Source: Botryllus schlosseri
Lineage: Eukaryota
Assembly: GCA_051294905.1 (NCBI GenBank)
Contig: CM119371.1
Span: 23,128,001 to 23,192,000 of the forward strand
Reading direction: 5' to 3'
Length of the DNA: 64,000 nucleotides
Positions 1-64,000 of this stretch are shown here, piece by piece. The position numbers and the translations under genes were made by a program. The notes beneath the pieces are model-generated. The model was not told the origin of the DNA. It was given only the letters and a program-made list of their open reading frames with translations, and did not search any database. Numbering within the stretch: the first letter of the stretch is position 1; the number at the start of each line of letters is the position of its first letter.

Positions 1-697
1 GCAGACTTGATAATACTTGATACCATTTCTATCTAAAACTTTCAAAACAATCTACATTTGCAAAAAGCCTTATTTTTGGCATTTTAAGATTTTTCTTTTT
101 GACTGTTTCGGCATTTGGTTTCCGAAATGCTAAAAATAACACGGCCTGCACATCGGTGAAAGATGTCAGTGCCCTCAATATAGTACATTGATTACATGTA
201 CCAATCACGTGGAAGTTACATACAACAAAATCGGGAAAAATACATTACAAGTCACATTCTGTGAAAATCACTAACAGTGCGTTTCAGCTGTGTCTGAATG
301 AAATCCCGTACACTTTCGTGATACGAGTTACAGAATATATCAAGAACTGAGCCATTGCGTTACATTGTGAAACCATCTATAGATGAATCCTTACATTTAT
401 AACCAAAATTGTGTATTATGGAGATGCTCACCATAAAACGCAGAGCTCTTCAACCGGGCGTGAATCGTACACTCCAGCCTAGGGTGTACCATGATTTTAT
501 AAGGATGTACTAGATCCACATTAAAATGTACCGATGACTACCTATCACAATAAATAGGCAAGCTGATGCTTCAGAACTGGTTGACCGGATGTACAATATC
601 GTAAAAGGTTCATATCAGCGGTACGTAGGTTGAAAATTAAATTCTACTTTGTGATGTCATAAGCACATATTTCTCATAATTTCACCATAGTTAATGG

Positions 698-1090
698 ATA
701 GGGCTATGGGCACAATGATTCGATTGCTCGAATCTGAATCGAATATTAATTTTAATGATTCGAGTCGAGTAGTAAAAGACGATTATTTGAGTACTGAAAT
801 TATACGTTCCTCGCAACTGAAAGTTACTTTATCAACGAGAATTATAGTTTGGATACTAATTTTCACTGTTGAAGCCTTGAAACCTTGATTGGCCGTATCG
901 TAGCATACGAAACATTTAGTACAAAGTTACGAACGATATTGAAAATAGCACATTGCCGAAGTCATGACCATCCCACAACATTGTCACCAAGTGCCATGAA
1001 ATCAGTATGATAGAAAAAAATACCAAAGTATCTTTAATGTGATGGATAACAGGCATTATATTCTTTCAGGTCTCATAAAAGGTACATATT
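698..1090 (-). mobile_element. Partial MITE, same family as 28963-29477 (CGAGT/CGATT subterminal repeats)
   Basis: Reverse-complement similarity to 29090-29477 (TAGGGCT..GGGCA end, GATTCGA/CGAGT repeats, GATGGATAACAGGCATTA). Confidence 0.65.
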
Positions 1091-2219
1091 TGCATAATTG
1101 CAGTGGCTTAGCCGGTGTTCGAGTTAGAGAACCAAAGCGTTAGATGGTGGTCCGGTAACCGCGAGTCACGTTTGTTATTTACCATTTTCAAGACGTTGCG
1201 GCTTTGCTCAATGCTCATTGCACATCCTTATTTTGATTAGGCCAGGAGTGACCAACCTGCGGACGTACGGCTGCATGCACTGGTAAAATAACAATTATGC
1301 GGCCCTCTAGACATTGTTAAATTAGCTGCCGTCAATAACCAATTTGAACCAACGTATTGATTCTCAAATGTTTTAATGTTTGCGATTGGCGTGATTCAGG
1401 GTGACTTGAATTTATAGTTTTTACGATAAAAGTGTCCTTGCATTCCGAACCCCACCGTAAAAATGGGAACCACAGAGGAAAAAAGGCGCCCCATAAATAA
1501 ATATCAGATTGGATTCGAGGGCGTCTCACGAACGACGGTCACATACTTATCGCGTATATCGCAGCGGCGTGTCAAAATTCCAGACCCCTTCAGTCAAATA
1601 CATCGATTCTTAGAGATAAATGTCAGAGGTCGAGTGTCGTCTATTTTCGTATACTACCTGCACATGAGGGTATATTAGGGGAGTGAACATCGGCGTCCAC
1701 TGGACCCAACTGGTTGAGAACCTGTGATCATCTTACGCTGTCTAGCGGCGAGTCTTGCGAAGCAGTTTTCGTTGTAATTCTATCAACTTACAGGAAGGGA
1801 AAATGATATTGATCGGAAACAACTCGCCAAATTATACGCAAGCGGTTTTGAGCTATACGCATGCCAATTCATTACTTCACTTATTCAGTATTTTAAAAAA
1901 GCGAAAATAATTGGAATATGCCATATCGCAGCTTCTCAATGTTGGACGCTATACCATAGTATAATTTTTAGCCTTCAATGTCACATGTTATAAGCTTGGT
2001 CTACACCTGCAAAGATTTCCCGTGGTATCGAATGTTCCAAATTAATTTGCTGAAACAACATTCTAACGACAGCTTCATACCACGTAGGATGTAGAGAGAA
2101 TGGAATACAAATCTGCAATAGCAACCTGAGTTCCTATATTGTTAGGCACAAGGACCTCGCTTCCAAATGTACTCATTAGAGTGCAGAATGAGTTGGTGGC
2201 ATTTATTCTCACTCTACAC

Positions 2220-3201
2220 CAGGGGCGGCCAACCTATGGCCCACTAGAAGGTTTTGAGTGGCCCGCGGGGTCATTCTCGAAATTAGTAATATTATAAGAT
2301 ATAAATTACCCTGGTAATTTATTATGAACTTGCAAAGGCAAACCAAAAATTTGATTAGCCTGATCGCAAAATTCAGGATGTTGATGACTGAGATATCAGT
2401 AACGACGCATAGGCGCAGCCACGGGCCAGTCACAATATCCGTATCTCTTTGTATATAGGGTTGCATTTAAAACAAACGGTGTTTTTAAACACTTCGTTCA
2501 AAACATGTCTTAAACAGTGTTTTGAAGACAGGCCTTTAAAAAAATAATTGTGATTTTTTCAAGTTGTTAAATTATGCCATAAATGTGTAAATACTTTACA
2601 GAAAACATTTTGTATGAACCTACGGACAATTACCACCGACGTAAATCGATATGGGATGATTGAAACCCTCAAAATAATCGGTTCAACAGCAATAGTACAT
2701 ATATTTCGTCAAAGGAGCAATTTTTACACTATATTTTCAATTGCCAATGTCAATCCACTATGACGTCACAATTGAATATTCGTGACGTCCTGACTTAAAA
2801 ACAACAACAATAAAAATAATAAAAAACAGGTTTTAAATTAGGGTATTGTTTTAAACATGTTTATCGAGGCATATTTATCCGACTTGAAATTTTTCTCAGC
2901 ACTTCGCGCGATTTAGTTTCACTCGATGTCTTGCTTTTAGTATGGGTAACCCCAAATACGCCCAGAATACAGAATTGAGCCTAACTATATTCGCAATTAC
3001 GAGAGAACGTGTCGTAAAACATGCGAATTCGTGTCTGCAGTCTGCACTGGCAGAAAGTTAAAGGCGATAAATGCTTTTCACAAAATGACAGACGTATGTT
3101 CGCCAAAACCTTCGATGTTGATATGTCCAAGCGCTGAATAATCCTGTTCTTTCCAAATGAGCCTAGCGGTTACCAAAGGCCGAAAAGGTTGGCCACTCCT
3201 G
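2220..3201. mobile_element. Non-autonomous hAT (Charlie-like) element
   Basis: TIRs CAGGGGCGGCCAACC / GGTTGGCCACTCCTG; 8-bp TSD CTCTACAC / ATCTACAC. Confidence 0.75.
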
Positions 3202-3359
3202 ATCTACACTTCCCCCTCTCTTTTAACTAGTTCTTCATGGCAATTAATAGTTCTCGTGTTGCTGAGCATTTCTATTTAGTGCGCACTATGCATAGCGCAA
3301 ACTCTATTTTATCTTCCAAATTATAATCACGCTGCAGTCTCAATCACGATGCATTTCAA

Positions 3360-3365
3360 TTTATT
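3360..3365 (-). promoter_or_regulatory. Candidate polyadenylation signal (AATAAA) of the CBM14-SUEL gene
   Basis: TTTATT on the + strand, about 75 nt downstream of the stop codon at 3441. Confidence 0.45.
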
Positions 3366-3440
3366 TCCAGAAGTATTAGTAACAGCAATATTTGCTAAAT
3401 ATGCACATGTACATGAATGAGGCACTACATTCACTCGTTA

Positions 3441-5590
3441 TTATTTGCAGACGTATGTCACATGCAGATATTTCCCGATGCTTACGCAAGGATCTCCGAA
3501 TACGCTATTCTTCGCAGACACTTGGCAGCTAGATTTTCCGTTGCACTCGGTAGAAACTATCTGGAGACTGTTGGATGCCATGCAGTCCGTGGTATCTGCT
3601 CCATAATTAGGGCATCTAAGAAAATATTGGGAGCATTGAAGTCATGCACCGACATTGAAATTAACGCGAGCATGCATGCAATCCAATATGTAAGCGTCTT
3701 GACAGGCATGTGAACACGATTGATATCATGGCATTCACACAAATGAATGTAATACCTAGGGCGTTTTTTTAACCTAAAAAAGGACGATTTTGACCTAAAA
3801 TATCAAAATTTTGACCTTTTTTGACCTAAACAAACTGAATTTTGACCAAATCTTGACCTAACGTATGCAAATTAGGTGTTTTCCCACATGATGTTAAAAT
3901 TGTACCAGTTATTTCATTTTTGGTTGGAACTGGCTGTCCTAACGAAATAGTTTGGCCTGAAAAAACGTTTTTGGCTCAGAAAGAGGCAACTTCTTTTATG
4001 AAAAAAACAATATTTTTACGAAAACTGGCCCTATGAAGAATTCCAATGGTTACAATATGTATTATGGTAGAAATAATTAAAAAAAAATTGCAACAAGAGA
4101 TACTTTCCTACATTCCTGGGTAAAAAATGCATGTCCTTACGAAGAAGCTTGCCAAGGACGTTCAACAGTAGCAGTTGTTGGCTGACAACACTCAAGTTGT
4201 GCTTACACTGCTGGTGACACACCGTGTTGCTTCATTCTGACAATGTTGTCAACATCACAATTTTTCATCATGCGCTTTTTAATATAAGAATGATGCAATG
4301 CCCAAGAAGTCTTTCTTCAGTTAGGATATCGCGGTACGTTGACCATAACATCATGTCTACCTATTTGTTTTATTTGACCGTTAATGATTCACAATGAGCA
4401 GACAATTAGCCGTTTACAACAGTATGCCTATAAAATAGGCTACAAGCTGTAAAATATCAAATAATAAGTTCACCGACAGTGCAAAATCTACGATACAAAC
4501 AAAATGCAGACGTCAAAAAATTTTGACTTAATGAAAAATTTTGACCTAACGCTACAATTTTGACAAAATTTTGACAAATTTTGACATGTAAAAAAAAAAC
4601 GCCCTAGTAATAACTAAATGACCAGTCATCCCAAGTTGCAATATCCTCCAATAACGCAGTCCGTATGAATTGCACCGCGTATAGACGTTGGCCACGTTAC
4701 ATTTAGCGAATGGCGACAACATTTTGAGTATGACTAGTCGGAAGAACATTTATTCATTAGTCAACTAAAGTTGAGGCTCGTTTTAAGATCACCCACTGGT
4801 TTGTCTCCGTTCTCCCATAGTTCGCATTGATGATGTCGAGTTTCCCTTCATGTTCACAGGACAATTCCATGACATCGCGTTCGCATATTGTGTTTGTTTT
4901 TTCTAAAATAAAAACATATTAGGCCTAATTACTTTTTCGGGCCATGTCGTTGGTCCGGATATCAGTTTACCTTGACAACCAGAAACCTGCGCTTCGTAGT
5001 TGCAGACACTGCCATCCCATTTCAGAGTAGCCGGGCATTGCATCAAGTACTTCGTTCCTAAACATTGCATACAAAAATACAAATATACAGTCAATTGTGA
5101 TGACATAACAGGAGTTAAATAAAATGAAAATTAGTGATTCACATCATATTTATTTCGATATTAGATTTACATATAGTTACCGTGAGAGCAGTGATAGTAA
5201 CTGCCGCTACAGTCGGATACCGGGTAATATTGGCCATGCGTGCAACTGGACCCTGAAAAAGAGTTCACGGTAAAAAATTCACGATTCACGATTTCTATAT
5301 GATCGCAGGTGCCGCCTTTTGACAGTCACGTGCTTCACAGACTTTGGCAATGCCACGCAGTAGCGCACAAGTTGCCTGCCGGCATGTGATAACTGTGAGT
5401 GTGCATCCGAAACGTCGAGTAATATATACATTCTAAAATCCGTGAAAATTTAGTAGACCTAATTCTTTATATTATAAGTACATTCACAATTGAAATAGAG
5501 CAGTGAAGACATAATATCAATAAATGCGATCTACTGACCTGACGCAAAGACTGCATTGGTTACTATTACAAGGAACAAAAACAGCGACAT
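3441..5590 (-). CDS. Secreted chimeric lectin: signal peptide + chitin-binding type-2 (CBM14/peritrophin-A) domain + SUEL/D-galactoside/L-rhamnose-binding lectin domain, 163 aa, 5 exons
   Basis: Manual splicing of exons 5590-5539, 5252-5181, 5057-4971, 4902-4797 and 3615-3441. All introns are GT-AG with consistent phases (1,1,1,2); total 492 nt = 163 aa + TAA. Protein: MSLFLFLVIVTNAVFASGSSCTHGQYYPVSDCSGSYYHCSHGTKYLMQCPATLKWDGSVCNYEAQVSGCQEKTNTICERDVMELSCEHEGKLDIINANYGRTETNQCPNYGADTTDCMASNSLQIVSTECNGKSSCQVSAKNSVFGDPCVSIGKYLHVTYVCK. It shows the 6-Cys CBM14 pattern (C..C..YYHC..CP..L.W...C......C) and the SUEL hallmarks ANYGR, CNGKSSC, NSVFGDPC and KYL. Confidence 0.9.
3757..4606. mobile_element. 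hAT-type MITE with TTTTGAC subterminal repeats, in the last intron of the lectin gene
   Basis: TIRs TAGGGCGTTTTTTT / AAAAAAACGCCCTA; TSD GTAATACC / GTAATAAC. Confidence 0.8.
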
Positions 5591-5934
5591 GTTAAAGGAT
5601 GGCGCGTATGCTATTAAAATATATAATTGTGCTAAAAAGACAAATATATTTTCAGTTCAACATAAAGTACACGCAGAACACAGTTTGTCGAGAAATCGAA
5701 CAGAATGTGCATATGTGCTTTATCTGCCTGAAGTCCTTCTTATGACACATTCTATACTCATCCGGCTATTGACTTGGACTACAAGAAAAGTTCGCGACAC
5801 CTATTGCGAAGCATAGGCCATACCAAAATTGTAGTAAATAGAGAGGTGATTTGAACATTTTGGGGCGGTTTCCAATGTGTAAAGCGCCGACAGAATCAAT
5901 GTCAACCAAAGTCACTCACTATTACAAGTAAACG

Positions 5935-6085
5935 AGCACCTTAACCCACCTGAAACGGCCGGCCTCGAGTCCAAATTTCAATGCATTTAGAAAAATGTTC
6001 ATAAAATCCGAACCACGAGACTTGAACCGACACCCAATATATCGCTGTAATCGTGAAACAGCCGCCTAACCAACTGAGCTACTCT
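5935..6085 (-). mobile_element. tRNA-derived SINE-like remnant
   Basis: Minus strand has an A-box TAGCTCAGTTGG and a B-box GGTTCAAGTC. No intact cloverleaf acceptor stem is seen. Boundaries are approximate. Confidence 0.55.
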
Positions 6086-6396
6086 CAAAGCGAGAGAGAA
6101 ACAGGTGATGCCCCTATACCAAGAAGTGTTCTCAACTTTTTGAAAATAAAAGAGAATTTGATTTTTGAATTTGCGACTACGTCATACATAGACGTGCTCG
6201 GGATAGAATCATCGCCTGACTGATTTCACAGCAATATCAGGATTCCAAAATGACCTGAGTGAGGTTCTTACGATAATACAATCGAGTGTAACGACCGTTG
6301 ATATACCGACGGCTACAGTTGGCTCTAGCGCGATTGATGCCAGGCGTCTCGCATTCATCGCCGCACATACACGCGCCGCGTGTTATTGTAGTATCG

Positions 6397-6730
6397 ACGG
6401 CGTTCAATGATTCATTTCACAGTGCCGATGTATCGCTTTGTACGAGTTACTAAGTACTAGATAGTGCTTTGTCGAAACACACCTTGCTCTTGTACAACAA
6501 CTAGATCTGAATATATAGTGGTTGGATTGACAGGTAGTCATACCTGCAATATAAAATACAGTGTTTCACTGATATTTTACTGGGCATTTACCGGACGTTC
6601 AAATGATTCATTTCATAAAGCCATGTAATCGCCTATCCATCCTTTGTACGAGATAGTGGTATGTGCTGAAACGAACCTCGCTGCTGTACAACAACTAGAA
6701 CTGAATATTTAGTGGTTGAAATGACAGATT
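6397..6730. repeat. Diverged tandem duplication (~195-bp period)
   Basis: CGTTCAATGATTCATTTCA...TGTACAACAACTAGA.CTGAATAT.TAGTGGTTG..TGACAG occurs at ~6400-6535 and ~6595-6730. Confidence 0.7.
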
Positions 6731-9700
6731 ACAACAAATAACAACAAACCACATCTAACACTAACAAACGGAACACGGACATTTATTGCCTCTCTCAGCC
6801 GAACAGCGCAATAGTGAGACTGTCGTCTAGTATATCAGGTAGGCTATGCATATCGGCATATGTAGCAATGACATGTCGAGTCGCGTGACACAATATATGA
6901 AATAATGCATCACACGTGTAATACAACAGCAAATCGAAATAATAAAAAGCCGGCACATCTAGCACCAACACATGGAAAAACGTAAGAAACCATTATAGCA
7001 TTGGCAACTGAAGGTATTGTAATTATATTCGTTGCCCACACTGCAATGATAATAGGTCAACTGCTTTGACAGAGTTACGCCGAATTTTCGTGCCTCTCTC
7101 GTGAATCATGGACGAATAAAATACTTTGAATCAAGAAAGTGCATTGATTAGATGGAACCGGGATTCGATGCCTGGCTTTGCTGGTCGTCAAATTTTCATA
7201 AATGACCTGCGCGTTGTAGACGGAAATCTCGAGCAGACACGAAAATACCTTTCAATACCAGAATCGCGACCGGAGCTTTGATGTGCCGGTGCATTTCTTT
7301 TTATTCGCTACTACGGGAAAGATGTGAAACATTTCCACCAGAAGTGAAACCATTTACGGACATAAATTTGCTGTCATATCAATAGCGGAGATCTTGTAGC
7401 TCGCCGAAGAACATCATGGCAGTATTGGTGTATTAGTATGAATAGCAAAAATATTCAATATGCGTAATCTTCAACAGCAACAGAAAATACATTGCTAAAA
7501 CCCGCGCATGTTATTTCGTAACATATTTTGACTTCCAGTTCGAAGAATCTTCTGTGCGACTAATTTATGATTATAAGTATTCCAATACATGGGCAATGGG
7601 CATAACCAACACATGTTAGGAGAAAAGATCTGCAAATGAATTTGATGTCTCGGAGATGCGCTGATTTAGGTCACGGGCGCTGGTTTATCTCACGCGCGCA
7701 CATCCACGCGAACGTCGTGGCGAATTGTATTTTGCGCAAAACGTTTTTATGTATTCAATCTGCATTTTGAACAGGCTATTCGATAGTATAAGATGTTATT
7801 GATGGCTCGACGTATGCGTATTGATATTGGCTATCCATCTGTAATAGTTGTAATTATCTACGACCAGAACAACCCAGGAAATTTTGGATTAAGTAAAGCG
7901 TGTTCGTGAAAATACGCTCAGTTATCATTAATGAGTATGCCGTTTCGATCGATTTAGAAATAAAGCCCTGGATTGCTTGGAATAGGTTAGTATCTTACCA
8001 CACTTCCCTATCATAGCTTTTGCCTATCACAAAGTACGATACCTCAATAGGAGTGAAATTTTGTAAAATTACTATACTAATTGAGCCAGCCATGCTTGGC
8101 TACTTTTGCGTCGCGAAGAACTTGATTTTAAAGCTTTGTACATATATATATAGCTCTGACTATAGGATTCAAATAACAAAGCATGCTTATTGCACACGAC
8201 GTGACGGTAAAAACATATTTAAATTTGCTACGATTGCCGCTAATAATCAAAATCATGCATCGTGCTTTTATACGGCTGGAATGAATGAAAATGAAGTTTA
8301 AAACCTAATAATGGGAATTATTATTGCCTACATGAGCTCATCGCCATAACGGAACAACTCATTTTGAGGTCACAAATGCATCATTATTCTCAGATGTCCT
8401 TACAATATTTCGCCTCCTTGTTCAATAATCACTGACACAAAAGAATCAAAGAATCAGTAACATTCGCACAATGGCCGGCCTCCAAGGCCAGAAGAGTGCT
8501 TACAAAATTTTAGATCAATGCCAGGCATTTTATGCTGTTTGAGACGGAAGAGTGGAAATATGATGCAGCTGAATCGATGAATGATATTGATATCGGAATG
8601 ATATCCGCAAACGGAAACGTCATGTAGCCGCTTATAATGAACAAATAGGCAGCAAGCATGAATCGTGATAACCCGTCCACCAGGCAAGTTGCAACGCATG
8701 TTGTACCAGCGAACGTATTCCGCTAATAGCGCATTTAATGATGCCTCGTAAATGTCCTCATTTTTGATATCCATGTGTATTTTAGACCTGCACGTTATTA
8801 TATTTCGTTATTCCTGGACTGCCGACTTATTTATGGCAGTCCCACTTTTGTTCTAGGCTTTTATAAGATACGTGGAACAGATTTCGCTGTCGTTTGGTTA
8901 ATCGTGAAATCACATTATTATTGAATGAGGCAAATTTGCACAGTGGCTCAGTTGACTTGCACGGAACAATGAAATGTGTCGCTTGTCCGGTATACCGGTC
9001 ACAAGCAAGGGCAAATGGACAGGTAAGCGTTATAGGTGGAGGTGGTCAACAATGAAGTACTTCTATATCAAAGTACTCAAATATGTTTTTGCCTGTTTCC
9101 ACTGTGACAGTCGAGAGGTTTTATTCAAAGCATAACTCGGCATGGACTATTTACTTAGACATCGCTACTTTTACTTCTACTTCAGTACTAACGGTAACTG
9201 CTGTGAACGGTCGGTCGAAGCATTATGTGAATAACTGATAACTAAGCACAGAGCTGAGATCATCTTTGGCGCCTCCACTCACTCTCACCACTTCAGAAAG
9301 ATTTTCTCGTGGAAGTATAAAGTTAAAGTTGCATCATTGAGCTCTGATAGCCTGATGCCCATGAACGGATCAGAAGCCTTCATGATGATCGCGATTGCGT
9401 ACAATACACAAATTCCTGACAGTTTTAGATTCTGTCGCCGTGAAACTCCGATGGACACGGGAAGAAATTGTTTATTATTGAATAAATGTTCCTCGCTTTG
9501 CTTCGAAATTATATATGTAACATTATCCTGATTAAACATGATGTACAGCAATTGAGAATCAAACTATTTCCACACTTGCCACATGTTATAAGATCATATT
9601 TGAAAGGTCTGGATGCTACAAACACTCATCGCCCGTAAAGCATAAACGAATTTCGAAGTCCCCGATTGTGAGGATTAGTGTGCGTAGCAGTAATGATCAA

Positions 9701-10259
9701 TTCACATATTGGCATGTTGTCAGTGGTATATGAGCGGCTTTGATCAATATTGTTCACGCGATACAGTGTGTGCAGGAAATCATTTCCCCGAAGCGACAAG
9801 TAATATGCATCCTAACGTCATCAATGATAAATATTTCTGTCATTGCTTCTCGAACTGTTTGAACTTTTGCCTATTATTTATCAAGGTCTCTATTGGAGGG
9901 CGCTGGCTATCAGCCGGAATTTTAGGATTCCGGTATCATTCGGATCGCAATCGACAAATTCTCTGCTATTGAACGGGTCGACTGACGAATGCAAATCGCC
10001 TGCCGATGTATTTTCTGTGATCCGTATGAGCTGATTCCTTTATAGTCGTTCGCTATCGTACACCATAGAGCAGTGGTCGGGGACCTATGGCTCGCGAGCC
10101 ATATATGGCTCTTTTGGGCATAAGATAAGGCTCTTTGCCAAATATTTATTTTTGTATTGAATTGATCAATATTGCAACGACTTGTTGGTAAATTTTAATC
10201 ACGGCCAAAATAATTATTCTCGTGGCAGTATAAACATGTCATTGAGAGGTGAAGACAAT

Positions 10260-10390
10260 GTCGTGTAGGGTTGAAAATTGCAATATGACGTCACTTGACG
10301 TCATAGGTTCACGTTCGTGTTCGCACGAAACCTTTGAAACTGGTTCCCGTTCTCAGGAACCCTAACCTTTCAGAAGTTTGCACCATCCCT
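10260..10390. mobile_element. Fragment (one end) of the GTGAAC-repeat MITE family
   Basis: Matches the end of 38587-39625 and, in reverse complement, the start of 47354-48300 (TGACGTCA..GGTTCACGTTCG..CACCATCCCT). Confidence 0.6.
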
Positions 10391-10602
10391 TGTTGCTATA
10401 TCATCGCGCGAGAAAAGTTTGCTCGATTTACATCGTGATGAGTCACATTTTACGAATGAAACGCTGTGATCTCGGAATATTGGATACTATTTAGCTAGGG
10501 TTACCATATGTCCGCTGATTTCAGTCTTGATCAATTAAATTTTCCGATCTGGTAAACGTGTCTTCCTTTCCCGCTTCCAAAATACATTTAACCTTAATTT
10601 AT

Positions 10603-11120
10603 AAGGGTTTTAATCACTCGAGTCACGATTCTTTTGTGACTCGACACGACTCGAGTCATTTTTTGAAATTCGTAAAATGACCCGACAAGACCCGAGTCAA
10701 TTTTTGTAACCAACCAAGTCATATCACTCGAGACTAGCACGGCCAAGACTTCGAATAATAGTAAAGTTATTACAACATTAGTACTTCGTCTATCAGTCCT
10801 GATATACTTGGGATATATGACCAGAAACTGTTTAGAGGAAGGAGAATGACTATATCATGGATGTGAGTCATCATATCATTCGAGCAGAGTTGAAAATATT
10901 TGGTTGAAACGGATTGAACTGAAAACTGAACAGTGAACATGGTGACTGGGACTCGGACTCGAATAATAACGCTGTGACTCGGACTCCGCACTCTACTAGC
11001 TGAATTGGACTTGGACTTGACTAGGTGGTGAATTGAAAATGAGTCGACTTGACTCGAGTCTAAACAATAAATGTGAGATTGATATGCTACTCGAAAACTT
11101 GTGACTTGGTTATATCCCTG
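10603..11120. mobile_element. MITE with GACTC subterminal repeats (older copy of 56776-57344)
   Basis: Colinear similarity with 56776-57344; ends AAGGGTTTTAAT / GGTTATATCCCTG; TSD degraded. Confidence 0.7.
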
Positions 11121-11424
11121 CTATTTAGGCCTGCACTGGAAAGGTCTTGAAATTAATCAGAGAAGGACATATATCGGAGGGCAAAAAGCGATTCATGTTT
11201 CAATTAGAATAGGTAAGTCGCGTGATATCATATTAGTGTTAACGATGATGTTATCAGCGGACTGTACATAAAAAAAACTTCATGTCGATGCCAATCAGAA
11301 ATGCTTTAGGGATTAGAACGAAGTCTATGGTGATGCAGCAGATCAACTTCAATTTATTTCAATCAGAAACATCAAACAATGATCTGCGTATATTTAAACG
11401 AGGAGTCCGAGCTAGTTTCCTTTT

Positions 11425-13323
11425 CATGCCTTACAGCTTTATTTCATATGCAGATATTTCCCGACAGTAACGCACAGATCCCCGCACACGCTGTTCTCGG
11501 CTGCCACGTCGCAACTGGATTTCCCGTTGCAGGCATTAGACACAATATTTCGAGACTCTTGGAAGCCGTACAATTGGTCGTTTGCGGTTCATCTGAAAAC
11601 AAAAACGTCCACGTACATGAATAATGTTATTTCCCCAGTTTTTGCACAATAAATGCACTGAGCTGGTAACTAACGAAGTAGTTCCACTTCCACTGAGCAC
11701 TCAAGTAGGTTTTGTCTGCGTTCAATAGTTACTCATATTTTCCATTTAAGAATTGCTCCTATACGTTCATCCCCAATAGTGCATGCTTATGCGTCGGTAG
11801 CCAAGATGAATCTGACTATGTCAAAAACTGTCCCGGTAAATGATTACGTCAGCGACTTCTTGTCTCAAGTGTACTTCTTCGTGCCACTCACTTGTGTAGG
11901 TCTCAAAACTTTTGTTTTTCACTTATAAATCGTAGAACTGATTCCTTACTGAATGGCTCCTCTACATATGATATTGTGCGTAAATACTTTTCATTCGATA
12001 CATTTATTTATGAGTTAGTTGTATATTATAGCCTCACTTCTACGTTCGCGACAATCGTCCATAATCTGCTTCGTGAATGTCGATCTTTCCTTCGTATTTA
12101 CACGACAGCTTCATGACACTACCTTCACCAGTTATCTTTTCTTCTGTGAAAGGACAGACATATATTTCCGAGGTCGCAAAGATAAGTTTTATTTTACGTC
12201 TGGACAGCTAAACAAGACATCAAGTACTTTGTACCTACAAAATCAGAAGAGAGTTTCATAAAATGCTATTTGGGCATGATGAAAATAATTATAATTTTAT
12301 GGCTAGAATCGCTTTATCCTTTGCTCTTCTCTATTCTTATGTGTAGACAACAATGTATTAATACCGGTTCTATACTGACCATGAATGCACTTGTAGTAAC
12401 GACTGCTACACTCTGCTTTCCAGTACGTGTCAAGATGTGTGCAGCGGGACACTGTACAACAAAAATATCATGTAAAAATTTAGTCCTTTTCAACTGTCCC
12501 ACCCCTAATTGAAATCCAGCTTAACGTATTGAAATTACTGGTAAAATCCTGTCTATGTTACATATTATGCACGTGATGGCAAAGGCAGGACTATTTGGGG
12601 GTGTCCAGTTCCAAACAAAAACGTCATTCTAAGAATCATTCTAATTCCATGTAGATTGAGCTATATAGTACATACACGCATGCTAACAATGCTATTATGT
12701 CTTCGAATTATTCCAGCTGCCCAGCACCCGTCACATGCGCTACTACTCATCGGCAATTCGATATGCAATGTACCTTCAGAAATGCGCAGCTTCACCTTGG
12801 AAACTGTCATCGTATTGTTCGGTCCAAACGCAATAGCGCGATGCCAATTGCTCACTTACAAATTAGCATATAATTACTAGGTATAGAATTGTCATTTGAG
12901 AAGAACAGGATTTCGATTTCGTACCCTAACCACCCATGTAAACGCCACTGCCCACTGCGTATCACTTCAACAGTTACAATTCGACCTAACTCTCTGTAAC
13001 CATTGATGGACAAGACGATCGTACAGTCACTAATCAGATGTAGGCTATTAGTTGAGCGTGACTCTTGATCATGACAAAACCCCTGAAACTGACTTGCGCA
13101 ACCCCAAGTGTTCCATGGAACACAGTTTACAAACCACTGGCATAGGGTATGTATTAAGTTCATTGCTCATTGGCCAGGGCAAAACATCAACCACCGGGCA
13201 TGTTCTGGGACCGTTTCCAATATCACATTCCTGAGTTAAAGAACGAATATAAAGAATTAAACGAAACTAACCTGATGGCAAGACTGCATTGGCTGCTATT
13301 GCAAGCCACAGGATGAGCATCAT
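11425..13323 (-). pseudogene. Disrupted paralog of the CBM14-SUEL lectin gene
   Basis: The signal-peptide exon 13323-13272 (MMLILWLAIAANAVLPS-G|GT) has the same 52-nt length and phase as exon 1 of the intact gene. The terminal SUEL exon ~11592-11425 reads ..TTNCTASKSLEI/VSNACNGKSSCDVAAENSVCGDLCVTVGKYLHMK*SCKA*, with a frameshift and a premature TAA. The middle exons are not clearly recognisable. Confidence 0.7.
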
Positions 13324-13827
13324 GAGTATTGGTAGATTCTAATATAAAGCAAAATATATTACTTTTTTTTATTGAGAAACTGGGGCAATATGCAATGACC
13401 CTTGTTATACAAGTCACATAGGCTGATGTGAATGGCGATACGACAGCGTATTTGCAGCAAGAGACTAAATTATGTGAAAATCAATAGATGAGAAATTATA
13501 TCTCGACAGTTGTTAACACCCTGGAACCATTTCTGTACTGTGGAATATTCGCGCGGTGATATACTTTATTCACTGAATACTGTATGTACTCGGTAATAAT
13601 GTGCAGCATTATTCCACCCATGTCGCTTCTTTTTGCAATTGATTTGGGTGCAGGCAGTCATTTAGTGACGGCGCCAGGCCTGGCGCCTAATAATTACAAT
13701 AATAAAAATAGCTGTCTCAAGAACGTTGTCATTTCCCTTACGGGTTTATCAGGAGTTGCTAACGACCGAGATGATAATTTGCTATTTATTCATCATCTTT
13801 TCTGTACACAGACGTGTTGCTATATAG

Positions 13828-15154
13828 CAGTGTCTCCCAAACTTTTTTGAGCCACCGCCCCCCTGGACAACGAATGAAGTGCCAGCGCCCCCGACCCCCC
13901 TCACCACGCGTAAATCAATCGAATGTTGTTTTGCATTTATTACGGCTAATAACGAGACGAATCAAGCTGGTATATTTATTATTGTCATCATCCTCGTCAT
14001 ATTGGGTTTGAATTTTGATAAGAGCAACCTCATTGTAAAATCCCCGCTCTCTACGCCCCGCACTGTCAAGTCGGTTTCTGCTGCGAGTCAGAAACCTTAT
14101 TATCGCGGTACTGAAGACACGTTTTATCAAATATGAGCGGGGAAGGGCAACGAAAGAAAGTCAACCCAACTCAGTGAGAGTCTTTCTATTTGATTTAATT
14201 GTGCATCCAGGACGATTTATTCGAGATATTGAGCTTCAGTTTGAACTCAAAATTTTTCTACCCACACTACAATGTAATCAGCTCCTCGATCACTTCATGC
14301 TCGGAAACTTCACAGAATGCATTGATAATTCGGTAAGGAATTTCTAATTGGAATACATTCGGGAATCACACTACCATATCCTTGTACAGTTTTTCTAAGA
14401 TGATTTATTTTTGCTTCTCCATCAAAATCGGGTATTCGAGCTGAGCCGGTAGCTCATGCAAGCTTGAGAATTGGAACAGTTCACGTCTCGCAAAATGTCG
14501 GTGAAATATCACGGGCTTATCACTGAATCCGGACAGGGCAGATTTTGTCTTCATTAGGATTCGTTATTACTAAGAACGGAAATATATTGCTCATCAATTT
14601 TGGAGAATATGCCCGTCAAGAAGGCCTAGAAGGGATATTGCTTCTCGCAACCTGAACGTCTTGTCGAAGGCCTTGGTCGCAGCACTGTGATGATCCACGA
14701 TCGTTTGAAACAGAGATTACAATCACACATGGTTGCTTCTCTCAAAAAGCCATCACACCTTGAAGCCAGCAATAACTGCTCTAATACTTCGTAGTTCTCA
14801 CAGCGCACAATGAACCACGCTTTCTAGGGATTCTGCCGACTTCTAAATTAGTCCATAGATGGGCAGGATCAACATTGTCAAGTAACAATGGACTTTTCCG
14901 GTACAGCTGATTAAATAGAGACGGACGACCCTAAATTGCCCCGAGTACTACATATTTCGCTGCTTTATTCATCAATCACAGTGTAGGAGCAGTTTGCTTT
15001 CTAAGCCTACACCGCCCTCGTTTGCTCTCAGCGCCCCCCTGCCGCCCGCATTTATAGCTAGCAGCGCTCCCCAATTGCCCATTTCATCTCCAGCGCCCCC
15101 TTCACGCCCGAGAACGCCCCCAGGGGGCGCTGGCGCCCACTTCGGGAACCACTG
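13828..15154 (-). mobile_element. Degenerate hAT-Charlie element with transposase remnants (SCAND3/ZBED8-like C-terminus)
   Basis: TIRs CAGTGTCTCCCAAA / TTCGGGAACCACTG; perfect TSD CTATATAG. Minus-strand remnants ..SYLIKRVFSTAIIRFLTRSRNRLD..RGD..RLLLSKFKP resemble the hAT dimerisation region; many stops. Confidence 0.8.
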
Positions 15155-16819
15155 CTATATAGTATATGACTTCAGTCCCTGCCCTGTTATCAAATCGTTT
15201 ACGTTGCGAAGCATTCCGAACCTATCAACTGAGAGGTGATGAAGTCTAAGAAATAACTTAACGTAAACAATCCCTCAAGATTACAATTGTCGACTATGTT
15301 CATATGTCACAGTAAGAACGTTTGAATTCAATGCTGCGTTCGAACTCTAACACTAATAGTCATAAATCTGTGACCTCGTCGCCAAATTCCAAGAAGAAAA
15401 AAGAGTTTTCTGGGAAATACATCAAAAGATATTTAGTCACCGAGGTGGAAAGGCTCCTACTCGCCATCTCATCCGTGTAAGCGGTGTCTTATACAAGTCT
15501 AGAAGTGGGCAGGTGGTACCAGTCGGCAGCTACGGAATAAAAATGAAGAAAATTAACCTGGCGTAAATGAACATAGTAGTCGACAAACGCCATGAATACC
15601 ACAAACAACTACGACTAGTCAGTCACTTGCATACTGTCACCTAGGGAAATTGAATTCCAGCCAATTCCATCAGCGTACCTCATTTAGACTGTAACAACTA
15701 TATATCTCGTCATATAAATTCAATAAATATATCATATGGTCGAGTAGATTGCGTAAAGTGTATAAATAGATTTTTCGAACGAAATTCGTTAACAATATGT
15801 ATTTACTATTCTTATATTCACCATTAGGAACATATTAATATAAAGTTAATATTGTAATCAGGAAGCCGGAAACCAATGCGGTAGGTACACCAACCCAGTT
15901 TTCAGGGTCATACCATTCCTTTTCACTACGTGGTTAGCAATAATAAGAGATTGCAGATTGTCACTACATCACAGCAATTCAGAATAGCATTAAATTTAGT
16001 AATGAAAAATGCAACGTTTCGCTTTCTTCATTCCCTGACCGTTTTTGCGTAATTGTATATTACAGTCACAGCAATACCCACCGTTAGGCTAGACACAATC
16101 CGAAACCAGCGTACTGCGAGGGATAATTGTTTACAACACAACAGACGCTACAATCAACATTGTCTGCTAATTAGCGGTCAATTTCTGATTTCATGTGACC
16201 TAACGTTACGTAGCTCCACTATAAGATCTTCAGGGACGTGGATGGGTGTGCGGAACGGCGCGTGGTGAGTAAGGATACATAACAGGATATATTGTGACTC
16301 GGGTGGCGCTAAACTTGTTCAATGTACACTTGTACAGGTAGGTCTACCTACAGTTATACAAATGTTCGTAGGATGCTAATTCGCAGTTAAATTTTACTGT
16401 TACGCAGTTCAGTGTTGGTTTTAGACGTTATGAAATCGAAAGGACCATTTAAGCTCCAAAGTTAAGATAGGGGATGCATTACCAATCCCTACATATACTT
16501 CCAATTAGGTGAAATGTTACGACGTTATGATCAATCCAAGCTCGGCAAATCACAAATTATGTTTCACGGACCCCTTGAAAGTAGCCTACATGAGAACTCC
16601 GTAGAAATCCGCTGACCCCAGTTGAGAACCAAAAATCTAGTTTTGATCCGAATTCTCTGGTCTATCGTCACCGCAAGGTTAATTTCCTAATCCAATCCGA
16701 TAGTTTCAAACGGGGTAGCATACAGATTCGTGGTTAGGAGGGCCTTCGCCTATATCTGACAACTTGGAACTTAGGCCTGAGCCTTGGCCGGTTTATCGGA
16801 AAGCTTACGTTTTAAGTAT

Positions 16820-17046
16820 TATCATATGATACGAACTTGGACGTAGCAGTGAAATTAGCGAATATCTTATCTTACAAGTCCACGTTTTCCAAATGCAACA
16901 GATTTTTCTCAATTAACATGGATACCTACTTATAGATCATATGATACGAACTCGGACGTAGCAATACCATTAGCAAATATCTCATTATATAGGTTTACCT
17001 TTTCCAAATGTAACAGGTTTTGTTGATGAACATGGATACCTACTTT
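16820..17046 (+). repeat. ~110-bp tandem duplication of the acceptor/start region of the XK-like gene (also at ~54515-54742)
   Basis: ATCATATGATACGAACT.GGACGTAGCA...TTTTCCAAATG.AACAG...ACATGGATACCTACTT occurs twice. The first unit encodes a mini-ORF ATG GAT ACC TAC TTA TAG (16918-16935). Confidence 0.8.
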
Positions 17047-18009
17047 AGTTTTACGGTTATCTTGACCACAATGGCCATGATGATACTGCAGTTAACAAGT
17101 GACACATATTGCTACTTTCAATATCGGATGAGGGACGACATCTGGCCTAGCTTTGCCATCTTTTCCGACGTTTCTTACATCGGCTTGGTTCTCGGCTTCG
17201 TAATAATTGGGAGACTCCTCTTCAAATCATTCGAGGCAATGGAATTTCCGTGCGAAGAGTTACGCGAGTGGCGGAGGGTAATCGGCAATGAGCTGGTCTC
17301 TATGCTGTTGCTGCAAGCGTTGTTCGAAATTATTCCGTTCCTGTTGCTGAATAGGCACGTGGTGTCGTCACTGACGGACGAGCAGCTACACGATTCGATT
17401 ATATGTTGCGTTTCTCCTCTCTTATCGGTAGCAACCATATTTGTTGCAGTGCAAATTCCGTCTGAGCTGAACAGAAAATATAAATTCCGTTACGTCCCGC
17501 TGATAACTAGATGTTTGCTGTGCTTCAGTCGGATCTGTTTATTCGCAGCGCGGCTGGCCGTCTTATATTTTGCTGTAAAAGCAGGTGATACTACCTACAA
17601 AGTGTATTTCCTAATGTTGCTGGTAATGCGCGTTATACTAGTTGGTTATATGATCGGAAAATCTCTGTCGACAATCCCCGATTCATTCGAGCAATGGTTC
17701 ATCAACGTCAGCAGCCCTCCTCTGCTATTTGTCTACTCCATTCTCACACCGATTTTGCGGCATGATGGCAAGGACCGAAGGAGATGGAGGTTACAAATGT
17801 TCGTCGCGGATCAAGTTACGATGATGGTGATGTCTTCGGTGTTGAATGTCGGAGAACACGCCGATGAAAACAGGATCGTTCCAGGAAACTGGGAGATCCA
17901 AGTTCTCAGCACTGGTGGTTTGCTACTTCTCGGTCTTGCGCTTTATTTCGCCAATATGGGTGCGATGTACCCGGTGATGCCTGTACGTTTCTATTCAGAA
18001 ACTGCTTAA
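17032..18009 (+). CDS. XK-related (Xkr-like) multi-pass membrane protein, 325 aa, intronless CDS (copy A)
   Basis: Intact ORF. The ATG at 17032 corresponds to the start of copy B; an in-frame ATG also lies at 17026. There are many hydrophobic segments. Motifs LTSDTYCYFQY, LLQALFEIIPFLLLN (cf. XK E-S-x-P-Q helix), SPLLSVA and RLAVLYFA fit the XK-family layout. Family call is by eye. Confidence 0.75.
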   Translation: MDTYFSFTVILTTMAMMILQLTSDTYCYFQYRMRDDIWPSFAIFSDVSYIGLVLGFVIIGRLLFKSFEAMEFPCEELREWRRVIGNELVSMLLLQALFEIIPFLLLNRHVVSSLTDEQLHDSIICCVSPLLSVATIFVAVQIPSELNRKYKFRYVPLITRCLLCFSRICLFAARLAVLYFAVKAGDTTYKVYFLMLLVMRVILVGYMIGKSLSTIPDSFEQWFINVSSPPLLFVYSILTPILRHDGKDRRRWRLQMFVADQVTMMVMSSVLNVGEHADENRIVPGNWEIQVLSTGGLLLLGLALYFANMGAMYPVMPVRFYSETA

Positions 18010-18249
18010 TTTATAAAAATGGAAATTTTGCTCGCATATTTACAGAAATATTGTTGTGCCTTTACGAAATATATAAATTATCTGCGGTATGTTGTTATAT
18101 GTCTTCTCAATTCTATCCTAATATAAAAACTTTTTGTGTACTGTTGGCTAAGATACGAATTTGTCGATGTACCGGTCAGTCTACAGCAATTTGATATGTC
18201 TACGGCAGTGTTTTTCAACCTTTAGTAAACCGCAAAACCCTTGCGCTAA

Positions 18250-18720
18250 TATGAGAGGGAGAGGGAGAGAGAGAGAGAGAGTCTTTATTTTCATCCAACC
18301 AAAATATATAACAGCGCAGTGTAGGTACAGAAAATATGCATGCTCAGTATTCGGGATTAGATAGGAATGATCGATAAGACCGTGAAGGTCATCTAGTCTG
18401 ATCACACCAGCATCAAACAGGTACACTTGACTCTAAACAGTCTGGCTGTAAAAAATGTTGCGATAGTTCAAAAAATCAAATAGGAGAAGAAATAAACGAT
18501 GGTAGCAAATGATCAATGAAGCAATGTCTGGGCGAGGTAGGGCAACACTGTTAGTGTAACGACAAGAGGTGATGAAGTAGGGCATTTATGAATCTATTAT
18601 AAGGCAATTCACGGATATGTGGTGGTAATGCATTCCAGATGATAGGTCCCGAGTAGTCGATAGATCTCTTAGTTAGGTTGCTATTGGGTGGGGGTAAGTA
18701 GATACTGTAGTCACATGCAC
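18250..18720 (-). mobile_element. 3' end of an L2-group (L2/Crack/Daphne-like) LINE, copy A-specific
   Basis: Minus-strand peptide DYSIYLPPPNSNLTKRSIDYSGPIIWNALPPHIREL is a typical ORF2 C-terminus. It is followed by AATAAAG and a (TC)n tail at ~18250-18290. Absent from copy B. Confidence 0.65.
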
Positions 18721-18925
18721 AGTTTAGCTAGTCAAAACACACTAATCGACCACAACAAAAATCTCACTAGACATCTCATGCATCACCATAGATTTCTGAA
18801 GTGCAAAAGGACTGCATCAACATATTGTTAACAGAACAAAACCATCAAAATATGATTTCCACGCAAAACGAAAGCATTATAATGAGTATCATTGCATTTC
18901 CGCTATTCCTATTCACCTTGTAAAG

Positions 18926-19351
18926 CAGACGTTCCCAACCTTTTTGGATGTCGGAACCGCATGAAAAAAGTCGAGCAGGCTCCTTAATAACAAAAAGTTG
19001 AAGGTAGCTAGCCCATACCTCTGGATCTCACCACCCAGCTAATACAAAAGCATGCACAATGCACATTGCATATAGACGTGTCTTACATTCTATACAGGTT
19101 ATCTTAGCTTTGATAGGCGCAGATTGGCTAGTGGTATACATTGAAATTTTCTGAAAATGTGTATCGTTACTACAACATACTATTATGTCGTTATGTGATA
19201 GCCCTACAGGCTTTTATTCATTTCATCGCTTGCACAAGCTTGCATGGGATTCTACCCTGAGTAATATTGGAAATATTTGAATTTATACTTGACTATGAGT
19301 CGTTATTTGACGTTAATAAAAGGTTACGATAGTCGTGGTTGGGAATCACTG
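18926..19351. mobile_element. hAT-Charlie-like MITE (shared with copy B, 56501-57487)
   Basis: TIRs CAGACGTTCCCAACC / GGTTGGGAATCACTG; perfect TSD TTGTAAAG. Confidence 0.75.
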
Positions 19352-19379
19352 TTGTAAAGCGTCGTCGCTTGTTTGTTTG

Positions 19380-19622
19380 TGGTATTCGTGGTGTTTGTCG
19401 ATGATTATGGTCATTACACCAGGCTGATATTTCTCATTTTTATGCCGTAACGGCTGACTTCTAGCCTGTTGTAAAACATCGCTTACGTGGATAAGATGGC
19501 GAGCAGGAGCCTATGTAAACCTCGAACACTTAGGTAGGAATTCTGGAGTCGACCTTGGTATGACTCAAACCTGCAACCGATTAGTGTTAAAGTAGGGGAT
19601 TACACCACTACGCTATCTCGCC
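19380..19622 (-). mobile_element. tRNA-derived SINE-like element
   Basis: Minus strand starts GGCGAGATAGCGTAGTGG (A-box) and includes GGTTTGAGTC (B-box-like). There is a partial counterpart at ~57510-57735. Confidence 0.5.
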
Positions 19623-20815
19623 ATAAAAATCCACCGTATGGGTTGGCCGAAACGCAAGCGTGACACCAATTGCCTGAATACAAATGAGCTTACAAATATT
19701 TGAGATAGAAGTGCCAACACAATGATGCGACGACGGATCGGGTTTAAATTTCTGCAGCCAATGATGGCCAAGAGGGGACGGTCATGAATATTATAATGAT
19801 ATGTATGAGTTTGACTTCAGGTGGAAACCCTGCTATTCCGCGGAACGCCGCTTAAGAACCCCTACAGCCCACAACAATTTGATATGTCAAAGGATTGAAG
19901 GATTTGCTCATTCGCTTGAGAAATGAAAAATTGATTTTGAAATTTGCTATGAAATTGGGAACGAATTTCTTCGTACTGTGTCGTAATATAGGCTTCCATC
20001 GTTTACGTCACAATGCCGCAAGTGTGGTACCATATTGATCAAAAGTAGCCTACGACAAGCTCCATTTTTGGCTTCATGCGATAGAGATGAATACAATTTT
20101 CGAAAAAGCAATTTTGCACAGCGTTTCTCAACGTTGGCGATATCGCCCCCAGGGGGCGATTTTGAGATAAGGGGGCGAAAACACCACATTGGGCAACTGG
20201 GGGCGATGGGGGACGAAAATTTGAGAATGTCCTGTGAGATATAGGGGAAGATGTGGTACTTATGGATCAAGATTGGCAAAATGATCTCCGGCCCCCAAAT
20301 CTTCAGCCGATCAGAGCAGATCTTTTGCTGGCTCAACACTTTGATACAAGCTCTACCTACCAGGTGTTAGGGTTGTTCAGAATTGACCAACTTTCAAAAA
20401 GTCTAGGTTTTCAGTCCGTTTCCCATGCCTTATACCTTAAAAACAAATCCTGGAAACTTTTTTTTGTAATTCATCCCCTGCATCCGTGTGCACATTGAGC
20501 TGGAAGAATAGCAGCTGAAAATAGGGGATTCCCCTAAAATCTGAGTGTCACAATTCTACCTAGCCTAGTTAAAGTGACATATAACATGGATTTATGCAGC
20601 TGTTGCGGTTTGGAGTGCTACAAAACCCCACTATGTAAGGCATTCCTAGTTCAGGATATCATTTCCATGTCCCACTCAGCCTTAGAACTGCTCAAAACTA
20701 CCTAAATCTGATAGTCATTTTGTTGGATCACATATCCTACACCCCTCAAACCTACCCGGCACTGTTCATCAATTTCCTGGATCCCCATGTGCAAGAATAC
20801 AACTGTAAATGTAAC

Positions 20816-23322
20816 CAGACATGGGGTGATTACTTCATGAATGTAATCGATTGCGATTACGATTACTTCAGAATCACGCGATTACGATTACGATTACGAT
20901 TATAGCAAAATCAGGAAGTAGTCGATTACGATTACGATTACATTGGAAAAGTAATCACGATTACTCACGATTACATTTGTTTGGCTTCTTAGGACTATAA
21001 TCTTAAATGATATATTGGAAGACAATACAAGGATTGCGATGAAAAGGCTTAATGAGATATCAACTCTCTTCATACATCATGCGATATTTGCTTATTACGT
21101 CATAATATACCAATTGTCCAACATTATAATAGGGGATGATTTATCTCACCCAACGATTTGCATTATTGCCACGTCTTTACCTGGCGCTCCCAAAATTCCT
21201 TAATAGGGTAGGGAGCGTGCTTGAAGGGAACTCAAAAGTATTTCGTAATCCAACATAAATTTTAGAGTATTTTCGAGAATTTAATTATTTCTTGAAAATG
21301 TTCTTCGAGCTTCGCGATTCAAATGTCTCTAGTACAGGGGTCACCAACGCGGACCAAATGAGTCGCCCGCGGTCGCTTTAGCAAATATCCAAATGAAAGA
21401 TTTGAAAGTTGAAGCTGGTTTCATATGAGCCGCAGTTGAACATGGGTCGGCCGACCGCAAGGAACATACGAACGCTATCGCTCGGGGCATTGCTCGTCTT
21501 CGCCCACGCGGTGGCTCAACGGGAATCTATAGCTAATATCACCGAGTCTCGACGCGGAGATCGGCGCGTAAGCGCGCACTGCAGCAAGGCAAGTGAGCCT
21601 GGAGGAGCTGGTGTGAGTCCCGGCGAGTGAGCGTTTTTTGTTCTTGGTAAGGGGCGGAAACCCGGCCCAGTGCTCTGATTGTCTTACTCTAAGTGAAGAA
21701 ATCCAACGGAGCACGGATAAACGGCGGGAGTAAGTGGTAACCCGTCGGTCGTCGCAATAATCAGTACACACTGCACAAGAAGTAGCTTTTTGTTTCCAAA
21801 CGGTTGGTGACCCGTGCTCCAGTAGATAGCTGGGTTTAAAATGCATACCTCTTCCCCTCAAGAGAAAACATGCGTAGGCTATTTTATGGACACAGGCATT
21901 TCGGAGCCGGTCATTACCGCGCCACGATCCCACAACACACCAAAAGAGATATGCAGTTTCGGCCAACACGCAACTCCACGAGATGTGATACCAAAGAAAT
22001 ACCTTGGCCGAAACTTAGGGTATTCGTCCATTGTCAATAGCCGCGCTGGGTGGGCGTTACTAATAACTCCTGTCCTTCCAATCTTGGCCCACAATGCAAA
22101 TGCCACCCGGCGCATCCACAAAGGAATAAAGCCATGACAATTTGTGTGTGCGTATCACGAAAGATATTCTTTTAGTCTGCTACGTTTGGGCGAGTACAAT
22201 ATCTTTTGATTATACAACAGACTGGAGGTCGCGAATTAACAACATACAATGAAGTAAGTATAACAACATACCAGATGCTACAATTATGAATTACGTGCCC
22301 CAGCTCTACAGGTAAATCTGACACTCGGGGCAGAGAGAGGTTATAAATGAATAGTAATATAATGCAATTACCAATATTATTGACGAAATCCAGTTTTGAA
22401 AATTGACCAACGGTTGGACTGGGGGACGAATTGCTGTTTTGGTTCTGATTCTAGCTACAACCCACGCTAACAAGTCAGGGTATATAAGCGGATGGTTATG
22501 GCGACAGGTCCAAATGCTGGGTAACGAACTGTGAAATAACGATTGACGCCCGTTTGAAGTAGTTATATGAGAATAAGATTTAGTGAACATAAAAATTCTG
22601 CCTTCAACTTAATACATAGGCTATACTGCGAGCTGCTGTTACGAGAAACGGCTAAGCACGGCTCGGTTATGATATATATCAGCAGCTGTTTATTTGTAAT
22701 GTTTCGTTGTGGAAACTGCAATGTTTTATTCGACGAGTACAAAATTCCGAATCTTTGTCAGGTGCACGCTCGTACGTAGGCCTCCTGCTCGCCAAGCAGC
22801 AACGGTAAACTGCGTTTAGCTAAGCACAACCAAACATCAATACATAAGTTACTATTTGAAACTATAGGCAGAGTGGTGATCATTATCCTGCTGCGAGGTA
22901 GGGGCTACTGTAGTGTATTAATAACCTGATATACACCACGGGGGTGTTCTTACAATCACACTACAATGTTCATCGCATGTCTGTTTACTATGTGTGGATA
23001 CTTCTATGCAATGACGAGCGGAGCTAATGCTTCTGACGTAATAATGAGTAGTGGCGTTTGAAAACAGACGTCTGTGCTATCGCTAACATGGTATATTATC
23101 TCATTCTTGTTCACGAATATTCAGTTTATGTCATAGTCCTTGTACAAACAAAAAGTAATCGTTCTTTCACAAAAAAAATCGATTAGATATGGGAAGTAGT
23201 CGATTACGATTACGATTACTTCGGATTTTTTTCGAATGTAATCGATTGCGATTACGATTACTTCAAAATGCTGTAATCGTCGTAATCGATTACGATTACT
23301 AATCGCGATTACCCCATGTCTG
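20816..23322. mobile_element. Non-autonomous hAT element with GATTAC subterminal repeats, nested in the hATm element
   Basis: TIRs CAGACATGGGGT / ACCCCATGTCTG; perfect TSD AATGTAAC; (GATTAC)n arrays at both ends. Confidence 0.85.
21335..21816. mobile_element. Charlie-like MITE nested in the GATTAC element
   Basis: TIRs CAGGGGTCACCAAC / GTTGGTGACCCGTG; TSD CTCTAGTA / CTCCAGTA. Confidence 0.75.
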
Positions 23323-23416
23323 AATGTAACATCCACTCACAGCCACATAATAAACATCACAGGAAACGAAAAAATAAGGCAAAGAAAGAGATCAACTTGG
23401 CAAAATATTACATAAA

Positions 23417-25759
23417 TCAGGTGGATGAAATGGTTGCTTTCGAGAAATCTGCATATCTGTTCCGGTGATCTTCCACAGCTTGTAGGAGGCTCGTTCGCTG
23501 TTTTTTGTCATCCGTTATGAACGCAGCATAGTCGGTATTCAATTTTACTATACGCTCTGCTGCATCATTAACTACTTCAACAGTATTCACAAATTCTTGA
23601 GCAGTCACGAAATCCAGATCAGCATGCCATTCCTAAACTGGAAGACTCAACCAATCATGTTCCACATGTATAGCATCAAATAGAAACCACGATTCTGGCC
23701 CAATCAAATCGACCATACTCAGTGACTCAGAGACAGAGTCAGAGATCAGACTGAGAGGCATACATCTGCGATATTATTCAGGGATTGGCATTTTCAGCAA
23801 TTTAGCAGCCATCGCTTCCTTCAGTTTGTCAGGAATCGTTGGATTAGCCGAGAACGTGGTAAATACCACCATTTCCTCAGTTAGATACCAATGATGTTTT
23901 CGCAATTTCTTGTATGCCACATCAGCAACAGTGAGATCGCATAATGAAAAGTTTTTCATGTCATGAAGGAATTTGAGATCATTCCAAGGTGCGTCACATG
24001 CAATACCAGTTTTCAACCAAGCTGGAACATAAAACAAAGCAATGAATGTATTGATTCGTTCGAACTTTTCAATGAACTCTTCAGAATAGTCCATTTGCTC
24101 ACTCCACATGAACAGTTTTTGACAGTACAGGACTTGACTCATCCATGTAGCGCTATGAGTAGCACCAGGCTTGCGAAAACGATGATCAACATATTTGTCA
24201 TCCAAAATCGCCAAGGTGCCTGTTGCACATTCTCTGTAGTCATCTCTTATCAAGACTTCTTTCTGCTTTCCATCATTGGGTTTCATCAGTGGAATTATTT
24301 CTCGCTTTGATTCATCAGCTTTCATCGCCAACCAGCTGCCTCAATAAACTTCAGCGTTTTATAGCTTCTTGATTTATCAATATGTTTCCACTTCTTCTTG
24401 AAGGTATTAAAATCCGTGTTTTCATGGCCTGTGGTTGTCGATCCAAACAAACACTTCCAAACCTCTCGAATGACCAGTTCATAAATATGATGGCGACAGG
24501 CATTGTAGAAAACTTTCCTGTTAATCAATTCTTCAAGTAACGGAACCGCACCTTTGTTTTTACCAGTGTTTGAGGATGTTGTGTCAAACACAAGAGCTCT
24601 ACCAGATTTTGTTAAATTCCAAAGTTCCAGCAGTTCAAATGATGCATCAGCCTGTGTTTTTCCTGTAGCACTTTCCAGAGTTTGAATGCCAAGAAGTTTC
24701 CCTTTCTTAAATGCGCCGGAATAGGCAGACGATGCGAGCACTGCCAAGGCCTCAAATTGATATCCTAGATGACTCTTAGTGAGCTTTCCATCCCAGTGCA
24801 ATGCAATGTGCTCTGGGGATTGGTGGATATTTTTTCAAAGATAGATTCGGAAATTTTCAAACGATTTGCAATGCGTCGTCGATAGGTCCCAGATCTTGAA
24901 AGATGGAAGTAATTAGGGTTGCCATCGCAAGCTTTAATCAGTGCTGCAGTTATCATGGCAGCGGCATTATCACCGACTTTCAAGCGATCAAAAACCTGGC
25001 ATAGGTCTTCGTCGCTGAATAGGTTTACAGGAGCTTTTAGAGTCACAAATTTAGCGGAATGACCAGATGTCGACTGTGCAAGTTCAAAATCAGTGCTGTG
25101 AGAAGTGTCAGCTACCTGTGAAGATATAGATGAGCTCTCTGAAAATTCTCCTTCGCTACTTGATGCTGGTGCAGACTCTCTTGCACTCATGGTTCGTCTC
25201 TTTTGTTGCATGATTTTCGCTTTCAACACTTTATCTTTGCCACCGATCGTTGCTAATCTCGGACCCCTTTGATCCTGATAAAATGCTATGTCTTCACGTT
25301 TTTTATCGTCAGAAAGAAGTCTACTTGCTTCAATTGTCGCTATCGCGTCAGGGGCTCCTATATCCCATAGCTTAATCAGTTTGGCTTCAAAGTCGCTTTG
25401 TTTTTTTGATACATATTGCCGGCCTGCAGTTTTCTTTAGTGACAGCCATTGTTTCCATACTGTTTCCAATCTTTTAGTGGCATTGACTTTTGTGATAGTC
25501 TTTATGCCAGCAAGTAACCAAAAACCGATCACTTCATCTACTGCGATCTGGATGTGTGACTTGACTGGTTCATTTTAAAAAAATGCATGCTCTCTCAGGT
25601 GTAGCACATATTGCATAACTTGCCTCAGAGTGGGCAACTTCGATCCCGTAATGGCTTCCTCAGATGGCCCAACTAAGAAATGCTGTGTCTGCGATCGTGT
25701 TCTTCTAGTTTTCTTCGGTACTGCTGCACTAGATGACGATTTTCTTTTTTTTCAGACAT
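23417..25759 (-). pseudogene. hATm-like DDE transposase, frameshifted
   Basis: Consecutive ORF pieces carry SKLPTLRQV, HWDGKL, FDTTSSNTG, ACRHHIYEL, ATWMSQ, HHWYL and VVNDAAER motifs, with several frameshifts and stops. Confidence 0.85.
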
Positions 25760-27794
25760 TTCGCACTACAGCTAATCCTAGAAAAACAGATATACATAAA
25801 ATCAGTCAAGCAACAAAGAATAGTGGAAAACATTTCAGTTCTTTTAGAGTTTTAGGTCGAACACATACTGCATAACTTGCACAGGAGTAGCCAGATTAGA
25901 TCTAGTTATAGATTATCGAAGATAGTTATTCCTAAATTGGAAAAACTCATACCAGTATATTGATATCTTGGGATAAAACAAAAAATTTAGAGCAACCGAC
26001 TGGCGGTTTTCCCCAGTCACTGGAATAGACATTTGCAAGCTTTGTTTCTATCCCAATAGAAAGGAAAAGAGTATCAGGTCTATTATATCAAATAGTTGTA
26101 TACTGCTATAATACTATGTTCACTAATCACGCGCTAAACTCGCTAATAGCATGAGTCAGAACGCCGCCTGATAAGTCCTGCACCTCAATCGTAAACACAG
26201 TCCATCAACAACAAAGCAGCAAGGCCCCTGACTAATCAATGATCCCCGTTTCACAGCCGTGCTCAGCGCTTCATCAGCGCTAGAACATACACGTCACGTC
26301 AGTGAGAACACACGCCATTGCTGTCGAGTCACTGACAACGGGGGAATCCCCTAATTCCGAATTAATTTTCAGGTGCATGAAAAAACGGCAATGTGCACAC
26401 GGATGCAGGGGATGAATTACAAAAAAAAGTTGCCAGAATTTGTTTTTAAGGTATAAGGCATGGGAAACCGACTGAAAACCTAGACTTTTTGAAAGTCGGT
26501 CAATTCTGAACAACCCTAGTGTATATACATGAATATCCACCAATTGAAACGTATTTAATAACGTTCAAAATTTGTTCCTCGAATGTATCATCGGTCCCCA
26601 CCCGGTGGGTCGAAAGGAACACGACCCGGGGACGTATGAGACAAACGCTTAAAAACTTAAATGCTCCAACTTTTCTGGCTGTGTAATATAATCCAAGCTA
26701 CAGCAAGCCAAAAAAAGAATATTTGGTCTCAACCTTCGAGAAAATAGAATAAATAATACCTCAAATGTTGCCATGAAATCACGTTTCGATTTAAGCACAA
26801 ACTTAAAAATTTTAGGGTATTATACACATTGCCCGTAAATCGAGATTTAGACTTTCAAATAGCTCATTATAGCGATAAAACATCACAGGTAATTATTAAA
26901 TACAGCGTCTACGTGTGTAGGCATGTTATTGTTGTTGTTGCATGACTGGTTAATCCATCTATTTTTCTTGATTTGGCTGTGGTATCATTGGCCTTAACTC
27001 TATAAATTATGTATTTGAATTCAAAAAAAGTCCACCCAAGGATGGTATTGAATAAAAAATATGTTCCGTTATGTAGCCTGGTACAAGCCCTACACTTCAC
27101 ATTAAAATTATTGCTGTTCTTTTCGTGTTGAATATTTCAAAGAAAAATGAATGCGTATATCGAACTTTATTTTACACCCCACCAAACAGTAAACATCTGC
27201 CAGATACCCCATAACTCATGCAGGTCGAAGTTTTTGGCATGTGAGGAAAGATTCTTTCGGCATGCAATTGTAGACAAATTCACGGAGTGTAATCATGTGA
27301 TTATCACAGAGAATTTTTTTAGTATTTTGGGCCCCATGAATTCCCCGTATATATATGTCGTCTTTCTCGAATCCGTAATTTGTCCTTAGCTGTCGTTGAA
27401 ATAACTTTTAGTTATATTTTAATACATGACAACCATCATGCAGGTATCTGCTCAATCGATTTTCTGGAACTATAACGAACGCTTCACGCGCATTTGGACA
27501 TAGTTGTATCGCACATGCAATAATTCCACTTGGGATACATGTGGGGCTGCCATAGTAAGAATTAGTCACGAACGATAATGAAAGTTGCGATAGCTTTGAA
27601 AAGACGAGATACTACTGACGGTTTCGGAAGGCGATCGTAAAAATCGAACCCACGTCGAGGACATCCATGTAGTTTGCGCTCTACAGTACATACAGATCCA
27701 AAATAACTAATATTCCACGTTCAGCTGGTTGTATAAAGAACTAAAAAAGAACTTATAAAGAACTAAATGTTGCTCTCACATTGTCCATTTAGAC

Positions 27795-28591
27795 CAGTGG
27801 TTCTCATACTGAGGGGCACATCTGAAAGGGGGAGGGGGAGAATCCGACAGAGAGAAGTGATATTTTTTGAACTCGTAATGAGTTTAATTTGTGCTTAAAC
27901 TTACAAGTTTCCACAACGGCAATACTCCCAAATATAGATTTTGAATGTCATAATGGCGTCGTGCCATCGGATTACCGATGATAGATTTTGCAGATATCGG
28001 ACCTTGCATGGATATAAAGAGGTCGCTAATTGGTGAATGCATGTATAGCTTTTGGCTTATGCTGTTATTACATGTTTATCAAACATCTGTTCACAGTGTG
28101 TAGAACGGTGACTGTCAAGAATCGTATTTTATGATAGCCCAGACGTACACATTTGAAACTCTTGCAGAACACATGCGAACGCAGAAACAAATTGTTTGTT
28201 ACGTGAAAAAGTTTTATGGCACGCGGCCCGTGTCATTGTTTTGGATTTACCTGTGAGCTAAGCTCAGGTGGTGTTGTTATAGAAGGGATTAGACATCAAA
28301 ATCGCTACAATATCTATATGCTACGGAACACAATTGCCCGTGACTATTTTTACGTAACAGTCAAGTAAAATAATCTTCGCGCTCTTTGCTATTTACCACT
28401 AGTTCGTAGGCTATATGTTTCTCCGTGTACTGTCCTAATTTCATATTTATGAATTCCCCTCAAAAGTCAAAACCTATCAAGCCATGAAACTATGCGTTGG
28501 GATTGCGAGCATTCTGGTTGCTCTTTTAAATATTTCTTATTTAGCAATCAAGGGGGCGCGAAATTTCCACTATAATCAAGGGGAGCCACTG
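27795..28591. mobile_element. hAT-like MITE (left part shared with copy B, ~60399-60848)
   Basis: TIRs CAGTGGTTCTC / GGGAGCCACTG; TSD ATTTAGAC / ATTTTGAC. Confidence 0.7.
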
Positions 28592-28962
28592 ATTTTGACG
28601 GTACTATCGGGTAGCAAATACCCGATGACTTAACACTTATTTCTACTCTACGGATAAAAGTTCGGCGTTTATTACATACTTCATGCAGTATATCACTCAA
28701 TTGACGTCCCCCACATATAATTATACTAACATGATAGCATGGAGTATATTCAGGTAACAGAATTATTAGCGACCATAATGCTTGACCAGTGACTGTCTTC
28801 GTCTTAGTTGTTCAGAACTGGTCTGCAGCCGAATTTGACATATTTGTCGAGGTCTATCCGTATATGCGTATATTCGTATGTATCATAGTAGCCTACATCA
28901 AAAGACAGAAAGTGATATTTGCCGACTGAAAATTCAGTCAAAATCAGACAATTGGCGGTGAC

Positions 28963-29477
28963 TAAGGCTGGGCAAAATCGAGTACCTGAGTGATTCGATT
29001 CTGAATCACGTAATATGCTTCGAGTCGAGTCGAGTAATCGAGTATCACTCATTATGACGTCACAACAGGATGTACTATGTCGAAGTCCAAATATGAACCT
29101 TTTATGCCACCACAAAGAACGTAATGCCTGTTATCCATCACATTAAAGATACTTTGGTCTTTTTTCGACCATACCGATTTCATTGCACTTCTTAACAATT
29201 TTGTTGGATGATAATGACTTCGGAAATGTGTTATTTCCAGTAACGTTCGTAGCTTTAAACTCTGCCTGGTATGCTCAAACACGGCCAATCAAGGTTTCAC
29301 GGCTTCCTCAGTGGAAAATAGTATCAAAACTATAATTCTCGTCAGTAAATTAACTTTCAGTTGCGAGGACCGTATAATTTCAGTACTCGAAAACATCGTC
29401 TTTTACTACTCGACTCGAATCATTAAAATTACTACTCGATTCAGATTCGAGTACTCGAATCATTTTACCCAGCCCTA
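28963..29477. mobile_element. hAT-type MITE with CGAGT subterminal repeats
   Basis: TIRs TAAGGCTGGGCAAAAT / ATTTTACCCAGCCCTA; perfect TSD GCGGTGAC; empty paralogous site at ~43340. Confidence 0.85.
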
Positions 29478-30121
29478 GCGGTGACTAGACTGGACTTGTG
29501 CATTTTGAGAATTTGCGTGACTTCAGTAATGACATGCCTTGATGAGAGAGTGAAATACAATTTTTATTAGAACTGTCGTCTACATATATGCGCATGCGCA
29601 TTAACATCATTTTTACATATCAATAACACCATTGCGACGTGACGAATATGACAAAATACAATTTTGTGAAGCTAAAACTAGTGTAAATCTATTAGTATAT
29701 GTGTATATCGATCGATTTACCGCTCACTGACATTGTCGACGAGGAAGCGCTATACCTTTCAAAGTGCACAGAATATAGGTTGGAAATATTAACATCTGCT
29801 CCACCACAGAATTCCGTGTGATAATGTATAGAAAATCAACCAAGAAAAAACAAATCGTCGCAATCTCGCTATACTGACTTCAAGCCTTTGCCGTCAAATA
29901 CCCGATGCCAATTGACAAGAAAAGTCTGGCCAAGTCTAGCGGGCACTGCTTAGAAAAAATGAATCGACGGAACATCTCACTATACTGCGTTCAAGCCTGG
30001 TGCCGTCAAAGAAGCGATGCCTGTCGACAAGAAAGGTTTGGTCAAGGCTAGCGGGCACAAGAGGTCCCTTTCGCCGTCTCGCAATTTTGCGTTGAACCCG
30101 ATAACCGCCAAGGGTGTGGAG

Positions 30122-33100
30122 CAGTGATTCCCAAGTGCGGCCCCAGCTAGCCTTCGTGCGGCCCCCACAAACATATTAGGAAATCGATTTACGACTTAAA
30201 GTAAAATATCTATATCTATAAAATACTGTTGTCTAGCTTGGAGTCTGGAGTTATTAATTAGGATTGCAGGACAGTTGTCTGTAGACTGCCAGAAAATTCT
30301 GTTCGATAACAATTATTTACCATTTGTAGACGCACAATAATCAATATATACTGAAATCACAGCGAAAATCGCATTCTTCTTGAGCTTTCACTTGTAAATG
30401 CCCATTTATAGCGAAATCTTCAAACCAAATGCATACAATCCCCTGTCAAGTGCTTAAGCTATTTCATTTTAGATGTCGGCTAACAGCTTATTACTCGATC
30501 ATGCTATTCCTCAATATATTTTACTCAAAATTCGATGTTCGTCTGTATGTCTTGATTTTGCCAGTGTGAGTGTACCATGCTGGAATGGGTCATGAGATTG
30601 CCTGTGCTACTTCTCGATGATGTCTTGTAGCAATGTAATAATTTTATGGCTTTCATCCACGTATTTATTCGTTAACTTATTTTCCAACGGCAATTTCGCA
30701 GCAGACTTATAGATAGACGGCAAGCCGTATGTGTTGTGTCACAACCTCCAGCTTCAAGGCCAAAATCTCCTATTTTGTTCCGTGACCGAATTTTAGAGGC
30801 TGCTATAGCAGCAGGATATATCCTTAGTTCTTGAAAGACGATTCAAAATTATGTTTTATTAGATTCAATATGACAGGTCCAATCTATGATATAACAATTG
30901 GGTATGTGTCCGAACTCGGTGACCTTTCGAGTTACGCTTATGCAATCTCTCGAGTTCTAGTCATCTCTGCAGATATAATTAGTCAGGTGAGAACATGAGT
31001 CGTGATCAGTGTGTGCTCGGTACGCCGTTTACGCAGTTTTACGTTTGTGGGTGCCACTGCTTTGCTTGCCTATAACCTGGCCGTAACACTCCAGGATCGT
31101 GTACGAAACACTTTCGGACGGGCTTAGAAAGACTAGGGCTAATCGATTTGTCTCACTTTCGGGACGCGAATCCAACCATACAAATCGGGTCGGAGGCGCT
31201 GCAACACTTCGCATGGTACAATTAAAAGGCCCCAAAGTGTCATGCGAATGCTCTTTGGAGGTAGTTAGTATGTGTTGGTAGTCTTAGTCGGCGCTTGCGT
31301 AATCTCCACCGCGAAATGATAACACATGCTACTAAGGATGCCCCGACGATTGATTCGTGGCATATGTACGATTCTTAGTTCGCGTACAGTACATTCGTAC
31401 GTTCGTTTCGTTGCCTTGGCCATATTTAAATTTGTATATTCTGAATCAGTGCGACACTTGCTTTCGATTAAGACCAGACATATTAGACATATTAAATTTG
31501 GACGCTCGGATCCCCAGTTATAGGGCAACCAATTCTGCTACTTCTACCGGGATCAGCAGTAGGCCTCCCGGCGTTTAAACCGTGTGTCATGTGTTGCGCA
31601 TCAATCCTTATGTTAGAAATCTAGGGCCAAGGCAAAACCCGGCAGCAGCTATCCCGTTCTCCTCGATTTTACTCTATTTTGTGAACTTTTTATGGACCTA
31701 AAGCAGTCACAAATTCTATAAATCCGCGATAGGTTAATCAGTCATTTGGTCAAGTTTTGGGTATATTAAAGATTTGAATGATGTCAGAACAGCCTTCAAA
31801 GAAAGCACGTAAAATTCAGCAGGAATGTCGTGTTTTTAAAGTGAATGGGAAGAAAAGTATTTTCATATTGAGGTGGGCAACAAAGCCCAATGCCTTATAT
31901 GTCCTGTGGCGATAAGTAGTGTAAAATCTTATAACATTGAGAGGCACTACTAAACTCATTCTTCAAAATATGATTGCTACCAAGGAGAATCACGGAAAAG
32001 GAAATTGGAATCCCTCAAGTCGGCACGGAATAAGCAAACAATTATGTCCAAGACTAGTAATGAATCTGATGATATTACCCAAACGTCATATAAGGTGAGC
32101 CATCTAATTGCTCGCAATATGAAGCCATACTCGGATGGTGATATAATGAAGCAGGCTATAGTTACGTTTGCAACAGAATGCTGTTCAAGTTCCATAAAAC
32201 AAAAGGCAAGAAAGTTGCAGCTGAGCAATACTACAGTAACACGGCGCATTGAATGTATAGCAAACGACCAACGTGATCAGCTTCTTGACAAATCGAAAAC
32301 ATTTGTGTGTTACTCTGTCGCGCTTGACAGCTCAAAAGATCTCACCGACACAGAGCAATTAGCTGTGTTTATTAGGGGAGTCATGCCGGATTTTACGATT
32401 TGTGAAGAATATCTCACTTTGCGTTCTATTCATGGCACAACTAAAGGAACAGATATGTTTCGCGAATTTCGTGCTACTCTTGAAGAAGCACATTTGGATT
32501 CATCACAGTTGGTTGGAGTAGCAACGGATGGCTGTCCATCCATGCTTGGAGCAAATCAAGGGCTTCAGGGGCTCATCAATAAATGGCGAGAAGAGTATAG
32601 TCTTGCTCCAGTGACATGGCATCATTGCATTTTACACCAAGAAAATCTGGTTGCTAAGTCACTCAACATGTCTAATGTAATGGATGTGGTAATAACAACA
32701 GTGAACTGGATCAGAGCAAACGCACTTAAGCATCGGAAGTTCAAAAAGTTTTTAGCAGATGCTGACGCTGAGCATGGTGACGTAGCCATGTTTACAGCCG
32801 TTCGATGGCTAAGCCGCGCTTCATGTCTCAAACGATTTTATGACCTTCTTCCAGAGATTAAAACGTTTGCTGAAGGAAAAAAAGATGTTTCTCAACTTGG
32901 CGACGAAGATTGGGTTGCCGATTTGGCGTTTTTGTGGATATCACTACACACCTTTCTACTCTCAATCGCACTCTACAGGGCAATAACAAGCTCTGTCATG
33001 ATTTGTATGGCACGACAACTGCTTTCATTAACAAGCTTTGTCTCTGGAAAACGTAGCTTGGAGATGGTGTTACAGCACATTTTCCAACACTATCTGGTCA

Positions 33101-33712
33101 TAAAGCCAATGCATCATTTGGTGAATACAGCAGGCTTATCAGCAACTTGATTGATGAGTTCAACCGGCGCATAGACGGATTGAATGATTTTCTGCCCATG
33201 ATGAAAATGTTTTCCAATCCTTTTTCAGTTAATGTAGCCACTGCGCCTGAAAATTGTCAATTGGAGTTGCTAGACATGCAATCAGATATCGAGCTGAAGC
33301 AATTATTTAAGAGTGAAGACTTACTTGAATTTTGGAGTCAAGTTCCTGGCGGAAAGTATCCCAACTTGATAATCAATGCACAGAAAAACGCTTCTCTGTT
33401 TGGATCAACTTCAATGATGACTCCAATGACTTCAATGACTCCGATGACCACCTCAAGCAGCTACTACGTACTGCATCATCTGCAATTACTCCTCGCTTTG
33501 GCAAACTTCTTGAATCTCAAAGCCAATGCCATGTTGGACATTAAATTGATTTTCGTATTTCCTTCTTGTTAGTGTTTCAATTCGTTCTTCATTGGTACGT
33601 GCTTTGATGCTTCATAATTTTTGCTATACTTGATGAGTGTATTCGTGCGGCCCCAACTGTACTCTGACATTACAAATTTGGCCCTGACACCGACAAAGTT
33701 TGGGAACCACTG
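30122..33712 (+). mobile_element. hAT (Charlie/Buster, GTF2IRD2-like) DNA transposon, copy A-specific
   Basis: TIRs CAGTGATTCCCAA / TTGGGAACCACTG; TSD GTGTGGAG / GTGTAGAG; empty site at ~61368 in copy B. Confidence 0.9.
31778..33544 (+). pseudogene. GTF2IRD2/Buster-like hAT transposase, disrupted
   Basis: N-terminal zinc-finger-like CLIC..ERHY*TH, then LSNTTVTRRI, SVALDSSKD..QL, ATDGCPSM, HCILHQE, VRWLSR and LFGST. Frameshifts near 31840 and 32930; internal stops. Confidence 0.9.
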
Positions 33713-35899
33713 GTGTAGAGTGTAGACCAAGCAGTCGACAAGATCAGATTGGCAAACTCAAGCGGACACGGTTTCGAAACATTTGTCCGTGGAAAGCAGA
33801 AAAATTCAACGTCCACAAGTACGAAAAGCAGGAATGAAACAAACGCGAATCTCGATTCGAGCACACGATTGCTTGGAACACAGCGGACACACACAAGAGA
33901 GGAGTTCCGCTGCCTAAAAGTCAAATTGCAATAAACAGTTTTGCAAAGATCTAAATTCGGAACAAACATCAAGTCTGTGTCGGAAGATATCAAGATCGCT
34001 GATCGTAGAAAAGAAAGCTGTGAATCAGACATGAGGATACGCAAAGCACCGCCAAACCAGGATGAAGAAGAATGTGCATCGGTGGAAATCGACATCCTAC
34101 CAGCGTCAGCGCTGCCACATGTTCCGCAGGAGTGTCGTATTTTCAGTTGCGATGGTTGCAGGAAAGGTTGTCTCGTGCTAGCAGCCTCGACACGATGTTG
34201 AAGATATCTGACATTGTGATGAAATCCACCAACAACACGCTCTCACAATGCACGAATAACACTTTTCTGGTGGTGTTTTTATCTTCGGAACTGTTTGATC
34301 TAGATATTGCGACGATAAAACATACCAAAGATGTGTTGAAATCGTAGAAACTTTCTGCTTAATTACCATCCCGAAAGCAACTCCACCATATTTTGAAGCC
34401 AAATCCGCATATTGTTTATAATATACCGTCCACTGAATAGTTTTTAGTTCGGGATTCATGTAGGGTTACCATATTTTGGTGGAGAAAATTCCGGACACAC
34501 TATAGCGCCAACTAGCTGATTTTAAAATGAGTTACGACACACTGTCTGTCAATATGACGTCACACGGGCAGAGCTTTGCCTATCGACCAGAGGTGGGCAC
34601 CACTCACGATCCTGATCAGAAGCCGCTATGCAGCTATAGTGTTATTTGGTTGTGTGCTGTAACCAGGACCGAAACAACATTTTTCCAGCGTCGAAGTAAA
34701 CATTGATCTTGAGCTCACCATAGGGTAATCGACGCAACTTTTGGAGGGCTTACTCTATTCATCTGGTTTCTGTATGCATCTGGTCGTTAAATTTTGTGAC
34801 TGGATTCTGTCTATGACATTGGTTCTTCCATGTACCGCTATAAAATGTTGATCCTATCGCTGCTCACATGATCATGGTTAGCAGTAGAGCTGGTGCAGGA
34901 TGATGACTTCGAAAATGCAAGGAACGTTATTATGTCACACGGGTAGCCTACGTCTATTTATGAGTCTAAATGCCGGTCCGCACCAGCAGGTTGCACAGGG
35001 TTTCCAACCTTTTGTGGTCGCGACTCCATTTCTAACTCGAAAATGATCTGTGGCGCTGCTCGAAATGTGATAAGCTGATTACTGAAAAACTGTCAGTAGC
35101 TTTGGCCAGACTTACTCGTGGCCTATTTTGGAAGCCGATTCGATACGTTCGACATCTACGCGAACCCCAGAAAAAAGACAAACGACCCCCAGGTTTAGAG
35201 ACACCATCTTTGACTAATGCATCGAACTGTCCTTGGCTGACTCTAGGAATATACTGTTCTCCTATAATTGCGATTACAATTAAACTTATTTCAGTAAATC
35301 ATGATTGTTTTTAATAATTCTTGATGTCATGTTTTGCGAGAGCGGTGGTACACATTTTTGTTTGAAATATTTTTTTCGGCAAGAGTTCATAGAAATGAAA
35401 ATATGCAATACGAATAAATATGGTCGCGACTTCGGTCACCACGAAAATATGAGAAACATATAACCGGAACAATACCCGCCATTTACAGTGACGGGGAAAA
35501 GAATTCAAATTATGACATATAAACAGCGATAAATCACATAAATAGAAATGCGAAAATAAATTAACATGGACCAGGGAAGACAGGGCCAGTTAGCCCAAGG
35601 CCAGGGGACACGAACAGACAAGGGCCCCACCAAAAACGCACAATATATGGGGGTGGGGGCCGACAGACAACACAAAAGAAACGGGGCGAACTGGCGAGGT
35701 CCGACTGCAGGCATTATCATAACAATTGTGGTGTGGAGAATAAAATGTTGAATCATGAAGTGGGGGAACTCCTCCCCCTAGCATTTTGGCACCACTCGGA
35801 AAATTAACTCGAGAAACCAAAATCACACTAAGGTCCCTTTTATGTTAAGTTGGGGAGGAGTTCTGTGAATGAAGCCGGTGTCCATGTGCCTGCAATCGA

Positions 35900-37558
35900 A
35901 CCCAGTGATGGCTAGCGGATTAAGCTAAATACCGGGTAGCAAGACACATAACAAATAAAGAACACGTGAAGGGGGGGGGGTCGAGTCCTCTCGTAGTCCC
36001 GTACACTACACCAAGCCTTCCAGGCGCGATGAGAGTCGCGCTGAGAAGCGATCACGGCCCGCTCGGAGACCAGCCTGGACTCGAAGACAGAAACACCCAT
36101 CGCACGTGAGGAGGTCAGGTTCCTGGGGTGGTAACTTCCCAGAGACCCGACCGAGAACGTGTGCATCTCCACCTCCTTGGCCGTGGCAAGAAGGAGAGAC
36201 TCACAGAGGTCCTTGTACTTTGCGTGTTTCAGCGCAACGGCGGCGTCCGTGCTGGCTACTCCATTCTCGAAGGGGCACACCACATCGATGACCAACACCC
36301 GGCAACGATCCGCTAAGATGAGGTCAGGTCTCAGCCGCCTGTTGGCCAATGTGACGTGCTCCCTGCAAACGCGGTCCACATCGCATCTGGAAAAAGGAGA
36401 GGAGCTTGGTATACATACAGTCCAGGAGCACCCCAAGCACCGAATTGTGTCTGGTCGTGATGCTATCCATCACTGGCAGGCAGTGGTTCAGTATGTGGGG
36501 CAGGTCTCAGTATGCTGTCCGCACTTGCAGCAGACCACACTTGGCTCCACACGTTTCCTAAACCGACCCCGGATCGACCGGAGCGGTAGAAGATTCAGTC
36601 GAACTTTAAGCATCCAGCTACGCTCGACTGCCGTCAGGACGTTGGAAGACCGGAGGAAGCGGTTGGAGCTCCCGTTTCGGCTGTGGCACTCCACAGTTTT
36701 TCCCTGTTCGGGAAGCTCTATCCACCGTGTCTTCCAACGTTGGTTCACCTTGAGGTGAAGGTATTTGGTTAGATGACCCAAATCCTGACAGCAGCCGGCG
36801 CCTGATGCCAAGTGATAGAGCCCATCTTCGGTCACGAACCAGCAAGCACCGAGACGCCTAGCAACGGGTCGGACCTCGGTCCAAAGCCCGTAGGCGTCTC
36901 CGTACGCCCTGCAGTCGTGCCCTGTTAGACTCACGCAGTTTAAAAATTCGACTGTCAGGGTCTCCGACGCCTCGGAGACTCGGCAAGTGCACCGGACGAC
37001 CAACGCCAACCTTCCACGCACAACCGCCCGCACAGAGGGGTCAGTGGAATTGACCATCTTGACGTCCTGGGAAAGCCTCAACACGTCCGCTTCGCAGCAG
37101 AGGTTGGGGATTCCCAGACCGCCAGTCGTTAGCCCGGTATGAAAGAAGGACTGACACGCTCTGCTAGGGAGATGTAATTCCGCCATCACCAACGTGCGGA
37201 TACGCGCATCCAGACGACGCAGATCTCTGCGAAAAAACTTGCGGATTCTCAACTGAAAGAGGATTCTTGGAATAACGAACCTCATCAGTGCGAGCAGCTT
37301 CTGAAATGAGGTGAGGTGTGACAGAAAAAGCCTGTCACAATAGGCCTCAAAAGCTTTAAGGGCCTCCCTACCTTTCTCGGTTGCCTGGTACCCCATGTTT
37401 TTGCCCAGTTATCGCCAGAAAGAGTCACGATCGAGGACCCGGACCTCGTCACCATCAAGGCGGAACGGGGCCGAGTCCACGATCGATCGGCTTCCCTTGA
37501 ACCCCAAGGCAAGAACACGACACTTGGCGGGTTTGAATTTCATACCAGACCACCGAGA
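35900..37558 (-). mobile_element. 5'-truncated RLE-type non-LTR retrotransposon (NeSL/Utopia/R2-group-like), RT C-terminus + CCHC + restriction-like endonuclease
   Basis: WSGMKFKPAKC (RT), GGLGIP, CCKCGQHTET (zinc knuckle), LRPDLIL..IDVVCPFENG..KHAKYKDL..FSVGSLGSY (PD-(D/E)xK RLE). Frameshifted. The 3' UTR probably extends to ~35500; the end is not resolved. Confidence 0.85.
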
Positions 37559-38586
37559 AAATTAATCGCACGAATGATATATGTGGATGGCAGATGAAAT
37601 GTATCTTTAAAAATGTTTGCTATTTCATGTAGGTGACTATAATAGTTATGAAAATGGAAATCTTTTGATGTTCGCCCTAGTTGCATATTCTTTTACTACC
37701 TTCATGGCAAGGGTCTACAAAGTCATATGGACTCCACTAAGTGTAGCTTTTCCCTCATGGCTGATTTAAATGAAAATGAATATGATGAATATTTCAGTTT
37801 GGTCTATAGGTTATGGATGACTAATGACTAGACCTGTATTACAAGTGCCAAGTGGCACATTTTGTATTCGATTCCTTTGCCTAACAGATTCTGCTAGTCA
37901 GCTCGTATCTAACTATGGCGTGCAGCGTTATGTGTATTGATATTTGTGATAGGTAAACCCGAATCGCTTGTAATGAACACAGCAAAACTGTGATCTTTTT
38001 TTATAAAAATAAGCACGAATTAGCGAATTCCTTCCTCAGAGAAGACTCAGTCTTGTAAAGACAAAAGAAATGATTTTATATAGAAATATCGTCTTGACAT
38101 TTTTTTCCTGAACCACTAATTTCAGAGCTTTTGCAAACATTTTTCTCAGGGTATTCAAATTTTGCTGCTAATAGTTTGCATCGGTTGAGCAAATTACATT
38201 GCTAATATTTTTCAGTTATATGGACCATATCATTTGAAACTCAATGCGTATACTTGTAAAGCTGAACATAAGAGATTTTGTTGATATAATTTTTCATTAT
38301 ATGCACTATACTTGAAGTTCAATGTGCAATTGTGCATCTCGATATGTAGCATATATATTGTTCCTGATATATGCCTGCAATAAGACTATTATTTACGAAT
38401 ATTTGGCCTCGTTGTGTTAGTAGAGTGACAGAGACAGGGAGCATATTGGCAATATCGTATTACGTACAAGTTGAGTGCACAGCTGGTAAGGGTTGGAAAA
38501 TATCCTTTTGGCCTCTTAATTTCAGGCCAAAATGTTGGATGTGAGGCCGTGTTTTAGTAGGCCATGGTTGACCGAACGGAATGTAG

Positions 38587-39625
38587 TAGGGATGGTGTGG
38601 CCGTGAGATTCACGTTTGCGTTCGGTGTGTGATATTCAGAAATTTAGAGGTTCGCGTTCACAAATGAACGTTGGTAGGTTCTGCACTGTGAACCTTTCCC
38701 ATGTATTACAAATTGTCATGTCATTATAACATCTTTGGTTGATATTCTTTGCATTTCAACCTCGGACCACTCTGCGCATGGAGCTGGAAGTAGGATAAGA
38801 ATTTCAGCACTAATCGAGCATGCACCATGCCAATTCAAAAAATATTTGCCCGAAAGTTTGCTCGAAATATTCAGTTATCCGTTTATTAATAGCTATAGTG
38901 ACTCTCTGGTGTGAGCTTTGCCCGCAATCATACAATTGCAAGAACGAAATACACTATACATGTAGATAGGCAGCGAATCAACTTATCAATTATTCACATC
39001 AAATAAATTGATAAAGAATTCATCGTTATCTAATGTAATAATTCCATCAGGCGTACGGGACCTATTTTGATTTAATATGTTGATTGTATCATACAAAAAA
39101 AATCCGTCCGATAGGGTGTTGGCTAGTGTGTAACTTGTTTTTGAGGTAACATTTGTCGTAAGTATAGAAGCCGGTTTTTCACTCTGATCAATATCAATGT
39201 AGCAATAGTCCGACTACGTCCTCAACATTTTCCGGTTTAGCCTGGATCGTTAAGCCGTAAGATTACATCCCCTTGCAAGTATTCGTCTAAATTGTTGGCA
39301 AGGCGACGGAAGATATTGATTTTATAGAATTAATGTGGCATTTTATTGTTCGAGTTATACATTTGATTACGTTGGAAACGTCAGCATGTATACTTCATCA
39401 TTGTTGCATATTGTGGATTGAGTCGTCGCTAGGTATCGAGCATAATAATAATAATCCTAATACAGACCATTACATGGAAATGTAGTGCCGGAATTAGCAA
39501 TATGAAGTCACGTGACGTCATGTGATATCATGGGTTCGTGTTCACGTTCGCGTTCACACAGTACCTTTCAAAAAGATTCGCGTTTACACGAACCGAAACC
39601 TTTCAGCGGTTCTCACGAAACCCTA
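38587..39625. mobile_element. hAT-type MITE with GTGAAC/GTTCAC subterminal repeats
   Basis: Ends TAGGGATGGTGT / CACGAAACCCTA; TSD GAATGTAG / GAAAGTAG; inverted copy of 47354-48300. Confidence 0.8.
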
Positions 39626-40559
39626 GAAAGTAGTCCCGCATGACGATTTTCAGAGTCAGAATCCGCTTATATAACCTCTTATTCGGGTCCGTAAATATGG
39701 GGGAGGGTGGCGAAAATTTGTGTCGAGCTTGATAAGGGAGTGATGAATCGAAAAATATTGGGAACCATGCACTGACTTGGAGATTCATAGTACTGGTCAG
39801 GGTTTCCGCCCTTACCAAAAACAGATGCTTCTTGTTTCTGCGTGGCAGTCTGAATCCTGTGCTGCCGATTATAGGCGCAGAAGCCCCTCAGTTGGTTATC
39901 TACGTTTGCTAATCGTTGTTGTTCATACACGTATCCCATTACTTTATTAGCACAATAATAACCTCAAGTCGGATTCGAATGAAGATAGCTAACAAACAGT
40001 GCAGCAACTCCAACATGCGACTTGCATGAAGGTACCAGGCACACAGGACAGCAACAGCAACATACAACTTTGTGAAGATAGCAGGCACGTATAGTACGGC
40101 AAGATACAACTTGATGTCAAGGTATTACAGTAGGACGAAAGGAAGGAACGTAAATTAGTAACGAGCGTAAGAAGTAAGATTTGCAATTAATTTGGCGACA
40201 ACGTAAATAGCCAACAAATGGTGGTTCGCAGACACTTTATATAGCGGTAAGAACAGCCTATCTGAAAAGGCTTGATTAAAAATGAATACTGAAATCAGAA
40301 TAAGCGAAGGAAATCCGTAATCGCAAACAACCCTCACTCACCGGGACAGTCCCGGTAAGTTGCGATGTCGAACTGCGCGCCGAAGCGCCAATCTCCGCGT
40401 TTAGACTCGGAATACTAGATACCCGCTAGGACGAGCAAACCCCCGATCAAAAACTGCATTTTTCATTTGAATTTTGGCTACCGCGAACACGGCCGGCTCA
40501 TTTGATTCTCGTTCACAGAGGCGCCGCGCTGGTGAACCCTGGTTTACTTACTTTTCATA

Positions 40560-42471
40560 ATTTTAATTCTCGGCTCTCCATTGAAAGGGTTCCCTTGATC
40601 ACTCGGCCATGATCTGTCTGATAAAAATGTAATGGAATTTCACAATCATATCTTCTTCATAAACCGCGAACGTTGGAGTATGACGATAACAGTAAATCAA
40701 ACTAATCATTATCCTCTCGTTAAAACTGGACTGGACTGAAAACAATTGAATATATTCCGACCTTGTCAGTAAATGACCATAATAAGAATATCATTATAGC
40801 TCCTGTACCACAGACTGGACATACAACAATTGATTCCTTTCCGATCTTATCAGCTAAGATCATATTGAAAATTGAATACGCAATTAGCAATATCTCAATG
40901 AGCGCCAAATGAGACTGGAATTCAAATCAAACAGAAAGTGAAGAAAGTCCGATGATGATTGTGGAGTCATTGTATTGGAATGGTGACGATTTGCTCGCAT
41001 TTACTAAAAAGTTGCCGAGCTGACCGGAGCAAAACGTATATACAAGAGTCAGAATGGAAGGTGTCGTAGTCGCTGCTCATCGCCCTAAAGTTCGCATCGC
41101 GCACAGGCCTAAGGGACCGATTCATGAAGTTATCAAGCCGGTACTTCGCAAGTGGACTGATGATAATTTAAAATTGAATGTGACGCGGAAAAGGAAAGTA
41201 TCACCACTTCGAGTGAATATGTTGAAATGGCTTACCGAAAATTCCGAGGCACCAGCTAAAAAGAAAAAGTCCAGCTTCTCTGGTCAGAAAATATCTGAAC
41301 GCAAACGGGTAGAGGTTAGAAAGCACACCGGAAAAGACACTAACGTGAAGGCACGGCCGGAAACGATTTCAAAGAAAGCACTATATATTTCAAAGTGCAC
41401 CGAATCTGGTTCGGAAATATTGGCATCTGCACCACCACAGAATTTCGTATTAAACTGTATTGAAAATCTACCAAGAAAGAGCAAGTCGACAGAATCTCGC
41501 TATACTACTGCGTTCAGGCCTGTCGTCGTCAAAGACGAGATGATGCCCGTTGGAAATCAGGCGAAACCCAAATCGGGCGCACGGATGATATTACCGCAAA
41601 ATAAACCTGCACTTGACGAGTTCCGCAGCCTAAACTTTAAAGGTACACACGTCAGTACTGCAAAGATCTGAATGCAGAACAAGCCTTAAGTGCAAATCGA
41701 AGGGCGAAGAACGTAGAACCACGAAATCTTATTTAAACCTGAAGAAGCCTAACGTCTCCATTCCCGAAAATGAACCAGTAAAGAGGAAACTTTCGCAGTT
41801 TCGGAATACTGCGTTGAAACCGGTAACCGATAAAGATGTAGACTCCGTCGAAAAGAAAAGACTGGTTAAGTCTAGCGGGCACGGTTACGAAAAATTTGTC
41901 CGTGGAGCACAAAAAAAATCAACCTCCACAATTACGAGAAGCAGCAATGAAACAAAGGCGAAACTCGATTCGGGCATATGATTGGTTGAAACGCCGCATA
42001 CACCCGCAACAGAAGAGTTCCGATCTTTAACAGTAAAATTGCACAAGTCGGTTTTGCAAAGATCTAAATTCACAGCATACATCAAGTCCGAGTCGAAAGA
42101 CAATAATAACGCTTATCATAAGAAAGAAAACAATGCTTCAGATTCGATGATACAGAAAGCACCGCCGACGCAGGACGAAGAAAAACGCGAATCGGTGGAA
42201 ATCGATGTCCTGCCCACGTCAGCCCTGCCATATGTTCCGCAGGAGTTGTATTTTCAGTTGCGATGGTTGCAGGAAAGGTTGTCCCGGGTTAGCAACCTCG
42301 ACACGATGTTGAGAATTCTAATATTGTGATGAAATCCACCAACAACACATTCTCACAATGCACCAACAACACGTTTTCTGGTAGCATTTTATCTTTTGAA
42401 CTTTGTGATCTAGATATGGCGACGATTAAACGCATCATAGATGTGGTAAAATCTGAGAAACATTCTGCTTG
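40560..42471 (+). pseudogene. AF9/ENL AHD-like-domain gene, copy 2 (most complete)
   Basis: ORF pieces 41054-41671 and 41982-42329 are joined by a frameshifted segment (41640-41980). Lys/Ser-rich body; C-terminal YFQLRWLQERLSRVSNLDTMLRI/..LSFELCDLDMATIKRIIDVV; in-frame stops upstream of 41054. Confidence 0.75.
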
Positions 42472-43776
42472 ATTTCCTTCATGGAAACAACTCTATTATG
42501 TTTTTTAGCCAAATTCGCTTTTTTGGAAATGCTGTCTACTGAACAGTTTTTAGTTCAGGATTCATAACACTACGACTATATCCAATTGGTAATTCAAATT
42601 GCCCCAATCCCGGGTGGTCCGCTCCCAACCGCGATCGTTAATTATGCATCTTAAATTTCTAACCCATTTTCCGACGGTTGTTTTGCTGTTGTTTGCAAGT
42701 GTGGCTGCGTATTTCCCATTCACCCATATTTGTCAGAGTTGTGTTTTAACACACTTTTCCTCCTCTGTTGTAGTTACTGTGACAGGACTGCAACAGGAGA
42801 AAACACAAACCCTATTTCAACCGCCATGCCAATTTTGACAATCCCAAAACACCCATTTTGTTGTTAGATTACGTAAAGACATTTTTCATGTATATACAAT
42901 TCTTTCTGGTATGTATATTTTGATACTGTCGTCTTTCAAAATTGTTCGCATTAATTTGGTCCAAATTAATCAGAGTTCAGATGGTACGGTTAGTTGCATC
43001 TGTCAGACAGATGTGGTCAAGATAGTCAACATTGGTACTCTAGTACAATTCGAGTTGATGCCGTAAATTTATACTCGAATACAGTGGTTCCTCTTCCTTA
43101 ACCTTCACTAACCCGCGGAACACTTACGCTTTTCTGCAGGCCTTTGCGACCCGAATGATTAACTTGCGAATCCTTTCGTCTTATATAGTTGTTCAGAAAT
43201 GACATGCAGCCAAATTTGACAGGTTTGTCGAGGTCTATCCGAATATGCGTATATTCGATCGTAGGCTACGTTTTTCGTATGTCAAAAGATAGAAATTGAT
43301 ATTTGGTGACTAGAAATTCAGTCAAAATCAAACAATTGGTGGTGATTCGACGGGACTAGTGGTATTTTGAATATTTGCGTGACTTCAGAAGTGACATGCC
43401 TTGAAAATGGAGCGAAATACAATTTTCATTGGAATTGCATCCTGCAGATGCGCAATAACATCATTTTTACAAAACAATAACACCACTAGGACGCGACAAA
43501 TGTGACAAAAAAGATTCTTGTAAAGGTAAAACCATTGTGAATGTCTTAGTATATATGTATATCCATCACTTTACCACACACTGACATTATTGACGAAGCT
43601 CAATGAATCATACATCCTTCTCGAGTCGACTCACCACTTGAAATTGAATGATTGAAATTGTGAATGTGGTTCACTTGCATTACGAATGGTTCAGTTGATT
43701 AGAAATAATAACAATTCAGGTACAATTCCTCCTGAATTTGAACACAAATTTACACTATATAGTTAGTCCGCCCTCA

Positions 43777-45660
43777 GTTTAATTCTCGACTTTCCATTGA
43801 TAGGGTACTCTTAATTACTCGGCCATGATCTGATAAAGATGAAATTGAATTTTCCAATCCTATCTTCTTCATGAACCGCGAACCTTGAATTGTGACGATG
43901 CAGTACACACAATTAGTTATAATCTTCCCGTTATAACTGGACTGGACAGACAACAATTGAATATTTTTCGACCTTGTCAGCAAAAAATCTCATTATGACT
44001 AGTATGTACCACGGAATAGGCATACAACAATTGATTCTATTCCGATCTTATCAGCTACGAAAAGATTAAAAATTGAATATGCAATTCGCAACATCTCAAT
44101 TAGCGCCAAATGTCTATCAAATCTAACAGAAAATGAAGAGGGTACGATGATAATTGAACACTTGAACAGTCATTGTATTGGAATTGTGACGATTTACTAA
44201 ATAGTTGTCGAGTTGGACGTACGTACGTACAAGAGTGAGAATGGAAGGTAACGCAGTCGCTGCTCATCGGCCGAAAATTCGCATCGCCACAAGGGCCAAT
44301 ACATGAAGTAATCCAGCCAGTACTTCTCAAGTGGCCAAAAGATAACCCGAAATTGAATGGGACAAGGAAAAGGAAATTATCACCATTTCGAGTAAACATG
44401 TGGCTTACTCAAAACGCCGAGGCACCAGCTAAGAAGAGAAAAACAGGGAAGTCTAGCGTGTCTGGTTTTGCAAAATATCAGAACGGTAAAGGGCTGATTT
44501 TGAAAAGTACACCGATTGCGATACTAATGGGAAGGCACAGCCTGCAACGTGGTCAAAGAAAGGTCTTGACCTTACAAATTGCACCGAATCTAGTGTGGGA
44601 ATATTGAGATCTGCGCCAGCATATAATTCCGTATTAAAATGCATTACTATAATCATTAATCAACCAATGAAGAGGAAAGTTTCGCCGTCTCGCGGTACTG
44701 CGTTGAAGCCTGTAACCGGCAAGGGCGCGGACCCACTCGACAACAAACGATTGGCCAAGTCTAGCGAGCACGGCTTCGAAAAATGTGTCGGTGGAACACA
44801 ACAATCAGTGTCGACAAGTGCAGGATTGAAGAAATGCGACACCAGATTCGGGCTCACGAGTGTTTGAAACTCAGCATACACCCCCAACAGACGAGTTCCG
44901 CAGATTGAAAATAAGATAGCATCAGTCCGTTATACAAAGATCGAAATTTGGAACATACAGAAAGTCCAAGTCACAAGATGAAAAGAGAGATCATCAAATA
45001 AAAGAAAACTCTAGTGCAGATTCGACGATACGGAAAGCACCACCGAACCATCACGAAGAAGAAACATATCCCCGTGGGACGCAGAACAAACAAACCTCCT
45101 CAACTACGAAAAGCGGGAATAACAAGACGGCGAAAATCGATTTTGGCTCACAATTGCTTAGAACGCAGCATACAGCCGCAACGGAGTTCCGCTGCTTAAC
45201 AGCAAGATTGCAAAAGTCAGTTATGCAAAGTGCGAAATTAGGAACATACAGACAGTCCGGGAAGGAAGATGTAAAGATCACCGATCATAGAAAAGAAAAC
45301 CATGATTCAGATTCAAAGATACGCAGATCACTACCGAGCCAGTACGAAGAAAAATATGCATCGGTAGAAATCGATGTCCTACCGGCGTCAGCGCTGCCAC
45401 ATGTTCCGCAAGAGTCGTATTTTCAGTTGCGACGGTTGCAGGAAAGATTGTCCCGGGTTATCAACCTCGACACGCTGTTGAGGATATCTAATATCGTCAT
45501 GAAATCCACCAACAGCACGTTCTCACAATGCATCCATGACACGTTTTCAGGTCGTGTTTTATCTTTCGAACTTTGTGATCTAGATTCTAGATAGTGCTAC
45601 GATCGAAGGCATTAAAGACGTGTTAAAATCGGAGAAACTTTCTGCTCAAATTCCGTCACG
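43777..45660 (+). pseudogene. AF9/ENL AHD-like-domain gene, copy 3 (tandem to copy 2, ~3.2-kb period)
   Basis: Colinear with 40560-42471. ORF 45154-45594 ends ..YFQLRRLQERLSRVINLDTLLRISNIV..LSFELCDLDSR*; multiple frameshifts. Confidence 0.75.
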
Positions 45661-47222
45661 AAAACAACTACCATATGTTAAGAAGTCAAATTCGCCGCAT
45701 TTTATTGTAGTACAACGTCCACAGAATAGTTCTAGTTCGGAATTCATGACATCACGAATATCCAATTGGTGATTCAAATTAGTGTCAATCCCAGGTGATC
45801 CTCATCCAACCGCACACGTAAAGCATGCGTGTTGAATTTCCAACCCAATCTTTATTCTATATGAAAGTATTTTCTGTTGCTGACCCGATACGCCTACGGG
45901 ATATTGTAACCATGATAAGCACGAATCATGGTCCGGCTATATTGCAGATAGTTCGCATTGGTGACTGGGTATTTTCCAGTCACTCATAACTGCCTGATTC
46001 GTGTTTTAACCTACATTTCCTATTTTGTTGTATAGTTACTGTCATAGGCGCCAAGTTACGGGGTGGCCTAGCCACTCCATGACACATTTATGGGGTGGCG
46101 GCCACCTCATACAAAAAGATTAAACGCCCGCCGTCTGCGATTTCAAATCATCAGCGCTGTCAATTAGCGAGTCAGTGATAGCGCGTAAATGCCAACTATT
46201 TACCGCCAACCGATACGCGCGCGAATAATTGAATACGCAGTTTCGTCGGCGGCGACGGACTAGCGCTAAAAACGCTATAATAAATCGAAATCCGTGATTA
46301 GTAATCAGACAATCGAAGCAACCTCGTTTACGGCGTCGATTTCGACACGCTTGCGCTGAGGAACATCTTCTCTCTCGACCAGATGAGCCAATTCACGTTC
46401 TCCTTCTCTAAATCACATTGTATTTGCGCCCATATTCGTTTACAAAATAATTCTTGAGTTAGTTCCGTGATAGTCTCTATAATTGGCGGCTTGGAGCGCG
46501 GAATAGGACGGTGTGTTTGTGTACGCCTGCGAAGTGAAAGTCATTCCTACGCAAAGTGCGCATATTCATTACTCTAACAAGGCTTTGCACACTTTTTTTG
46601 GGAAATGCAACAATACAACTCGAACGTCGTTCTCATAATGCCAACAATTTTCGCGATATCAGACTTGGAACCCCATTGCGCTGTACGCAAGTTGAGGAAT
46701 TACTGATTAGATGCGTGCTTTCTCGTTTGCTATCATCTGTAGGCTACTAATTCTTGTCTGCTTTATACAGTCGTATATATTCCTTCGGTGTCACTTGTAT
46801 TGTTTGATTTGTTAATAATACTCCGCATTGTGCAGTGCACACAGCGTTGAATTACGTTGTCAAATATTGATGCAACGCGAGATTCTCGGTTGCCCAAATT
46901 CTGAATTTATTCGATGAGTTTGAACTGGAACCTTCTATGTTCCAATAAACTTCATCGCTGGACCGACTCTATCGAGCGCAACCATATCGCGCATCGAATT
47001 TCAAACCTTTGGGATATGTATGTTTATTGATAAGGTCGCGGCATGCGCCCATACTGCTCTTACTGCAATAACACGTGGATAGATGAAAGCGCACCATTTT
47101 ACGATCAAATTCGATTGGCTAATCGGAGCCTACGTAGGCCGTAGGCCACGGGCTGATATTAACCAGCGCGTTATCGGCATTAAAACCCCAGATGCATAGC
47201 CTGGGAGTTTGTCATTTTAAAC

Positions 47223-48453
47223 TACGGCTGGGCAAAATCGAGTACCTGAGTGATTCGATACTGAATCACGTATTATGGTTCGAGTCGAGTATTCGAGTAT
47301 AACCTATTATGACGTTATAACCGAATTTAATATGTCGCAGTTCAAATATGTAGTAGGGATGGTGTGAACCTCTGAAAGGTTCAGGTTCGTGTGAACGCGA
47401 ACCTTTTTGAAAGGTTCTGTGTGAACGCGAACGTGAACCTCATGACGTCACGGGACGTCATATTGCTAATTCCAACCCTACATTTCAGTGATGTGATATA
47501 TATTAATGTACACGATACCTAGCGATGACTCGGGCCACATAATGGCACAATGCTGAAGTACATACTGACTTTTTAAACGAGGACAAATGTATCAACTGCA
47601 GCAATCAAATGATATAATGATACCATAAAATCAATATCTTCCGTCGCTTTGCCAACAGTTTCAACGATGACTTGCAAGGGAATATAAGCTTACGCCGCAA
47701 CGGTCTAGGTCAGACCAGACAATGCGTTCGGCGTCTGAGTGTCGCTACGTTGATATTAAGCAGAGTGTGCTATATGGGTTTTACCCCATTAACAAGTTAT
47801 ACAGCAGTAGCCAACACCCCAATCGCACGCATTTGGTTTTTATGGTACTATAAACATATGAAATGAGATGGACCCCGTACGTTTGCTAGACAACGATATC
47901 AATTTCATTGATTGGTTGAATAAGCATCATTCGCTCACTACCTACATGTAGTGTATTTCGCTCTTGATTTTGTGTGGTTGCGGGTCGAGGTGACAGCAGA
48001 GAGTCACTAAATATTCACAAACAGAAAGCTGGATATTTCGAGAAAACTTCTATAACAAAGCAGGTAATATTTTTGTGATTGTCAAGGTGCATGCTCGTTT
48101 ATAGCGCCATGCATAGAGTGGCCCGCAGTTGATATGCAATAAATTTCAACCAAAGATGTTATAATGACGTGAAAATTTTAATGCATGGAAAAGGTTCACA
48201 GTGCAGAACCTACCAAGGTTCGTTTGTGAACGTGAACCTCTAAATTCTCGAGGTTCACACACAGAACACGAACGTGAACCTCACGTTCACACCATCCCTA
48301 ATATGTACCATTTATGTCACAACAAAGGACATACTGCCTGTTATCCGGCACCTTAAAGATACTTTGGTATTTATTTCGACCATGTACCGATTTCATTGCA
48401 CTTGTTGACAATGTTGTGAGATGATCACGACTTCGGAAATGCGTTATTTCCAC
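47223..48453. mobile_element. CGAGT-family MITE, interrupted by a nested MITE and truncated at the duplication breakpoint
   Basis: 47223-47353 and 48301-48453 match 28963-29240. The match stops where duplication copy B begins. Confidence 0.75.
47354..48300. mobile_element. hAT-type MITE with GTGAAC repeats
   Basis: TIRs TAGGGATGGTGTGAAC / GTTCACACCATCCCTA; TSD ATATGTAG / ATATGTAC. Confidence 0.85.
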
Positions 48454-49779
48454 TACTGCCACCTAAGGAAATTGAATGCCAGCCAATTCTATCAGCGTAC
48501 CGCATATAGACTGTTACAACTAAATATCTTGTCATATAAATTCAATAAACATATCATATGTTCGAGTGGATTGCGTAAAGTGTCTAAATAGATTTTTCGA
48601 ACGTAATTCGTTAACAATTTGTATTTACTATTCTTATATTCACCATTAGGAACATATTATTATAAAGTTAATATTGTAATCAGGAAGCCGGAAATTAATT
48701 CGGTCTGTACACAAACCCAGTTTTCAGGGTCATACCATTCCTTTTCACTATGTGGTTAGCAATAATAAGAGATTGCAGATTGTCATTACATCACAGAAAT
48801 TCAGAATAGCATTAAACTTAGTAATGAAAAATGAAACGTTTCGTTTTCTTCATTGCCTGACAGTTTTTGCGTGATTGTATATTGCAGTCAGAGCAATACC
48901 CACCGTTAGGCCAGACACAATCCGAAACCAGCGTACTGCGAGGGATAATTGTTTACAACACAACAGACGCTGCAATCAACATTGCCAGCTAATTAGCAGC
49001 CAATTTCTGATTTCATGTGACTTAACTTTACCTAGCTCTACTTTAAGATCTTCAGGGACGTGGATGGATGTGCGGAACGGCGCGTGGTGAGGTAGGATAT
49101 ATGATAGGATATAGTGACTCGGCTGGCGCTAAACTTTTTCAATGTACAGGTAGGCCTACCTACAGTTATACAAATGTTCGTAGGATGCTAATTCGTAGTT
49201 AAACTTTACTGTTACGCAGTTCAGTGTTGGTTTTATACGTTATGAAATCGAAAGGATCATTTAAAGCTTCAAAGTTAAGATAGGGGATGTAGATCGGGTT
49301 GACACTGTTGGTGGATTAGATGTAGAGCGCAGCGATAGCGAGCAGTGAAATCTCTGAAATCGCCGACCTGTGCTAGGATAGCCATATCTATGTACGTCAT
49401 ACTATAGATGTATAGTAAATCTGCAACCCGTATAAGAATACACACGAAATCAGGCCTATCATGGGTTTACATCTTCTATTACGAAATCATAATTTCGTTA
49501 TGCAATAACGTTTTTTATTCTTTTACTGCAATATCTATTTCTGACATTGACAAATAAAGACTGTTGCATCCTTGTGCGGGCGACCTCGGCTACTCCTCAA
49601 TTTCGTGTTGTTCTGACAGCGGCCATGGTTCTCTGCAGAATATGCCTATTTAATACGGCTATGATGCCCTTGTCGCAATAATAGTTACATTTTGTAATGA
49701 ACGAGGCAGTAGCGTCTGAGTCAAGAATTTTGTAACAATTTTGTTCGCGTAGAATTTCAAGAAGTGCATCTATATATAT

Positions 49780-52700
49780 TAGGGTTGTTTAGATTTGGGC
49801 AATTTTCTGGAAACTTGTTTTGCGTAGTGCAAATGATAGTTTAGTACATAAGAACACATCTATATGCGATTTTAGTCATTTTCATCGCGATCTTCCTTGC
49901 CCGCAAAGCCCCTAAAGATCCATGGGCCAATTCTCCTTACTACCGACGATTCACTACTGCGGGTTTGTAGCTTTTGTGAGGTAGAATACCTAGGTACAAG
50001 CTCATGATACTAGGCTTCTTCTCAAAAGATCATGGCAGTTAAGCCGTGGCGTCAAAATGGTGGAATTAGCTGATCCTGAATTACCAATGTCATTCCGTCA
50101 GAAAACGTCCATGGTGTTCCTACGTAAACAGAAACAATATTCTCAACACATTAGTCATCGTCGTCACCCACTATGGTATGTTCTTACAACTGAGTTCACA
50201 TAAAAAACAGATATCTGGCACAGACTATGCTTCTGAAACTTGATGGATTTATTGTACGAAAATCTGCATCATCAAACTTGATAAGCACAATAAGGCAAAA
50301 CACAAATCCGCACATAGTAGGCCGAATATTTACGTGACTTGAGACAATTGTGAAAGATGAAATGGAAGTTATTATCATTGAAGAACATGTTGAGAATTAG
50401 GTAAACATAAAACAAAATGTGGATTAACGACAGGCTCTAGTCTCAGGCGGGCTTAAAAGGATTTCAATGTGGATTTATTGAAGTTGTGATACTTCTGACG
50501 GTGTTGCTCAATAACTTGCAGCAGATTTTCCTTTTGGAGTTCATCGTCTGTGATGATCGAAGCAAAGTCAGCGTGAGTTTACCTCCTCGTTCAGCAGCGT
50601 CATTGACGACTTTGAAATTACTTACAAAATGGCTCATTTCATTGTATGATTCGTACTTGAGCCATTGTTTCACAGGCTGATTCAACCATTCTCCAGAACA
50701 CTCAAATTAGTTGAACAAATGTCATGACTGAGGGCCCGCTAAATCAGTCAAAGTGGTGTTCCCCTCTATAGTCCTTTATGAGAGAATGGGTGGTCTGTGG
50801 CGATAAGATTGCGGTTTTTCAACTTTCAGTAGGCGGCTTGCAATGCTTTGTCTGGCATAGTAACTTCATTTTTCTGAGAATAGGGCATAAAGCACAGTTT
50901 CTTCCACAATGTACCATGGACGCTTCTTCAACTTATTGAGAGCAGATTCAGCAGCATCTTTATTGGTAGTTGTGTAACCGCGCATCTCCTGAATGAACCG
51001 CAAGTCGTTTCCCGGCGCGTCACGCCCAATACTGCGGTCCAGCGAAGCAGGAACATGGAATATTCTTAGAAACTAGTTCATGCATTCCAGTTCAGTAACG
51101 AAACTTGACGAGCATTGCATCTGATCAGCCCACATGAAGATATTCTGAGAATATTGAATAGTCCCCATCCACATGGCATATGGTGCATTTGCTTAATAGG
51201 TCTTATTCTCGCCATATTCCATATTTTGACAACCTCCTCAATTGTTTGTTGAAGAAGACAATCCTGTGTTTTGATAGTTTTAGGACATTCCTCTTTCAGA
51301 TATAGCAAATACTGTAGAACCTGGCGTAGAGTAGGTAACTTGGAGTGAATAATACATTCAGATGAATATCCGACCAAATAATGAGTAGACTTCGATCTTG
51401 TTATTGGTGGGTCCAGCACAACCTTTTTCAACTTTTCAGACATGCTTCTTCAACTTAGTTCTAGTCTACCATCAAATTAGATAAGTCGGTATCTTACAGT
51501 AACACTAAATTTGAAGCAAATATTACTGACATAACATATTACGTACCTTTCAGTAACATTTACCAGCTTGACACCAGCTGAAAACATCTGCGCATTTGTT
51601 CCGACTCACAACACGATTGTGCTTCTTCGGTATACGATTCACAACAAACGTGCAGCCAATACATGTTTCCCATGAACACGATAGACTGGTTGTGCATGGT
51701 AAAACGAAGATACATCTGGCATTTATAAGACTGTATTTCAGTACAGTTATGTAAACAGATATATTTCTCATCCAGGGCCGTAACAGCACTTCGTCAGCCC
51801 GCCCCCCTAAACGTTGGTTTCGGGCCCCCCACATAATGATAAACCAACCAAACTTCTGGGGGCTTCGCCCCCCAGACCCCCCTACGTCTCTCCGCTGTTT
51901 AGCGCGACTTCACATCTGGGTTGGGGTAGTTTGCTGAGTCTGCTTTTCTCGATTAGACGCGCCAAGCGCGAAAATTTTGTATAATGCACGATTGAATCGG
52001 TCAATATGATCGGGAATTGTATATATATTGCTATTAATTTTTATCCTCTCACATGCTCACGTAATCAGATTTACAGGCGATGTGTGTTTGAAATGGTAGG
52101 ACCCCTCAATAATAATCAAACACCTTCGGGCGTATACCCGCTGGCAGGAACGAAACACCACTTCGTCAGGCCCCCATCCCCAAAAAACTGGGGTCTTGGG
52201 CTACCATAGGGTGATAAACCTACCGCAATCACGTTGTTCGCTTTTGCCACGAAATGAACGGTACTGTTCAGGGAGCCAGCGCGAAGCGCGAAAATGTTCG
52301 ATAATTCATGATAAAATCGGTCAATAAGATACGGAATTGCATATATATTGCTACCAATTTCTTGTCCTCTCTGCTCACGTGATCAGATTTACCGGAAGAG
52401 CTGAGTGAAGTGTCTTGGTAACTGTATGGCCTGTTGGTATGACTCCGTAACATGATGGTATTTCGTGACCTCCTGTCTGCTATATCAAAAATTATAGAAT
52501 CGCCCAAACGTAGGCTACTAAACTAAAAGACGCACACGATTTCAAATTGGTATTTCTTCACTGGCATATGATTTTTCTCTGCGGGATGGTATTTGTCTTG
52601 TGAGGTTCAGATTGCCGAGACAGGAACATTCGGCGCCAGTCATTTAGGCGCCTAAGGACAAATAACCTACATGTATTTTTTATATATAACGAAGTTTTCG

Positions 52701-53337
52701 GTCAGCATAAGGGCAGTCCTTTTCGGCCAAGGTTTTCTCGCTGCCGATCGTTCTGGCACACTTCTTAGAGTCGCATGTTACATGGCCTAAAACTTTATAT
52801 GTCTTGGTAAATCGTGGCGCGGTAATGGTCAATGCCGACATGCCCATTTCTATGAATTTTGCGTATTTTTTCTTGGGGGAAAATTACCCAAAAATTAAGA
52901 CGTGTGTCAACTTGAAATCGCGCACAGCGCGAAAAATTTTTGAGAAAGTTGCATCAATTTTCAAAAAAAATACTCTATAATTTAAGCTAATTTGGGCCCC
53001 CTTCGAGCTCCCCTCCCCCAATGGGGGGGGGGGGGTTGGGGTGCGGCAGTTACGGTGCTGTTCTCATCCCTGCAGAGCCGTTTTGAACTGATAACTTCAC
53101 AAAAAGCTGCGAACCAGTGACACGGTCAACACTACAGAAAAATATATGACGTAACACTCTGGTGTACCGTCAGTAGTAAGGAGAATCGACCCGTGGGTCT
53201 TTGGAGGCTTTGCGGGCAAGGAAGATCGCGATGAAGATGACTAAAATCGCTTGTAAAGGTGTTTTTATGTACGAAACTATCATTTGGAACTACGCAAACC
53301 AAGATTCCAAAAAAATGTCCAAATCTGAACAACCCTA
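49780..53337 (-). mobile_element. Second hATm-like transposon (internally deleted), ~170-bp TIRs, copy B-specific
   Basis: TIRs TAGGGTTGTT(T/C)AGATTTGG..; TSD ATATATAT. Transposase remnants at 51078-51443 (SKLPTLRQV) and 50464-50685 (VVNDAAERGGKL). Confidence 0.85.
51773..53060. mobile_element. Non-autonomous hAT element nested in the second hATm element
   Basis: TIRs CAGGGCCGTAAC / GTTACGGTGCTG; perfect TSD TTCTCATC. Confidence 0.8.
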
Positions 53338-53353
53338 ATATATATATATATAG

Positions 53354-53750
53354 CAGAGATGAGCGGATTTGAAATTTCTATGTCCTAATCCAATCCAAAT
53401 CCATAACTTTTTCATATTGAAGTCCATGTCCAATCCTAATCCGATTCCAACTGGAATTTCAGAAAAAAAAACTAATTTATGCAATGGAGGGATTCGAAAA
53501 TTTTCTTTCACAACCAACGATTTCACTTGATTCAAGATAACCTAGTAACCATAAGTACATTAATAACTGATCCGAATAAAGTTTGTCGCAATTCCCCACA
53601 CGACATTTCAATCTCCCAGAAAATAGGTAAGTCCAATCCAAATCCTAATCCGTTATGAAAAACATGTCTAATCCAAATCCAATCCAAATTCGACAAAATT
53701 TCACAAATCCTGTTTTTTCAAAACCTAATCCTACTCCATGCTCATCTCTG
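53354..53750. mobile_element. hAT-type MITE with AATCC subterminal repeats
   Basis: TIRs CAGAGATGAGC / GCTCATCTCTG; perfect TSD ATATATAG. Confidence 0.85.
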
Positions 53751-53859
53751 ATATATAGTGACATTAGTCATTTTGCGGTAGTCGCGCGAGAGAGAGATGA
53801 TATTCTTTTTCGCCTGCACCATCGAGATGCTTTGACGACGGAGTTGCGATACGGCCCCA

Positions 53860-54041
53860 TGAGGTCATCTAGTCTGCGCCCACGTTTTTTTTTTCTCCTC
53901 CATGCTATCCGTGATTGCTGTGCGCCTATCAGGATAGCTGCGGATACCAATTTTCGAGTCTTTGGTATGACCCGGCCGGGGATCGAACCCACGACCTACC
54001 GCTCGAGAAGCCGGACGCATAACCATTACACTATCTCGCTC
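53860..54041 (-). mobile_element. tRNA-derived SINE (possibly Meta-domain type)
   Basis: Minus strand: A-box TAGTGTAATGG, B-box GGTTCGATCC, then GGTCATACCAAAGACTCGAAAATTGGTA and an A-rich tract. Subfamily assignment is from memory and unverified. Confidence 0.7.
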
Positions 54042-54726
54042 GAAGATGGAAGATGTGTCTGGCATGATCAAAGGTATACCTGTCCTTCAATTATCAGCTA
54101 AGAATATGCGACCTCTGCACCAAATCTACATATTTAAAACTACTAATTGAGTTAATGCGAGTTCATTTTATTTTTTTCTTGAAGTAACTTTGAGATGTAT
54201 TAACACAATCCCTACATACTTCTATTCGATATTATGATCAATCCAAGCTCGGCACATCACAAATTATGTATCACGGACTCCTTGACAGTACCCTAAATTA
54301 GAACTCCGTGACCCCGGTTGAGACCCAAAAATCTATTTTTTATGAGTATTTTCCGATCTATCGTCACCGCAAGGTTAACTTTATTATCCAATCCGATAGT
54401 GTCAAAAGGAATAGCATATAGATTCGTGGTTGGGAGGGTCTCCACCTATATGTGATAACTTGGATCTTAGGTTCGAGCCTTGGTCGGTTATCGGAAAGCT
54501 TACGTTTCAAGTATTATCGTATGATACGGACTTGAACGTAGCAGTGAAATTAGGGAATATCTCATCTTACAAGTCTACGTTTTCTAAATGCAGCAGATTA
54601 TTCCTAATTAAAATGGATACCTACTTATAGATCATATGATACGAACTCGGACGTAGCAATACCATTAGCGAATATCTCATTAAATAGGTTTACCTTTTCC
54701 AAATGTGACAGGTTTTGTAAATCAAC

Positions 54727-55704
54727 ATGGATACCTACTTAAGTTTTACGGTTATCTTGACCACAATGGCCATGATGATACTGCAGTTAACAAGTGACTC
54801 ATATTGCTACTTTCAATATCGGATGAGGGACGACCTGTGGCCCGCCGTCGACAGCTTTGCCGACATTTCTTACATCGGCTTGGTTCTCGGCTTCTTAATA
54901 ATTGGGCGACTCCTTTTCAAATCATTCGAGGCAATGGACTTTCCGTGCGAAGAGTTACGCGAGTGGCGGAGAGTAATCGGCGCTGAGCTGGTCTCTATGC
55001 TGTTGCTGCAAGCGTTGGTCGAGATTATTCCGTTCCTGTTGATAAATAGGCACATGGTGTCGTCACTGACAGATGAGCAGCTACACGATTCGATGATATG
55101 TTGCGTTTCTCCTCTCTTTTCGGTAGCAACCATATTTGTTGCAGTGCAAATTCCGTCTGAGATGAACAGAAAATATCAATGCCGTTACGTCCCACTGATA
55201 ACTAGATGCTTGCTGTGCTTTAGTCGGCTCTGTTTATTCGCGGCGCGGCTGGCCGTCTTATATTTTGCTGTAAAAGCAGGTGATACTACCTACAAAGTGT
55301 ATTTCCTAATGTTGCTGGTAATGCGCGTTATACTAATTGGTTACATGATCGGAAAATCTCTGTCGACAATCCCCGATTCATTTGAGCAATGGTTCACCAA
55401 CGTCAGCAGCCCCCCGCTGCTTTTTGTCTACTCCATTCTCACACCGATTTTGCGGCATGATGGCAAGGACCGAAGGAGATGGAGGTTACAACTGTTCGTC
55501 GCGGATCAAATTACGATGATGATGATGTCTTCGGTGTTGAATTTCGGAGAACACGCCGATAAAAACAGGATCGTTCCAGGAAACTGGGAGATCCAAGTTC
55601 TCAGCACCAGTGGTTTGCTACTTCTCGGTGTTGCGCTTTATCGCGCAAAGATAGGTTCGATGTACCCGGTGATTCCTGTACGTTTATATTCGGAAACTGC
55701 TTAA
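54727..55704 (+). CDS. XK-related (Xkr-like) multi-pass membrane protein, 325 aa, intronless CDS (copy B)
   Basis: Intact ORF with no indels versus copy A and about 36 aa differences by manual count (~89% identity). Confidence 0.75.
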   Translation: MDTYLSFTVILTTMAMMILQLTSDSYCYFQYRMRDDLWPAVDSFADISYIGLVLGFLIIGRLLFKSFEAMDFPCEELREWRRVIGAELVSMLLLQALVEIIPFLLINRHMVSSLTDEQLHDSMICCVSPLFSVATIFVAVQIPSEMNRKYQCRYVPLITRCLLCFSRLCLFAARLAVLYFAVKAGDTTYKVYFLMLLVMRVILIGYMIGKSLSTIPDSFEQWFTNVSSPPLLFVYSILTPILRHDGKDRRRWRLQLFVADQITMMMMSSVLNFGEHADKNRIVPGNWEIQVLSTSGLLLLGVALYRAKIGSMYPVIPVRLYSETA

Positions 55705-56775
55705 ATTCAAAAAATGGAAATTTTGCTCATGTATTTACAGAAATATTGTTTGCCTTTACGAAATATATAAATTCGGTGTGTTGTCTTTTTCAATTCTATC
55801 CTAATATAAAGACTTGTGTCAATGTACCGGGCAGTCTAAAGTAATTTGATATGTCTACGGCAGTGTTTCATAACCTTTAGTAAACCGCAAAACCCCTGCA
55901 CTAGGGCGGTTCAAAAATAACATTTTTTCCTTAATCTTGCGGGTTACATGATTAAATCGTCAGGTTACCTTAAAAAACGACGCACACCAAATTTGAATTC
56001 ATTCCAACCAATATTCGCAGTTTACGTAGAGTTTGAAAATTTTGAATTTGCCCAGAAACGCTAAAAATTTTTTTTTTCAAATTTTTCTGCTAACCCCATG
56101 AAATTGTAGGGCTGTCTTCAAAGACTATGCAAAACAAATTTTACTCAATTCCAAGCCGTAGAAGCGGAGTTATTCCAGTTTTTCGATGAAAATTCTTGGA
56201 TTATCCACCTATCAAGGATAATCCCAGAATTATCAAAGAAAAACTGATATAACTCCACTTCTACTGCTTAGAATTGAGCCAATAATATGCACATTTTAGC
56301 TCAGAGTCAAAAAACACTAATCGACCACAACACAAATCTCACTAGACATCTAATGCTTCATCATGGATTGCTGAAGTGCAAAAGGACTGCATCAATATAT
56401 TGTTAAAAGAACAAAACCATCAAAATATGATTTCCACACAAAACGAAAGCGTTGTGATGAGTATCATCGCAATTCCGCTATTCCTATTCACCTGGTAAAG
56501 CAGTGCATCCCAACGTTTTTGGATGTCGCAACCGTATTAAAACAGTCGAGCAAGCTCCTTAATAACGAAAAGTTAAAGATTTCTAGCTAGACTGCCTCCT
56601 GGATCTCACTATCCAGCTAATTCAAAAGCATGCGCAATGCACATAGACGCCTATACATTCTATAATGTTATCTTAGCATTGATAGGCGCAGATTGGCTAG
56701 TGTTATAGCCTACATGGACATAAACTTGAGATGTGTATCGTTAATACACCATGCCATTATGTCGTTACTTGATAG

Positions 56776-57344
56776 CAGGGCTGTAATGACTCGAGTCAGA
56801 CTCGAGTCACGATTTCCTGATGACTCGACTTGACTCGAGTCACTTTTTTAAAATACGGAAATGACTCGACTCGACTCGAGTCAATCTGTGTATTGACTCG
56901 ACTTGGACTCGAGTCATTGCGCATGACTCGAACCAAGTCATATGACTCGAAACTCAGGTGGCCAAGACCGACATTTCTAAGAATAGTAAAGTATCCACCC
57001 CATCGGGATTTCGTCTATCGGTACTGGCACTAGAAAATGCGACCAGAAACTGCTAAAAAAGAGAAAAATTAACATATTATTAATTCGAACCATTCGATAT
57101 CACCAAACAGAGTTATAAAAAGTGGGTTTAACAAGACTTTAACTGGAAACTGAGCAGTCAACACAATGACTTGGACTCGGACTCGAGTCATAATACCATG
57201 ACTCGGACTCGACCCTCTGCTCGCTGACTTGGACTCGGACTTGACTCGGTGATGAATTGAAAATGACTCGACTTGACTCGAGTCAAAAGTATTAAAGTGA
57301 GATTGACTTGTGACTCGAAGCCGTGTGACTTGGTTACAACCCTG
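56776..57344. mobile_element. MITE with GACTC subterminal repeats, copy B-specific
   Basis: TIRs CAGGGCTGTAA / TTACAACCCTG; perfect TSD CTTGATAG; empty site at ~19195 in copy A. Confidence 0.9.
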
Positions 57345-60300
57345 CTTGATAGTCCTTCAAGCCTTCATTCATTTCATCTCTTGATTTTCATTCATTTCAT
57401 TCATTTCCATTGGATTATTCGCTGAGTAATATTGGACTTATTGCAATTTAAGTAAAAGGCTGTGAGTGCCGTGGTTGGGAACCACTGTTGTGAAGTGTCA
57501 TCGTTTGTTTGTGGTATTCGTGATGTTTGCCGACGATCATGGTCGTAACACCAGGCTGATATTTCTCATTTTTATTCCGTAGCTGCTGATTTTTAGCCTG
57601 TTGTAAGACACCGCTTTCGCGGGTAAGATGGCGAGTAGGAGCCTAGATAAACCTCCAACAATTATTGTTAGGAATTCCGGAGTCGACCATGATCTGACTC
57701 GAACCCGCTCCGCTGCGTGCACCATTGCACACGCCGTGCCACCACAATGATTCGACTACTGATCGGGTTTAAATGTCTCCAACCAATGATGGCCAAGAGG
57801 GGACGATCATAAATATTATAATGATATGTATGCGTTCGACTTCACGCGGAACCCCTATTCCGTGGGACACTGCTCAAGAGCCCACAGAGCCCACAACAAT
57901 TTGATGTGTCGAAGGATTGAAGGATTTGTTCATCTGTTTGAGAAACGAAACAGTGAATTTGAAATTGACTTTGAAATTGGGAACGTATTTCTCCGTATTG
58001 TGTCGTAATATAGGCTTCCATGGTCTACTTCACAATGCCGTAAATGTGGTACCATATTGATCAAAAGCAGCCTCGAGAAGCTCCATTTTTGGCTTCATGC
58101 GATAGAGATAAATACAATAGTGGGTCACATCATGGGCGATATCGCCCCTAGAGCGCGATTTTGATAACCAGGGGGACGAAAACACCAAAGGAGTGACTGG
58201 GAGACGAAATGTTTGAATGTCCTGTGAGATGTAGGGTGAGATATGGTACCGATGGATCAAGAATTGCAAAATGATCTCTGGCCCCCAAATCTTCAGCCGA
58301 TAAGAACAGATCTTTCGCGGACTCAACACTTTCATACAAGCTGTAACTACCGGATATATATACATGAATAACCATCAATTAATAAATATTAATGAACGTT
58401 CAAAATTTGTTGCTCGACCGTATCATCGGTCCGCATGCACCCGCTGGGTCGGAAGTAACACGACCTGGAGACCTATCAGACATACGCTCAAAAACTTGAA
58501 AGTTCCAACTTTTCTGGCTGTGTAATATAATCTATGATACAGCAAGCCAAAAAAGAATGTTTGGTCGCAACCGTCGAGCAAATAAAAGAAATAATACCCT
58601 AAATGTTGCCATGGAATTACGTTTCGATTTGCGCACAAACTTACAAATTTGAGGGTACATACACATTGCCCGTAAATCGAGATATACCGTATGTGCGTCT
58701 ATGCGTGTAGGCGTGCTTTTTGTTGTTGCATGACTAATTAATCCATCCATTTGTCTTGATTTGGCTGTGGTATCATTGGCCTTAACTCTACAAATTATGT
58801 ATTTGAATTGAAAAAAGTCCACCAAAGGATACTATTGAGTAAAAAATATGTGCCGATATATAGCCTGATACAAGCCCTACACTACACAATAAAATCATTG
58901 CTGGTTCGTTCGTGTTGAATATTTCAAAGAAAAATGAATGCGTCGATCGAAGTTTATTTTACATCCCCCAAAGTAGAAAACATCAGCCCGAGACCCCATA
59001 GCTCATACAGGTCGAAGTCTTTCTACATGTAAGGAAAGATTCTGCCAGCATGCAATTGTAGACAAATTCACGGAGTGTAATCATGGGATTATCACAGAGC
59101 ATTTTCGAGTATTTTTTGCCCCAATGTCTCATTGGTACCACATCTCCCCCCTATTTAAATTAACACGGCCAAAAATGCACGTGAAGACTGCTTATTCTGC
59201 ATATGACGCGAAAGTTGACTAAAAAGAACAAATCAACGGAAAGCAGACGTGGATACCGGTTTTCCGAGCACCTACCCTGATATTTATTTTAGTCAATCCA
59301 TCAGCGATCGGAGGTAATTGAATAAATTTCCCATATATAATGTCCTCTTTTCCGAATCCGTAGTATTGGGGGGCAAAATTTGTGTCGAGCCCGATAAGGG
59401 GGCGATGAGTCGAAAAAGCTTGGGAACCATTGGATACCTATGTACACTGTGGTGTCTCATTCGACGCTTTGAATTTAGAGTGGAGGCTACAACTCCTCTC
59501 GGAAAAATGCATGTGTGTTCTAGTTAATCGGAGAACTATAAAGATTTGGCCGGTATTGCAATGGCAGTGACATCTCTGCTCCGCCTTGTTTCGCTTCCAT
59601 CTCGCTTAAGTCATTATGCAATGTGGTATCTGTTATTCCTATATCGTAGTGTCGCATTCCGGTCGCAAAAATAACACAGTTTCCTGATTTGCAGTTTGGG
59701 TGTTCATCTTCACTATAATGATTTCAACAGAAATTATTGCAATCAAACTTGGCGGTCCGCAGTGTTACTCGTGATTCAGAAAACGTATTGCCAAGTCAGT
59801 ATTCAAGTGGTCAAATATTCTCCTTCGCAAAGCATCCTGAATCTCTCAGGCATACTGAAAGCGAGCACGTCACCTGCACCAACCTTTATGTATGGGATTA
59901 TAATAATTCTACTTACGACTTCGATATGGTTAATTGCGTCAGCAGGTTAATTGCGTCAGCAGCGACATCGCAGACAAAAGAGCTTCGCCCTGTCCATACC
60001 TGTCGTTAAAATAACTTTATCTAATATTTTAATATATGACAACCATCATGCAGGTATTTGCTTAATCGATTTTGTGGAGCTATAGCCTAACGAACGCATC
60101 ACGCGTATTTGAACCTAGTTGTATTGCACATGCAATAGTTCTACTTGGGATATATTAGGGGCTTCCATAGTAAGAATTCTTTACGTATAATATTGAAGTT
60201 TGCGATAGCTTTGAAAAGACGAGAGACTACTGACCGTTTCGGAAGGCGATCGTAAAAATCGAACCCACGCCGAGTACAACCATGTAGTTTGCACTCTACA

Positions 60301-61086
60301 GTACATACATATCCAAAATAACTGATATTGCACGTTCATCTTAGATGTTGTATGTCTTATAAAGTACTAAATGTTGCTCCTACATTGTCCATTTAGACGA
60401 GTGGTTCTCATACTGAGGGGCACATCTGAAAGGGGGAGGGGGAGAATCCGACAGAGAGAAGTGATATTTTTTGAACTCGGAATGAGTTTAATTTGTGCTG
60501 AAACTTACAAGTTTCAACAACGGCAATACTCCCAAATATAGATTTTAGATGTCATAATGGCGTTGTGCCATCGGATTACCGATGATAAATTTTGACAGAT
60601 ATCGGACCTTGCACGGATAAAAAGAGGCGCAAATTGGTGAATGCGTGTATAGCTGTTGGCTTATGCTGTTATTACATTTCTATCAAACATCTGTACAGAG
60701 TGTGTAGAACGGCGACTGTCAAGAATCGTATTTTATGATAGCCCAAAAGTACACATTTGAAACTCTTGCAGAACACATGCGAACGCAGAAACAAATTGTT
60801 TGTTACGTGAAATAGTTTTAATGGCACGCGGCCCGTGTCATTGTTTTTGCTACGAAAACCGATTCTCTGTCGCCAGAAGGAACGCCTCTACACTCTTGGA
60901 ATATTTCATTAATGTTATGTGTTGTGATTTCGGTTATTTATAACCGAATATGTACTCGTTAACGTTTGTTTTGTACCGTTACTACCGTATCTTGCCCGTC
61001 TACTAGTTGTTTGTTTTTGTTATTATTATGTCATACAGACAAAATAGCTCTTACATTTCGAATTTGATTCACCCTATCACTGACGT

Positions 61087-61126
61087 TTCGCTACTGATGA
61101 GGGTCAGTCGAAAAGCTTTTAGCGAA
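61087..61126 (+). ncRNA. Candidate minimal type-I hammerhead ribozyme (Penelope-like), probably degenerate
   Basis: TTCGCTA-CTGATGA-GGGTCAGTC-GAAA-AGCTTT-TAGCGAA: perfect 7-bp stem I, conserved core, palindromic AAGCTT stem III, weak stem II. Confidence 0.55.
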
Positions 61127-61199
61127 TATGAAGTTATTGTTTCGCGTTATTCTGAAGTTCTGTACCACAAGTCACTTGTTCAAACATAAAATTGCACAA

Positions 61200-62186
61200 A
61201 TTTATACTGCGAAGATCTAAATGCAGAACCAGTCTAGCGAATCGAAGGGCGAAGATCGCAGAATGACAAATTATGCTTTAGATTTGAAGCAGCGTAACGT
61301 TTCCAGTGCCAAAAATGAACCCTTTCGCCGTCTCGCAATATTGCGTTGAACCCGATAACCGCCAAGGGTGTAGACCCAGCAGTCGACAAGAACAGATTGA
61401 CCAACTCTAGCGGACACGGTTTCGAAACATTTGTCCGTGGAAAGCAGAAAAATTCAACCCACACAAGTACGAAAAGCAGGAATGAAACAAACGCGAATCT
61501 CGATTCGGGCACACGATTGCTTGAAACACCGCATACACTCACAAGAGAGGAGTTCCGCTGCTCAAAAGTCAAATTGCATCAATCAGTTTTGCAAAGATCT
61601 GAATTCGGAACAAACATCAAGTCCGTGTCGGAAGATATAAAGATTGCTGATCATAGAAAGGAAAGCTAAGAATCTGATTCGAGGATACGCAAAGCCCCGC
61701 CAAACCAGGCACTTGGGTATTGATGTTTTTCCTGAGCTCCTTTATATTGCAGGCGCGACGCAACACCTCCTTCTTTTTGGTCACATTCTGTTCGTGAAAA
61801 CGGTCATATAAGCAAAGATGGGTGCTCTGTCGACTTACTGGGTGTGCTTCGCTACTAAATAGGCTGTCTAGGTTTGAACTGCCTTCATTCAGTATCCATG
61901 CGCATCGGTGGAAATCGACGTCCTGCCAGCGTCAGCGCTGCCCCATGTTCCGCAGGAGACGTATTTTCAGTTGCGATGGTTGCAGGAAAGGTTGTCTCGG
62001 GTTAGCAGCCTCGACACGCTGTTGAAGATATCTGACATTGTGATGAAATCCACCAACAACACGTTCTCACAATGCACGAATAACACGTTTTCAGGTGGTG
62101 TTTTATCCTTTGAACTGTGTGATCTAGATATTGTGACGATAAAACATACCAAAGATGTGTTGAAATCGGAGAAACTTTTTGGTTAA
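61200..62186 (+). pseudogene. AF9/ENL AHD-like-domain gene, copy 4 (5'-truncated, ~190-bp insertion at 61710-61897)
   Basis: ORF pieces 61346-61669 and 61908-62186. The AHD-like segment is frame-intact: YFQLRWLQERLSRVSSLDTLLKISDIVMKSTNNTFSQCTNNTFSGGVLSFELCDLDIVTIKHTKDVL. Confidence 0.75.
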
Positions 62187-64000
62187 TTACCATCACGAAA
62201 GCAACTCTACCATGTTTTTAAGCCAAATCCGCATATTGTTTATAATATACCGTCCACTGAATGGTTTTTAGTACAGGATTCATATATGAATACCATATTT
62301 TGGTGGATAAAATTCCGGACACAGTTTAGCGCCAACTAGCGGATTTTAAAATGAGTTACGACACACTGTCTGTCAGTATGACGTCACACTGGCAGAGCTT
62401 TGCCTATCGACCAGAGGTGGGCACCACTCACGATCCAGATCAGAAGCCGCTATGCGGCTATAGTGTTATTTGGTTGTGTGTTGTAACCAGGACCGAAACA
62501 ACATTCTTTCAGCGTCGAAATAAACATTGATCTTGAGCCCACCATAGGGTAATCGACGCCACCTCTGGGGCTTACTCTATTCATCTGGTTTCTATATGCA
62601 TCTGATCGTTAAATTTTGTGACTGAATTCTGTCTATGACATTGGTTCTTCCATGTTCCGCTATAAAATGTTGATTCTATCGCTGCTCACATGATCATGGT
62701 TAGCGGTAGAGCTGGTGTAGGATGATGACTTCGAAAATGCAAGGAACGTTATCATGTCACACGGATGAGACTATTTATCGCCCCAGCAGATTGCACATGG
62801 TTTCCAACGTTTTGTGGTCGCGACTCCATTTCTAACTTGAAAATAATCTATGGCGCTGCTCGAAATGTGATAAGTTGATAAGTGAAAAACGGTCAGCAGC
62901 GTTGGCCAGACTTAGTCGCGGCCCATTTTGGAAGGTAATTACGTTCGACATCTATGCAAACCCCAGAATAAAGACAAACGACCCCCAGGTTTAGAGCCAC
63001 TATCTTTGACTAATGCATCGAAATGTCCTTGGCCGACTCTAGGAATATACCGTTCTCCTATAATTGCGATTACAATTAAACTTATTTCAGTAAATGATGA
63101 TTGTTTTTAATAATTTTTGATGTCATGTTTTGCAAGGGCGGTGGTACACATATTAGAATCAGTGGTGACACTAAATCGCGCGCAGCACGAAGAAAAATTT
63201 AAAGTGCTATAAATATGCCCGAAAATAATATCGTTATAGTTCATTCACGAAAATATTATCTATACTTCGAGTTTTTTCAGTTGCGGACCTGAAACCTCGG
63301 CGGAACGTTGCATTATCCATGTGACCTTTATATAATGTTCCTGTGGCTGTTTTGCTGTTGTCTGCAATGGTGACCGCGTATTTTCTAGTCCCCCATATCC
63401 GTCAGAATTGTGTTTGAACATACTTTTCATCTTTTGTTGTAGCTACTGTGATACCATCATGCGCTTACTTTACTACAGGAGATATCGCAAACCCTATTTT
63501 TCCAGTATGCCAATTTTCCAAAACATCCATTTTGCTGTTAGATTACGTATTGTGCTTTTTTTTATATTACTTGATACGTTATTGCCAAGACGATTTTCAT
63601 ATATATGAAATCTTTTCACGTATAATTTTTTGATACTCTCGTTATATAAAATTCTTCGCATAAATTTGGGTCCAACTTATTTAGAGTTCAACTTGTACGG
63701 TCAGTTGCGTCAGTCAGACAGATGTGGTCAAGATAGTCAACGTTGGTCTCCAGTAAAATTTGACTTTATACCGTGAATTTATACTAGAATACAGTGTTTC
63801 CTTAAACTTTGCTTACCCGCGGAACACTTACGCTATATATACAAGCCTTTGCGGAACCCTAAATATTTGCTGAGTCGTACAGACAAAAATCTTCCACAAT
63901 ACATATCTAACAAGAGTTCTAATACTTTGCTATATCTCATCGATGCTCAAAATGAAATGTGCAGTGTGCATCAACAGAGTGTTGTAAGAAAGAAACAATT

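Follow-up and report, generated by a model that had tools for sequence, protein, structure and literature searches.

We propose that the four related gene copies on the + strand of the window (the whole 64-kb stretch of DNA that was analysed) are, as far as their anatomy is concerned, very probably a decayed pseudogene array. It is also fairly probable, in our view, that the array descends from a lineage-restricted gene family that was derived from AF9/ENL and encoded a reader-less AHD module. AF9 and ENL are normally conserved low-copy readers. A reader-less AHD family is apparently undescribed so far, as in the literature search, with most subscription journals lying outside it, no YEATS-less AHD family of this kind was found and, among the papers listed, AF9 did not occur together with ascidian, tunicate or genus terms. 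Judged from the sequences, the ancestral gene is one intron-free ORF (~330 aa in the intact relative P0003 and ~470 codons in copy 2), with the order of a basic N-terminus, a long basic low-complexity middle built of repeats, the motif S-V-E-I-D-[IV] and a C-terminal AHD. The copies were duplicated together with their flanks, were temporarily under purifying selection and are now all broken.

Layout and decay of the copies

Self-BLASTN and tBLASTN over the window place four copies, all on the + strand, where a sequence-only reading of this DNA had put four paralogs (29760-34347, 40560-42471, 43777-45660 and 61200-62186), and the conserved C-terminal motif quoted there (of the YFQLRWLQERL... 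type) is present in all four. For copies 2 and 3 the places stand but the starts at 40560 and 43777 do not, with the coding signal beginning ~480 bp later, at ATG 41054 and ATG 44241, respectively; copy 1 is likewise present, but its span is mostly transposon. That all copies are disrupted also proved right, with stops, frameshifts or truncations in each of the four.

Copy 1 consists of a mid-gene 5' remnant (29742..30121) and a 3' part (33721..34362) that carries the motif and the AHD, and between them lies a DNA transposon of ~3.6 kb (30122..33712, + strand). A deletion has removed the start codon and ~1 kb of 5' sequence, joining the 5' flank to the mid-gene part, and stops are present at 29819-29824 (TGA-TAA), 33932 (TAA) and 34345 (TAG), with a frameshift of +2 nt near 34133. 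The transposon ends in terminal inverted repeats, and the 8 bp on its two sides (30114-30121 and 33713-33720) are a target duplication that differs at one position; on the strength of these ends and of the traits of the family it is labelled hAT, and Pfam named no transposase in it. Copy 2 (41054..42472; 473 codons including the stop) is the least damaged, having three lesions, i.e., +1 nt near 41635, TGA at 41979 and −1 nt at 42316. A GT..AG stretch near 41643-41677, considered as an intron together with a stop seemingly common to copies 2 and 4, was rejected because a frameshift of +1 nt is what emerges when the sequence is aligned with the internal repeat. Copy 3 (44241..45660) has several frameshifts and stops (−8 nt near 44287-44295, +2 nt near 44465, TAA at 44487, further shifts, TAG at 44917 and +7 nt near 45586) together with an internal 219-bp duplication (44845-45063 / 45139-45354). 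Copy 4 (61187..62186) is truncated 5' at ~61187 and has shifts of −4 and −13 nt, TAA at 61667 and a ~190-bp insert at 61709-61900; its AHD can be read in an open frame over 61902-62186, but no in-frame ATG lies ahead of the domain.

Route of multiplication

The amplification took place at the DNA level, by a 3.2-kb tandem unit and a large segmental duplication. The segmental block (15632..35358, + strand; partner 48454-63154; aligned pieces ~81-92% identical) yielded the pair of copies 1 and 4 and also contains a duplicated membrane-protein ORF. The expansion had earlier been thought possibly retro-derived. No run of at least 8 A is present within 1.2 kb after any of the four stops, and no target-site duplication was seen around the gene copies, the flanks of which are common between copies. 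Since the flanks have been duplicated too, without poly(A) or target-site duplication, retroposition as the route of the expansion is not supported; since such marks decay, an old founding retroposition may have occurred, its marks having since been lost.

If the gene were carried and spread by a DNA transposon or Helitron, its being intron-free and lineage-restricted would be accounted for. However, the unit is not bounded in the window by inverted ends, a target duplication or a convincing Helitron end, the block in which copies 1 and 4 were duplicated is much longer than 10 kb and contains an unrelated ORF as well, and no relative of the family was found in viral contigs, making this route highly improbable. 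Separately, two weak Helitron-like hairpin matches are seen at 45994 and 47153 and have no counterpart at the other copies. An inverted 1-kb pair around copies 2 and 3 (38584-39616 / 47355-48303) was considered as the arms of an element and rejected, being two elements with their own ends each.

The intact relative

A profile search of 1.84 billion representatives gave two matches, of which one is a true relative, P0003, an intact 328-aa protein (E=1.3e-23) from a 1864-nt Logan contig; the other, P0004, was rejected as a repeat-rich unrelated protein of 1832 aa. Word-based protein searches gave none among 155 candidates with copy 4 (lengths 166-2000) and P0003 alone among 25 candidates with P0003 residues 238-328 (lengths 180-574). 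P0003 is colinear with the window copies from the first Met to the stop, with the conserved basic, RKRK-type N-terminal segment of copy 2 (41054..41266) aligning with its residues 1-61, and the additional middle sequence of the copies is an open-frame internal repeat. The ideas of a gene family and of an intron-free coding region are thus both supported, the former by the existence of an intact member and the latter by the colinearity.

Identity of the C-terminal domain

It had been suggested to compare the C-terminus with profiles of AHD and ET, and the AHD is what matched. Pfam PF17793 (AHD) is found in copy 4 at 61968..62153 (25.1 bits, E=1.7e-5) and in copy 3 (21.5 bits, E=2.3e-4), both under the cut-off of 27, and in P0003 above it (35.5 bits); no BET/ET (PF17035) or bromodomain family is found at E<=1 for the pieces of copies 4, 3 and 2 or for P0003. 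On these profiles the C-terminus of the copies is taken as an AF9/ENL-type AHD, with similarity beyond chance. The AHD is ~21% identical to that of human AF9, to which residues 268-324 of P0003 align gaplessly (E=0.63, not significant by itself). The first Atlas match is an AHD cluster (0.90, 205/256 features); the Atlas query with copy 4 gave no usable match, and PDB sequence searches with window copies, copy 4 among them, did not recover AHD/AF9.

In the AlphaFold2 model of P0003 three helices are built at pLDDT 75-81, with an overall mean pLDDT of 53 and no hairpin; the model of copy 4 has pLDDT 52. Among 48,161 chains the best match of the P0003 model is the AF9 AHD (Z 7.4, which falls in the range common among helical bundles; rmsd 2.9, 66 aligned), and the top five are all AHD/ET domains. 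The BET ET domain and the ET/AHD domain of yeast Taf14 are of the same fold family (Z 6.1-6.7, within ~1 of AF9), with the difference that no BET Pfam or bromodomain match is present here and that the sequence profile favours AHD. Foldseek with the model gave nothing at E<=0.001 (E>=2). In the alignment to AF9 (numbering of PMC11094776), all five sequences, i.e., the four copies and P0003, have Ser where AF9 has D544; D546 is kept as Asp in P0003 and replaced by Glu in the window copies, which also have an 8-residue duplication in the AHD hairpin region that is absent from P0003. In human AF9, D544 is needed for the recruitment of DOT1L/AF4 (PMC8022399, PMC11094776).

Start of the coding region and the YEATS domain

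The region of ~0.5 kb upstream of the ATG, common to copies 2 and 3 (40562..41053 and 43778..44240, + strand; 82-85% identical), is probably a 5' UTR or promoter. It could be argued instead that full-length AF9/ENL genes have degenerated into these copies, with YEATS encoded in this region or in a farther exon. In copy 2, 40775-41053 extends the reading frame of the ORF upstream and is broken by two stops only, and the upstream region of copy 3 starts directly after an acceptor-like CAG at 43777, the 5' edge of the homology. By eye, the copy 2 frame bears a faint likeness to the end of a YEATS domain, which we treat as a lead only. Against this, no YEATS match was obtained in any of the six upstream frame translations at E<=10 or from the upstream region in three PDB searches, none of the + frames has a dN/dS significantly below 1, and the upstream identity is the same as that of the non-coding flanks (76-83%). 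Moreover, P0003 starts from the same Met and gives no YEATS match in Pfam, its 5' end being possibly incomplete and a distant upstream exon being possible. We thus regard this reading of the copies as very unlikely. A weak PEA-15 match upstream (E=0.03) lies on a constraint-free frame and was rejected as chance. Since the YEATS reader is not found in P0003, the upstream frames or the PDB searches, the label of adaptor given to these genes earlier is not supported in its canonical sense.

Selection on the copies

For the C-terminal 91-92 codons, dN/dS is 0.27-0.31 with p<5e-4 in five of the six copy pairs, and for the pair of copies 1 and 4 it is 0.49 (p=0.13), where the constraint is not significant. 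The N-terminal segment 41033-41266, compared between copies 2 and 3, gives 0.26 (p=2e-4), and its RKRK-type sequence appears NLS-like. For the 20-codon segment holding S-V-E-I-D-[IV] the values are 0.05-0.43, and for the disordered middle 0.42-1.03, never significantly above 1. The description of the family as fast-evolving therefore applies to the disordered middle but not elsewhere. The C-terminus having been under purifying selection, the ancestral copies were therefore functional, and the earlier view of birth and death agrees with this purifying selection followed by lesions.

Expression and further copies in the species

Among the runs listed as containing the sequence no RNA run was named. 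Reads of 4 of the 24 listed runs were mapped to 40000-46000 only, with copies 1 and 4 outside. Bulk RNA gave 5 partial reads of 1934 million letters in X5 and 8 of 1497 million in X9, almost all on an upstream repeat, with the coding parts essentially uncovered. In run X2 many more contigs lie over the conserved blocks, with a summed depth of 584 at 42211-42411 vs 32-53 for each contig listed, which is not to be read as a copy number. Some of these contigs are without certain window lesions, e.g., the base at 42316 is restored in 2 contigs; no full-gene contig is among those listed. Further paralogous or allelic sequences are thus present in the species, which supports the earlier idea of an expanded family. 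Run X1, which is RNA by guess, has pieces of 96-99% identity in 10 of the 14 coding bins vs 0 of the 12 single-copy non-coding bins; the bins depend on one another, and no piece covers the AHD.

These data bear on whether the family is dead in the species, i.e., was once functional, with the remaining copies all pseudogenes that were passively multiplied by local duplication. The breakage of all four window copies, the near lack of coverage of the coding parts in X5 and X9, and the profile search, where no close protein of the same array was obtained among all 1.84 billion representatives, are consistent with it. The X2 contigs free of window lesions and the X1 pieces confined to the coding bins argue against it, and we consider extinction of the family somewhat unlikely.

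The motif before the AHD

The motif S-V-E-I-D-[IV] is present in all five sequences (34079-34096 in copy 1, 42192-42209 on the + strand just before the AHD in copy 2, 45361-45378 in copy 3, 61905-61922 in copy 4 and residues 246-251 in P0003) and partially matches the AHD ligand consensus, LxVxIxLxxV/L (PMC8022399). It can be supposed that this strand fills the groove of its own AHD, either within one chain or by swapping in a dimer, so that the domain is stably folded and is closed to AF4/DOT1L or gated. The domain would then act via other surfaces or assemble with itself into a scaffold; the AF4-AF9 fusion that was engineered for NMR would be the model for such a self-liganded AHD. The core V-x-I-x-[IV] occurs in five of five sequences and is the sole such core within P0003, the motif segment is constrained as given above, and in 20,000 shuffles a match arose in the 30 residues that precede the AHD in 0.7% and anywhere in 7%, the motif and the window having been picked post hoc. 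The AF4-AF9 fusion structure 2LM0 aligns weakly from model residue 246 (79 residues, Z 4.9, rmsd 5.5). By contrast, none of the nine segments scanned has the strict consensus, Ala or Glu standing in place of the first Leu and the final hydrophobic residue being absent, and AlphaFold2 places residues 245-250 at pLDDT <50 with no sheet built. Prediction of a complex of the P0003 AHD (259-328) with the upstream segment (227-258) gave a score of 0.31 vs the mark of 0.34, with controls at 0.00-0.02, which we weigh on neither side. Self-liganding appears to us rather unlikely.

Discussion

Based on the preferred reading of a reader-less AHD module, the intact protein would be nuclear and would bind partners of the LxVxIxL type, i.e., the orthologues of AFF/AF4, DOT1L, BCOR and CBX8. 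Without anchoring to acylated histones, the module would titrate or redirect these partners, and its partner preference is probably altered, given the Ser that all five sequences have in place of D544. Whether the module would act by this competitor/adaptor mechanism, drawn by analogy, we hold to be evenly balanced.

The family resembles AF9/ENL (MLLT3/MLLT1) in having the AHD at the extreme C-terminus after a long disordered basic/Ser-rich region, in the three-helix arrangement of the model and in the F-[DE]-L-C motif of strand 2. It differs in that no YEATS is found, that it is apparently intron-free and multi-copy, that a ligand-like motif precedes the AHD, and that besides the Ser at D544 the window copies have D546E, S549D and the hairpin duplication. 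Human MLLT3 has 11 exons (PMC11947615). A human precedent for an AHD-only product is provided by the short YEATS-devoid MLLT3/MLLT1 isoforms, s-MLLT3 (PMC11947615; see also PMC13169612), where the reader is likewise lost and the AHD kept; those isoforms arise from an internal promoter of the canonical gene and leave the AHD unchanged, whereas here separate, diverged, duplicated genes have their own N-terminus.

A more far-reaching proposal would be that an ascidian lineage evolved multi-copy, free-standing, reader-less AHD proteins with their own LxVxIxL-like strand, the self-liganded or gated AHD adjusting how the super-elongation complex and DOT1L are recruited in a restricted cell type and the copies turning over by birth and death; we think it quite unlikely. 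Because the four window copies are pseudogenes, the interest rests in the family rather than in the locus. A separate, selected and amplified AHD-only family would parallel the YEATS-less AF9 products of human stem cells and leukaemia. The AHD is otherwise disordered until partner binding, and if the motif closes the groove, the family would provide a natural case of an AHD that folds by itself.

Identity of the domain

The assignment of the family to the ANC1-homology domain (AHD), the C-terminal partner-binding domain of AF9/ENL, is sound when the Pfam, profile, alignment, Atlas and structural evidence are combined. In Pfam, copy c4 (61187-62186) matched AHD (PF17793) with E=1.7e-5 and 25.1 bits, below the cut-off of 27, and copy c3 (44241-45660) with E=2.3e-4, and no BET family was returned for the window copies, which bears out the sequence-only reading in its preference for AHD over ET. 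The profile built from the window pieces returned two proteins from 1.84 billion representatives, one being P0003, an intact 328-aa relative (E=1.3e-23) from a single Logan contig of 1864 nt, and the other an unrelated repeat protein that was discarded. No canonical AF9/ENL appeared in that search at E<=0.001, which suggests that the family is distant from the canonical members. P0003 lies above the Pfam AHD cut-off (35.5 bits), its first Atlas match is an AHD cluster (0.90), and its gapless alignment with the human AF9 AHD is non-significant (E=0.63). AlphaFold2 predicts three helices in P0003 (pLDDT 75-81, against 53 for the model as a whole). Of 48,161 chains compared with this model, the five that match best in structure are AF9 AHD (Z 7.4), BRD2 ET (6.7), Taf14 ET (6.6), BRD3 ET (6.3) and a NuA3 chain (6.1). 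Foldseek with this model gave nothing at E<=0.001, Taf14 ranking first and AF9 second.

Copies, lesions and origin of the array

Window self-comparison gives four related copies, all on the plus strand, and three-frame translation with pairwise indel mapping shows all four to be broken, so that the four disrupted paralogs reported earlier stand. Copy c2 (41054-42472, plus strand) has three lesions only and c3 (from 44241, plus strand) has many; in c1 (29742-34362) about 1 kb including the start has been deleted, and a 3.6-kb element, which has inverted ends and is flanked by an 8-bp target duplication, interrupts the copy; c4 is 5'-truncated, with a 190-bp insert immediately ahead of its open AHD frame. 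The insert (61709-61900) is open in a reverse-strand frame and matches nothing else in the window; at its end stands an acceptor-like CAG in frame with the motif-plus-AHD segment.

The expansion within the window is DNA-level: c2 and c3 stand head to tail (ATG-to-ATG distance 3187 bp) with common flanks, and c1 and c4 lie within a segmental duplication (15.6-35.4 kb versus 48.5-63.2 kb), which took in a membrane-protein ORF as well. Positions 63270-63853 match the spacer found after c2, after c3 and before c3, and thus a fifth copy may sit past the window end. The ORF is intron-free, as had been noticed, while human MLLT3 is given 11 exons in PMC11947615, which makes a founding retroposition plausible; the copies, however, retain neither a poly(A) tract nor a target duplication. 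That the gene is transposon cargo is very improbable, with no element ends bounding the gene unit in the window; no relative was found in viral contigs.

Around the copies, two intact-looking, intron-free hydrophobic ORFs (17014-18009 and 54721-55704, plus strand; 331 and 327 aa counted between stops) have no Pfam match and only two relatives found, P0001 and P0002, both Logan-only at 57-60% identity; they represent a lineage-restricted multi-pass membrane protein family. The 3' flank of c1 is broken by a GC-rich minus-strand fragment (35359-37560; ORFs 36488-37408 and 35912-36469), without Pfam match, which looks like the 3' terminal part of a non-LTR retrotransposon of the restriction-like endonuclease type. 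Frameshifted transposase-like ORFs (23774-25574 and 51078-51449, minus strand) were recognised by eye, Pfam giving no name, and two 1-kb non-coding elements in opposite orientations (38584-39616 and 47355-48303; 71% identity) each have TAGGGATG-type ends of their own.

Gene architecture

P0003 is 61% identical to c4 across 84 C-terminal aligned residues and 22-36% identical in the other long pieces, and is therefore much older than the window array. Its first Met corresponds to ATG 41054, from which it is colinear with the copies to the end; residues 1-244 are rich in Lys (14%), Ser (10%) and Arg (9%), with a net charge of +27. Canonical AF9/ENL has an N-terminal acyl-lysine reader, YEATS, whereas Pfam, frame translations and PDB searches found none, either in P0003 itself or ahead of the ATGs in the window, and the family is thus not a canonical AF9/ENL member. 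A hidden YEATS exon is improbable. The 0.5 kb upstream that c2 and c3 have in common is 82-85% identical, about equal to the non-coding flanks (76-83%), and showed no significant codon constraint.

Binding surface and the pre-AHD motif

Using the AF9 numbering found in PMC11094776 and the P0003-human AF9 alignment (E=0.63), each of the five sequences (c1-c4 and P0003) has Ser at the D544 position; at D546, P0003 keeps Asp and the window copies have Glu, the latter also showing S549D and an 8-residue hairpin duplication. D544R or D546R in AF9 is described as lowering DOT1L or AF4 binding (PMC8022399). The same source, with which PMC13126186 agrees, describes the AF9-type AHD by itself as disordered and its partners as having LxVxIxLxxV/L in common. 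A little upstream of helix 1, S-V-E-I-D-[IV] is present in 5/5 sequences and fits the V-x-I-x-hydrophobic core of this consensus but not the whole of it. As a putative AHD-ligand-like strand, hypothesised from sequence, it would be the most novel feature of the family. A self-liganded AHD, occupied by this segment, is rather unlikely; the P0003 monomer model places the motif without confidence. Further alternating-hydrophobic motifs, resembling ET/AHD-binding strands and less conserved than the AHD-adjacent one, are LKLNV, LRVNML and LTVKL (41165-41225 and near 42025-42045) and LKMKL (P0003 189-197).

Selection, other copies and transcription

By NG86 with Fisher tests, dN/dS over the C-terminal 91-92 codons is 0.27-0.31 in five of six pairs (dS 0.36-0.46; p<5e-4) and 0.49 (p=0.13) in the young pair c1/c4; it is 0.26 (p=2e-4) in the basic N-terminal segment and 0.42-1.03 in the middle. 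The low values imply that the gene was functional during much of the paralog divergence, and there is no evidence of positive selection; the rapid evolution previously supposed holds for the middle only.

Four of 24 listed runs (X1, X2, X5, X9) were compared with 40000-46000 at 85% likeness. X2 occupies 29/30 bins, as a DNA-like run would, with many contigs across the conserved blocks, including c2/c3 mosaics; some lack certain window lesions, the base at 42316 being restored in two contigs (depth 84/120), and the extra base at 44471 is missing from all depth shown in X1 and X2. Since no listed contig covers the whole gene, these runs show no intact allele. X1, guessed to be RNA, gives low-depth pieces (96-99% identity) in 10/14 coding bins versus 0/12 single-copy non-coding bins, leaving the AHD uncovered, which is no more than a hint of weak transcription. 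In the bulk RNA runs X5 and X9, of which 6% and 13% were read, there were 5 and 8 partial reads respectively, almost all of them on an upstream repeat. That the family is entirely dead in Botryllus schlosseri is the less probable reading, though the strongest of the alternatives, all of which overlap in part.

Proposed explanation

Literature searches found no description of such a reader-less AHD family. We consider it probable that the locus is an array of pseudogenes whose family encodes nuclear AHD proteins lacking a reader. By analogy with YEATS-less AF9 isoforms, an intact member would be nuclear, carry an AHD without the reader, and would compete for AF4/DOT1L-type partners or redirect them.
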